This document shows positions 1 through 32,000 of a DNA stretch of 32,000 nucleotides, piece by piece. Positions within the stretch are counted from its first letter, which is position 1, and the number at the start of each line of letters is the position of its first letter. Location: positions 720,001 through 752,000 of the forward strand of contig OZ245049.1 in assembly GCA_965224465.1 (NCBI GenBank), given 5' to 3'. The notes beneath the pieces were generated by a model. The model made no database searches. It saw nothing but the letters and a program-made list of their open reading frames with translations, and had not been told where the DNA came from. The stretch is from Flavobacteriaceae bacterium. GTDB taxonomy: Bacteria > Bacteroidota > Bacteroidia > Flavobacteriales > Flavobacteriaceae. The translations under genes and the position numbers were made by a program.

Positions 1-2516
1 GAGGTACTCGATTTAATATCTTCAAGGGCTTTGTCTAAGGCATTTGTGATGTTATCTTTTAGATTTTGATACTCATCTTGATTAATTACCTCATACTCAA
101 ATCCTGTGCTGTACTTGTTTCCGCCTATTATTTTGATGTAACCGTAACTTTGTAAATCATATAAATACCTGCTTAATGTTTTGGGGTTAATTCGCATTTT
201 AGCACGTAATTCTTTAGCATAAAAACTTTGCCCATTTCCCTTTTTTAAGTGTGCTTTCAGCACTTCCAAAAAATCTCTACACGCTTTTGTCAACTCATCA
301 CTTTTGGCAAGTAATACCGTTTTTAGTAGCTTATTAGCTTGTTCTATATCTTCCAATGTCGTTTCTATGTATTTTTCTCCAGTAGTTTCATTTATTTTTA
401 TTTGCCTCTGCCGCTGGCAGTAAAATGTTACCGTTTCTATAAATGCTAAATAATGGGTGTTTGTTCTTAATGGCTTAAAAACTGTTTCGGGGATATTTAA
501 TAGTGTAGCGTAGGGATTGACAACTTTTACTTTCTCTAATAACCATTGTACATCCTTTAAAAATTCCCTGGCATTATTTTCTTCTTGCTTGTTAATCTTT
601 CCTGCCGATATGTTTTGCTGATAGCTCATAATTCCCTCTTTTTGTTGTTTACTGTTGTCTAAATAGATTAATAATGAACGGTTTGCATTGTCTTCATAAA
701 TCTTTTCTTTGGTAGTTGTTCCTGCTAAACAAATTGGTCCTTCTACGGTTAGGGTTACTGTTTTTAGGTTTCCTTTTGCATCTTTTATAGGTATGGTTTT
801 ACTTATTTTTCGTTTACTCATTAGTTCTCTTATAGCGTACAGTATCTTATCATCTTGTGCTCCATCCAAATCTTCAATTAATATCAATTTGTTTTTTAGT
901 TCTGTTCTGTCAAAGTAGTAAAGTGCATTTTCTGATAGTGCGGTGATTTCTAATTTATGTTCTTCAGGGATTAAGTCTGCTATTTTTTCTTGTAGGTAAG
1001 TTTTTCCTGTGCCGCTTGCTCCAAGACTTATAATATGTAGCGGTTGTTCTCGTAATCTACTCGTAAAAACCAAATACATTAACAGCCGATTATCGACCTC
1101 TCCAACCATTCCCGTTTTACCGATTAAATCATTTGTCTTCCGGAGTAGATTTTCGCCTTTTAAAAAGGTAATTGCTTTTTGTTTTCTTAGCTCTGTTAAT
1201 TCTCTTTGTTTCTTTTTTTGTGGTTTTTGAGCATCAACTTGTCTTAATCTGTAATCTTCTAATCCGTTTATGAGTTCTGCTATTACGTATTGTATTTCTC
1301 GTGTTCCTAATTCTAATCTTTCTGCTACTTTTCTTGTAAATTTCTCTGTTGAATCATCATTGTATAAATCTAAATTACTTTGTCTGATATTATATATTGG
1401 ACTTGGATTATCTGTTCTTGTAATGCGTAAAGTAACTTTTAGCTTGTCTAAACTGAACAAGTTTATCCCACCTAAAACGGCTATTAAAATGTTGTTGTTT
1501 TGGTAAGTGATGTAATCTTGGTTTTCTGTGTTCAGCTCGTTACTTACTGGCTCTGCCTGCTCTGTTACAAATTCAGTTTCTGAACCAAATAGGTTTTCTC
1601 TTTCACTTATTAAATGTTCTAAAATTGTAGGTTCGTGGCTCTGTACTAAACTATTTATATCTTCTCCTTTCGGACAATTAATTTTACTTATTGATAGATT
1701 ATTGAATAGTTGGTTTAGTGTTTTAGAATGTTCTTGCACTGCTTTTTCTCCCGCTTCATCTCCATCAAAGAAAAGTACAACTTCTTTTAAATTTTCTAAT
1801 TTTAATAATGCTTGCTTGTGTTCTTCAGTAAAGCCATTTGTTCCATATAAAGCAAGTGTTTCAAAGTTGGTGTATTTCTGAAGTGTGGCACTATCGATTA
1901 TACTTTCTGTTAAAATGATTACTTGCGTTTCTTTGTTTGGGTATTTTGGATAAAGTCCTTTTCTGTTAGCTGTATAGTAGTGCGTTCCTGTTTTGGCTAT
2001 ATTTCTACCGTAGAAACTTACTATCTCGTTTTGCTCATTTTTCAGAGGGTAAATGATGCAGTTTTTGAGTTGTTTAAAGTGAGTTCCATTATTATATCCT
2101 TGCTCTAATTTCACATCATAGATTCCTCTTTCTTCTAAATACGTTATTGCTTTTTTACTTCTGTGTAGGCTTTGTTTAAATTTGGGGTATAGTTCTTCAA
2201 AGTCTATAGTTTCAGCTTCTTCAAGTTTAGTATTCATAATTTTTAATTCATCATTCGTAATTCCAATAAGGCTTTTCGCCTTATTGATAGCTTTATGTTT
2301 GGTGCAGTTCTCTATTTCTTGTATAAACTGTATTGCATCTCCTGTTTTATCACAACCAAAACAAGTATAGGTATTCGTTTTGGGGTAGATTCTTAAACTC
2401 GGTTTGTTGTCTTTATGGAATGGGCATTTTGCGTGGTTGTTTTTGTTGATTGAGATATTGTACTGACTTAGTACTGTTTCTATGCTTAATTGCTCTTTAA
2501 TTTGCTTGATTTCCAT
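1..2516 (-). CDS. DNA primase (CHC2 zinc finger + TOPRIM) fused to a P-loop NTPase; 3' end cut by the window edge (about 13 nt missing)
   Basis: Colinear with 7555..10070, with a single SNP (1685 vs 9239). The ATG at 2516 gives MEIKQIKEQL. It is absent from the ORF track only because it runs off the window edge. Confidence 0.85.
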   Translation of the reverse strand, partial: MEIKQIKEQLSIETVLSQYNISINKNNHAKCPFHKDNKPSLRIYPKTNTYTCFGCDKTGDAIQFIQEIENCTKHKAINKAKSLIGITNDELKIMNTKLEEAETIDFEELYPKFKQSLHRSKKAITYLEERGIYDVKLEQGYNNGTHFKQLKNCIIYPLKNEQNEIVSFYGRNIAKTGTHYYTANRKGLYPKYPNKETQVIILTESIIDSATLQKYTNFETLALYGTNGFTEEHKQALLKLENLKEVVLFFDGDEAGEKAVQEHSKTLNQLFNNLSISKINCPKGEDINSLVQSHEPTILEHLISERENLFGSETEFVTEQAEPVSNELNTENQDYITYQNNNILIAVLGGINLFSLDKLKVTLRITRTDNPSPIYNIRQSNLDLYNDDSTEKFTRKVAERLELGTREIQYVIAELINGLEDYRLRQVDAQKPQKKKQRELTELRKQKAITFLKGENLLRKTNDLIGKTGMVGEVDNRLLMYLVFTSRLREQPLHIISLGASGTGKTYLQEKIADLIPEEHKLEITALSENALYYFDRTELKNKLILIEDLDGAQDDKILYAIRELMSKRKISKTIPIKDAKGNLKTVTLTVEGPICLAGTTTKEKIYEDNANRSLLIYLDNSKQQKEGIMSYQQNISAGKINKQEENNAREFLKDVQWLLEKVKVVNPYATLLNIPETVFKPLRTNTHYLAFIETVTFYCQRQRQIKINETTGEKYIETTLEDIEQANKLLKTVLLAKSDELTKACRDFLEVLKAHLKKGNGQSFYAKELRAKMRINPKTLSRYLYDLQSYGYIKIIGGNKYSTGFEYEVINQDEYQNLKDNITNALDKALEDIKSST

Positions 2517-2673
2517 CTTTTTTGAAATTGTTAAAAAAACTTTAATGATAACTATTGATTGCAAATGTATATAATAGTTTTCATTTAACAAGAAAACTAT
2601 TATTTTTTTTGGATACTTTTATTAACTAAATTTGCAGAAACAAGTAAACAGTAGTTTACTAATAGATAATATA
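2517..2673. promoter_or_regulatory. Divergent primase/XRE control region with two -7 boxes and a 12-bp perfect inverted repeat
   Basis: TACATTTG on the minus strand (2562..2569) lies 46 nt before the primase ATG. TAAATTTG on the plus strand (2627..2634) lies about 40 nt before the XRE ATG. The inverted repeat ATAATAGTTTTC/GAAAACTATTAT sits at 2571..2582 and 2592..2603. Confidence 0.45.
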
Positions 2674-3009
2674 ATGAATATTGGAAGTAAAATAATAGAA
2701 CTTAGGAAAGCAAAAAACTGGTCTCAAGCAGAACTTGCTGAAAATATAAGCGTGTCTCGTGTGATTATTGGAAAGTATGAACGCAATGACGCATCCCCAT
2801 CAATTGACATTGCAAAAAAGATGGCTGACGCTTTTGGGGTTAGTTTAGATTTTTTAGTAGGTGAGGGTAAAAATGCACACTACAATAAAAAGACATTAAA
2901 AATTATTGAAGAAATTGAAGCACTTGAACCAACTACAAAAGAAAAATTATACTTCTTAGTAAATGCTGTTATTCGAGATTCTAAAATACAAAAAGCTTAT
3001 GCAGGATGA
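2674..3009 (+). CDS. XRE/Cro-C1 family HTH transcriptional regulator
   Basis: HTH_3-like sequence: MNIGSKIIELRKAKNWSQAELAENISVSRVIIGKYERNDASPSIDIAKKMADAFGVSLDFLVG. Start set at the ATG at 2674; the ORF-track start at 2632 is a TTG extension. Confidence 0.85.
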   Translation: MNIGSKIIELRKAKNWSQAELAENISVSRVIIGKYERNDASPSIDIAKKMADAFGVSLDFLVGEGKNAHYNKKTLKIIEEIEALEPTTKEKLYFLVNAVIRDSKIQKAYAG

Positions 3010-3467
3010 GAAAGTTTTAAAACCTCTCTTTTCATATCTTCATACAAAGATAAAGCCTCTTTAAAAATTTCTTTAAGAGTTTCGTAATTATCAAATGAGG
3101 GCTTTTTTACTAAGCCATTTGATTTAATTCCCTGACTGTATTCTATTGATTCACAAATTAGAGAAGCAGGTCCACCTATGATTTGTCCCAATTCCTTATT
3201 TTTACAAGCCAAGATAATTTCAACAACACCATACTTAATTGATAGATGTATGTTGAATTCCCAAATATTATTTGAATCTTTAATTTGATAGAAACTCCCT
3301 TTTGATACAAATATTACTTTACTCCCTAACTCTTTAAAAATATCTAAAATTTGTTTTTTATCTACCTTTTCAAGTCTTCCCTCATTTATTCTTGTTTTCT
3401 TACTTAGATCCTTATAACGTCCATAAAAATTAACGTTCTCAAATATATTAATCCCAAACTCTTCCAT
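2997..3467 (-). CDS. Putative immunity protein for the 223-aa toxin module (variant a)
   Basis: Lies immediately downstream of the toxin module on the same strand, with a TAATG stop/start overlap at 3467. It is small and cytoplasmic-looking, and is the most divergent gene between otherwise identical repeat units. Confidence 0.6.
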   Translation of the reverse strand: MEEFGINIFENVNFYGRYKDLSKKTRINEGRLEKVDKKQILDIFKELGSKVIFVSKGSFYQIKDSNNIWEFNIHLSIKYGVVEIILACKNKELGQIIGGPASLICESIEYSQGIKSNGLVKKPSFDNYETLKEIFKEALSLYEDMKREVLKLSHPA

Positions 3468-4138
3468 TATTCTACTTTAAATCGTAATGTAATTCCTTTG
3501 TTGTTAGCTAAATTAATGTAGTCTTGAATATTACTTAAACTTTGATTAGTAGCAGGAATCTCTAAATACATTTGACCTTGTAAAATTTGACCATCAAGTA
3601 ATGGACTATACTTAGGCGAATTAATTGCTGTCCCTGGACTGTATTTAACTAACATTTCATCAAGATAACTCTCAAAAGTCGAAAGTTGTATATCCCCCAA
3701 ATTAGTTGCTTTTCTTGAAATAATTTCACCTGGATTACCATTAGCAGGTGGTTTATAAGAATCTAATCGTTTTCCATTACCCAAATGAACTTCATTGTAT
3801 GGATACCAATCATTATCAACTGCTTTTTTATTGAATGTGTTACCTCTTGCGAGCGGTGAATCAAATAACCAATAATCTCTTACCTCTTTCCATTCTAATC
3901 TTGGTCTTGGTGTTTTACCTGCATTTGTTTTTCGAGTAACGTACTTTAAATAATCTACTTCAAGTATGTTGTCAATGAATTTACCTGAGCCATTTAACAA
4001 TTCACTCCCTGCATTAGCCAAATCTTCAACACTAGCACTACTTTTTTCAATTGAAAAAAAAGTATCGTTTGCACTTAAATTAAAGCTTGTAAAAAAGCTT
4101 AGTGCAACTATTAAGAATATTTTAAAATGACTATTCAC
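3467..4138 (-). CDS. Displaced polymorphic-toxin C-terminal module (unassigned family, variant a) fused to a signal-peptide-like leader
   Basis: GTG start. The leader MNSHFKIFLIVALSFFTSFNLSA|ND is followed by FFSIEKSSASVEDLAN and then a ~175-aa domain. It shares the LAN junction 9-mer with the large toxin gene. A possible PD-(D/E)xK-like signature (RLDS...GEIISRK) is only a guess. Confidence 0.6.
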   Translation of the reverse strand: MNSHFKIFLIVALSFFTSFNLSANDTFFSIEKSSASVEDLANAGSELLNGSGKFIDNILEVDYLKYVTRKTNAGKTPRPRLEWKEVRDYWLFDSPLARGNTFNKKAVDNDWYPYNEVHLGNGKRLDSYKPPANGNPGEIISRKATNLGDIQLSTFESYLDEMLVKYSPGTAINSPKYSPLLDGQILQGQMYLEIPATNQSLSNIQDYINLANNKGITLRFKVE

Positions 4139-4675
4139 GTTCTCAAATATACAATTTTGTTTTTTTCAACTGACAAAAAACACAAAATGATTTTCTACGT
4201 TTTTTCTTCAATTGAAAAAGAGGCGGCTGTAGCGTGGGTTTTCAATTGAAGAAAAAATGATAGCTTTTTACGGCGATTGAGTAAAACAATTAAGATTCCT
4301 AGTGCGCTGGCAGTAGTGGTGGCAAAAGCGGTGGAATGTGGCTATTTTGCATAATACCAGTTATAACTACCTGTAGTTTTTCACGCAAGAGTATTATAAC
4401 TTGTATTATGTAACTTAGCTTGGGGTGGTTTTTTTGGCGGAGTTTTTGCCTTTTAGCCGTGGCACAGCTCGTTGGATTTTCTTTTTTTCAATTGAAAATA
4501 AAAACTTAAAAAAGAAAATACAATGTGCTGTTTTTTTTAGCGTGGATGCAAAAAATATGACCTAAAAATCACTAGGCAGTGGCGAGCGGAACAAAAGGAA
4601 ATACAAAGGGTTTTTGCTTTTTCTGCAAAAATTTGGATTTGATTTTGTGGGGATTCGTGTGGTGGGATTTAATCG
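4139..4675. other. Conserved non-coding region of the unit (candidate att/ori/regulatory region)
   Basis: No credible ORF. Higher GC than the flanks. About a dozen GTGG on the plus strand and no CCAC that I could find. Contains four TTCAATTGAA palindromes and a 17-bp-arm hairpin. The right half is homologous to 19950..20300. Confidence 0.5.
4350..4410. repeat. Inverted repeat with 17-bp arms (CATAATACCAGTTATAA / TTATAACTTGTATTATG), 27-nt spacer
   Basis: 16 of 17 positions are complementary. Arms lie at 4350..4366 and 4394..4410. Confidence 0.7.
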
Positions 4676-5698
4676 TTAATCTTCTAAAAACCGATCTAAA
4701 CTTTCAATAATATCTTCTGGAGATGGTAACAAACTCTTTAATTCTTCAGGCAGTTTTTCACTTAGGGAATAATCTGCTATTCCCATTGGTTTAGTCGCAG
4801 TATTCAATGCATATTCAACTACAGTTCTGTTTTTAGATTTACAAATTATTATTCCAATAGATGGATTTTCTCCTTCAATCTTCACTTTATCATCTAAAAC
4901 AGAAAGGTAAAACTGCATTTTACCTGCATATTCTGGTTTAAACTCTGTTGTCTTTAATTCAATAGCAATCAAACTTTTTAATCTTCTGTGATACAATAGT
5001 AAATCAATGAAAAATTCTGAACCGTCTAATTCTAAACGATACTGATTACCAATAAAAGAATAATCTCCTCCCATTTCCATTAAAAAACGTCTGATGTTCT
5101 TAACTAAACCAAGTTCTAAATCTCGTTCTTTATAATCTTCTGCCATTTCTAAAAAATCAAAACTATAACTGTCTTTAACCCCTAATTTGGCTTGATGCTT
5201 ATATTTTTCTTCTAACGACTTATCAAAGTTGGTTTGGTTCAATAAAAATCGTTCATAAGATTTACCTTCTACTTGATGAATCAATACATTTTTTGTCCAA
5301 CCATATTTCTTAGCCATTTTAATATAAAACTCACGTTCTAAATCATTTTTACACTTCTCTAAAATTACAAGGTTATGACTCCATCCAATTTCTCGCACCA
5401 ATGGTGCGAGTTTTTCGTTTTCATAATATTCTTGATAAAAACCTTTCATTCTCCAAAGATTACTACTTGAATACCCTCTTGTTCCTGGGAACTCTTTTTG
5501 TAAATCTTTCGCTAAATTTTCTACTACCGATTTACCCCAACCATATTGTTTTTGTTTTTCAATAATAGATTTTCCTAACTCCCAATAAAGATTAATCAAT
5601 TCAGTATTAACTGCTTTTAATGCTTTGTATTGAGATTGATAAATTTTCTCTTTTATCTCTTCTAAAAAATTGATGTAGGATTGGTCTGCTAAATTCAT
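4676..5698 (-). CDS. DUF1016 / YhcG-like PD-(D/E)xK nuclease-domain protein
   Basis: N-terminal region typical of the family (YKALKAVNTELINLYWELGKSIIEKQKQYGWGKSVVENLAKDLQKEFPGTRGYSSSNLWRMKGFY). C-terminal nuclease-like motif FIDLLLYHRRLKSLIAIELK. Start set at the ATG at 5698; the ORF-track start at 5707 is a TTG. Confidence 0.8.
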   Translation of the reverse strand: MNLADQSYINFLEEIKEKIYQSQYKALKAVNTELINLYWELGKSIIEKQKQYGWGKSVVENLAKDLQKEFPGTRGYSSSNLWRMKGFYQEYYENEKLAPLVREIGWSHNLVILEKCKNDLEREFYIKMAKKYGWTKNVLIHQVEGKSYERFLLNQTNFDKSLEEKYKHQAKLGVKDSYSFDFLEMAEDYKERDLELGLVKNIRRFLMEMGGDYSFIGNQYRLELDGSEFFIDLLLYHRRLKSLIAIELKTTEFKPEYAGKMQFYLSVLDDKVKIEGENPSIGIIICKSKNRTVVEYALNTATKPMGIADYSLSEKLPEELKSLLPSPEDIIESLDRFLED

Positions 5699-5729
5699 AA
5701 TTTTCAAAGTTAATTGTTTGGGTTGGATT

Positions 5730-6611
5730 TTACTGTAACGGATGAAACATTTCTATCTGCTTACTCAAATTCTTCATATCCTTATTTCGATACTTTTCTA
5801 TGTTTCCTACATTCTTATAACCGCTTAAATATTGGGTTTTTCTTAGTCCATATAAATCTATCCAAATACCTATTCTTGATTGTTTAAGTTGGGTTAATCT
5901 TTTAATATTTAGTGTTGGATTTTGTTCTCTAATTGTTTTTACTAATGCTTTTAATTGTTCGTGAACTCTTTGTTCTTTATTGACATTTGGATGAAACAAC
6001 TTTTCGCTTGATTCTAAACTTACTTTTCCATTTCTTCCTATTCCTCTAAAACTTGTAATATACTCGTGAAAAGGGATTATCTGATTTGCTTCTAATTTTA
6101 CTATTCTACTGTTCTTTCTTCTTACTCCTCCTGGGACTTTTAGTATTCCTTTTTTTAGATCTAAATCTTCTAATTCTAAATTCATTATATCTTGCTTATC
6201 CAATGCTTGAAAAATCATTAATCCCAATAGTAGTTTATTGCTGTATTTAAAATAGCCGTGTTTAGTTTTATCTTGGTAATTACTGTAAATTTCTTGTAGT
6301 TCTTCTTCTGTTAATAGTATGATTTGTTCTTGTGCTACTCCTCTTAATCTTACGTTTAAAGCAATATTATCTATCTTTAAAAAATGGTAATAATGTTCTA
6401 TTGCTCTAAGGGTTGTATTGATACTTGTTTTTGATTTCTCTTGATTTTGTAAATGACCAATATAGTTTAATAACTGATTGTATTTTATCGTTTTTACGGT
6501 TAGTTTATTGAGTTTTAACCAAGTTGTAAAAAGTCCTATTCTCATTATGAAATCTTTGATACATTTTTCGCTGTAAAACCTATCTATCAACCATTTTCTA
6601 AACTCTTCCAT
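5730..6611 (-). CDS. Tyrosine-recombinase-like protein with a degenerate catalytic set (partner subunit)
   Basis: N-terminal core-binding-like region paralogous to the neighbouring recombinase. By-eye alignment places ALDKQD where GLRSKE (Arg I) is expected, TQLKQS where HSLRHS is expected, and SGY where LGH is expected. The terminal Tyr is kept (IEKY). Confidence 0.6.
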   Translation of the reverse strand: MEEFRKWLIDRFYSEKCIKDFIMRIGLFTTWLKLNKLTVKTIKYNQLLNYIGHLQNQEKSKTSINTTLRAIEHYYHFLKIDNIALNVRLRGVAQEQIILLTEEELQEIYSNYQDKTKHGYFKYSNKLLLGLMIFQALDKQDIMNLELEDLDLKKGILKVPGGVRRKNSRIVKLEANQIIPFHEYITSFRGIGRNGKVSLESSEKLFHPNVNKEQRVHEQLKALVKTIREQNPTLNIKRLTQLKQSRIGIWIDLYGLRKTQYLSGYKNVGNIEKYRNKDMKNLSKQIEMFHPLQ

Positions 6612-7435
6612 TCTTCAAGTATATGGGTGTAAATCTGTGTACTATCTAATCTTTTATGACCTAAAAAATTACCAATATATTCTAACTCCATTCCTTGCTG
6701 TAAAAGGTGTGTCGCTATACTGTGGCGTAAACTGTGCAGTGTTGCATTTTTATTAATGTTTGCCTTATTCATTAACTTCTTTAATCTACTGTTTAAATAT
6801 TGACCTGTTACTTGTGGATTTGATTTCCCAACTAATAAATAGTTACTTTCTGTATTGATTATCTCCCTTGCAAACTCAACATATTCTTTTAAATCTGCTA
6901 TTACTTTTTTACTCATTGGAACGTATCTACTTTGATAATTCTTACTTGGTTTGACATAAATTAATCCTTTGTTAAAGTCTAATTCTTTTGGTTCTAAATT
7001 AATACCTTCTTTACTTCTTAATCCACAACCATAGTAGATACTTAGCATTGCTTTATCAAATAAACCACTCGGACTGTGCCCATCAATTGAAGAAAAAAGT
7101 TGTTGTATTTCTAATTGATTAAAGATTACTTTTTCTGTTTTTATTTCTCTTTCTACTATAATTTTATTGACTGCTAATTTCTGTTTTTTGGTCTTTTCTA
7201 AAAAGGCACTGTATCTATTTATTACGTTAATATGACCTTGTATATATTGTCTACTGGCTTTGGTTTGATGCAAGCCTTTTATAAACTCTTCTATCTCTTG
7301 TTGATTAGCTTTTCTTTGATTTAAGTACTTGAAAAAATTAGCTAATAACCTTACATATCCTTTGATGGTGCTTTCTGCATAGCCTAATCTAACTAACCAA
7401 TTCTCAAAGTTTTCTAATTCTTCTTTTAAATTCAT
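6587..7435 (-). CDS. Tyrosine recombinase / integrase (XerC/D-like, canonical catalytic residues)
   Basis: GCGLRSKE (Arg I) and HSLRHSIATHLLQQGMELEYIGNFLGHKRLDSTQIY (HxxR, H, Y). Overlaps the downstream partner gene by 25 nt. Confidence 0.85.
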   Translation of the reverse strand: MNLKEELENFENWLVRLGYAESTIKGYVRLLANFFKYLNQRKANQQEIEEFIKGLHQTKASRQYIQGHINVINRYSAFLEKTKKQKLAVNKIIVEREIKTEKVIFNQLEIQQLFSSIDGHSPSGLFDKAMLSIYYGCGLRSKEGINLEPKELDFNKGLIYVKPSKNYQSRYVPMSKKVIADLKEYVEFAREIINTESNYLLVGKSNPQVTGQYLNSRLKKLMNKANINKNATLHSLRHSIATHLLQQGMELEYIGNFLGHKRLDSTQIYTHILEEWKSLENG

Positions 7436-7541
7436 ATTTAAAATTTAGGGGGGTGCCTTGCGTTTTGAGATTTGTATTGAGGTACTGACTTAACTTACTG
7501 ATAATCTTTTAGTTTAGTACCTCGCTAAGCTAACTGAGGCA

Positions 7542-10070
7542 CTAATGAGGTACTGAGGTACTCGATTTAATATCTTCAAGGGCTTTGTCTAAGGCATTTG
7601 TGATGTTATCTTTTAGATTTTGATACTCATCTTGATTAATTACCTCATACTCAAATCCTGTGCTGTACTTGTTTCCGCCTATTATTTTGATGTAACCGTA
7701 ACTTTGTAAATCATATAAATACCTGCTTAATGTTTTGGGGTTAATTCGCATTTTAGCACGTAATTCTTTAGCATAAAAACTTTGCCCATTTCCCTTTTTT
7801 AAGTGTGCTTTCAGCACTTCCAAAAAATCTCTACACGCTTTTGTCAACTCATCACTTTTGGCAAGTAATACCGTTTTTAGTAGCTTATTAGCTTGTTCTA
7901 TATCTTCCAATGTCGTTTCTATGTATTTTTCTCCAGTAGTTTCATTTATTTTTATTTGCCTCTGCCGCTGGCAGTAAAATGTTACCGTTTCTATAAATGC
8001 TAAATAATGGGTGTTTGTTCTTAATGGCTTAAAAACTGTTTCGGGGATATTTAATAGTGTAGCGTAGGGATTGACAACTTTTACTTTCTCTAATAACCAT
8101 TGTACATCCTTTAAAAATTCCCTGGCATTATTTTCTTCTTGCTTGTTAATCTTTCCTGCCGATATGTTTTGCTGATAGCTCATAATTCCCTCTTTTTGTT
8201 GTTTACTGTTGTCTAAATAGATTAATAATGAACGGTTTGCATTGTCTTCATAAATCTTTTCTTTGGTAGTTGTTCCTGCTAAACAAATTGGTCCTTCTAC
8301 GGTTAGGGTTACTGTTTTTAGGTTTCCTTTTGCATCTTTTATAGGTATGGTTTTACTTATTTTTCGTTTACTCATTAGTTCTCTTATAGCGTACAGTATC
8401 TTATCATCTTGTGCTCCATCCAAATCTTCAATTAATATCAATTTGTTTTTTAGTTCTGTTCTGTCAAAGTAGTAAAGTGCATTTTCTGATAGTGCGGTGA
8501 TTTCTAATTTATGTTCTTCAGGGATTAAGTCTGCTATTTTTTCTTGTAGGTAAGTTTTTCCTGTGCCGCTTGCTCCAAGACTTATAATATGTAGCGGTTG
8601 TTCTCGTAATCTACTCGTAAAAACCAAATACATTAACAGCCGATTATCGACCTCTCCAACCATTCCCGTTTTACCGATTAAATCATTTGTCTTCCGGAGT
8701 AGATTTTCGCCTTTTAAAAAGGTAATTGCTTTTTGTTTTCTTAGCTCTGTTAATTCTCTTTGTTTCTTTTTTTGTGGTTTTTGAGCATCAACTTGTCTTA
8801 ATCTGTAATCTTCTAATCCGTTTATGAGTTCTGCTATTACGTATTGTATTTCTCGTGTTCCTAATTCTAATCTTTCTGCTACTTTTCTTGTAAATTTCTC
8901 TGTTGAATCATCATTGTATAAATCTAAATTACTTTGTCTGATATTATATATTGGACTTGGATTATCTGTTCTTGTAATGCGTAAAGTAACTTTTAGCTTG
9001 TCTAAACTGAACAAGTTTATCCCACCTAAAACGGCTATTAAAATGTTGTTGTTTTGGTAAGTGATGTAATCTTGGTTTTCTGTGTTCAGCTCGTTACTTA
9101 CTGGCTCTGCCTGCTCTGTTACAAATTCAGTTTCTGAACCAAATAGGTTTTCTCTTTCACTTATTAAATGTTCTAAAATTGTAGGTTCGTGGCTCTGTAC
9201 TAAACTATTTATATCTTCTCCTTTCGGACAATTAATTTCACTTATTGATAGATTATTGAATAGTTGGTTTAGTGTTTTAGAATGTTCTTGCACTGCTTTT
9301 TCTCCCGCTTCATCTCCATCAAAGAAAAGTACAACTTCTTTTAAATTTTCTAATTTTAATAATGCTTGCTTGTGTTCTTCAGTAAAGCCATTTGTTCCAT
9401 ATAAAGCAAGTGTTTCAAAGTTGGTGTATTTCTGAAGTGTGGCACTATCGATTATACTTTCTGTTAAAATGATTACTTGCGTTTCTTTGTTTGGGTATTT
9501 TGGATAAAGTCCTTTTCTGTTAGCTGTATAGTAGTGCGTTCCTGTTTTGGCTATATTTCTACCGTAGAAACTTACTATCTCGTTTTGCTCATTTTTCAGA
9601 GGGTAAATGATGCAGTTTTTGAGTTGTTTAAAGTGAGTTCCATTATTATATCCTTGCTCTAATTTCACATCATAGATTCCTCTTTCTTCTAAATACGTTA
9701 TTGCTTTTTTACTTCTGTGTAGGCTTTGTTTAAATTTGGGGTATAGTTCTTCAAAGTCTATAGTTTCAGCTTCTTCAAGTTTAGTATTCATAATTTTTAA
9801 TTCATCATTCGTAATTCCAATAAGGCTTTTCGCCTTATTGATAGCTTTATGTTTGGTGCAGTTCTCTATTTCTTGTATAAACTGTATTGCATCTCCTGTT
9901 TTATCACAACCAAAACAAGTATAGGTATTCGTTTTGGGGTAGATTCTTAAACTCGGTTTGTTGTCTTTATGGAATGGGCATTTTGCGTGGTTGTTTTTGT
10001 TGATTGAGATATTGTACTGACTTAGTACTGTTTCTATGCTTAATTGCTCTTTAATTTGCTTGATTTCCAT
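7542..10070 (-). CDS. DNA primase (CHC2 zinc finger + TOPRIM) fused to a P-loop NTPase with a C-terminal wHTH-like tail
   Basis: CPFHKDNKPSLRIYPKTNTYTCFGC; ILTESIIDS...LFFDGDEAG; Walker A GASGTGKT; Walker B LILIEDLDG. Start set at the ATG at 10070 to match the paralogues; the ORF-track start at 10145 is an extension. Confidence 0.85.
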   Translation of the reverse strand: MEIKQIKEQLSIETVLSQYNISINKNNHAKCPFHKDNKPSLRIYPKTNTYTCFGCDKTGDAIQFIQEIENCTKHKAINKAKSLIGITNDELKIMNTKLEEAETIDFEELYPKFKQSLHRSKKAITYLEERGIYDVKLEQGYNNGTHFKQLKNCIIYPLKNEQNEIVSFYGRNIAKTGTHYYTANRKGLYPKYPNKETQVIILTESIIDSATLQKYTNFETLALYGTNGFTEEHKQALLKLENLKEVVLFFDGDEAGEKAVQEHSKTLNQLFNNLSISEINCPKGEDINSLVQSHEPTILEHLISERENLFGSETEFVTEQAEPVSNELNTENQDYITYQNNNILIAVLGGINLFSLDKLKVTLRITRTDNPSPIYNIRQSNLDLYNDDSTEKFTRKVAERLELGTREIQYVIAELINGLEDYRLRQVDAQKPQKKKQRELTELRKQKAITFLKGENLLRKTNDLIGKTGMVGEVDNRLLMYLVFTSRLREQPLHIISLGASGTGKTYLQEKIADLIPEEHKLEITALSENALYYFDRTELKNKLILIEDLDGAQDDKILYAIRELMSKRKISKTIPIKDAKGNLKTVTLTVEGPICLAGTTTKEKIYEDNANRSLLIYLDNSKQQKEGIMSYQQNISAGKINKQEENNAREFLKDVQWLLEKVKVVNPYATLLNIPETVFKPLRTNTHYLAFIETVTFYCQRQRQIKINETTGEKYIETTLEDIEQANKLLKTVLLAKSDELTKACRDFLEVLKAHLKKGNGQSFYAKELRAKMRINPKTLSRYLYDLQSYGYIKIIGGNKYSTGFEYEVINQDEYQNLKDNITNALDKALEDIKSSTSVPH

Positions 10071-10227
10071 CTTTTTTGAAATTGTTAAAAAAACTTTAAT
10101 GATAACTATTGATTGCAAATGTATATAATAGTTTTCATTTAACAAGAAAACTATTATTTTTTTTGGATACTTTTATTAACTAAATTTGCAGAAACAAGTA
10201 AACAGTAGTTTACTAATAGATAATATA
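10071..10227. promoter_or_regulatory. Divergent primase/XRE control region (copy of 2517..2673)
   Basis: -7 boxes at 10116..10123 (minus strand) and 10181..10188 (plus strand). The 12-bp perfect inverted repeat lies at 10125..10136 and 10146..10157. Confidence 0.45.
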
Positions 10228-10563
10228 ATGAATATTGGAAGTAAAATAATAGAACTTAGGAAAGCAAAAAACTGGTCTCAAGCAGAACTTGCTGAAAATA
10301 TAAGCGTGTCTCGTGTGATTATTGGAAAGTATGAACGCAATGACGCATCCCCATCAATTGACATTGCAAAAAAGATGGCTGACGCTTTTGGGGTTAGTTT
10401 AGATTTTTTAGTAGGTGAGGGTAAAAACGCACACTACAATAAAAAGACATTAAAAATTATTGAAGAAATTGAAGCCCTTGAACCAACTACTAAAGAAAAA
10501 CTATATTTCTTAGTAAATGCGGTTATTAGAGATTCTAAAACACAAAAGGCTTATGCAGGATGA
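10228..10563 (+). CDS. XRE/Cro-C1 family HTH transcriptional regulator
   Basis: Differs from 2674..3009 by one residue, plus a few 3'-terminal synonymous changes where the divergence island begins. Confidence 0.85.
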   Translation: MNIGSKIIELRKAKNWSQAELAENISVSRVIIGKYERNDASPSIDIAKKMADAFGVSLDFLVGEGKNAHYNKKTLKIIEEIEALEPTTKEKLYFLVNAVIRDSKTQKAYAG

Positions 10564-11021
10564 GAAAGTTTTAAAGCCTCTCTTTTCATATCTTCATATA
10601 AAGATAAGGCTTCTTTAAAAATTTCTTGAAGAGTCTCGTAATTATCAAATGAGGGATCTTTGATTAGTTCTTCTGACTTTATGTTTTTAGAATATTCAAT
10701 ATCTTCACATATAACACAAGAAGCCCCTCCTATAAATTTTTCTGATATATTGTTTTTACATCCTAAAATAATTTCTACTAAACCATATTTCAGACTAAAA
10801 TGAATATTAAATGTCCAATTATTTAACGAATCTACGATTTTGTAAAAATTACCTTTAGAAACATACTTTACCTTATAGTCTAACTTTTCTAAGATAGCTA
10901 AAACTTGTTTTTTATCTGTTTTTTCAAGCCTTCTTTCATTATTTCGTGTTTTATCACTCAAAGACTTGTATCGCTCATAAAAATTAATACTTTCAAATAT
11001 GTTAATCCCAAACTCTTCCAT
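10551..11021 (-). CDS. Putative immunity protein for the 223-aa toxin module (variant b)
   Basis: Same position and length as 2997..3467, but about 46 of 156 residues differ (by-eye count). Confidence 0.6.
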   Translation of the reverse strand: MEEFGINIFESINFYERYKSLSDKTRNNERRLEKTDKKQVLAILEKLDYKVKYVSKGNFYKIVDSLNNWTFNIHFSLKYGLVEIILGCKNNISEKFIGGASCVICEDIEYSKNIKSEELIKDPSFDNYETLQEIFKEALSLYEDMKREALKLSHPA

Positions 11022-11692
11022 TATTCTACTTTAAATCGTAATGTAATCCCTTTGTTATTAGCTAAATTAATATAGTCTTGAATATTGCTTAAACTTTGAT
11101 TTGTAGCTGGGATTTCTAAATACATTTGCCCTTGTAATATCTGACCATCAAGGGCTGGACTATATTTAGGCGAATTAATAGAAGTACCAGGACTATACTT
11201 AACTAACATTTCATCAAGGTAACTCTCAAAAGTCGAAAGTTGTATATCTCCTAAATTCGTTGCTTTTCTTGAAATAATCTCCCCTGGATTTCCATTTTTA
11301 GGTGGCTTATAAGAATCTAATCGCTTTCCATTACCCAAATGAACTTCATTATATGGATACCATTTATTATCAACAGCTGTCTTGTTAAAAGCATTACCTC
11401 TTGCGAGTGGTGAATCAAATAACCAATAATCTCTTACTTCTTTCCATTCTAATCTTGGTCTTGATGTTTTTCCTGCATTAGTTTTTCGAGTAACATACTT
11501 TAAATAATCTGCTTCAAGTATGTCGTCAATGAACTTTCCTGATGCATTTAATAAATCACTCCCTGCATTAGCCAAATCTTCAACACTAGCACTACTTTTT
11601 TCAATTGAAAAAAAAGTATCGTTTGCACTTAAATTAAAGCTTGTAAAAAAGCTTAGTGCAACTATTAAGAATATTTTAAAATGACTATTCAC
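11021..11692 (-). CDS. Displaced polymorphic-toxin C-terminal module (variant b) with a signal-peptide-like leader
   Basis: About 11 of 223 residues differ from 3467..4138. The leader and the LAN junction are identical. Confidence 0.6.
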   Translation of the reverse strand: MNSHFKIFLIVALSFFTSFNLSANDTFFSIEKSSASVEDLANAGSDLLNASGKFIDDILEADYLKYVTRKTNAGKTSRPRLEWKEVRDYWLFDSPLARGNAFNKTAVDNKWYPYNEVHLGNGKRLDSYKPPKNGNPGEIISRKATNLGDIQLSTFESYLDEMLVKYSPGTSINSPKYSPALDGQILQGQMYLEIPATNQSLSNIQDYINLANNKGITLRFKVE

Positions 11693-12229
11693 GTTCTCAA
11701 ATATACAATTTTGTTTTTTTCAACTGACAAAAAACACAAAATGATTTTCTACGTTTTTTCTTCAATTGAAAAAGAGGCGGCTGTAGCGTGGGTTTTCAAT
11801 TGAAGAAAAAATGATAGCTTTTTACGGCGATTGAGTAAAACAATTAAGATTCCTAGTGCGCTGGCAGTAGTGGTGGCAAAAGCGGTGGAATGTGGCTATT
11901 TTGCATAATACCAGTTATAACTACCTGTAGTTTTTCACGCAAGAGTATTATAACTTGTATTATGTAACTTAGCTTGGGGTGGTTTTTTTGGCGGAGTTTT
12001 TGCCTTTTAGCCGTGGCACAGCTCGTTGGATTTTCTTTTTTTCAATTGAAAATAAAAACTTAAAAAAGAAAATACAATGTGCTGTTTTTTTTAGCGTGGA
12101 TGCAAAAAATATGACCTAAAAATCACTAGGCAGTGGCGAGCGGAACAAAAGGAAATACAAAGGGTTTTTGCTTTTTCTGCAAAAATTTGGATTTGATTTT
12201 GTGGGGATTCGTGTGGTGGGATTTAATCG
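11693..12229. other. Conserved non-coding region of the unit (copy of 4139..4675)
   Basis: Identical to 4139..4675 at an offset of 7554. Confidence 0.5.
11904..11964. repeat. Copy of the 17-bp-arm inverted repeat
   Basis: Identical to 4350..4410. Confidence 0.7.
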
Positions 12230-13252
12230 TTAATCTTCTAAAAACCGATCTAAACTTTCAATAATATCTTCTGGAGATGGTAACAAACTCTTTAATTCTT
12301 CAGGCAGTTTTTCACTTAGGGAATAATCTGCTATTCCCATTGGTTTAGTCGCAGTATTCAATGCATATTCAACTACAGTTCTGTTTTTAGATTTACAAAT
12401 TATTATTCCAATAGATGGATTTTCTCCTTCAATCTTCACTTTATCATCTAAAACAGAAAGGTAAAACTGCATTTTACCTGCATATTCTGGTTTAAACTCT
12501 GTTGTCTTTAATTCAATAGCAATCAAACTTTTTAATCTTCTGTGATACAATAGTAAATCAATGAAAAATTCTGAACCGTCTAATTCTAAACGATACTGAT
12601 TACCAATAAAAGAATAATCTCCTCCCATTTCCATTAAAAAACGTCTGATGTTCTTAACTAAACCAAGTTCTAAATCTCGTTCTTTATAATCTTCTGCCAT
12701 TTCTAAAAAATCAAAACTATAACTGTCTTTAACCCCTAATTTGGCTTGATGCTTATATTTTTCTTCTAACGACTTATCAAAGTTGGTTTGGTTCAATAAA
12801 AATCGTTCATAAGATTTACCTTCTACTTGATGAATCAATACATTTTTTGTCCAACCATATTTCTTAGCCATTTTAATATAAAACTCACGTTCTAAATCAT
12901 TTTTACACTTCTCTAAAATTACAAGGTTATGACTCCATCCAATTTCTCGCACCAATGGTGCGAGTTTTTCGTTTTCATAATATTCTTGATAAAAACCTTT
13001 CATTCTCCAAAGATTACTACTTGAATACCCTCTTGTTCCTGGGAACTCTTTTTGTAAATCTTTCGCTAAATTTTCTACTACCGATTTACCCCAACCATAT
13101 TGTTTTTGTTTTTCAATAATAGATTTTCCTAACTCCCAATAAAGATTAATCAATTCAGTATTAACTGCTTTTAATGCTTTGTATTGAGATTGATAAATTT
13201 TCTCTTTTATCTCTTCTAAAAAATTGATGTAGGATTGGTCTGCTAAATTCAT
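12230..13252 (-). CDS. DUF1016 / YhcG-like PD-(D/E)xK nuclease-domain protein
   Basis: Protein identical to 4676..5698. Confidence 0.8.
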   Translation of the reverse strand: MNLADQSYINFLEEIKEKIYQSQYKALKAVNTELINLYWELGKSIIEKQKQYGWGKSVVENLAKDLQKEFPGTRGYSSSNLWRMKGFYQEYYENEKLAPLVREIGWSHNLVILEKCKNDLEREFYIKMAKKYGWTKNVLIHQVEGKSYERFLLNQTNFDKSLEEKYKHQAKLGVKDSYSFDFLEMAEDYKERDLELGLVKNIRRFLMEMGGDYSFIGNQYRLELDGSEFFIDLLLYHRRLKSLIAIELKTTEFKPEYAGKMQFYLSVLDDKVKIEGENPSIGIIICKSKNRTVVEYALNTATKPMGIADYSLSEKLPEELKSLLPSPEDIIESLDRFLED

Positions 13253-13283
13253 AATTTTCAAAGTTAATTGTTTGGGTTGGATT

Positions 13284-14165
13284 TTACTGTAACGGATGAA
13301 ACATTTCTATCTGCTTACTCAAATTCTTCATATCCTTATTTCGATACTTTTCTATGTTTCCTACATTCTTATAACCGCTTAAATATTGGGTTTTTCTTAG
13401 TCCATATAAATCTATCCAAATACCTATTCTTGATTGTTTAAGTTGGGTTAATCTTTTGATATTTATTTCTTGATTTTGTTCCTTTATAGTTCTTACCAAT
13501 ACTTTTAACTGGTCGTGAACTCTCTGTTCTTTGTTGCAATTTGGACTAAACAAACGTTCACTTGATTCATTACTTTTTATTCCGTTTCTTCCAATTCCTC
13601 TAAAGTTTGTAATGTAATCGTGAAAAGGTATAATCTGATTGGCTTCTAGTTTTACTACTCTACTGTTTTTTCTTCTTACTCCTCCAGGTACTTTTATTAT
13701 TCCTTTTTTTAGATCTAAATCTGTTACTTCCAAATTCATTAAATCTTGTTTATCCAATGCCTGAAAAAGCATTAATCCCAACATTAATTTGTTACTGTAT
13801 TTAAAATATCCGTGCTTAGTTTTGTTCTCATAATTAGTATAAATCGAGTTTAACTCGTCTTCTGTTAGTAGTAGTATTTGTTCTTGAGTTATTCCTTTAA
13901 TCCTTACGTTTAATGCTATGTTGTCTATTTTTAAAAAATGGTAATAATGTTCTATGGTTCTTAAAGTTGTATTGATGCTGGTCTTTGATTTTTCTTGTTC
14001 TTGAAGATGCCCTATGTAGTTTAATAATTGATTGTACTTTACTGTTTTGAATTTCAGCTTATTGCCTTTTAACCAAGTTGTAAATAGTCCAATTCTCATT
14101 ATAAAATCTTTGATACACTTCTCGCTGTAATACCTTTCTATCAACCATTTTCTAAACTCTGTCAT
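13284..14165 (-). CDS. Tyrosine-recombinase-like protein with a degenerate catalytic set (chimeric allele)
   Basis: Start set at MTEFRKWLIE (ATG at 14165) by homology with 5730..6611. The 3' end up to 13440 matches unit B; from 13458 onward it matches unit D. Confidence 0.6.
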   Translation of the reverse strand: MTEFRKWLIERYYSEKCIKDFIMRIGLFTTWLKGNKLKFKTVKYNQLLNYIGHLQEQEKSKTSINTTLRTIEHYYHFLKIDNIALNVRIKGITQEQILLLTEDELNSIYTNYENKTKHGYFKYSNKLMLGLMLFQALDKQDLMNLEVTDLDLKKGIIKVPGGVRRKNSRVVKLEANQIIPFHDYITNFRGIGRNGIKSNESSERLFSPNCNKEQRVHDQLKVLVRTIKEQNQEINIKRLTQLKQSRIGIWIDLYGLRKTQYLSGYKNVGNIEKYRNKDMKNLSKQIEMFHPLQ

Positions 14166-14175
14166 CTTTATTTTA

Positions 14176-15030
14176 TTAGCTACCTGCCTCAGAATCTTCA
14201 CTTATACGAACATATATTTGTGTGCTATCCAATCGTTTATGACCTAAAAAATCACCAATATATTCCAGTTCCATTCCTTGCTGTAAAAGATGAGTCGCAA
14301 TGCTATGTCTAAGGCTGTGCAAAGTGGCTTGTTTTGTTATTCCTGCTTTTGATTGTAGTTTTTTTAACCTACTATTTAAATATTGTCCTGTTACTTGTGG
14401 TTTTGATTTTCCTACTAATAAATACTTACTTTTCGAGTTGATTATCTCCCTTGAAAATTCAATGTATTCTTTTAAATCTGCTATTACTTTTTGACTCATT
14501 GGAACATATCTACTTTGATAGTTTTTACTTGGTTTTATATAAATTAATCCTTTGTTAAAGTCGAGTTCTTTTGGTTCTAAATGAATGCCTTCTTTACTTC
14601 TTAATCCACAACCATAATAAATACTTAGCATTGCTTTATCCATTAATCCCAAAGGTTTATTTTCATCAATTGAAGAAAAAAGTTGTTTAATTTCTTCTTG
14701 ACTAAAAATTATTCTTTCTGTTTTGATTTCTCTTTCTACTATGATTTTACCTGTTACTAATTTTTGCTTTTTAGTTAATTCTAAAAAGGCACTATATCTA
14801 TTGATTACATTGATGTAACCTTGTATTGATTGTCTTGCTAATTTGGTTTGATGCAAGCCTTTTATAAACTCTTCTATCTCTTGTTGATTAGGCGGTGAGC
14901 CACCGCAGGCAGTTTTTAGGTATTTAAAAAAAACAGCTAATAACCTTACATATCCTTTAATCGTACTTTCTGCATAACCTAATCTTACTAACCAATTTTC
15001 AAAGTTTTCTAATTCTTCTTTTACGTTCAT
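14176..15030 (-). CDS. Tyrosine recombinase / integrase (canonical catalytic residues)
   Basis: GCGLRSKE and HSLRHSIATHLLQQGMELEYIGDFLGHKRLDSTQIY. Start set at the ATG at 15030 (MNVKEELENF); the ORF-track start at 15081 is an extension. Confidence 0.85.
   Translation of the reverse strand: MNVKEELENFENWLVRLGYAESTIKGYVRLLAVFFKYLKTACGGSPPNQQEIEEFIKGLHQTKLARQSIQGYINVINRYSAFLELTKKQKLVTGKIIVEREIKTERIIFSQEEIKQLFSSIDENKPLGLMDKAMLSIYYGCGLRSKEGIHLEPKELDFNKGLIYIKPSKNYQSRYVPMSQKVIADLKEYIEFSREIINSKSKYLLVGKSKPQVTGQYLNSRLKKLQSKAGITKQATLHSLRHSIATHLLQQGMELEYIGDFLGHKRLDSTQIYVRISEDSEAGS
14892..14911. repeat. 20-nt GC-rich palindromic element GCGGTGAGCCACCGCAGGCA inside the recombinase CDS
   Basis: Stem GCGGTG/CACCGC. 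Read as ..ACGGSP.. on the minus strand. Absent from the unit B allele. Confidence 0.75.
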
Positions 15031-15130
15031 AGTTTTAATAATTGGATACCGAACCTTTCGACTTAGGGGGGTGCTGTGCATTTGGGGATTTTACTGGGTT
15101 ACCTCTGTAACTTATTGATAGTCGGTTAGT

Positions 15131-17692
15131 TTAGTTGCCCACTAACTCAGCTGGGCTACTGTGGTTTACTGGTTCACTCATTGTTGCTTTTATATCTTCC
15201 AAAGCCTTGTCTAATGCTGTTTCTATACTGTTTTTTAAGTTTTCGTATTCTTCCATATTCAGTAATTCATATTCGTAACCTCTTGCTCTATTCCCTCCAA
15301 TTACACTTAAATATCCGTATCTATTCAAATCTGATAAGTGCCTATTTAATGTGGTTGGTGCAAAACGATATGTTTTTCTGATTTCTTTGCTGTAAAAACT
15401 CTTTTTTTGATGTTTGGATAGATAAGTTTTAAGCAGCTCTAAAAAATCCCTACACGCTTTTGTTAGTTCATCACTCTTTGCCAGCAATACAGTTTTTAGT
15501 AATTTATTGGCTTCTTCAATATCTTCTAAAGTAGTTTCTATGTAGTAGTTTCCTTGTTCGTCTTTTTTACGCTCTCTTTGATATTGATGATAAAATGTAA
15601 CTGTTTCAATGAATGATAAATAATGTGTATTGGTTCTTAATGGTTTAAAAACTGTTTCGGGAATATTTAGCTTTGTTGCATAGGGATTTACAACTTTTAC
15701 TTTCTCTAATAACCATTGTACATCTTTCAAAAATTCCCTGGCATTATTTTCTTCTTTCTTGTTGATTTTTCCTGCTGAACTATTTTGTTGATAGCTCATA
15801 ATGCCCTCTTTTTGTTGTTTGCTGTTGTCTAAATAAATGAGTAAACTTCTATTGGCATTATCTTCATAAATCTTTTCTTTGGTGGTTGTTCCGGCTAAAC
15901 AAATTGGGCCTTCTACTGTTAAGGTGATTGTCTTTAGATTTCCTTTAGCATCTTTTATTGGGATTGTTTTACTTATTTTTCGTTTACTCATTAACTCACG
16001 AATAGCATACAGAATCTTATCATCTTGTGCTCCGTCTAAATCTTCAATTAGTATGAGTTTGTTTTTAAGTTCTGTTCTGTCAAAATAGTAAAGTGCATTT
16101 TCTGATAATGCGGTGATTTCTAATTTATGTTCTTCCGGTATTAACTCACTTATTTTTTCTTGTAAATAGGTTTTTCCTGTTCCACTTGCTCCTAAACTTA
16201 TGATGTGTAATGGTTGTTCTCTTAATCTACTTGTAAAAACCAAATACATTAATAAACGGTTATTTTCTTCTCCAACCATTCCAGTTTTACCGATAAGCTC
16301 ATTTGTCTTTTGGAGTAGACTTTCTCCTTTTAAAAACTCAATTACTTTTTGTTTTCTTAGCTCGGTGAGTTCTCTTTGTTTCTTCTTTTGTGGTTTCTGT
16401 GAGTCAACTTGTCTTAATCTGTAATCTTCTAATCCGTTTATTAATTCTGCTATTGCGTATTGTATTTCACGTGTACCTAATTCTAATCTTTCGGCTACTT
16501 TTCTTATAAATTTCTCTGTTGCATCATCATTGTACAGGTCTAAATTACTTTGTCTGATGTTGTAAATAGGGCTTGGATTGTCGGTTCTTGTTATTCTTAA
16601 AGTAACTTTTAATTTATCTAAACTGAATAGGTTTATACCGCCTAAAACAGCTATTAGAATGTTGTTATTTTGGTAAGTTATGTATTCTGAGTTTTCTGTA
16701 TTTAAGCGGTGAGCCACCGCAGGCAATTCTTTTTCCTCTTGTATAAATTCAGTTTCTGAGCCGTATAAATTTACTCTTTCGCTTATTAAATGCTCTAAAA
16801 TACTTGGTTCGTGAGATTGTACCAAGCTGTTTACATCTTCTCCTTCCGGACAATTAATTTTACTTATGCTTAGATTATTGAAGAGTTGATTTAATTCTTT
16901 GGAATATTTATCCGTGGCATTGCCACCTGCTTCATCCCCATCAAAAAATAGGATTACTTCTTTTAAATTTTCTAACTTTAATAATACCTGTTTGTGTTCT
17001 TCAGTAAATCCGTTTGTTCCATAAAGTGCAAGTGTTTCAAAATTGGTGTATTTCTGAAGTGTGGCACTATCAATTATACTTTCTGTTAAAATGATTACTT
17101 GCGTTTCTTTGTTTGGGTATTTTGGATAAAGTCCTTTTCTGTTAGCTGTATAGTAGTGCGTTCCTGTTTTGGCTATATTTCTACCGTAGAAACTTACTAT
17201 CTCGTTTTGCTCATTTTTCAGAGGGTAAATGATGCAGTTTTTGAGTTGTTTAAAGTGAGTTCCATTATTATATCCTTGCTCTAATTTCACATCATAGATT
17301 CCTCTTTCTTCTAAATACGTTATTGCTTTTTTACTTCTGTGTAGGCTTTGTTTAAATTTGGGGTATAGTTCTTCAAAGTCTATAGTTTCAGCTTCTTCAA
17401 GTTTAGTATTCATAATTTTTAATTCATCATTCGTAATTCCAATAAGGCTTTTCGCCTTATTGATAGCTTTATGTTTGGTGCAGTTCTCTATTTCTTGTAT
17501 AAACTGTATTGCATCTCCTGTTTTATCACAACCAAAACAAGTGTAGGTATTTGTCTCTGGGTAAATTCTTAAACTTGGTTTTTCATCTTTATGGAATGGG
17601 CATTTGCAATGCTTGTTTTTATTCATTGCAATACTGTACTCGTTTAGTACTGTAACTATGCTTAATTGCTCTTTAATTTGCTTGATTTCCAT
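15131..17692 (-). CDS. DNA primase (CHC2 + TOPRIM) fused to a P-loop NTPase (mosaic allele)
   Basis: Same motifs as 7542..10070. The body is identical to 22712..25282, except that about 17075..17540 is identical to unit B. Confidence 0.85.
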   Translation of the reverse strand: MEIKQIKEQLSIVTVLNEYSIAMNKNKHCKCPFHKDEKPSLRIYPETNTYTCFGCDKTGDAIQFIQEIENCTKHKAINKAKSLIGITNDELKIMNTKLEEAETIDFEELYPKFKQSLHRSKKAITYLEERGIYDVKLEQGYNNGTHFKQLKNCIIYPLKNEQNEIVSFYGRNIAKTGTHYYTANRKGLYPKYPNKETQVIILTESIIDSATLQKYTNFETLALYGTNGFTEEHKQVLLKLENLKEVILFFDGDEAGGNATDKYSKELNQLFNNLSISKINCPEGEDVNSLVQSHEPSILEHLISERVNLYGSETEFIQEEKELPAVAHRLNTENSEYITYQNNNILIAVLGGINLFSLDKLKVTLRITRTDNPSPIYNIRQSNLDLYNDDATEKFIRKVAERLELGTREIQYAIAELINGLEDYRLRQVDSQKPQKKKQRELTELRKQKVIEFLKGESLLQKTNELIGKTGMVGEENNRLLMYLVFTSRLREQPLHIISLGASGTGKTYLQEKISELIPEEHKLEITALSENALYYFDRTELKNKLILIEDLDGAQDDKILYAIRELMSKRKISKTIPIKDAKGNLKTITLTVEGPICLAGTTTKEKIYEDNANRSLLIYLDNSKQQKEGIMSYQQNSSAGKINKKEENNAREFLKDVQWLLEKVKVVNPYATKLNIPETVFKPLRTNTHYLSFIETVTFYHQYQRERKKDEQGNYYIETTLEDIEEANKLLKTVLLAKSDELTKACRDFLELLKTYLSKHQKKSFYSKEIRKTYRFAPTTLNRHLSDLNRYGYLSVIGGNRARGYEYELLNMEEYENLKNSIETALDKALEDIKATMSEPVNHSSPAELVGN
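16706..16725. repeat. The same 20-nt element inside the primase CDS
   Basis: Read as ..LPAVAHR.. in a different reading frame from the recombinase copy. Confidence 0.75.
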
Positions 17693-17857
17693 CTTTTCTA
17701 AAATTATTTGAAAAAAGTTTTATATACCTATTTGCTACAAAGGTAACAAATAGGTAATAATTAACAATACTTTTAGATTGATTATTTTTCAATAATTACC
17801 CTATATTTGCATACAGAGAAGCAATAATGCGATAAAACAAGCTAATTATATACCTTT
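17693..17857. promoter_or_regulatory. Divergent primase/XRE control region (C/D type)
   Basis: TACCTTTG on the minus strand (17738..17745) lies 46 nt before the primase ATG. TATATTTG on the plus strand (17802..17809) lies 49 nt before the XRE ATG. The inverted repeat ACCTATTTG/CAAATAGGT sits at 17726..17734 and 17747..17755. Confidence 0.45.
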
Positions 17858-18196
17858 ATGACACTTGGCGAGAATATGGAAATAGTGAGAATGCAAAAGA
17901 AAATGTCACAAGCTGACTTAGCTAAACTTGCTGATGTGCATCAAAAAAACATTTCTAAGTATGAAAATGATGGCGTTATACCATCTGCTTTAGTTTTAAA
18001 AGAAATTGCTCGAGCTCTTGGGGTTACTACCGATTTTTTACTCGGTAGCCAAAGTGATACCGTAATTAAAGACGTGAAACTGCTAAACTTCTTTAAAGAA
18101 ATAGATAATATGCCTGACAACCTAAAAGGTTCTTTAGTACAGGTTATTGAAGCGTATGTACAGAATTATAAAGCTAAACAGGCTTATGCAGAATAA
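17858..18196 (+). CDS. XRE/Cro-C1 family HTH transcriptional regulator
   Basis: MSQADLAKLADVHQKNISKYENDGVIPSALVLKEIARALGVTTDFLLG. ATG start. Confidence 0.85.
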   Translation: MTLGENMEIVRMQKKMSQADLAKLADVHQKNISKYENDGVIPSALVLKEIARALGVTTDFLLGSQSDTVIKDVKLLNFFKEIDNMPDNLKGSLVQVIEAYVQNYKAKQAYAE

Positions 18197-18839
18197 ATTT
18201 TACACTTTAAAACCTGCAGTAGACACAAAAGAGACTGGAAATATTTTCCCTGCTGTAGAGAGTTATGAAGATTATGATTTTAACAGCTCTAATTCTGTAC
18301 ATAACTTAGATTCGGATAGCTTCCCTGATTTTACGCCTGATATTCGTCTTAAGCTTGCTAAAGGCGCAAAACTTTGTGACGTTATGGGACAAGGCACCAT
18401 TAGTGCTTGTGGATTATTGATAAGTCAAAATGTAAAAGATGTTTTTGAAAAATTTAACTTAATTCCACATAGGTATTTTGATGCAACTATTGAAGATAAA
18501 GGTGTAATTCATAAATACTATTGGGTACATTTTGTTTGGAAAGACGCGATAAATCATCTTAATTTTGAAAACAGTAAATTTCAAATTAATGAATTTGGCG
18601 ATAATCTTGGCGAGATAAAAATAAGAAATTATAAAGAACTACTTGAAAAGCAAACAGAATATGGATTTATGAAGACTATTTACAATTATGAAACAGAAAT
18701 GTTTACTGTAAATTCTAATTTATTTATTCACCCATTAAACAAAACGATTTATGTATCAGAGAAAATTTATAATTCTTTTTTACATAAATCGCTTAAAGGA
18801 ATTGATTTGTCACTAGCCCCAAATTTATTAATGAGGTAA
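18186..18839 (+). CDS. Putative immunity protein for the AHH nuclease module (possibly DUF1629/Imm11-like)
   Basis: Its 3' end overlaps the 3' end of the AHH toxin module by 12 nt in convergent orientation. The ATG at 18186 overlaps the XRE stop by 11 nt; the ORF-track start at 18147 is a TTG. The family guess comes from remembered sequence patterns (LLISQNVKDVFEKFNL, IYVSEKIYNSF...LKGI). Confidence 0.5.
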   Translation: MQNKFYTLKPAVDTKETGNIFPAVESYEDYDFNSSNSVHNLDSDSFPDFTPDIRLKLAKGAKLCDVMGQGTISACGLLISQNVKDVFEKFNLIPHRYFDATIEDKGVIHKYYWVHFVWKDAINHLNFENSKFQINEFGDNLGEIKIRNYKELLEKQTEYGFMKTIYNYETEMFTVNSNLFIHPLNKTIYVSEKIYNSFLHKSLKGIDLSLAPNLLMR

Positions 18840-19700
18840 GTTTAAATCTAAAAGATTTATTCTACCTGATGTTGCATTTATCTTATTTTCCAAAGAATTA
18901 GATAATCCTTCTATATATTGTTTCGTCAACTGAGGGTTTAAGTTTTTGTTTTTTACTCCATTGACTACTTGTTCACCCCACCAATTCAAATGTTCTCCTA
19001 TTTGATTTGTATAACTTGGATGTGGTCCGTGCTTCCCTAACCTTGTAGCTTTAGAATATTTATCTAATCCCATACCATTAGTAACCCCATTAAAGTCAAA
19101 ACCTCCTTCAACTGCTTTTTTAACAGTTGCGTTTTCTTTCAATAATTGAACAGGAAATAAATGATGAGCCTCTTGTCCTGACTGTATTCCTGATATTGTA
19201 CCTCTTAAATCACCTCTATGTTTAATAGTGTTTTTTACAATTTTAGAGCCATAAGATGACACATCTTCAACAAATCCAATACTACCATCTGCATTTTTCA
19301 CAAAACCACCTCCGATAATTGTTTCACCTGAACTGGTTTTAACTGAAGTCATTCCTGTAATAGGTGTAGTATTATTTCCTGTTGCTTTAAAAAAGTCATC
19401 TGATATTTCTAAAATCTCATCCGAACCATTTTTAACCACTCTTGCTATCTCATCACCATTTTGTGCTGTGATTTTTACAACATCATCTATTTTGTTGTAA
19501 TTTAAACCTAAATGAGCCCAATCATCAAACTTACTTGCAAGCTTTGGAAATATAGAAGCAATATCACCCACCGTATTAGCCAATTCTTCAAGCCTTTCAC
19601 TACTTTTTTCAATTGAAAAAAAAGTGTCGTTTGCACTTAAATTGAGTGTCGAAAAAACACTAAGTACAACAATTAGGAATATTTTAAATAAGCTGTTCAC
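18828..19700 (-). CDS. Displaced AHH-family (HNH/EndoVII) nuclease toxin module fused to a signal-peptide-like leader
   Basis: 18828..19583 is identical to 26418..27173. AHH motif GQEAHHLFP at 19161..19169. Leader MNSLFKIFLIVVLSVFSTLNLSA|ND with FFSIEKSS. GTG start. Confidence 0.7.
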   Translation of the reverse strand: MNSLFKIFLIVVLSVFSTLNLSANDTFFSIEKSSERLEELANTVGDIASIFPKLASKFDDWAHLGLNYNKIDDVVKITAQNGDEIARVVKNGSDEILEISDDFFKATGNNTTPITGMTSVKTSSGETIIGGGFVKNADGSIGFVEDVSSYGSKIVKNTIKHRGDLRGTISGIQSGQEAHHLFPVQLLKENATVKKAVEGGFDFNGVTNGMGLDKYSKATRLGKHGPHPSYTNQIGEHLNWWGEQVVNGVKNKNLNPQLTKQYIEGLSNSLENKINATSGRINLLDLNLPH

Positions 19701-20301
19701 GGATTACAAAGATAGTTGATTTCTTAGTTTTTGTTTTTCTTCAATTGAAAAAAAAATAAACACAAAGTTTAAGGCTTGATTTTTTGTAATTAATGCCTTA
19801 TCGAAATTTTCATTTTTTAGAATAATGCTCTATGGCATTGATTATAAAAAATGAGCATCCAAGGGGTTTGGGGAATGGAAGATTCCCCATATAAATAAAT
19901 CCTGCGTAGCAGACCTATTATTTTTTTTGTGCGGTTGGGAGCGTTGGATGTGTGGCTATTTTGCATAATACCAGTTATAACGACCTTTTTTTTCAATTGA
20001 AAATCAATTAATAAAGTCAAAAAAATGTGCGTAGCGAACTTATAACTTGTATTATGTAACTTAGCTTGGGGTTTAATTTTTTGGCATTGCTTTTTGTTCT
20101 GTGCGTTGGAGTAGCTTTTTGGTTTTGGCTTTTTTATTTTTAAAAAAACAAAAACAAAGTGCTACTTGTGGGATGGCTCACAAAAACTATGACAAAAAAT
20201 TAAACAGAAGGGATGGCGTGCGGAACAATATAAAACACAAAGGCTTTTTGCTTTTTCTGCAAAAAATTGGGTTTTATGTTGTGGGGATTTGTGCGGTGGA
20301 T
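19701..20301. other. Conserved non-coding region of the unit (D-type variant)
   Basis: Shares with 4139..4675 the hairpin arms, the TTCAATTGAA motifs and the block adjacent to the cargo stop codon. The ORFs listed here (19817..20020, 20101..20334) look spurious. Confidence 0.45.
19964..20056. repeat. The same 17-bp arms around a different, 59-nt spacer that contains TTCAATTGAA
   Basis: Arms at 19964..19980 and 20040..20056 are identical to those at 4350..4410. The spacer is unrelated. Confidence 0.7.
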
Positions 20302-20556
20302 TTAATAATGATATCTACATCCAATGATTTCTAATTCATCATTTTTAAACGAATATACAAGTCTGTGTTCTCCATCTATTCGCCTTGACCAATACCCTTG
20401 TAAATCGTGTTTTAATGGTTCTGGATTACCAATTCCATCAAAAGGATCTCTAAGTGTTGATTTTATTAATTCGTTAATTCTTTTTAGTTTCTTCTTGTCG
20501 GTAGATTGCCAATGAATATAATCTTTCCAAGCGGTGTTAGTCCAAGTTATTCTCAT
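20302..20556 (-). CDS. yoeB: YoeB/Txe-family type II toxin (RelE superfamily mRNA interferase)
   Basis: WTNTAWKDYIHWQSTDKKKLKRINELI...DPFDGIGNPEPLKHDLQGYWSRRIDGEHRLVY...IIGCRYHY. Overlaps the upstream antitoxin gene by 4 nt. Confidence 0.9.
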   Translation of the reverse strand: MRITWTNTAWKDYIHWQSTDKKKLKRINELIKSTLRDPFDGIGNPEPLKHDLQGYWSRRIDGEHRLVYSFKNDELEIIGCRYHY

Positions 20557-20804
20557 TCTTCAATTAAATTATGCACCTCTGATTTTCCTCTTTTAGATTC
20601 TTTTATTGACTGCATCAAAACATCTCTATTTTTACCTGATAATAAATAACTCGTTTCTTTTAATGAATTGTACTCATCTAAAGGGATTAAAACCAAGTCT
20701 TTATTATCTTTTCTCTTAATAATCAATTCTTCAACATCATTAATAACTAAATCCATCCATTTTTTTAAATTGACTCTTAAGTCTGTATAGTTTACCACTC
20801 TCAT
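20553..20804 (-). CDS. yefM: Phd/YefM-family type II antitoxin
   Basis: MRVVNYTDLRVNLKKWMDLVINDVEELIIKRKDNKDLVLIPLDEYNSLKETSYLL. Lies upstream of yoeB. A -7 box TATATTTG on the minus strand (20819..20826) lies 14 nt before the ATG. Confidence 0.88.
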   Translation of the reverse strand: MRVVNYTDLRVNLKKWMDLVINDVEELIIKRKDNKDLVLIPLDEYNSLKETSYLLSGKNRDVLMQSIKESKRGKSEVHNLIEE

Positions 20805-20829
20805 AATATTATCTTTTTACAAATATACT

Positions 20830-20855
20830 AAAAAAGTACTCATTTGAGTACTTTT
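20830..20855 (-). terminator. Rho-independent terminator-like hairpin between the recombinase operon and yefM-yoeB
   Basis: AAAAAGTACTC-ATTT-GAGTACTTTTT forms a perfect 11-bp stem with a T-run on the minus strand, 10 nt after the recombinase-like gene stop. Confidence 0.55.
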
Positions 20856-20864
20856 TATTAAGAT

Positions 20865-21746
20865 TTATCCCAATGGATGAAACATTTCTATTTGTTTACT
20901 CAAATTCTTCATATCCTTATTGCGGTACTTTTCAATATTTCCAACATCTTTATAACCTGCTAAATACTGAGCTTTTCTAAGTCCGTATAAATCAATCCAA
21001 ATGCCTATTCTTGATTGTTTGAGTTGGGTTAATCTTTTGATATTTATTTCTTGATTTTGTTCCTTTATAGTTCTTACCAATACTTTTAACTGGTCGTGAA
21101 CTCTCTGTTCTTTGTTGCAATTTGGACTAAACAAACGTTCACTTGATTCATTACTTTTTATTCCGTTTCTTCCAATTCCTCTAAAGTTTGTAATGTAATC
21201 GTGAAAAGGTATAATCTGATTGGCTTCTAGTTTTACTACTCTACTGTTTTTTCTTCTTACTCCTCCAGGTACTTTTATTATTCCTTTTTTTAGATCTAAA
21301 TCTGTTACTTCCAAATTCATTAAATCTTGTTTATCCAATGCCTGAAAAAGCATTAATCCCAACATTAATTTGTTACTGTATTTAAAATATCCGTGCTTAG
21401 TTTTGTTCTCATAATTAGTATAAATCGAGTTTAACTCGTCTTCTGTTAGTAGTAGTATTTGTTCTTGAGTTATTCCTTTAATCCTTACGTTTAATGCTAT
21501 GTTGTCTATTTTTAAAAAATGGTAATAATGTTCTATGGTTCTTAAAGTTGTATTGATGCTGGTCTTTGATTTTTCTTGTTCTTGAAGATGCCCTATGTAG
21601 TTTAATAATTGATTGTACTTTACTGTTTTGAATTTCAGCTTATTGCCTTTTAACCAAGTTGTAAATAGTCCAATTCTCATTATAAAATCTTTGATACACT
21701 TCTCGCTGTAATACCTTTCTATCAACCATTTTCTAAACTCTGTCAT
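20865..21746 (-). CDS. Tyrosine-recombinase-like protein with a degenerate catalytic set
   Basis: Identical to 13284..14165 except for the 3' end (LRKAQYLAGYKDVG...HPLG). Start set at the ATG at 21746. Confidence 0.6.
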   Translation of the reverse strand: MTEFRKWLIERYYSEKCIKDFIMRIGLFTTWLKGNKLKFKTVKYNQLLNYIGHLQEQEKSKTSINTTLRTIEHYYHFLKIDNIALNVRIKGITQEQILLLTEDELNSIYTNYENKTKHGYFKYSNKLMLGLMLFQALDKQDLMNLEVTDLDLKKGIIKVPGGVRRKNSRVVKLEANQIIPFHDYITNFRGIGRNGIKSNESSERLFSPNCNKEQRVHDQLKVLVRTIKEQNQEINIKRLTQLKQSRIGIWIDLYGLRKAQYLAGYKDVGNIEKYRNKDMKNLSKQIEMFHPLG

Positions 21747-21756
21747 CTTTATTTTA

Positions 21757-22611
21757 TTAGCTACCTGCCTCAGAATCTTCACTTATACGAACATATATTT
21801 GTGTGCTATCCAATCGTTTATGACCTAAAAAATCACCAATATATTCCAGTTCCATTCCTTGCTGTAAAAGATGAGTCGCAATGCTATGTCTAAGGCTGTG
21901 CAAAGTGGCTTGTTTTGTTATTCCTGCTTTTGATTGTAGTTTTTTTAACCTACTATTTAAATATTGTCCTGTTACTTGTGGTTTTGATTTTCCTACTAAT
22001 AAATACTTACTTTTCGAGTTGATTATCTCCCTTGAAAATTCAATGTATTCTTTTAAATCTGCTATTACTTTTTGACTCATTGGAACATATCTACTTTGAT
22101 AGTTTTTACTTGGTTTTATATAAATTAATCCTTTGTTAAAGTCGAGTTCTTTTGGTTCTAAATGAATGCCTTCTTTACTTCTTAATCCACAACCATAATA
22201 AATACTTAGCATTGCTTTATCCATTAATCCCAAAGGTTTATTTTCATCAATTGAAGAAAAAAGTTGTTTAATTTCTTCTTGACTAAAAATTATTCTTTCT
22301 GTTTTGATTTCTCTTTCTACTATGATTTTACCTGTTACTAATTTTTGCTTTTTAGTTAATTCTAAAAAGGCACTATATCTATTGATTACATTGATGTAAC
22401 CTTGTATTGATTGTCTTGCTAATTTGGTTTGATGCAAGCCTTTTATAAACTCTTCTATCTCTTGTTGATTAGGCGGTGAGCCACCGCAGGCAGTTTTTAG
22501 GTATTTAAAAAAAACAGCTAATAACCTTACATATCCTTTAATCGTACTTTCTGCATAACCTAATCTTACTAACCAATTTTCAAAGTTTTCTAATTCTTCT
22601 TTTACGTTCAT
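21757..22611 (-). CDS. Tyrosine recombinase / integrase (canonical catalytic residues)
   Basis: Identical to 14176..15030 at an offset of 7581. Confidence 0.85.
   Translation of the reverse strand: MNVKEELENFENWLVRLGYAESTIKGYVRLLAVFFKYLKTACGGSPPNQQEIEEFIKGLHQTKLARQSIQGYINVINRYSAFLELTKKQKLVTGKIIVEREIKTERIIFSQEEIKQLFSSIDENKPLGLMDKAMLSIYYGCGLRSKEGIHLEPKELDFNKGLIYIKPSKNYQSRYVPMSQKVIADLKEYIEFSREIINSKSKYLLVGKSKPQVTGQYLNSRLKKLQSKAGITKQATLHSLRHSIATHLLQQGMELEYIGDFLGHKRLDSTQIYVRISEDSEAGS
22473..22492. repeat. The same 20-nt element (unit D recombinase)
   Basis: Offset of 7581 from 14892. Confidence 0.75.
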
Positions 22612-22711
22612 AGTTTTAATAATTGGATACCGAACCTTTCGACTTAGGGGGGTGCTGTGCATTTGGGGATTTTACTGGGTTACCTCTGTAACTTATTGAT
22701 AGTCGGTTAGT

Positions 22712-25282
22712 TTAGTTGCCCACTAACTCAGCTGGGCTACTGTGGTTTACTGGTTCACTCATTGTTGCTTTTATATCTTCCAAAGCCTTGTCTAATGCTG
22801 TTTCTATACTGTTTTTTAAGTTTTCGTATTCTTCCATATTCAGTAATTCATATTCGTAACCTCTTGCTCTATTCCCTCCAATTACACTTAAATATCCGTA
22901 TCTATTCAAATCTGATAAGTGCCTATTTAATGTGGTTGGTGCAAAACGATATGTTTTTCTGATTTCTTTGCTGTAAAAACTCTTTTTTTGATGTTTGGAT
23001 AGATAAGTTTTAAGCAGCTCTAAAAAATCCCTACACGCTTTTGTTAGTTCATCACTCTTTGCCAGCAATACAGTTTTTAGTAATTTATTGGCTTCTTCAA
23101 TATCTTCTAAAGTAGTTTCTATGTAGTAGTTTCCTTGTTCGTCTTTTTTACGCTCTCTTTGATATTGATGATAAAATGTAACTGTTTCAATGAATGATAA
23201 ATAATGTGTATTGGTTCTTAATGGTTTAAAAACTGTTTCGGGAATATTTAGCTTTGTTGCATAGGGATTTACAACTTTTACTTTCTCTAATAACCATTGT
23301 ACATCTTTCAAAAATTCCCTGGCATTATTTTCTTCTTTCTTGTTGATTTTTCCTGCTGAACTATTTTGTTGATAGCTCATAATGCCCTCTTTTTGTTGTT
23401 TGCTGTTGTCTAAATAAATGAGTAAACTTCTATTGGCATTATCTTCATAAATCTTTTCTTTGGTGGTTGTTCCGGCTAAACAAATTGGGCCTTCTACTGT
23501 TAAGGTGATTGTCTTTAGATTTCCTTTAGCATCTTTTATTGGGATTGTTTTACTTATTTTTCGTTTACTCATTAACTCACGAATAGCATACAGAATCTTA
23601 TCATCTTGTGCTCCGTCTAAATCTTCAATTAGTATGAGTTTGTTTTTAAGTTCTGTTCTGTCAAAATAGTAAAGTGCATTTTCTGATAATGCGGTGATTT
23701 CTAATTTATGTTCTTCCGGTATTAACTCACTTATTTTTTCTTGTAAATAGGTTTTTCCTGTTCCACTTGCTCCTAAACTTATGATGTGTAATGGTTGTTC
23801 TCTTAATCTACTTGTAAAAACCAAATACATTAATAAACGGTTATTTTCTTCTCCAACCATTCCAGTTTTACCGATAAGCTCATTTGTCTTTTGGAGTAGA
23901 CTTTCTCCTTTTAAAAACTCAATTACTTTTTGTTTTCTTAGCTCGGTGAGTTCTCTTTGTTTCTTCTTTTGTGGTTTCTGTGAGTCAACTTGTCTTAATC
24001 TGTAATCTTCTAATCCGTTTATTAATTCTGCTATTGCGTATTGTATTTCACGTGTACCTAATTCTAATCTTTCGGCTACTTTTCTTATAAATTTCTCTGT
24101 TGCATCATCATTGTACAGGTCTAAATTACTTTGTCTGATGTTGTAAATAGGGCTTGGATTGTCGGTTCTTGTTATTCTTAAAGTAACTTTTAATTTATCT
24201 AAACTGAATAGGTTTATACCGCCTAAAACAGCTATTAGAATGTTGTTATTTTGGTAAGTTATGTATTCTGAGTTTTCTGTATTTAAGCGGTGAGCCACCG
24301 CAGGCAATTCTTTTTCCTCTTGTATAAATTCAGTTTCTGAGCCGTATAAATTTACTCTTTCGCTTATTAAATGCTCTAAAATACTTGGTTCGTGAGATTG
24401 TACCAAGCTGTTTACATCTTCTCCTTCCGGACAATTAATTTTACTTATGCTTAGATTATTGAAGAGTTGATTTAATTCTTTGGAATATTTATCCGTGGCA
24501 TTGCCACCTGCTTCATCCCCATCAAAAAATAGGATTACTTCTTTTAAATTTTCTAACTTTAATAATACCTGTTTGTGTTCTTCAGTAAATCCGTTTGTTC
24601 CATAAAGTGCAAGTGTTTCAAAATTGGTGTATTTCTGAAGTGTGGCACTATCAATTATGCTTTCTGTTAATATGATTACTTGCGTTTCTTTGCTTGGATA
24701 TTTTGGATAAAGTCCTTTTCTATTAGTTGTGTAATAATGTGTTCCTGTTTTCCCAATGTTACGACCATAGAAACTAACAATTTCACCTTCTTGGTTTTTC
24801 AATGGGTATATAATGCAATTATTCATTCCTTTAAATAATTGGGTGCCACCCTGTGGCTTATAGCCTTGTTCTAATTTTACATCATAAATTCCTCTTTCTT
24901 CTAAATAGGTTATTGCTTTTTTACTTCTGTGTAGGCTTTGTTTGAATTTTGGGAACAACTCTTTAAAGTTTATAATTTCAGTTTCTTCAAGTTTAGTATT
25001 CATAATTTTTAATTCATCATTCGTAATTCCAATAAGGCTTTTCGCCTTATTGATAGCTTTATGCTTGGTACACTTTTCTATTTCTTGTATAAATTGTATC
25101 GTATCTCCTGTTTTATCGCAACCAAAACAAGTGTAGGTATTTGTCTCTGGGTAAATTCTTAAACTTGGTTTTTCATCTTTATGGAATGGGCATTTGCAAT
25201 GCTTGTTTTTATTCATTGCAATACTGTACTCGTTTAGTACTGTAACTATGCTTAATTGCTCTTTAATTTGCTTGATTTCCAT
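22712..25282 (-). CDS. DNA primase (CHC2 + TOPRIM) fused to a P-loop NTPase
   Basis: CPFHKDEKPSLRIYPETNTYTCFGC, ILTESIIDS, FFDGDEAG, GASGTGKT, LILIEDLDG. Confidence 0.85.
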   Translation of the reverse strand: MEIKQIKEQLSIVTVLNEYSIAMNKNKHCKCPFHKDEKPSLRIYPETNTYTCFGCDKTGDTIQFIQEIEKCTKHKAINKAKSLIGITNDELKIMNTKLEETEIINFKELFPKFKQSLHRSKKAITYLEERGIYDVKLEQGYKPQGGTQLFKGMNNCIIYPLKNQEGEIVSFYGRNIGKTGTHYYTTNRKGLYPKYPSKETQVIILTESIIDSATLQKYTNFETLALYGTNGFTEEHKQVLLKLENLKEVILFFDGDEAGGNATDKYSKELNQLFNNLSISKINCPEGEDVNSLVQSHEPSILEHLISERVNLYGSETEFIQEEKELPAVAHRLNTENSEYITYQNNNILIAVLGGINLFSLDKLKVTLRITRTDNPSPIYNIRQSNLDLYNDDATEKFIRKVAERLELGTREIQYAIAELINGLEDYRLRQVDSQKPQKKKQRELTELRKQKVIEFLKGESLLQKTNELIGKTGMVGEENNRLLMYLVFTSRLREQPLHIISLGASGTGKTYLQEKISELIPEEHKLEITALSENALYYFDRTELKNKLILIEDLDGAQDDKILYAIRELMSKRKISKTIPIKDAKGNLKTITLTVEGPICLAGTTTKEKIYEDNANRSLLIYLDNSKQQKEGIMSYQQNSSAGKINKKEENNAREFLKDVQWLLEKVKVVNPYATKLNIPETVFKPLRTNTHYLSFIETVTFYHQYQRERKKDEQGNYYIETTLEDIEEANKLLKTVLLAKSDELTKACRDFLELLKTYLSKHQKKSFYSKEIRKTYRFAPTTLNRHLSDLNRYGYLSVIGGNRARGYEYELLNMEEYENLKNSIETALDKALEDIKATMSEPVNHSSPAELVGN
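24287..24306. repeat. The same 20-nt element (unit D primase)
   Basis: Offset of 7581 from 16706. Confidence 0.75.
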
Positions 25283-25447
25283 CTTTTCTAAAATTATTTG
25301 AAAAAAGTTTTATATACCTATTTGCTACAAAGGTAACAAATAGGTAATAATTAACAATACTTTTAGATTGATTATTTTTCAATAATTACCCTATATTTGC
25401 ATACAGAGAAGCAATAATGCGATAAAACAAGCTAATTATATACCTTT
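25283..25447. promoter_or_regulatory. Divergent primase/XRE control region (copy of 17693..17857)
   Basis: -7 boxes at 25328..25335 (minus strand) and 25392..25399 (plus strand). Inverted repeat at 25316..25324 and 25337..25345. Confidence 0.45.
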
Positions 25448-25786
25448 ATGACACTTGGCGAGAATATGAAAATAGTGAGAATGCAAAAGAAAATGTCACA
25501 AGCTGACTTAGCTAAACTTGCTGATGTGCATCAAAAAAACATTTCTAAGTATGAAAATGATGGCGTTATACCATCTGCTTTAGTTTTAAAAGAAATTGCT
25601 CGAGCTCTTGGGGTTACTACCGATTTTTTACTCGGTAGCCAAAGTGATACCGTAATTAAAGACGTGAAACTGCTAAACTTCTTTAAAGAAATAGATAATA
25701 TGCCTGACAACCTAAAAGGTTCTTTAGTACAGGTTATTGAAGCGTATGTACAGAATTATAAAGCTAAACAGGCTTATGCAGAATAA
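25448..25786 (+). CDS. XRE/Cro-C1 family HTH transcriptional regulator
   Basis: Differs from 17858..18196 by one residue (K vs E at position 8). Confidence 0.85.
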   Translation: MTLGENMKIVRMQKKMSQADLAKLADVHQKNISKYENDGVIPSALVLKEIARALGVTTDFLLGSQSDTVIKDVKLLNFFKEIDNMPDNLKGSLVQVIEAYVQNYKAKQAYAE

Positions 25787-26429
25787 ATTTTACACTTTAA
25801 AACCTGCAGTAGACACAAAAGAGACTGGAAATATTTTCCCTGCTGTAGAGAGTTATGAAGATTATGATTTTAACAGCTCTAATTCTGTACATAACTTAGA
25901 TTCGGATAGCTTCCCTGATTTTACGCCTGATATTCGTCTTAAGCTTGCTAAAGGCGCAAAACTTTGTGACGTTATGGGACAAGGCACCATTAGTGCTTGT
26001 GGATTATTGATAAGTCAAAATGTAAAAGATGTTTTTGAAAAATTTAACTTAATTCCACATAGGTATTTTGATGCAACTATTGAAGATAAAGGTGTAATTC
26101 ATAAATACTATTGGGTACATTTTGTTTGGAAAGACGCGATAAATCATCTTAATTTTGAAAACAGTAAATTTCAAATTAATGAATTTGGCGATAATCTTGG
26201 CGAGATAAAAATAAGAAATTATAAAGAACTACTTGAAAAGCAAACAGAATATGGATTTATGAAGACTATTTACAATTATGAAACAGAAATGTTTACTGTA
26301 AATTCTAATTTATTTATTCACCCATTAAACAAAACGATTTATGTATCAGAGAAAATTTATAATTCTTTTTTACATAAATCGCTTAAAGGAATTGATTTGT
26401 CACTAGCCCCAAATTTATTAATGAGGTAA
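25776..26429 (+). CDS. Putative immunity protein for the AHH nuclease tip (possibly DUF1629/Imm11-like)
   Basis: Identical to 18186..18839. Converges on, and overlaps by 12 nt, the 3' end of the full-length toxin gene. Confidence 0.5.
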   Translation: MQNKFYTLKPAVDTKETGNIFPAVESYEDYDFNSSNSVHNLDSDSFPDFTPDIRLKLAKGAKLCDVMGQGTISACGLLISQNVKDVFEKFNLIPHRYFDATIEDKGVIHKYYWVHFVWKDAINHLNFENSKFQINEFGDNLGEIKIRNYKELLEKQTEYGFMKTIYNYETEMFTVNSNLFIHPLNKTIYVSEKIYNSFLHKSLKGIDLSLAPNLLMR

Positions 26430-29400
26430 GTTTAAATCTAAAAGATTTATTCTACCTGATGTTGCATTTATCTTATTTTCCAAAGAATTAGATAATCCTT
26501 CTATATATTGTTTCGTCAACTGAGGGTTTAAGTTTTTGTTTTTTACTCCATTGACTACTTGTTCACCCCACCAATTCAAATGTTCTCCTATTTGATTTGT
26601 ATAACTTGGATGTGGTCCGTGCTTCCCTAACCTTGTAGCTTTAGAATATTTATCTAATCCCATACCATTAGTAACCCCATTAAAGTCAAAACCTCCTTCA
26701 ACTGCTTTTTTAACAGTTGCGTTTTCTTTCAATAATTGAACAGGAAATAAATGATGAGCCTCTTGTCCTGACTGTATTCCTGATATTGTACCTCTTAAAT
26801 CACCTCTATGTTTAATAGTGTTTTTTACAATTTTAGAGCCATAAGATGACACATCTTCAACAAATCCAATACTACCATCTGCATTTTTCACAAAACCACC
26901 TCCGATAATTGTTTCACCTGAACTGGTTTTAACTGAAGTCATTCCTGTAATAGGTGTAGTATTATTTCCTGTTGCTTTAAAAAAGTCATCTGATATTTCT
27001 AAAATCTCATCCGAACCATTTTTAACCACTCTTGCTATCTCATCACCATTTTGTGCTGTGATTTTTACAACATCATCTATTTTGTTGTAATTTAAACCTA
27101 AATGAGCCCAATCATCAAACTTACTTGCAAGCTTTGGAAATATAGAAGCAATATCACCCACCGTATTAGCCAAAAGTCTTTGAGAAGTCTTTGAGATATC
27201 TTCAACTAATTCATCAGGTAGTTTTTCAGATGCAATCAAGGACTTATTAAATTCTAAAACATCATCTGCACTTCTTTTCAATGCTTTCCCTAATAAAGCG
27301 TCTCCACTTAATGATACTATTTCTAACACAAACAGATATGTCCGCATCTTTTTACACAAATCTGTGTCACAATCAGAATATTCTAAAGCAGTCCCTAAAG
27401 TCCCACTTGAAACTTCTACAGCTCCTACAAAAATTTTTAGTGTTTCTAATTTTTTTAGTGTCTTTAGATGCCTTAGGTGACGAAGTTTCGCCAAATTCCC
27501 AACTCCAGAAAGGGTTGAAATCACATCTATAGTTAAATAAATACCGTTTTCAACATTACTGGTATAATTTTTAGATGCAATAGCCTGTAATATGAATAAA
27601 GGTAAAACAGGAGATTTATCTGGGAAATTAAAATTAGTATCTATTTCTAGGTAATTAATTAAATTTACAGGTTGATAAATACCAAATTCACCTATAAGAC
27701 TTTCTGTTGTAAATTTATTTGGCATAGCTCCATACATGCCATTTGTTGCACTCCCAACATATTCAGTTTCATTCTTTATAACTTTTATCTGAGCCGCGTT
27801 CTCGTTTAAATACAACTTATAATCACTTGTATAAAATCCAACTAGTTTGGAACTTGTATATGGGATTACTTCAAGATTTTTTTCTAAATTATTTTTAACA
27901 TAATTAGACTCTTTCCAAATATAATACAATGTATGGATGTAAGTGGTGAAATTATCATCTCCTCCCCAATCATCTAACTTCTCAAATATTTTTCTATAAA
28001 CAGTTTTTCCTTCAATTTTTTCAGAAAACAACCCATCCAAAAATTTAGTTTCATCCTGTTTTCCAAGTCCTTCAATAATAGTTAACACTGCCTTTTCTTC
28101 GTTAACCAATCGCTCATCAACACCACAAATTAACAAGCCTTTTAATGCATTCCATAACTGTTTATTATTAAACGTATTGGCAATATGAAAATTTGGGATT
28201 TCTGCAAAGTACAAATCGATGTCCCCACAATCAGGTAAGTTATCTGTAATGTAAGGAAGGTATTTTTTATCTAACCAAGAAATAATATTCTTAGATACTT
28301 TTGTTCTTGAAATACTAGAACCAATAATTACTACTTTATCAAGGTCTATAATATTATCTTTTACATAATCCTCATATGTCATGTCGGAGGGAATACCTAA
28401 CATCTCCTTTGCATCCTCTTCTGTTGCAATATCTTCTTCCTCGATTTCGATATTATCTAAAGTAATATTATCACCATTTATCCCTAGTGTTTTACAAAAA
28501 TTTTCTATATCATCGTGATGGTCAAATTGAAATACAAATTTATTACCCAACCCATCGGATAATTCAAGTTTATAGAATATATCAAAAACATTGAACAGAA
28601 ATAAAAACCTACTCTTCTTTACTTTTAAAGACTCTGATTTATTATCTATACTAATTTGTGCTATATTTCCACTAGGTTGCTGGACAAGATTAAAATTTAA
28701 ACCTGTACTCTCAAATATATGATGATAATAACCACGAAGATTACATGGAATAGAACCATTTACTTTAGAAGAACTACATTTTTTAATTTGATCTTTCCAT
28801 TCTAGATTAGTTTTTTCTCCTGCATAAGTTTTTTTAATATGGTTCAGAATCCGATCCATTTGTTCCTTTTTATAAGAACTTGAAATACTTTCCCCTTCAC
28901 TATCCCCATCAAAAATCCCAATCCTCAATTTCGGATTGTGTATGGCTTTCCAATGTACATAAGGTAAATTCTCTCCATTATTATAATCTAGTAACCAATT
29001 GGTACTTCCTGTAGCATATTTATAACTATGCGTAGAGAATGGATGTTTTAGCTGGAATGCACCGTGGGCGAGTTCGTGTGCTACGGTTATCCCCCCAGCC
29101 CCCAAAGGGGGAGAATTTGCGGTAAAAATATAACCGAATTGTCTGCCTAGAGGCATTAAACCACTTTCTGTGTTGCTATTTCCGCTGGCATCCACAGGCT
29201 GTTTGTCTGTTAAGATTAAATAATAAGCTTCAGGGTTAAAGTTACCATGCTCTTTTAATGCCTTATTTATACTACGCTGTTGCTCTGTGTATTGCGCTGC
29301 AAAGCCACTTTCTCCACTTTTTATAGTGCCGTCTGGTGTTAGACTGTTTAGGGTCGCTGTAAAATCGTTAATTACAGAAATATTTAGGCTAACTGCTGCT

Positions 29401-31901
29401 TGTTGGTAAATAGCTTTTAGTTTTTTTGTAATGGCACTTGTATTCGCTTTTGAAGTATTTACCAATACTACGACCACTTCCTTTATGGCAATTTGGTATT
29501 GCATAAAAGCCCCTGCTATTTGGTATTTATCGCCTTGTTTTACTAAGGCTTGGGTTTCTATATCGGCATCGCTTAGCGTTCCTTTTAATTTCAACGTATA
29601 GGAAGTACTAGTACTATCTACTTTTTTCAGTCCTACACCATCTTTGGTTTTAAAAATAATGTCTTGAGGTTTTATACTATCGTTGGTTATTTTGAAATTG
29701 GCAACAATAAATTCTACCGTTCCTTTAGCTACCGCTTTGTAGGGCATGTAATAAGCTGACCCTAACTTTTTGTACAAGTCCTTGGTTTGTGGCTGGCTTG
29801 GGCTGTAGGCGTCGAATCCAGTGGGCAGTGTTGCAGTAGGCAGTTGGGTGAACGTTACGGTGACACCTTGTGCGGTGATGTTAGTGGCTTCTCCTTTGCT
29901 GTTTACGCCTGTGGTGTTTTCCACAGTGGTAGTACCGCCTTCGGCTTGTGGACCTAATTCGGTTACATTTCCTTGTTCGTCTACATGGTATTTTTTTGGT
30001 AGTACTGGTGGTTTTGCTTTGGAATCTCCGCTATCGGTTATTATATAGTCCTCTCCTCCAGACAATTCTACAATAGGTGCACCGCCTTTTCCTACTAATA
30101 ATATATCTCCGTTGCTTGGGTCTACTAGGATTTCTGCTATTTGGAAGTTGACTTCGCTGGTATTTACTTGTCCATCACCTCCATTAAATAGATCCCCTGT
30201 ACCCTTTACACTACTCCATGTAGGATCGTAGGTAGTTTTAACGACTCCTTCATACAATTCGTAATCCGTATTTATTTTAATTCCTTTAAACTCTACCGCT
30301 ATTTTGGTATCTGCTAAATAAGGAACTACAATATATCCCGTTCCAGAAAAAGTACCATTTCCTCCTTGTTTCTGTTTTACTGTCACAGGGAAATCTCCTG
30401 CCGTAAATGTTTCGTTCACGCCAATATTTGCCAATGGCTTAGTGTTGGTAATTTCAATTTCGGGGATAATACCACAGCTATAACTCACCGTTTCGTCCTT
30501 GGTAGGCATGGTAAACTGGTTTACATTGCTGTAAGTAAACGCTTGGTTTAAATCCGTTATCTCATGGCAAGTACCACCCACTCTAAAATCGTAGGTAACT
30601 CCTGCTTGTAAATTTGATACTTGGGCTTGGTTGTTATAAGAAAATATTTCGAACCATTCGGCATCGGCTACATCGGCACGTTTGTATTGTAAATGATACC
30701 TGTTGTGATCTGGATGTGTTTTCCAACTTATTTTCACACGCCCTGTATTTAGCGGTTCTGCCAAAGTCATGGTGGGTGGATAACACTGATTTGTATAGGT
30801 AAAATAAAATATTTCGCTATACCCATTGTTCTTAAAAACCGAGTTTTCGCTCAATCCTGTTGTAGATTTTGCGCGTACTCGCCAAGCATAGGTACGCCCT
30901 GGCATTAATGGAGGCTTGCTTATGTTGTACGATATGGTAGTGGAATAGGTAGTCTCCGAATGATAAGGAGGCGCTGCTAAAAATCCTGCTTGAGGATCTA
31001 TCTGCGTATCCCAAAGCTCACGCAGTTCAAACTCATAACTTACACCACTCGCATTGGCATGCCGTGGTGTCCATTGAAAAGTAATGTTGGTGGGTTGTAT
31101 ATTAGTCAATTGATCCCCTCGGTTGGGAATATTTAAAAAAGGAGGATCGTTTAACAGTAAAAAGATATTAGAACAGCCTCCCATTTTAGGATTGGAGATG
31201 CGTTGTCCTGATAAAAAATCGTAGACTTCCCAACATATTTTGTAGCGTCCATCAGGTAGTGGTCTGTTGTATTGTTGTGGACTAATGCCTATTAAATTAT
31301 GTAACTGAAAATAGGCTGCTAAATCTATGTTTGTAAATTGTTGTGTACTTTTCCCATTGAGGTAAATAAAAGGTGCTCCTTGTACAAAATTTACAGATTG
31401 TATATTGAGTCCCTGTCCTTGTATTTTTAATTTTAAGCGTATTTGACGGTTGCTAATATTGGCATCGTTCATGGTCAAATACAGCCGTAATTTTACAGCA
31501 GACGTTGTTGCATAACTGTTTAGTTTTGTGTTATAAGGGGGGACTATATTTTGACTTACTTGTACTGGGTGGAGTTGGGCCTGTGTAAGTTGGCAGGTTA
31601 GCAATAGGCAGAATGCAGTTAGCAGTTTTGCGGTGACAGTAGGCAGTTTTGCAGTTGGCAGTAGGCAGTTGAGCATCTTTGCGGTTAGAATAGGCAGTTG
31701 CTCTTTGTTGCGGTTATTTGCAGTAGGCGGAATGCAGTTGAGCAACTTTGCGGCAAAAGAAATTAAATATGTTGTACCATTTTTAAAGTTAGAATTTGGT
31801 TTTTTTTCACAACAGTGAGTACTGCCTACTGCCAATTTTAACCTCAACAATGCTCCTGCGTACTGCTTACTGAAAACTGCATACTCTATAAACTTTTTCA
31901 T
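26418..31901 (-). CDS. Large secreted polymorphic toxin with an internal HExxH zincin motif and a C-terminal AHH (HNH/EndoVII) nuclease module
   Basis: 5.5-kb ORF. A signal-peptide-like segment KLLTAFCLLLTCQLTQAQ follows an internal ATG at 31676, which may be the true start. Beta-rich, FN3-like segments are present (TNITFQWTPRH..., RVKISWKTHPDHNRYHLQYK...). HELAH lies at 29064..29078 and the AHH motif at 26751..26759. I saw no YD/Rhs repeats and no obvious T9SS C-terminal domain. Confidence 0.8.
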   Translation of the reverse strand: MKKFIEYAVFSKQYAGALLRLKLAVGSTHCCEKKPNSNFKNGTTYLISFAAKLLNCIPPTANNRNKEQLPILTAKMLNCLLPTAKLPTVTAKLLTAFCLLLTCQLTQAQLHPVQVSQNIVPPYNTKLNSYATTSAVKLRLYLTMNDANISNRQIRLKLKIQGQGLNIQSVNFVQGAPFIYLNGKSTQQFTNIDLAAYFQLHNLIGISPQQYNRPLPDGRYKICWEVYDFLSGQRISNPKMGGCSNIFLLLNDPPFLNIPNRGDQLTNIQPTNITFQWTPRHANASGVSYEFELRELWDTQIDPQAGFLAAPPYHSETTYSTTISYNISKPPLMPGRTYAWRVRAKSTTGLSENSVFKNNGYSEIFYFTYTNQCYPPTMTLAEPLNTGRVKISWKTHPDHNRYHLQYKRADVADAEWFEIFSYNNQAQVSNLQAGVTYDFRVGGTCHEITDLNQAFTYSNVNQFTMPTKDETVSYSCGIIPEIEITNTKPLANIGVNETFTAGDFPVTVKQKQGGNGTFSGTGYIVVPYLADTKIAVEFKGIKINTDYELYEGVVKTTYDPTWSSVKGTGDLFNGGDGQVNTSEVNFQIAEILVDPSNGDILLVGKGGAPIVELSGGEDYIITDSGDSKAKPPVLPKKYHVDEQGNVTELGPQAEGGTTTVENTTGVNSKGEATNITAQGVTVTFTQLPTATLPTGFDAYSPSQPQTKDLYKKLGSAYYMPYKAVAKGTVEFIVANFKITNDSIKPQDIIFKTKDGVGLKKVDSTSTSYTLKLKGTLSDADIETQALVKQGDKYQIAGAFMQYQIAIKEVVVVLVNTSKANTSAITKKLKAIYQQAAVSLNISVINDFTATLNSLTPDGTIKSGESGFAAQYTEQQRSINKALKEHGNFNPEAYYLILTDKQPVDASGNSNTESGLMPLGRQFGYIFTANSPPLGAGGITVAHELAHGAFQLKHPFSTHSYKYATGSTNWLLDYNNGENLPYVHWKAIHNPKLRIGIFDGDSEGESISSSYKKEQMDRILNHIKKTYAGEKTNLEWKDQIKKCSSSKVNGSIPCNLRGYYHHIFESTGLNFNLVQQPSGNIAQISIDNKSESLKVKKSRFLFLFNVFDIFYKLELSDGLGNKFVFQFDHHDDIENFCKTLGINGDNITLDNIEIEEEDIATEEDAKEMLGIPSDMTYEDYVKDNIIDLDKVVIIGSSISRTKVSKNIISWLDKKYLPYITDNLPDCGDIDLYFAEIPNFHIANTFNNKQLWNALKGLLICGVDERLVNEEKAVLTIIEGLGKQDETKFLDGLFSEKIEGKTVYRKIFEKLDDWGGDDNFTTYIHTLYYIWKESNYVKNNLEKNLEVIPYTSSKLVGFYTSDYKLYLNENAAQIKVIKNETEYVGSATNGMYGAMPNKFTTESLIGEFGIYQPVNLINYLEIDTNFNFPDKSPVLPLFILQAIASKNYTSNVENGIYLTIDVISTLSGVGNLAKLRHLRHLKTLKKLETLKIFVGAVEVSSGTLGTALEYSDCDTDLCKKMRTYLFVLEIVSLSGDALLGKALKRSADDVLEFNKSLIASEKLPDELVEDISKTSQRLLANTVGDIASIFPKLASKFDDWAHLGLNYNKIDDVVKITAQNGDEIARVVKNGSDEILEISDDFFKATGNNTTPITGMTSVKTSSGETIIGGGFVKNADGSIGFVEDVSSYGSKIVKNTIKHRGDLRGTISGIQSGQEAHHLFPVQLLKENATVKKAVEGGFDFNGVTNGMGLDKYSKATRLGKHGPHPSYTNQIGEHLNWWGEQVVNGVKNKNLNPQLTKQYIEGLSNSLENKINATSGRINLLDLNLPH
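31600..31884. repeat. Cluster of GC-rich GGCAGT/GCAGTT-type short repeats in both orientations at the 5' end of the toxin gene
   Basis: Imperfect repeats such as TAGGCAGAATGCAGTTAGCAGTTTTGCGG (31603..) and TAGGCGGAATGCAGTTGAGCAACTTTGCGG (31722..). Perfect 15-nt inverted pair at 31655..31669 and 31821..31835. Confidence 0.65.
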
Positions 31902-32000
31902 TTAGTACTGTATTTATTCTGGTTTTTAATCATGTAACCTAGGAGCTTTCCAACTTCTTCGGATTTATTATGTAATTCTTCTTTTATTTCTTTTGTTATG
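31898..32000 (-). CDS. 3' end of an upstream ORF (partial, unknown function)
   Basis: The open frame runs from the window edge (...ITKEIKEELHNKSEEVGKLLGYMIKNQNKYSTK*). Its TGA overlaps the ATG at 31901 as ATGA. It is only 33 codons, so this is weak evidence. Confidence 0.25.
   Translation of the reverse strand, partial: ITKEIKEELHNKSEEVGKLLGYMIKNQNKYSTK

Follow-up and report, generated by a model that had tools for sequence, protein, structure and literature searches.

Candidate mobile elements with an attachment site inside polymorphic toxin genes of Bacteroidota, at the border of delivery body and toxic tip

How does a polymorphic toxin gene come to be followed by a row of further toxin tips, each accompanied by its own repressor, primase and recombinases? 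The question is raised by the window analysed here, a stretch of 32,000 nucleotides from a Flavobacteriaceae bacterium, in which four units lie head to tail on the minus strand behind a gene for a toxin of 1827 aa. We consider it likely that the unit is an integrative and probably self-replicating mobile element of 7.5-8 kb, with its attachment site in the interior of polymorphic toxin genes, where the delivery body meets the toxic tip.

The stacking of four head-to-tail units behind a polymorphic toxin gene, proposed in a preliminary description of this DNA, is borne out by the open reading frame (ORF) map, by self-comparison of the window and by Pfam/NCBIfam searches. The units are 7.55-8.0 kb long, with a start-to-start spacing of 7554-7622 bp in the ORF map and self-comparison. 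The fourth unit, A, is truncated by the window edge inside its primase gene:

Unit D, 27173 to 19584, minus strand: 7590 bp, core to core
Unit C, 19583 to 11576, minus strand: 8008 bp, core to core
Unit B, 11575 to 4022, minus strand: 7554 bp, core to core
Unit A, 4021 to beyond the window, minus strand: core to window edge

Gene order is common to all four window units: behind the tip come an immunity gene and an XRE repressor, then a DnaG-primase/MCM-like helicase, two tyrosine recombinases (the first Xer-like and intact, the second a degenerate paralogue), a cargo slot and, last, the non-coding arm with the leader. Across the window, the Pfam/NCBIfam matches are fn3 and AHH (in the 1827-aa gene), HTH_3 (XRE), Zn_ribbon_DnaG with Toprim, and two Phage_integrase/Xer-like genes, the cargo matches being PhdYefM/YoeB for unit D and YhcG/DUF1016 for C and B. 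These profile searches support the XRE, primase, recombinase, yefM-yoeB and AHH assignments of the preliminary description. Relaxase, capsid and transposase genes, of which that description saw none, were not found either, and there was no tRNA or Rfam match.

By homology, the 1827-aa gene is a TANFOR-type polymorphic toxin. Its 408 homologues (E<=1e-10) are conserved in the N-terminal half and vary in the C-terminal toxin domains, which include AHH, EndoU, deaminase, ART, Col-Pyo DNase and non-specific endonuclease types. Homologue P0031, 38% identical over 81% of the query, bears the NCBI name "TANFOR domain-containing protein", and the window protein itself matches no TANFOR model in either NCBIfam or Pfam. 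Paralogue P0001 is ~99% identical up to residue ~1000 and unrelated beyond that point. TANFOR polymorphic toxins of Bacteroidetes are the subject of PMC7073777 and resemble the window gene in their constant N-terminal half and variable toxic C-termini; unlike the present account, that paper makes no mention of integrase, recombinase, primase, mobile, orphan or horizontal. The body, the tips and their neighbours are placed as follows:

Toxin body, 27174-31901, minus strand: whole ORF 26418-31901, 1827 aa, with fn3 domains and an HExxH motif; start codon uncertain
Tip D, 26418-27173, minus strand: 251 codons, AHH nuclease domain (Pfam AHH 7.8e-7), in frame with the body; 100% identical to tip C
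Putative immunity gene of unit D, 25737-26429, plus strand: 230 aa
Leader and displaced AHH tip C, 18828-19700, minus strand: 290-aa ORF with a signal-peptide-like leader; AHH 8.7e-8
Putative immunity gene of unit C, 18147-18839, plus strand: 230 aa, 100% identical to unit D (250-bp windows)
Leader and 223-aa tip b of unit B, 11021-11692, minus strand: from the ORF map
Putative immunity gene of unit B, 10551-11021, minus strand: 156 aa, start codon overlapping the toxin stop
Leader and tip 223a of unit A, 3467-4138, minus strand: tip 88-90% identical to unit B
Putative immunity gene of unit A, 2997-3467, minus strand: 156 aa, 72-79% identical to unit B
Variable module of unit A overall, 2632-4138, mixed strands: tip 223a, immunity gene and XRE

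The AHH tip of the large gene and the 290-aa leader-plus-AHH ORF are 100% identical from the core onward. For the 223-aa and 156-aa modules, which have no family match, toxin and immunity roles are suggested by position and by the ~180-aa domain of the 223-aa tips, whose 51 homologues have varied N-termini; the leader-plus-tip ORFs reported earlier are there, and the roles given to them stay putative. An immunity role for the 230-aa ORF is likewise suggested by its position. It does adjoin the tip, as had been described, but it lies on the strand opposite the toxin, in line with XRE, and its Imm11 match of 18.3 bits is under the Pfam threshold of 22.1.

The border itself is marked by a 9-bp core, TTGGCTAAT, which encodes Leu-Ala-Asn. 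The window holds exactly four copies on the minus strand and none on the plus strand, and they stand only at the junctions of body or leader with tip:

Core copy 1, 27165-27173, minus strand: toxin body/tip junction, attL-like; identity to unit C starts exactly here
Core copy 2, 19575-19583, minus strand: junction of leader and AHH tip C
Core copy 3, 11567-11575, minus strand: junction of leader and tip 223b
Core copy 4, 4013-4021, minus strand: junction of leader and tip 223a

The reading frame is continuous across both sides of every window junction. The AHH-type and 223-type junctions have only ~9-20 bp in common, which is too short for ordinary homologous recombination, and a search for clear dyad symmetry around the core found none. 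Since both the position and the sequence of the junction vary by lineage (LAN, YYPFG, WNHFELREYD and DHLGN), each recombinase lineage would need its own specificity. As an alternative, short-homology recombination at identical stretches of 16-32 bp could contribute.

Ahead of the displaced tips lie the arms and leaders of the units:

Arm and leader of unit D, 19584-20301, minus strand: TTTTCAATTGAAAA palindromes at 19606-19619, 19738-19751 and 19990-20003; TAnnTTTG box at 19707-19714; leader codons 19584-19700
Arm and leader of unit C, 11576-12229, minus strand: palindromes at 11598-12052; TAnnTTTG box at 11698-11705; 100% identical to the unit B arm
Arm and leader of unit B, 4022-4675, minus strand: palindromes at 4044-4498; TAnnTTTG box at 4144-4151

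The palindrome has 13 matches in the window against 2.2 expected, all within arms and none near the body junction, and the same motif is found 110-140 bp before the junction in Chitinophagaceae relatives. Each leader start is preceded at 6-7 nt by a TAnnTTTG box, and such boxes precede every primase and XRE gene as well; in unit D they occur in both directions within the XRE-primase spacer (25283-25447). In Cytophagales arrays, a conserved arm of ~110 nt abuts the core, and the tips diverge right after it. On these comparisons, the leaders and promoters preceding the displaced tips are element sequence.

The arrangement extends far beyond this genome. We found 154 related units, distributed over 146 loci in Flavobacteriia, Chitinophagia and Cytophagia; their gene order matches that of the window, behind toxin genes of the Rhs, SprB, LRR and TANFOR types. 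Units lying always at unrelated sites, such as tRNA genes, with no large toxin gene nearby, had been named in advance as the pattern that would speak against insertion into toxin genes. What was found is that, of the 59 units whose upstream sequence is long enough, 57 have within 2.8 kb a co-directional ORF of at least 180 aa, and that none sits at a tRNA gene. Sixteen of these 57 upstream ORFs are at least 900 aa long, and the four that were sampled are of Rhs/DUF6443, SprB/BNR, LRR and TANFOR types. Among the units in 67 genome loci, 12 directly follow a large toxin gene and 19 follow a further unit. The backbone is well kept (divergent XRE in 110 of 122 units, first recombinase in 115 of 122, second recombinase in 95 of 96), and the tips are not: the 50 that were examined include 17 different toxin-type Pfam families, each once. 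Plasmids yielded only distant primase homologues (25-37% identity), and the searchable literature yielded no description of such elements.

Several pairs of relatives point to movement of the whole unit between cores. In L040/L041, two different toxin genes of a single MAG contain the same element of 8.07 kb (99.7-100% identity); its identity begins and ends at a 25-bp core, which reads AATGAGTACTACCC(G/A)TTTGGGATG at both ends, and the SNP pattern puts the crossover within TTTGGGATG. L029/L064 are neighbouring units, 99.94% identical, with cores bounding both ends. In L102/L103, 8.6 kb are common at 99.98%, the block starting exactly at the left core, and what lies upstream is an Rhs body in one case, the arm of a further unit in the other. 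The near-identical pair L042/L045 breaks at the right core, L003 has a 16-bp repeat with copies 7624 bp apart, and six contigs start exactly at YYPFG. In the window, L003, L040/L041 and L102/L103, direct repeats of the core bound an element that has the regenerated target at one end and a displaced fragment at the opposite end. The earlier proposal of site-specific entry at the pre-toxin/toxin junction, bringing a tip and its immunity gene and displacing the old tip downstream behind element sequence, is supported by these cases, by the cores and by the position of the related units behind toxin genes; its further claim that each insertion donates a new tip does not apply to the most recent one, since tips D and C are identical and the last event here did not change the toxin.

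Contigs L047 and L145 have the same 20- or 23-bp core at their start and end, an overlap also expected from a tandem array. No circular or excised form was seen among the contigs, the short ones being without assembler-type terminal overlaps except for these two core overlaps. Likewise, the same toxin gene was not found with a strictly empty site, and an exact attL search of metagenomes gave 0 matches.

The machinery that would carry out such movement is encoded in the backbone:

XRE repressor, unit D, 25448-25786, plus strand: 112 aa, divergent from the primase-helicase operon; HTH_3 2.9e-15
XRE, unit C, 17858-18196, plus strand: differs from the unit D protein at one residue; 100% DNA identity in 250-bp windows
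XRE, unit B, 10186-10563, plus strand: 125-aa ORF; HTH_3 1.5e-17
XRE, unit A, 2632-3009, plus strand: 96-100% identical to unit B
Primase-helicase, unit D, 22712-25282, minus strand: 856 aa; DnaG-type primase and MCM-like AAA+ helicase with C-terminal winged helix; Pfam Zn_ribbon_DnaG and Toprim
Primase-helicase, unit C, 15131-17692, minus strand: 853 aa, 97% identical to unit D, with one divergent patch
Primase-helicase, unit B, 7542-10145, minus strand: 867-aa ORF, start probably ATG at 10070
Primase-helicase, unit A, 1-2591, minus strand: truncated at the window edge; 100% identity to unit B
First recombinase, unit D, 21757-22662, minus strand: 301 aa, Xer-like tyrosine recombinase with intact active site; Phage_integrase 1e-37
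Second recombinase, unit D, 20865-21782, minus strand: 305 aa, degenerate active site, overlapping the first by 26 bp; Phage_integrase 2e-8
Recombinase pair, unit C, 13284-15081, minus strand: 301 aa at 14176-15081 and 305 aa at 13284-14201
Recombinase pair, unit B, 5730-7435, minus strand: 282 aa at 6587-7435 and 293 aa at 5730-6611; 72-88% identical to unit C
Cargo, unit D, 20302-20804, minus strand: yefM-yoeB toxin-antitoxin pair; PhdYeFM 2.7e-16, YoeB 2.5e-39
Cargo, unit C, 12230-13261, minus strand: YhcG/DUF1016 PD-(D/E)xK nuclease, 343 aa; YhcG_C 6e-61, DUF1016_N 2e-45
Cargo, unit B, 4676-5707, minus strand: DUF1016, 100% identical to unit C

To judge from its modelled structure, the replication protein is a fusion of a DnaG primase and an MCM-like helicase. 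The AlphaFold model has a pLDDT of 76, with a moderate ATPase core (50-65), and Foldseek matches it to DnaG (2au3, E 8e-16) and to MCM subunits (E 1e-8 to 1e-6, probability 1.00). The "primase-NTPase" of the preliminary description is therefore a primase, as it said, and the NTPase part can be specified as MCM-like. As in replicative primase-helicases of plasmids and viruses, a zinc-ribbon and Toprim primase is joined to a hexameric-helicase-type ATPase with Walker A/B motifs; the Walker A GASGTGKT and the motif IEDLDG are invariant. The family comprises >2,154 protein clusters. This fusion makes replication of the element plausible.

The two tyrosine recombinases noted earlier are indeed a pair, but not one of equal enzymes. 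The first is XerA/XerD/XerC-like in NCBIfam, with scores under the equivalog cutoffs, and its R-K-H-R-H-Y residues are invariant in 55 homologues save for one alignment gap at the Tyr column. The second keeps Arg-I in only 3 of 57 homologues and has lost His-II, with Arg-II (52/57), His-III (53/57) and Tyr (56/57) retained. The first would presumably be the catalyst, and the XRE protein, divergent from the primase-recombinase operon, presumably keeps the element quiet.

We propose the following course of events. The free, presumably circular form would consist of outward promoter and leader, core, tip, immunity gene, XRE, primase/MCM-like helicase, active recombinase, degenerate partner, cargo and arm, and it may replicate after excision. 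The recombinase pair would cross the element's core with the identical short core of a resident toxin gene, and insertion would fuse the element's tip, together with its immunity gene, in frame to the resident body. The former tip, with its immunity gene, would be left downstream, joined to the element's leader and promoter, so that immunity to the old toxin is probably still expressed. Head-to-tail arrays would grow by further insertions at the same junction, by re-insertion of copies and by core-core exchange; when any two cores recombine, units should be lost or re-ordered and the displayed tip should change, and homologous exchange between near-identical backbones would shuffle modules further. 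A broader proposal is possible, which we put forward tentatively and lean slightly against: phylum-wide, integron-like weapon switching in which each cassette is an autonomous replicon, undergoing core-core excision, amplification and re-insertion, with old immunities kept and expressed, and in which circles might spread tip/immunity pairs between cells and between Rhs, SprB, LRR and TANFOR scaffolds.

It is unlikely that we are dealing instead with a classical orphan-tip array made by homologous recombination, in which the XRE-primase-recombinase backbone would be an unrelated selfish element lodged between the modules and not moving them. In Rhs-type relatives the displaced ORFs do resemble classical orphans, with 100-350 bp of Rhs core retained at 71-79% identity to the main gene; L075/L076 combine the same backbone with different tip/immunity modules on both sides, the left break lying just 3' of XRE; and L019 and L063 hold orphan modules without backbone. 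However, the mobile block of L040/L041 and L029/L064 includes tip and immunity gene and is core-bounded, the junction types of the window have very little sequence in common, the element arm directly abuts the core, displaced tips are preceded by element leaders and promoters, and a recombinase pair occurs in essentially every unit. A different objection arises from the mosaic nature of the window units: D equals C from the tip through the recombinases (100% across ~6.3 kb, stopping exactly at the core), C equals B in DUF1016, non-coding arm and leader, and B equals A in XRE and primase, the 100% identical stretches between adjacent units measuring 2.5-7 kb. Since many identity breakpoints lie off the cores, at the 3' end of XRE, in the XRE-primase spacer, at the primase start and at the cargo border, part of the array structure comes from homologous exchange. 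By the pattern of these breakpoints, homologous exchange between units, and not independent insertion, accounts for much of the array's fine structure. The identical blocks, the sameness of tips D and C and the identical neighbouring units in L040 and L029/L064 would all suit an array that owes its form chiefly to unequal crossing-over, with tandem duplication and gene conversion acting on one or two resident units. As the main origin this is very unlikely; duplication cannot create whole-module differences (AHH against 223-aa tip, two XRE types, yefM-yoeB against DUF1016, recombinases at 72-88%), nor does it suit the same element at the two separate loci of L040/L041. Duplication and gene conversion probably add to insertion and do not replace it. 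That the array is an assembly artefact, a thought raised by such perfect identity between neighbours, is scarcely credible: module content differs by unit, the window proteins map to one 5.24-Mb contig, and similar arrays recur in independent long-read assemblies (Cytophagales, ~96 kb; Ferruginibacter, at least 4 units).

How, then, do site-specific insertions into toxin genes compare with known systems? Orphan CT/immunity arrays are known behind rhs, cdiA and mafB genes. The present array is like them in that a full toxin gene is followed by displaced tip and immunity modules, and in the high diversity of the tips; the conserved-core piece kept by displaced ORFs of Rhs-type relatives is a further likeness, with only 9-20 bp kept in the window. 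It is unlike them in that each module travels with an XRE gene, a primase-helicase and two recombinases, in that displaced tips gain an element leader and promoter, and in that the breakpoints are short cores, not long homology. A classical array of tip/immunity pairs only is ruled out by the presence of these backbone genes in every unit. A 2012 survey (PMC3482391) mentions only XerC/D genes beside polyimmunity loci. By definition, an rAID-1 island of Bacteroidales (10.1101/471110) opens at its 5' end with one XerD-like recombinase, which has at least 44% identity to BF9343_RS08045, and continues with at least two co-directional immunity genes with repetitive intergenic motifs. It shares with our units the Bacteroidota hosts, the Xer-like tyrosine recombinases, the accumulation of immunity genes and a low GC; it has integron-like repeats, no primase, no intact tips and no tie to a full toxin gene, and its architecture is not that of units with a recombinase pair, intact tips and a primase-helicase. 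Against this definition (10.1101/471110), the contrast drawn in the preliminary description with both classical orphan arrays and recombinase-associated immunity islands holds.

Elements that exploit Xer/dif (IMEX), which rely on host XerCD at dif and have no recombinase of their own, are ruled out by the recombinase pair and by sites in toxin genes. In integrons, new cassettes enter the expressed position and push older ones downstream, through a platform-encoded IntI and folded attC sites. Short recombination sites flank the cassettes in both systems, and excision with re-insertion would re-order expression; integron cassettes, unlike our units, lack genes for a recombinase and for replication. 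The scores of integron-integrase models, 113.6 and 63.7 bits, fall far short of the cutoffs (265 and 435), and the integron was rejected. Tycheposons form tandem arrays at one site and carry replication modules. Like them (they are cited in PMC11876622) and like Islander genomic islands, which insert at the 3' end of tRNA/tmRNA genes and restore the interrupted gene (PMC4383910), the units are tyrosine-recombinase elements that split their target, supply a new 3' end and leave a displaced fragment marking the end. Here, in contrast to both, the target is a protein-coding toxin gene, no tRNA is involved, and the replacement 3' end is deliberately different, bringing a new toxin and immunity.

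Phage satellites (P4-like, PICI, PICMI) are small integrative elements with an integrase and a repressor divergent from a primase-helicase or replication module. The units have this combination of integrase, repressor and primase/replication module, and it is quite unlikely that they are phage satellites or vesicle-borne islands (PICI/P4/tycheposon-like) that merely land in the toxin gene, their tips being cargo with no part in swapping. The divergent XRE, primase-helicase, integrase and small size recall satellites, and ORF6N/Rha-like cargo in L001 and L003 and toxin-antitoxin cargo in the window fit as well. On the other side, packaging, capsid-redirecting and AlpA-like genes are absent; helper-packaging genes (terS, capsid-size, psu/sid-like) gave no PHROG or Pfam match; and no relatives appear in IMG/VR viral contigs. 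Incidental targeting would also leave unexplained the always in-frame insertion between body and tip, and the tip with immunity gene in each unit. Unlike satellites, the units have two recombinases and an attachment site inside toxin genes, and we know of no helper for them.

New polymorphic-toxin tips and orphan arrays are usually ascribed to homologous recombination with unknown donor DNA. The elements described here offer a testable vehicle, a compact unit that delivers a tip with its immunity gene by site-specific insertion into a toxin gene and that serves at least four unrelated delivery scaffolds in three classes of Bacteroidota. Their primase-MCM fusion represents an uncharacterised family of bacterial replication proteins with thousands of members. 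Should the elements be active, integrative elements would gain a new class of target, the interior of protein-coding toxin genes, and the recombinase pair, one active and one degenerate, with its short, in-frame, lineage-specific sites, might be usable for programmable exchange of C-terminal domains. Activity would also explain why, in Bacteroidota from the environment and from hosts, toxins turn over rapidly and old immunity genes are retained.

The window has a GC content of about 30%, and the ORF map shows four units of 7.55-8.0 kb lying head to tail on its minus strand behind the large toxin gene; comparison of the window with itself gives a start-to-start spacing of 7554-7622 bp. Read along the minus strand, the parts of the units D, C, B and A are ordered as listed here, with unit A truncated at the window edge.

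Large toxin gene and order of parts within a unit (minus-strand reading)
26418-31901, minus strand: large toxin ORF, 1827 aa, with the repeat array behind it
Positions 1-3 of a unit: tip, small putative immunity gene, XRE-family HTH gene (opposite strand)
Position 4: protein of ~850 aa with a DnaG zinc ribbon and a Toprim domain
Position 5: two overlapping tyrosine-recombinase genes
Position 6: variable cargo, yefM-yoeB in D and a YhcG/DUF1016 nuclease gene in C and B
Positions 7-8: ~550-600 bp of non-coding DNA (the arm), then a short leader in frame with the next tip

This anatomy had been read correctly in the preliminary description, as judged by the ORF map, the self-comparison and the domain searches of the window. 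The absence of relaxase, capsid and transposase genes noted there agrees with the domain scans, and the tRNA and Rfam scans of the window likewise gave no tRNA and no Rfam match. Other points need amendment. The 230-aa "immunity" gene of the AHH module is present, but it is encoded opposite to the toxin, with an Imm11 match that stays sub-threshold; the 223-aa and 156-aa modules are also present, but neither has a family match. We regard the modules as putative pairs of toxin and immunity gene. Each unit does encode two tyrosine recombinases, the second with a degenerate active site, and the proposed primase-NTPase is indeed a primase, with an NTPase part that is predicted from a structural model to be an MCM-like helicase. 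There are four stacked units, as proposed, with the qualification that they are mosaics of one another.

In an alignment of the junctions, TTGGCTAAT (Leu-Ala-Asn) occurs at all four of them, namely the border of the large gene and the three leader/tip borders, and this 9-mer, which we call the core, is absent from the rest of the window on either strand. Units D and C show 100% identity from the core onwards, across the tip, the immunity gene, the XRE gene, the greater part of the primase gene and the two recombinases, so that their tips are the same; left of the core they are unrelated, with toxin body in D and leader in C. The DNA to the left of each displaced tip, that is, an old tip behind an element leader, is element DNA. 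Between junctions of the AHH type (D and C) and of the 223 type (B and A), agreement is limited to the core and a few bases after it, about 9-20 bp, which appears too short for ordinary homologous recombination. An inversion shufflon is ruled out, as every core is in direct orientation and the plus strand has none. Inspection by eye revealed no convincing dyad symmetry around the cores.

Several breakpoints in related loci, which speak for discrete, site-specific mobility, also fall at cores. L040 and L041 belong to one MAG but differ in toxin body. Their sequences turn 99.7-100% identical at AATGAGTACTACCC(G/A)TTTGGGATG, stay so across 8.07 kb, from the tip and immunity gene through XRE and the primase-helicase to the two recombinases and the arm, and diverge again directly past the next copy of the same core; a single SNP in the core places the crossover within TTTGGGATG. 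Two loci from different metagenomes, L102 and L103, have 8610 bp in common at 99.98%, and this block begins exactly at ATTATTATCC(A/G)TTCGGG, upstream of which lies an Rhs body in one and the arm of another unit in the other. A Ferruginibacter array has two neighbouring units with 99.94% identity over 8492 bp and a core at either end, and the identity between loci L042 and L045 ends at the core. In Cytophagales arrays, a conserved arm of ~110 nt abuts the core, and the tips diverge immediately beyond. Short-read contigs also break at cores: the 20- or 23-bp core that opens L047 (8161 bp) and L145 (7389 bp) also closes them, and YYPFG is the exact start of six contigs. In the isolate Aquimarina sp. 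2201CG1-2-11, the relative L003 is present as a single copy between two copies of a 16-bp repeat, ATCAATAACGCGGGGG, which are 7624 bp apart and occupy a position homologous to the window core. The cores differ between lineages. Contig tests for circular contigs gave no assembler-type terminal overlaps, an exact attL search of metagenomes gave 0 matches, and no empty-site alleles were found.

Identity also breaks away from the cores. In the window, this happens just 3′ of XRE (A/B), in the spacer between XRE and primase (B/C) and at the cargo border (C/D); in relatives, it happens just 3′ of XRE (L075/L076 and L045/L060) and at the primase start (L030/L098). Since many breaks are of this kind, homologous exchange between backbones also shapes the arrays. 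A 500-bp patch of the primase gene (24674-25173) is only 78-93% identical between D and C, with 100% identity on either side, a pattern that suggests gene conversion from a third unit not seen here.

The arms carry further signals. The perfect palindrome TTTTCAATTGAAAA is present in three to five copies per non-coding arm (19606-20003, 11598-12052, 4044-4498), giving 13 matches against 2.2 expected, a number reached in 0 of 100 shuffles; all are in arms and none is at the body junction. In one copy, the palindrome codes for the "FFSIEK" of the leader. Chitinophagaceae units (L016-L036, L061), whose primases are only ~45% identical, conserve the palindrome at 110-140 bp ahead of the junction, and it may serve as an operator, as an arm site for the recombinase or as part of an origin. 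The Bacteroidetes -7 promoter consensus is TAnnTTTG. A match lies in the arm 6-7 nt before each leader start. Each primase gene has one 46 nt upstream of its start and each XRE gene one at 39-48 nt; the background rate is 6.6e-4 per nt. From these boxes, each unit seems to have three putative promoters, one of them facing outward so as to transcribe the displaced tip together with its immunity gene. Before Rhs-type "MGCxKL" leaders, a strict box was found in 0 of 9 cases, with looser TATCTT-like variants only, so the promoter proposal is restricted to the subfamily of the window.

The large gene has 408 homologues at E<=1e-10, mostly in Flavobacteriia, which have the N-terminal half in common and end in AHH, EndoU, deaminase, ADP-ribosyltransferase, Col/Pyo DNase or non-specific endonuclease domains. 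One is named TANFOR domain-containing by NCBI, and by sequence the gene is a member of the TANFOR class of polymorphic toxins (PMC7073777), the paper on which does not mention integrases, primases or mobile elements. A cluster look-up places several window proteins, or near-identical ones, on a single 5.24-Mb contig, which also has genes for another primase, P0174, and for a toxin paralogue, P0001; the array is therefore most likely part of a finished genome, one that most likely has further units elsewhere. Over residues ~108-1000, P0001 matches the window toxin at ~99% identity; beyond, the two are unrelated, the break lying at ~28880 (residue ~1005, "FDGDSEGES"). Judged from this alignment, the toxin family has a second exchange point near residue ~1000, upstream of the first, and no element is visibly attached to it. 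GC is 38-41% in the N-terminal half of the toxin gene (window 29001-32000) versus 28-33% in its C-terminal half and the four units, a step which points to another origin, or to other constraints, for all that lies beyond about residue 1000. A Polaribacter TANFOR toxin (L069, 15480-17277), 37% identical to the window toxin over its full length and with the same LANAGD junction, is followed by only an immunity gene and a DUF1016 gene and then by chromosomal genes, without an element; it may represent an unoccupied site or one abandoned by the element.

The first recombinase gives XerA/XerD/XerC-like scores below the equivalog cutoffs. With an E. coli XerD sequence as reference, in which the six catalytic positions are as expected, it keeps all six residues in 55/55 homologues, bar a single gap in the aligned Tyr column. 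In the second, His-II is lost and no more than 3 of 57 homologues have Arg-I, while Arg-II (52/57), His-III (53/57) and the tyrosine (56/57) are kept. The pairing of an active enzyme with a degenerate partner suggests that the two would form an asymmetric complex, in which the partner may give site recognition, or the reaction may stop at a single strand-pair exchange.

An AlphaFold model of the 856-aa protein was built from a 40-sequence alignment (mean pLDDT 76). In a fold search, the N-terminal part resembles DnaG primases (2au3, E 8e-16), and the C-terminal part resembles MCM subunits, both MCM2-7 and archaeal (E 1e-8 to 1e-6, probability 1.00), with only moderate confidence in the ATPase core; a PDB sequence search with the helicase half had given nothing useful. 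Walker A (GASGTGKT) and the motif IEDLDG are invariant, and the family comprises at least 2,154 protein clusters at E<=1e-20. Small replicons start their own replication with such primase-helicases, and it is thus plausible that an excised circle replicates. Every primase-helicase gene also contains antisense ORFs of 52-117 aa on the plus strand (709-2370, 8563-9435, 15181-17546, 22762-25136), which are probably spurious, arising from the strong AT skew (about -0.3) there. Many Flavobacteriales/Crocinitomicaceae units (L039, L047-L059, L117-L141) encode a helicase-only protein of ~510-570 aa without the DnaG primase domain.

A scan with the primase protein, one genome per species, gave 67 loci, and a metagenome scan gave 79 more, labelled Bacteroidota (Flavobacteriia, Chitinophagia, Cytophagia) in all but two MAG bins. 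Among 154 units, the divergent XRE gene is present in 110 of 122 assessable cases, the first recombinase in 115 of 122 and the second in 95 of 96. The preliminary description would be refuted by units that always lie at unrelated sites, such as tRNA genes; instead, 57 of the 59 units with enough upstream sequence lie behind a co-directional ORF of at least 180 aa within 2.8 kb, and 16 of these 57 ORFs are large genes of at least 900 aa. In the 67 genome loci, a large gene of 1136-2871 aa precedes 12 units, and another unit precedes 19. The sampled large genes are unrelated (DUF6443/RHS-repeat proteins, an SprB/BNR protein with a CDI EC869-like tip, an LRR protein, TANFOR proteins). The ~300-aa ORFs after each unit are displaced tips, most of which start with the Rhs core end (YYPFG...DPxGL), and 50 tips yielded 17 toxin-type Pfam families, each found once. 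Tandem arrays recur in independent long-read assemblies, in a Cytophagales MAG (~96 kb) and a Ferruginibacter chromosome (at least 4 units).

Displaced Rhs tips often open with MGC(L/R/K/Q)KL(T/S/A)Y, encoded by the element arm (L009, L019, L028, L033, L039, L050, L054, L060); this peptide occurs in units of three Bacteroidota classes and, unlike the leader in the window, is not a signal peptide. Oceanihabitans sp. IOP_32 (L068, 18188-22397) and metagenome contig L071 have an extra, backbone-less module of leader, tip and immunity gene between the full toxin gene and the first unit, which may be a remnant of a deleted backbone or an insertion into a displaced junction. An IS200-type Y1 transposase interrupts a gene beside the Oceanihabitans toxin locus (L068, 16805-17377), and a transposase-like 381-aa gene lies inside a Cytophagales array (L058, 2137-4690).

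We propose that a circular element, arranged as promoter and leader, core, and then tip, immunity gene, XRE, replication gene, recombinases, cargo and arm, would recombine at its core with the identical core of a resident toxin gene. The incoming tip would be joined in frame to the resident body, and the old tip would keep its immunity gene, now behind the leader and promoter of the element, from which the displaced module might be expressed. The recombinases would catalyse this exchange and the excision of the circle, the XRE protein would be a candidate repressor, and some route between cells may be supposed. Arrays would arise by repetition, re-insertion and core-to-core exchange, and a core-to-core deletion would switch the displayed tip. 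Of this picture, the anatomy, the cores, the breakpoints and the distribution are directly observed; the proposal is weakened by the failure to find circles or empty-site alleles, by the variation of the cores from lineage to lineage, by their lack of dyad symmetry and by the shared tip of D and C.

By analogy, the system would work like a combination of four known things while failing defining features of each. It resembles the orphan-tip arrays of rhs and cdiA loci, but here mobility genes are present in every module. As in integrons, the new cassette comes first and the old ones are pushed back; however, each cassette brings its own recombinases, and the scores against integron-integrase models fall far short of the cutoff. 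A further likeness is to islands that restore the 3′ end of a tRNA target and leave a displaced fragment behind (PMC4383910). Phage satellites and tycheposons are also small repressor-primase-integrase islands, but the present units lack packaging genes and virion-derived relatives, the scan of IMG/VR with the primase having returned none; a plasmid search with the primase gave distant homologues only (25-37% identity). The system differs from rAID-1 in that every unit has its own recombinase pair and primase and that the tips are intact. A Flavobacteriales recombinase element from marine vesicles (PMC11876622) was set aside; it adjoins a tRNA and few of its genes can be annotated.

We classify the units as a site-specific integrative element combined with a polymorphic-toxin locus. 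No description of such elements was found in the openly searchable full-text literature. The finding is real and widespread and, as far as can be told, undescribed, and the elements offer a testable vehicle for the turnover of toxin tips across the phylum.

Follow-up and report, generated by a model that had tools for sequence, protein, structure and literature searches.

Two neighbouring tandem units in a 32,000-nt window of a Flavobacteriaceae contig (the whole stretch analysed here) differ in a sharply bounded island that forms the head of the adjacent integrative elements E_a and E_b. Judged from the sequence, these are closely related members of a tandem array of four that lies downstream of the gene for a large, secreted polymorphic toxin (the big toxin); E_a was followed only as far as the window reaches. 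The overall explanation that we consider probable combines old alleles with an exchange of toxin tips carried by the elements. We are confident that the alleles are old, that they have been kept under purifying selection and brought together by recombination, and that one edge of the island is at the tip junction. The proposal that a site-specific mechanism encoded by the elements acted there is evenly balanced.

Extent and Content of the Divergence Island

Units A and B (positions 1..5903 and 7555..13457) were compared by aligning the window to itself at an offset of 7554. They differed at 189 of 5903 nucleotides without any indel, and 188 of the differences were located between 2874 and 4001. 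The remaining one was found at 1685/9239 and none in 4002..5903. Under a uniform spread of differences, such packing into a 1128-nt block has a probability of ~1e-135. The initial annotation had described a sharply bounded, indel-free island with flanks differing at 0–1 positions, which was confirmed, and its counts of changed residues, estimated by eye, were exactly right (46 of 156 in the immunity protein, 11 of 223 in the toxin, and one in the XRE protein). Its description of the 7.5-kb repeats as otherwise identical held as far as 5903; past this position, in the recombinase genes, A/B identity drops to ~80%, and a second pair of units, C and D, holds another island.

Coding sequence in the island comprises the immunity gene, the tip portion of the toxin ORF, and the 3' end of the XRE gene (its last 45 codons; Table 1). 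Between A and B, the immunity gene differs at 120 nucleotides (74.5% identity), the toxin ORF at 59 (91.2% identity), and the XRE gene at 9, with residue 119 of 125 being the one replaced. The XRE gene is convergent to the immunity gene, overlaps its end, and encodes a repressor matching Pfam HTH_3 (1.5e-17) and NCBIfam phage_RstR (91 bits, cut-off 80). The 223-residue toxin module of the initial annotation was correct as an ORF length and has to be redrawn in its composition, which is a 40-codon leader, a junction, and a tip of ~180 residues: codons 1–39 encode a signal-peptide-like leader, codons 40–46 the junction LANAGSE, and codons ~47–223 the tip.

Divergence inside the island is nested. 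An inner block at 3102–3438 differs at 33.5% of its nucleotides and the rest of the island at 9.5%; the gain of this two-rate split (2dLL 90.5) was reached in 0 of 200 permutations. The first mismatch on the upper side, position 4001, stands directly beside a 20-nt core, TTGGCTAATRCRGKGRGTGA. The lower edge, 2874, is in codon 81 of the XRE gene and is probably an ordinary end point of homologous recombination or gene conversion.

Table 1. Positions of features in the 32,000-nt window
Feature	Position	Strand	Remark
Divergence island, units A vs B	2874..4001 (B copy 10428-11555)	-	188/189 A/B differences
Inner hyper-divergent block, immunity codons 11-122	3102..3438 (B copy 10656-10992)	-	older sequence stratum
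XRE / RstR-family repressor (125 aa)	2632..3009 (B copy 10186-10563)	+	HTH_3, phage_RstR
Immunity gene a (156 aa)	2997..3467 (B copy 10551-11021)	-	homologue beside tip across phyla
Leader::tip ORF a (223 aa)	3467..4138 (B copy 11021-11692)	-	leader fused to varied tips
Core TTGGCTAATGCAGGGAGTGA, E_b leader / E_a toxin tip junction	4002..4021	-	next base 4001 mismatched
Core TTGGCTAATGCAGGGAGTGA, E_c leader / E_b toxin tip junction	11556..11575	-	pattern match
Core TTGGCTAATACGGTGGGTGA, E_d leader / E_c AHH tip junction	19564..19583	-	C/D homology stops here
Core TTGGCTAATACGGTGGGTGA within 1827-aa toxin gene, attB-like side	27154..27173	-	pattern match
Palindromes TTTCAATTGAAA, leader side of core	4045..4497 (at 4045, 4206, 4240, 4486; looser ~4170)	.	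pattern search
Palindrome cluster, further copies	11599-12051 and 19607-20002	.	pattern search
Cargo, YhcG/DUF1016 PD-(D/E)xK nuclease	4676..5707 (identical copy 12230-13261)	-	Pfam 6e-61 and 2e-45
rec2, divergent tyrosine-recombinase paralogue	5730..6611 (copies 13284-14201, 20865-21782)	-	weak Pfam Phage_integrase
rec1, XerC/D-like tyrosine recombinase	6587..7435 (copies 14176-15081, 21757-22662)	-	Pfam Phage_integrase 9.5e-37
Primase, CHC2 zinc finger + Toprim, C-terminal P-loop region	7542..10145	-	profile matches
Primase, other copies	..2591, 15131-17692, 22712-25282	-	profile matches
Second divergence island, primase N-terminal part	17078..17528 (D copy 24659-25118)	-	E_c vs E_d
Leader::AHH-nuclease tip (290 aa)	18828..19700	-	tip identical to big-toxin C-terminus
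Large polymorphic toxin, 1827-aa ORF	26418..31901	-	fn3, HExxH motif, C-terminal AHH nuclease tip

Silent Divergence and Selection

Diversifying selection acting mainly on the immunity protein had been offered as one origin of the island. The check set beforehand, dN/dS per gene, spoke against it, with values well below 1 in all three genes. Between a and b, the toxin had a dN/dS of 0.06–0.07 (tip dS 0.57), the immunity gene an omega of 0.17 with dS >1, its core, saturated at silent sites, an omega of 0.12, and the XRE tail an omega of 0.03 with dS 0.36; with two alleles only, single sites may still be under positive selection. The unsaturated comparison of b with b' gave a dS of 0.13 in both genes and omega values of 0.02 for the toxin and 0.14 for the immunity gene. 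By these estimates, purifying selection acts on all three genes, and immunity is ~7-fold less constrained than the toxin. For the leader, a pN/pS of 0.5 was obtained, which fits its being kept either as protein or as DNA.

Silent differences were also counted in codons for identical amino acids. They were present in 29 of 62 such codons of the immunity core (47%) compared with 40 of 162 in the toxin (25%; P=0.002). The sequence stratum of the immunity core is therefore older than its surroundings in the island, which exaggerates the toxin/immunity asymmetry. On the evidence of these codons, the older core stratum explains the excess immunity divergence, and a faster protein clock is unnecessary. 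The asymmetry had been called unusual. Its direction is the norm of the family, the toxin being more conserved than the immunity protein in 98.5% of 757 family pairs. Its size is indeed atypical: where toxins are 94–96% identical, the usual immunity identity is 93–100%, and the only exceptions to this match were a/b (93.8/70.5) and a Selenomonas pair (90.9/53.6).

These data bear on the possibility that the units diversified in place after a recent 7.5-kb tandem duplication, with positive selection in an arms race producing two specificities. The number of changed residues (46/156 in immunity against 11/223 in the toxin), the concentration of toxin changes in the helical N-subdomain (8 of 11; P=0.02), and the fast change at immunity interfaces reported for Bacteroidales orphan immunity genes (PMC12247911) would all agree with such a course. 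However, a dS of 0.4 to >1 within the island is incompatible with 0–1 differences in the flanks, dN/dS is 0.07–0.17, silent divergence in the immunity core is double that in the toxin, and a ~98% identical b haplotype is present in three unrelated assemblies. Diversification in place is largely refuted by the silent divergence, the low dN/dS, and the occurrence of b elsewhere, and we regard it as highly improbable.

Occurrence of the b Haplotype on a Different Backbone

The b haplotype recurs, ~98% identical, in three metagenome assemblies (L082, L083, and L084; the L082 sequence equals that of L083). Of the 189 sites that vary between A and B, these contigs match B at 165; they differ from the array in their leader, in their XRE protein (111 aa), and in a primase that is 10–20% diverged. 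Because b is found on a different backbone in three assemblies, a and b are pre-existing alleles that were joined by recombination. Comparison of these sequences shows a and b as two allelic toxin-immunity haplotypes drawn from a population pool. Replacement of the cassette by recombination, with recombining flanks, had been the other origin proposed in the initial annotation. It is supported by the high silent divergence inside the island next to flanks with 0–1 differences, by the B state of the L082 contig, and by the further patch of conversion seen in the primase gene (see below). In a scan of genome contigs (64 loci), no relative closer than 74% was detected.

A similar architecture recurs in L065, L066, L068, L072, L079, and L081. 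In L068 (Oceanihabitans), host ftsZ comes after the last leader::tip gene, and in L079 the order is a big-toxin homologue, an element, and a leader carrying the same tip. L066 is 7267 bp long, exactly one core-to-core unit, and carries an a/b-like tip and immunity gene on the XRE112 backbone of E_c and E_d, which indicates that the cassette is exchangeable. The contigs L066, L067, and L077 end at the core. The contig ends and the unit length of L066 are circumstantial evidence of excision; neither an excised or circular form nor an empty target site was seen. A search of IMG/VR with the leader pattern gave 0 matches.

Organization of the Array and Exchange between Its Members

From core to core, an element consists of a toxin tip, an immunity gene, an XRE/RstR repressor, a primase with P-loop region, two tyrosine recombinases, cargo, and a leader. 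The signal-peptide-like leader at the end of the element reads into the next core. Rec1 has the complete R..HxxR..H..Y set expected of a tyrosine-recombinase element. In rec2 the box-I Arg is replaced in every homologue aligned, which marks it as a degenerate paralogue. A tRNA- or tmRNA-targeting island or phage satellite was considered and rejected, as the window is without tRNA, tmRNA, or any Rfam family.

The locus has the features of a polymorphic toxin system: a large protein whose C-terminal toxin varies beyond a conserved demarcation point, a putative cognate immunity gene adjoining the tip, and, downstream of the big toxin, three cassettes of leader::tip and immunity gene. The AHH tip of the big toxin comes after the junction LLANTVGD, and an Imm11-like ORF with a weak Pfam match (E 0.0015) lies on the opposite strand. 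A homologue search with the pre-toxin region of the big toxin returned only a truncated paralogue in the same genome and one 36% match.

Over ~6 kb, units C and D differ solely within a primase-gene patch of 451 nt, in which E_c is identical to E_b. In addition, the tails of E_b and E_c are identical over 1902 nt. The primase patch and the 1.9-kb tails show that array members exchange segments by conversion, and the flanks of the island are identical because the members are recent copies still converting one another.

The same patches would fit a different history, in which E_a and E_b diverged anciently and integrated separately, and conversion subsequently made their bodies and tails uniform, a process that the toxin-immunity segment escaped. 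The escape could be due to selection for two immunity specificities or to the 33% divergence blocking heteroduplex extension; the coincidence with the core would then be a mere element boundary, and a site-specific step would be unneeded. Sharp-ended conversion patches do occur elsewhere in the array, the identical tracts connect different partners (≥2873 nt between the E_a and E_b bodies, 1902 nt between the E_b and E_c tails), and divergence is highest in the immunity core and falls outward, as around a target of balancing selection. Against this, the tail tract halts exactly at the core even though the following 560 nt are ~90% identical and thus capable of extension. We consider homogenisation around an escaping segment unlikely, with clearly more in its favour than diversification in place. 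This history and the combination of old alleles with element-borne tip exchange agree on the origin of a and b and differ only in which segment is young.

Chimeric units with falsely identical flanks could also result from reads of related elements that were collapsed or mis-joined. Assembly is difficult where repeats are 7.5 kb long and partly 100% identical, and the same genome has further leader::tip genes (P0099 and P0108). However, every ORF is intact and in frame over all junctions, the contig is 5.24 Mb long, and independent assemblies show the same tandem layout, including the order big toxin, element, leader::tip. An assembly artefact is accordingly very improbable.

Core Sites and Junctions

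A pattern search for the 20-nt core yielded exactly four copies in the window, all on the minus strand and in direct orientation, with core-to-core spacings of 7590, 8008, and 7554 nt. The core is thus a direct repeat shared with the target, as expected for a tyrosine-recombinase element, one of the four copies lying within the target gene. The core at 4002..4021 is a putative site-specific crossover site with an overlap of about TTGGCTAA. Palindromes on the leader side of the cores gave 11 matches compared with 0.82 expected. They are candidate arm-type or iteron sites. These arm-like sequences are confined to the element side of the junction; none lies beside the big-toxin core, and the region upstream of the latter has neither leader nor palindrome.

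Junctions in related contigs were also compared. The same tip follows different leaders in L073 and L079 as well as in L069 and L075, and four different tips are joined to the same leader in L070, L075, L079, and L081. The switch between leader and tip is confined to about AATTGGCTAA (~10 nt). Within the window, the same AHH tip is attached both to the big toxin and to a leader, whose sequences ahead of it are not homologous. At the level of sequence alignment, these comparisons show the upper edge, 4001/4002, to be the junction that joins tips to leaders or to the big toxin. The case for site specificity is built on four to five junction pairs, and the anatomy of the elements suggests that their recombinases catalyse the exchange at this edge. 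The missing catalytic arginine of rec2 counts against this. In CDI and Rhs systems, moreover, a sharp boundary at a conserved demarcation motif arises without a dedicated recombinase.

The likely mechanism would be a site-specific, element-borne exchange of tips, together with gene conversion within the array. By integrating at the core of the big toxin, an element would equip the large delivery protein with the tip that the element brings. The small leader would take over the previous tip, whose immunity gene would stay in the array. In the two cases where the big-toxin junction is visible, here and in L079, one and the same tip is found on the big toxin and on the leader that comes next; to account for this, the model requires a further event, for example re-integration in tandem or a duplication. 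A more general form of this model is tentative: small, self-replicating integrative elements of Flavobacteriia and other Bacteroidota may use an 8–10-nt in-frame site in polymorphic toxin genes for attachment, swapping tips, transferring the former tip to an element-encoded secretion leader, and keeping the old immunity, with arrays undergoing conversion and with a and b under balancing selection on the immunity core.

The Toxin Tip and Immunity Protein as Families

The leader was found joined to >15 unrelated tips in databases. The junction motif LA[NE][AG][GV]xD likewise precedes >15 unrelated tips, with Pfam ART, TNT, Fic, and SHH among them. For the a/b tip, 111 database matches were obtained, and the tip/immunity pair is present in at least 6 phyla. 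An immunity homologue lies directly downstream of the tip, within 400 nt, in 38 of 45 loci across phyla.

No sequence-level match of the tip was found in Pfam, NCBIfam, or PDB (PDB profile search, none below E 0.78). An AF2 model (pLDDT 83.7) was compared with known structures using Foldseek. The best matches were Card1, CdiA-CT 4zqu/4g6u, and EndoMS; all top matches have the PD-(D/E)xK fold and are weak (E 6e-3 to 6e-2, TM 0.33–0.51). The core of the model has three strands with Asp-126 and Glu-138...Lys-143. Asp-126 and Lys-143 are invariant, Glu-138 is present in at least 90% of the sequences, and the motif spacing is ExxxxK, not the canonical ExK. From this model, the tip is tentatively assigned a PD-(D/E)xK nuclease core. 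The immunity protein gave a model with pLDDT 90.6, for which a fold search against the PDB returned nothing significant (best E 0.23).

Toxin tips with a PD-(D/E)xK fold include the Tox-REase families (PMC3482391). The tip resembles the CdiA-CT of Y. pseudotuberculosis (4zqu) and of E. coli TA271 (4g6u), which are its best structural matches and also have immunity directly downstream. It differs from them in the ExxxxK spacing, in having no sequence-level profile match, and in an immunity fold without a solved relative.

Discussion

Polymorphic toxins are thought to acquire tips via homologous recombination with orphan cassettes, and to our knowledge the route by which new toxin cassettes arrive is mostly unknown. 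Displacement of C termini and arrays of orphan tips and immunity genes are documented for the polymorphic toxins Rhs, CdiA, and MafB (Zhang et al. 2012, PMC3482391), with displacement in Rhs attributed to Jackson et al. 2009 in PMC13183296, and effector displacement is documented for V. cholerae (PMC5361080). The present locus is similar to Rhs, CdiA, and MafB in having a large delivery protein whose C-terminal toxin, set off by a short conserved demarcation motif, is variable, cognate immunity beside the tip, displaced tips and immunity genes that pile up downstream, and old alleles shuffled through recombination. In contrast to these systems, the cassettes carry a primase, two tyrosine recombinases, a repressor, and cargo (units of 7.3–8.0 kb), and a displaced tip does not remain a 5'-truncated fragment but has a conserved signal-peptide-like leader fused to it. 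Moreover, whereas CDI and Rhs orphans share a stretch of the conserved upstream gene, the partners here share just the 8–20-nt core.

The recombinase-associated acquired interbacterial defence (rAID-1) arrays of Bacteroidales have one tyrosine recombinase, after which many short orphan immunity genes are lined up in a common orientation with conserved motifs between them (PMC12247911), and XerC/D genes adjoin polyimmunity loci (PMC3482391). Similarities to rAID include the occurrence in Bacteroidota, a tyrosine recombinase beside arrays of toxin-related cassettes, conserved intergenic motifs, and divergent immunity copies retained in one genome. However, rAID is without primase, full leader-bearing toxin tips, or a link to a large toxin, and the site here is within the toxin reading frame. 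Membership in rAID-1 was rejected, because each unit is 7.5 kb long and has a primase, two recombinases, and a single toxin/immunity pair.

CTXphi/RS1 arrays, which carry RstR repressors, arise as integrative elements accumulate in tandem at a single attachment site. IMEX elements are another example of tandem accretion (PMC6744903). Both share with the present array the direct repeats of a short core, head-to-tail relatives, an RstR-family repressor, a replication protein, and recombination between neighbours. They differ in that the attachment site here is in frame inside a toxin gene, so that integration alters the encoded protein. Unlike CTXphi/RS1, the elements encode their own recombinase pair and do not borrow host XerCD. 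In shufflons (Rci/PilV), a tyrosine recombinase swaps alternative C-terminal segments of one large gene at short sites. Shufflons invert between inverted sites in a fixed locus, whereas here the cores are direct and a whole mobile element is exchanged; with all four cores on the minus strand and none on plus, a shufflon was rejected. An integron-like cassette array was likewise considered and rejected. In the collection of full-text literature searched, no description was found of elements that integrate into polymorphic toxin genes.

The value of the island itself is mainly corrective, in that it reflects old alleles and recombination, not fast adaptive evolution. The analysis also defines a widespread, so far unannotated tip/immunity pair whose immunity protein has no solved relative. 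Beyond this, the locus suggests a dedicated vehicle for toxin cassettes, a 7.5-kb element that encodes recombinases and a primase of its own and attaches at the tip junction. If this is true, the 20-nt core would be a handle for finding such loci and for testing tip exchange, deliberate tip swapping would be feasible, and infection by mobile elements would set both the toxin repertoire and the immunity memory of these bacteria.

Results

The genes of interest are all encoded on the minus strand and, read downward from 32000, form a big toxin gene followed by four tandem units (A-D, elements E_a-E_d). Core-to-core lengths are 7590 nt for E_d, 8008 nt for E_c and 7554 nt for E_b, and E_a is clipped at the window edge. 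The units hold a toxin tip (the C-terminal toxin part), an immunity gene, an XRE/RstR-type repressor, a primase of ~860 aa (CHC2 zinc finger, Toprim, P-loop region), rec1 (an XerC/D-like recombinase), rec2 (a degenerate paralogue of rec1), cargo (YhcG nuclease or YefM/YoeB) and a 40-codon signal-peptide-like leader. Related elements carry Phd/ParE (L066) or HigB-like plus HTH cargo (L068). In rec2 the box-I catalytic Arg is replaced by Asp (GLR to ALD) in all four aligned homologues, and its Pfam integrase score is near or under threshold; probably the protein partners rec1 in a non-catalytic or atypical role. The Imm11-like gene of the AHH-type elements lies on the strand opposite to the toxin and runs into the end of the XRE gene, an arrangement that would fit co-transcription with the repressor. 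The a/b elements have their immunity gene directly behind the toxin, on the toxin's own strand.

The big toxin (1827 aa) comprises fn3, an HExxH motif and a C-terminal AHH nuclease. Its first ~95 residues (31600-31901) are low-complexity and are followed by a typical signal peptide (KLLTAFCLLLTCQLTQAQ); the true start is probably further downstream. The 5' two thirds of the gene (29000-32000) have a G+C of 0.37-0.42, against 0.25-0.34 in its 3' third and all elements; this break within a single ORF hints at a foreign origin of the distal toxin part as well. Plus-strand ORFs of 60-117 aa antisense to the primase (709-2370, 8263-9924 and others) were rejected as AT-skew artefacts of a mechanical ORF list. 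Outside the window, the 5.24-Mb source contig encodes further leader::tip ORFs with other tips, along with a truncated paralogue of the pre-toxin region found in the big toxin (P0099, P0108 and P0129 in all), which indicates more such arrays or remnants in the genome.

Coordinates of features in the toxin-immunity array
Feature	Coordinates	Strand	Details
XRE gene	2632-3009	+	a vs b: 9 nt, 1 aa differences
Immunity gene	2997-3467	-	a vs b: 120 nt, 46/156 aa differences
Toxin ORF	3467-4138	-	a vs b: 59 nt, 11/223 aa differences
Core copy	27173-27154	-	within big toxin
Core copies	19583-19564, 11575-11556, 4021-4002	-	
TTTCAATTGAAA palindrome clusters	4045-4497, 11599-12051, 19607-20002		
Second divergence island	17078-17528 vs 24659-25118		N-terminal primase part, unit C vs D
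rec2 copies	5730-6611, 13284-14201, 20865-21782		
YhcG/DUF1016 nuclease cargo	4676-5707 and 12230-13261		E_b and E_c
YefM/YoeB toxin-antitoxin cargo	20302-20804		E_d
Imm11-like gene (230 aa)	17858-18839 and 25448-26429	opposite to toxin	AHH-type elements; Pfam E 0.0015 only

The 223-aa "toxin" is the 40-codon leader fused to the tip. Public sequences show this leader joined to over 15 unrelated tips, with ART, TNT, Fic and SHH domains among them, and the join invariably falls at the motif LA[NE][AG][GV]xD. The 20-nt core TTGGCTAATRCRGKGRGTGA occurs exactly four times in the window, each time on the minus strand. Downstream of the core, the big toxin and leader ORF 18828-19700 share an identical AHH tip; upstream of it their sequences are unrelated. 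Junctions were compared in 13 metagenome contigs carrying this leader, plus L065, L066 and L068. The same tip was found under different leaders (L073/L079 and L069/L075), one leader carried four different tips (L070, L075, L079, L081), and the switch was always inside about AATTGGCTAA. Contigs also end at the core: L066 and L067 begin with TTGG and L077 ends with TTGGCTAA. Since L066 (7267 bp) both begins and ends in the core, it represents exactly one unit.

The palindrome TTTCAATTGAAA, with one mismatch allowed, is present in 11 copies against 0.82 expected, exclusively on the leader side of the three leader cores and no more than about 480 nt away from them, with 0 copies beside the big-toxin core. 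One copy lies within the leader ORF and encodes FSIEK. Candidate roles for the copies are as arm sites for a recombinase, operators for the repressor or iterons of an origin, and their layout looks like that of a complex element-side site versus a simple target site. Homology of 8-20 nt is insufficient for ordinary homologous recombination. Given this short homology and two recombinase genes per unit, we infer site-specific exchange at the core by the element recombinases as the most economical reading; such element-encoded recombination would drive displacement of toxin tips at the core.

The arrangement recurs elsewhere. L065 and L066 have the gene order of the window units. Their a/b-like cassette (75% nt identity) sits on the XRE112 backbone that E_c/E_d carry, so tip and immunity gene can be exchanged as a cassette independently of the backbone. 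Oceanihabitans sp. IOP_32 (L068) carries one full element, a last leader::tip and then host genes including ftsZ, the setting expected for the originally resident tip. In L079 a homologue of the big toxin has a tip beginning at the core, followed by immunity gene, XRE, primase, rec1 and rec2, and at the element end the leader is joined to the same tip as in that homologue. L072 and L081 contain tandem elements.

Self-comparison of 1-5903 with 7555-13457 (offset 7554 nt) gave 189 differing positions and no indel. All but one (188/189) lay within 2874-4001, the exception being 1685/9239, and none fell in 4002-5903 (chance clustering, P about 1e-135). This recount reproduced the sharply bounded island and the per-gene amino-acid differences of the initial annotation. 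Its description of otherwise identical 7.5-kb repeats held up to 5903; past that position the units are only ~80% identical, so the repeats are mosaic, not uniformly identical. The flank difference at 1685/9239 is non-synonymous (primase codon 303, Lys in A and Glu in B), and contig L082 has the A state there. As the first a/b mismatch (4001) adjoins the core (4002), the upper edge of the island is, by alignment, the leader/tip junction. Identity stopping exactly at the core favours a site-specific step on this side. At the lower edge (2874, XRE codon 81) no special sequence feature was present, and it is read as the place where a conversion tract or crossover ended.

E_c and E_d are identical over ~6.1 kb save one SNP and a 451-nt primase patch with 75 differences, including a 9-nt indel. 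Within this patch unit C is identical to units A and B (E_c = E_b), which is direct evidence of gene conversion between array members. From 4002 to 5903, the E_b tail is likewise identical to that of E_c. With patches elsewhere, sharp boundaries are general to the array and not specific to toxin-immunity genes. The a/b island may have arisen when one member of a young duplicate pair had its cassette replaced, or when two older elements had their bodies homogenised; both routes are recombination.

The immunity-b cluster has two metagenome members; the contigs that encode them, L082, L083 and L084, come from three assemblies and each carry leader::tip, immunity gene, 111-aa XRE and primase. L082 is 10-20% different from both window copies in the leader and from the XRE onward, and differs from E_b at 0-3 sites per 60 nt from about 11400 to 10681 (B coordinates). 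Of the 189 sites that vary between A and B, it matches B at 165 and A at 21, and the other 3 match neither. The toxin and immunity genes of b thus move jointly as a haplotype across different backbones. For haplotype a, the relatives searched yielded no second copy. To judge from these sequences, alleles a and b are older than the array. Together with the sharp conversion-like patches elsewhere in the array, the old alleles and the b haplotype on different backbones bear out the recombinational replacement initially proposed.

Diversifying selection, the other proposal, was not supported. Between a and b, dN/dS (Nei-Gojobori) was 0.06 in the toxin tip (dS 0.57), 0.17 in the whole immunity gene (dS above 1), 0.12 in the immunity core (dS saturated, pS 0.72) and 0.03 in the XRE tail (dS 0.36), and 44/59 toxin substitutions were synonymous, a pattern that the initial annotation had itself named as evidence against diversifying selection. 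The comparison of allele b with its environmental relatives, which is unsaturated, showed equal dS in toxin and immunity genes (0.127 and 0.136) with dN/dS of 0.02 and 0.14, respectively; constraint on the immunity protein is thus simply weaker, by about 7-fold.

A likelihood scan delimited an inner block at 3102-3438 (immunity codons 11-122) that is 33.5% different, against 9.5% in the surrounding shell (2dLL 90.5, reached by 0/200 permutations). Silent differences at codons with identical amino acids amounted to 29/62 in the immunity core, 40/162 in the toxin tip (P=0.002 vs core) and 10/73 in the immunity C-terminus plus XRE tail (P=4.5e-5 vs core). Because faster amino-acid evolution cannot raise silent divergence, the history of the immunity core is older than that of the adjacent toxin. 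The asymmetry between immunity and toxin had been called unusual. Its direction is ordinary, the immunity protein being less conserved in 98.5% of 757 comparisons among 40 toxin/immunity pairs of the a/b toxin family. Its size is unusual: toxins 94-96% identical normally have immunities 93-100% identical, and the sole departures are a/b (93.8/70.5, toxin/immunity % identity) and a Selenomonas pair (90.9/53.6). The latter (L019/L020), from another phylum, has the same decoupling. The outlier status of a/b is explained by the older immunity-core stratum. Trees built from the toxins and from the immunity proteins also disagree on how a, b, L065 and Pseudotamlana are related.

The toxin tip had no sequence match in Pfam, NCBIfam or PDB. 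It is widespread, with 111 database matches and 64 genomic loci in Bacteroidota, Firmicutes, Actinobacteria, Cyanobacteria, Chloroflexi and spirochaetes. In its AlphaFold model (pLDDT 83.7) a helical N-subdomain precedes an alpha/beta core, and the best PDB matches are all PD-(D/E)xK nucleases, although weak (Card1, CdiA-CT 4zqu and 4g6u, EndoMS; E 6e-3 to 6e-2). D126 and K143 are invariant and E138 occurs in at least 90% of sequences; 8/11 a/b toxin changes fall in the helical subdomain. The immunity model is confident (pLDDT 90.6), and a fold search found no solved structural relative.

Discussion

In how it works, the locus resembles the arrays that C-terminal displacement produces for Rhs, CDI and MafB toxins (PMC3482391; PMC5361080). 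Further parallels are integrative elements that accrete in tandem and, in Bacteroidales, immunity arrays linked to a recombinase (PMC12247911). Membership of the rAIDs and of the shufflons was considered, and the locus fails both definitions. In the full-text literature searched, no element was described that uses the tip junction of a polymorphic toxin gene as its attachment site. The array, more interesting than the island it surrounds, is probably a new variant of toxin-tip displacement, in which the mechanism, as deduced from sequence, would be element-encoded site-specific recombination.

Follow-up and report, generated by a model that had tools for sequence, protein, structure and literature searches.

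An 8-bp core as the probable crossover site for in-frame exchange of toxin tips by integrative elements in Bacteroidota

The usual account of how polymorphic toxins gain new C-terminal tips is homologous recombination with orphan modules. The window (the whole 32-kb stretch of DNA that was analysed) carries a large toxin gene whose tip recurs further along the same strand, and raises the question of how such a tip comes to be joined in frame to its carrier. Our comparison of the locus with its relatives indicates that TTGGCTAA is, very probably, the att crossover core of plasmid-like integrative elements of ~7-8 kb in Bacteroidota, the integration of which would swap tips in frame. The parts of the locus are as follows.

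27174..31901, minus strand: carrier part of the 1827-aa toxin gene, with fn3-type domains, an HExxH motif and a conserved pre-toxin region
26418..27164, minus strand: AHH nuclease tip that the carrier bears at present (Pfam AHH, E=7.8e-07)
18828..19574, minus strand: displaced copy of the AHH tip, matching 26418-27164 at 100% identity
27165..27173, minus strand: junction J1 (attL-type), core TTGGCTAA + T, Leu-Ala-Asn, between the carrier part and the AHH tip of the large toxin gene
19575..19583, minus strand: junction J2, core joining leader B to the second copy of the AHH tip
11567..11575, minus strand: junction J3, core between leader A and a tip of the 223-aa type (allele b)
4013..4021, minus strand: junction J4, core between leader A and a tip of the 223-aa type (allele a)
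19584..19700, minus strand: leader B, from unit 1, which starts with GTG, has an N-terminus resembling a signal peptide and ends in ...FFSIEKSSERLEE
11576..11692, minus strand: leader A (...FFSIEKSSASVED), right end of unit 2
4022..4138, minus strand: leader A, right end of unit 3
25737..26429, plus strand: putative immunity gene of the AHH tip, 230 aa, with a copy at 18147-18839
10551..11021, minus strand: putative immunity gene, 156 aa, with a copy at 2997-3467, assigned from its position

The two AHH tip copies, taken with their cores (26418-27173 and 18828-19583), are identical at 756 of 756 positions. Past TTGGCTAAT the identical run extends by not one base, and the next 120 nt are 27% identical in an ungapped comparison, confirming the original prediction that tip identity ends abruptly at 27173/19583. 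As had also been claimed, the same 9-mer lies at the equivalent point of the 223-aa modules (4013-4021 and 11567-11575). A scan of both strands of the window found TTGGCTAAT only at the four junctions, always on the minus strand (27165-27173, 19575-19583, 11567-11575 and 4013-4021). These four copies compare with 0.56 expected, and none of 100 shuffles reached four, although, as the units repeat one another, the four cannot count as fully independent. All four cores are thus in direct orientation, one per unit boundary.

The ninth base, which follows TTGGCTAA, varies between T, C and G and the codon between Asn and Lys; for this reason the core is the 8-mer TTGGCTAA rather than the 9-mer. The proposal that the 9-mer is the crossover core therefore stands as to its place, since exchange switches at the core elsewhere, but not as to its length. 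A G-rich, semi-conserved stretch (nnnnGKRR) follows the core. No tRNA genes or Rfam matches were found, so the junction is not a tRNA-type att site. Equally, no inverted repeats or hairpins were found flanking J1, which rules out an attC-like single-strand site there. The host-side arms of six carriers have no clear recombinase-binding half-site in common.

In L006, L007, L013, L020, L026, L064 and L086, a homologous carrier is found upstream of a related element. Carrier homologues bear ART and MPTase4 tips where the window's carrier bears AHH, and many different tips are found after one core, as in polymorphic toxins. NCBIfam holds no family for the carrier and none for the 223-aa tip. The leader family is conserved in L001, L003, L006, L075-L091 and L095. 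The 230-aa gene matches Imm11 weakly (E=0.0015, under the curated cut-off), and its linkage to an AHH tip is kept in L014 (58% and 51% identity). The 156-aa gene, which has no protein-family match, directly follows the 223-aa tip ORF, the two ORFs meeting at 11021.

Two further features lie on the carrier side of J1.

27198..27206, minus strand: GTTGAAGAT (Val-Glu-Asp) in the carrier, the same 9 nt with which leader A ends, probably by chance
27174..27195, minus strand: perfect 11-nt tandem duplication, AAGTCTTTGAG x2 (coding strand CTCAAAGACTT x2), abutting the core

In both 223-aa modules GTTGAAGAT directly abuts the core, and in the carrier 24 nt (27174-27197) separate the two, an arrangement that had been read as a VED-LAN motif split by an insertion. 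The match and the spacing are as described, but the split-motif reading is rejected: it is within chance on shuffling (P=0.25), and the residues before the core in five other carriers are unrelated (LLR, GNN, KRI, TKL and WRE), with no VED. An independent occurrence of GTTGAAGAT lies inside the AHH tip. The weak alignment of carrier and leader, which had been offered as homology, falls within chance in shuffles of both DNA (P=0.25 for leader A, 0.82 for leader B) and protein (P=0.28 and 0.10, respectively). An alternative alignment of ISKTSQRL with IEKSSERL of leader B gave P=0.10.

The 11-nt duplication is real. It is the sole perfect tandem duplication with a 9-15 nt unit in the 32-kb window, and it ends exactly at core position -1. 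Read from the sequence, a single copy would make the carrier end in VEDISKTFG-stop, through the TAA within the core, so it is the two copies that keep the tip in frame. Both the frame arithmetic and the position are consistent with a frame-restoring scar. The duplication may be an independent local change in the host-side arm that now sets the reading frame, and selection for frame restoration would be its simplest explanation; nothing comparable is present in the five other carrier arms compared. It could instead switch the tip on and off reversibly, a copy being gained or lost by strand slippage, or be the footprint of an unrelated insertion, and we regard this as unlikely while granting it some weight. 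The stop brought into frame by loss of one copy would suit a switch, as would the unique placement of the repeat against the core. There are, however, just two copies, the lack of a comparable repeat in the five other arms speaks against a switch, and the sequence reads alike whichever direction the event took.

The window holds at least 3.5 tandem elements of ~7.6 kb. Besides a tip and an immunity gene, each unit encodes an HTH regulator, a primase and a pair of tyrosine recombinases. The recombinases and the primase of unit 1 are listed here.

21757..22662, minus strand: rec1, tyrosine recombinase (XerC/D/XerA-like), with copies at 14176-15081 and 6587-7435
20865..21782, minus strand: rec2, divergent second tyrosine recombinase, with copies at 13284-14201 and 5730-6611
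22712..25282, minus strand: primase/replication protein, with copies at 15131-17692 and 7542-10145 and a fourth that runs off the window start

Rec1 matches Pfam Phage_integrase (E=1e-37), and its alignment to the XerA structure 4a8e places R, HxxR, H and Y in register (GLRSKE, HSLRHS, LGH...QIY), giving a full XerA/XerD-type catalytic signature. The first catalytic Arg of rec2 is not recognisable. Homologues of rec1 were found in 64 of 73 related loci and those of rec2 in 60 of 73. The primase combines a CHC2 zinc finger and a Toprim domain with a C-terminal part that carries a GASGTGKT P-loop motif; close relatives of the protein have the plasmid-Rep domain PF27228 in this part. Across the tandem units, blocks of 100% identity alternate with blocks of 75-90%, and unit 2 combines segments that resemble unit 1 with segments that resemble unit 3. 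Because the units are mosaics made by homologous recombination, not every junction in the window need mark a separate integration.

Reassortment of tips was traced in other genomes and in metagenomes. One leader, identical over 110 of 110 nt in L080, L086 and L091, precedes three unrelated tips there (22/46 identity). Two of the very same tips follow a second leader (L075 and L077), and two tips follow a third (L081 and L083). In all these loci the switch between leader and tip falls at the edges of TTGGCTAA. From core to core, L086 and L077 share a tip-immunity cassette of 1,371 nt at 100% identity; 1379 of 1379 positions match from one core through the next, against 36% identity on either outer side. 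One and the same tip can stand both after a carrier and after a leader, as seen in L003, in L086 and in the window. Mini-cassettes of 1.1-1.4 kb, bounded by cores, contain a tip, an immunity gene and a second leader.

Thirteen matches came from a metagenome search pattern that itself included the 8-mer, so the invariance of the 8-mer among them is by construction and the independent evidence is confined to the breakpoint positions. Core variants do occur among leaders identified by protein similarity, namely ATCAATAA in L007, TTGGTTGA in L084 and TTGGTTAA in L095. One of the 32 pattern-defined junctions was a false HTH match, and the leader-plus-core pattern had no matches in viral contigs. 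Metagenome contigs end right at the junction, as is expected where one arm is linked to many alternative partners. Assembly chimeras were rejected as the source of the reassortment: the 8-mer is far below assembly k-mer size, and the window lies within a 5.2-Mb contig. The primase or the leader served to retrieve the related loci, all of which are consequently occupied; in L092, a homologous toxin locus that lacks the element, the core is lacking too. Taken together, the comparative data strongly support confinement of exchange to the 8-mer TTGGCTAA and the swapping of tips at that point.

Circular forms are known from relatives of the window. L096, L097 and L098 are one 7,042-bp circle from three samples, 100% identical and differently permuted, with terminal overlaps of 520, 141 and 127 nt, respectively. 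L095 is a 7,195-bp circle with a window-type leader and the TTGGTTAA core, and L052 is a circle of 8,188 bp; a tandem array of identical units could mimic such an assembly circle. In the circles L095 and L096-L098, leader, core and tip form a single ORF, as a model of attP x attB recombination predicts. The core also covaries with the recombinase. Where rec1 is at least 73% identical to that of the window, all loci have the core TTGG[CT]TAA, the only match in L004 being a false HTH match. Where it is 35-54% identical, they have either another core, GATTTGrTCGATAGTTGGAAG (DLxDSWK), or an Rhs-core sequence. Core type follows recombinase lineage, not toxin family.

These observations suggest the following mechanism. 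Each element brings a tip and an immunity gene. It also encodes an XRE-type regulator, a replication protein of the primase type and a pair of adjacent tyrosine recombinases, and it has variable cargo and a short leader that supplies the start codon and signal peptide. The single ORF of leader, core and tip in the free circle would constitute attP, and the identical 8-mer within the 3' portion of a large toxin gene would be attB. Recombination of attP with attB, probably catalysed by rec1 together with rec2 and with cleavage presumably at positions within the 8-mer, would join the carrier in frame to the incoming tip and leave the former tip and its immunity gene fused to the leader of the element. 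The leader may thereby keep displaced tip/immunity pairs expressed. Repeated events, combined with homologous recombination between copies, could have built the tandem array of the window.

The original prediction had suggested that LAN may act as a demarcation motif, comparable to VENN. As a motif of the whole family it did not hold, as distant carrier homologues lack LAN and diverge from the window's carrier ~30 residues earlier. The carrier protein of the window contains no VENN or DPxGL motif. LAN is better described as a predicted att site that is specific to one recombinase lineage.

That LAN(xG) works chiefly at the protein level, as a motif for demarcation or processing, with its DNA identity following from peptide selection or recent common descent, appears very improbable. 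Tips of the LAN class do all begin LA[NK]-x-[GV], a weak EELA-like motif occurs in two distant homologues (P0001 and P0006), and the second class likewise recombines within a conserved peptide, DLxDSWK. Against this, the codons TTG GCT AA- are invariant in unrelated tips and carriers alike, with freedom left at the third base of the Asn/Lys codon, and G-rich codons follow the core despite AT-rich genomes. Moreover, carrier homologues without elements are also without the motif, the L076 carrier has the identical core and no detectable similarity to the window's carrier, and core type goes with recombinase lineage. A protein role of LAN would add to its role as an att site, not replace it.

A further rival is ordinary homologous recombination, with C-terminal displacement as proposed for Rhs/CdiA and the LAN region as the end of homology between carrier and orphan module. 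Homologous recombination is clearly active among the tandem units (mosaic unit 2, alternating identity blocks), and displaced tips and immunity genes downstream of a full-length gene are the classic picture of Rhs/CdiA (Jackson 2009, as cited in PMC13183296). We allow it only the slimmest chance as the source of the tip exchange, given flanks ~27-36% identical on either side, two tyrosine recombinases accompanying the tips in most loci, the existence of circles, and an overlap of just 8-9 nt between carrier and leader arms and between unrelated tips, far too short for RecA-type exchange.

Site-specific exchange at TTGGCTAA shares features with several known systems. As in Rhs and CdiA, a conserved carrier bears a variable C-terminal toxin with an immunity gene, putative in the window, beside each tip, displaced tips pile up downstream and a short conserved motif marks the swap point. 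Unlike in Rhs and CdiA, exchange in the window's system takes place at an 8-bp core with unrelated flanks and is associated with element-borne tyrosine recombinases and, in relatives, a replicative circular form. Displaced tips also gain a leader with a start codon and signal peptide, in contrast to the start-less fragments of Rhs/CdiA, and the window's protein lacks their VENN and DPxGL. Integrons, too, use a tyrosine recombinase to line up cassettes at a single site that has resident expression signals upstream of it, and non-autonomous mini-cassettes likewise occur in the window's family. However, insertion here is in frame within an ORF, the recombinases are on the mobile unit, J1 has no attC-like hairpins, and rec1 scores 113.6 bits against a cut-off of 265 bits for integron integrases. 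The shufflon (Rci, PilV) similarly alters the C-terminal segment of a protein for surface display or delivery through a site-specific tyrosine recombinase acting at short conserved repeats within an ORF; shufflons invert resident segments, whereas the cores here are direct and mobile units would integrate or excise.

Elements that integrate at 3' ends, such as tRNA-targeting phages, NBU-type elements and phage 21/e14 in icd, bring a substitute 3' end that takes the place of the host's own at an identical core, and the NBU-type elements of Bacteroidetes also encode a primase. Whereas these elements restore the same function, the substitute 3' end here encodes a different toxin, so that integration changes the phenotype; we further propose that the old 3' end stays expressible. 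Tn554-type elements have adjacent tyrosine recombinases (TnpA/TnpB), insert site-specifically without target duplication and form a circular intermediate. Set against the window's elements by description only, Tn554 differs in having no replication protein and a fixed chromosomal target unrelated to toxins. The 2012 survey of polymorphic toxins (PMC3482391) mentions just XerC/D genes beside poly-immunity loci, and an Ornithobacterium paper treats a YhcG/two-recombinase transposon and Rhs orphan tips separately. Neither full-text literature searches nor PMC3482391 yielded a description of recombinase-mediated in-frame tip exchange.

The finding suggests a dedicated, portable, site-specific exchange of tips in frame at an 8-bp core, not an accident of ordinary recombination. 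We see an even chance that it belongs to an undescribed, integron-like toxin diversification of two tiers in Bacteroidota. Autonomous integrative plasmids of ~7 kb (primase, two tyrosine recombinases) and non-autonomous tip/immunity mini-cassettes of 1.1-1.4 kb would both recombine at a short in-frame core within toxin ORFs, recombinase lineages would have been retargeted to carriers of the LAN type, the DLxDSWK type and Rhs (at the end of the core domain), and the leader would keep displaced pairs expressed. The model is directly testable with defined substrates, the two recombinases and predictable circle and fusion junctions; the predicted deletion junction between carrier and 223-aa tip reads ...CAAAGACTT TTGGCTAAT GCAGGGAGTGAT... 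It would also explain the tandem arrays of displaced tips and the repeated breaks of metagenome assemblies at such loci. In-frame exchange of C-terminal cassettes might serve as a natural tool, and TTGGCTAA with the conserved leader provides a marker for locating loci and cataloguing new toxin/immunity pairs.

A further repeated sequence lies close to the core.

11596..11613, strand not assigned: 18-nt perfect palindrome TTTTTTCAATTGAAAAAA in the leader, 22 nt upstream of the core, with copies at 19604-19621 and 4042-4059

Two to four more copies related to TTTTTTCAATTGAAAAAA occur in each non-coding upstream stretch of ~450 nt, and a 12-mer was found six times against 0.01 expected. These palindromes are candidate accessory, operator or origin sites.

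Behind the large toxin gene of the window, on the same strand, lies a tandem array of at least 3.5 units, each 7.55-8.0 kb long. The gene and the parts of a unit, in the direction of the toxin gene, are as follows.

26418-31901, minus strand: large toxin gene, 1827 aa, with fn3-type domains and a C-terminal AHH nuclease
Unit part 1: tip (the C-terminal toxic end-piece), AHH in units 1 and 2, an unassigned 223-aa type in units 3 and 4
Unit part 2: small putative immunity gene
Unit part 3: XRE-type HTH gene
Unit part 4: primase-like protein, 853-867 aa, with a CHC2 zinc finger, Toprim and a C-terminal part with a P-loop motif
Unit part 5: two overlapping tyrosine-recombinase genes, rec1 and rec2 (rec2 at 20865-21782, 13284-14201 and 5730-6611 in units 1-3)
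Unit part 6: cargo gene, YefM/YoeB or YhcG nuclease
Unit part 7: non-coding DNA, about 450-600 nt
Unit part 8: leader (short ORF start), with a GTG start and a signal-peptide-like sequence ending ...NDTFFSIEKSS..VE[DE]

At 31500-31901, the large ORF is probably annotated with too early a start; a stretch resembling a signal peptide (..LLTAFCLLLTCQLTQAQ) follows about 90-110 codons in. An HExxH motif (HELAHGAFQLKHPF) is present in the carrier, the part of the gene upstream of the tip. The plasmid-Rep domain PF27228 was also found in close relatives of the primase-like protein. Between rec2 and the leader, unit 1 has a YefM/YoeB toxin-antitoxin pair as cargo (20302-20804) and units 2-3 have a YhcG PD-(D/E)XK nuclease (12230-13261 and 4676-5707); in relatives this slot contains an ORF6N-like gene, Gp49/HTH or nothing.

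The 9-mer TTGGCTAAT, predicted to mark the tip junctions, occurs four times, always on the minus strand and at a unit boundary (J1-J4: 27165, 19575, 11567 and 4013), against 0.56 expected; four copies were reached in 0 of 100 shuffles. The abrupt end of AHH tip identity was equally confirmed, the two copies being identical at 756/756 positions and sharing no further base upstream of the 9-mer. J1 and J2 are already unlike at position -1, and in the metagenome loci described below the tip always switches at the edges of the 8-mer TTGGCTAA, with T, C or G as ninth base. The exchange is therefore bounded to the 8-mer, and the proposal of the 9-mer as crossover core stands for these eight bases but not for the variable ninth. 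Strand exchange would fall within the 8-mer.

Species-representative genomes were scanned, giving 71 loci across Bacteroidota. The primase family is large (2,156 matches at E<=1e-10 among 8,000 candidates scored), with many members on 6-8-kb contigs. Among the 73 loci collected by then, 64 had a rec1 homologue, 60 a rec2 homologue and 65-70 the HTH gene, and several showed the full order of large toxin gene, tip, immunity, HTH, primase, rec1, rec2, cargo and leader|tip. At L003 and L006, TTGGCTAAT follows on the carrier gene as well as on the leader downstream, and in L003 the tip LANGGSRFIAKS... lies behind both. Searching metagenomes for the leader palindrome plus the 8-mer yielded 13 true leader junctions, most of them at contig ends, so assemblies break there. 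One leader, identical over 110/110 nt in L080, L086 and L091, continues into three unrelated tips; a second leader is joined to two of those three tips (L075, L077) and a third leader to two tips (L081, L083). Read across contigs, these combinations amount to a four-gamete-type result. L086 and L077 are identical at 1379/1379 positions from one core through the next, a stretch that takes in the tip, the immunity gene and a longer leader of a second type, and are 36% identical on both outer sides. The stretch is thus a separate cassette of 1,371 nt with a core at either end. Such mini-cassettes can lie inside elements, measure 1.1-1.4 kb and comprise a tip, an immunity gene and a second leader of about 88 aa ending CNFSEGVVGG, in an integron-like layout. 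Each of the following is bounded by TTGGCTAA; the window itself has no internal mini-cassettes.

L086, 4086-5457 (reverse complement): mini-cassette
L091, 114-2689 (reverse complement): mini-cassette
L077, 76-1447: mini-cassette

Several tips behind cores are not expressible: a stop codon precedes the core by 2 nt in L001 (225-245), tips are truncated or frameshifted in L006 (11503-11540) and L078, and in L079 the leader is frameshifted and an in-frame stop lies within the tip. Displaced tips therefore decay.

The original prediction also suggested that the translated core, LAN (Leu-Ala-Asn), may be a VENN-like demarcation motif. The switch of tips right at LAN was borne out for leaders of other loci, but distant carrier homologues (about 30% identical, carrying ART or MPTase4 tips, one at an element-free locus) lack LAN and are conserved only to ...SLGxD..K.L..SA..AL, diverging about 30 residues before its position. 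GTTGAAGAT, which encodes VED, the 24 extra nt and the perfect 11-nt tandem duplication were all found where predicted. The proposed carrier-leader homology was not supported, since the last 30 carrier codons, exact GTTGAAGAT included, match the leaders within chance (local DNA alignment, P=0.25 and 0.82; protein alignment, P=0.28 and 0.10). Nor was the VED-LAN motif split by 24 nt: the GTTGAAGAT match is within chance and recurs inside the AHH tip. Other carriers have LLR, GNN, KRI, TKL or WRE before the core. In view of such unrelated residues and the LAN-free distant homologues, LAN is no demarcation motif of the whole family but the att sequence of a single element lineage, translated as Leu-Ala-Asn/Lys. 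It may also have a role at the protein level. In L092 (6263-15665) an element-free homologous toxin is divided between two genes, of 1185 aa and 752 aa; several 185-aa genes come next and may form an immunity array.

The 11-nt tandem duplication is a real mutational event, the sole perfect one with a 9-15-nt unit in 32 kb, and ends at the base before the core. With a single copy the carrier would read VEDISKTFG-stop, ending at the TAA that the core contains, so it is the presence of two copies that determines the reading frame of the tip. That its place directly against a core is coincidental is unlikely: the 32 kb have a single such repeat and four cores. The duplication is no general feature of these junctions, and tyrosine recombinases are not known to make target duplications. 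The simplest reading is a selected indel that brought carrier and core into one frame. It may instead be a reversible on/off switch, or the footprint of another insertion.

Circular relatives were found. Three samples (L096, L097, L098) contain one 7,042-bp circle, 100% identical and differently permuted, with terminal overlaps of 520, 141 and 127 nt, in which one ORF runs through leader, core and ART tip. L095 is circular as well (7,195 bp); its 30-nt overlap would be the k-1 overlap of a circular unitig if the assembly k was 31. Its window-type leader (..NLSANDTFFSIENKGDRVCE), core variant TTGGTTAAT and tip share one 213-codon frame. These leader-core-tip circles show the attP arrangement required by the integration model, with the caveat that identical units in tandem could look like a circle in an assembly. 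The same backbone is found in L052, a circle of 8,188 bp, whose start-less tip (about 466-1239) opens with the conserved end of the Rhs core domain, DYGARFYGPDGSRFF..NNPIRFIDYNG, suggesting that this lineage targets Rhs genes.

Rec1 has a complete XerA/XerD-type catalytic signature. Rec2 is divergent, its first catalytic Arg not recognisable and the usual His residues absent, though by eye an R and the C-terminal Y are kept. It may serve as a partner without catalytic activity, and rec1 and rec2 would act together. The tip-side arm is semi-conserved and G-rich (nnnnGKRR) even where cores differ (L007, L084, L095), and the leader-side arm ends in a weak GTTGAAGAA-like consensus; the host-side arms of six carriers gave no clear consensus. 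Each leader contains one copy of a palindrome of 18-20 nt (TTTTTTCAATTGAAAAAA and variants), the 18-nt perfect copy lying 22 nt from the core, and the non-coding DNA before each leader has 2-4 further copies. The 12-mer of the palindrome was found six times against 0.01 expected, and the carrier side of J1 has no copy of the palindrome. This distribution suggests a complex attP arm or accessory recombinase site, HTH operators or a candidate replication origin.

4042-4059, 11596-11613, 19604-19621: palindrome in leaders
4207-4497, 11715-12056, 19734-20011: upstream palindrome copies, non-coding
19701-19720, 11693-11712, 4139-4158: TAnnTTTG regions

Displaced tip/immunity pairs would stay expressed thanks to the leader. 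The GTG start of every leader, in L095 as well, is preceded at a distance of 5 nt by the motif TAnnTTTG (TATCTTTG or TATATTTG). This motif resembles the -7 promoter element of Bacteroidetes, and the transcript of the leader may thus be all but leaderless.

The full-text literature and the 2012 survey of polymorphic toxins, covered incompletely, contained no description of the mechanism. The finding joins known kinds, integrative elements and polymorphic-toxin tip displacement; a broader reading, also plausible, would be more novel.

Across units 1-4 (1-27173), blocks of 100% identity alternate with blocks of 75-90%. Units 1 and 2 match at 100% except at the primase N-terminus and the cargo/leader end, precisely the two places where unit 2 matches unit 3 at 100%. 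Between units 3 and 4 the backbone is 100% identical and the tip/immunity alleles are 68-96% identical. This pattern implies that copies underwent homologous recombination or gene conversion with one another, or that modules were exchanged. The array has been reshaped by homologous recombination between copies. Owing to this mosaicism, single junctions need not each record one integration.

Core type follows recombinase lineage. All loci with rec1 at least 73% identical to that of the window carry the core TTGG[CT]TAA (the only match in L004 being a false HTH hit) and, except for L004, whose contig is probably truncated, the window-type leader pattern; loci with rec1 35-54% identical carry other cores. 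A second, well-defined class, GATTTGrTCGATAGTTGGAAG (DLxDSWK), was found at the junctions below, and the L013 carrier and leader switch at the motif. This class comes with a leader of its own (..GVGQ[ST]FALEKE..GT), and its recombinases share 38-40% identity with those of the window.

L013: 7835, 15214, 15418
L014: 7808, 10734
L096-L098: second-class junctions

In L014 an AHH toxin (9981-11534), 51% identical to window 26418-27164, has a second-class core before its tip, and the 230-aa partner gene of the AHH tip is 58% identical. Toxin/immunity pairs therefore move between adaptor/core classes.
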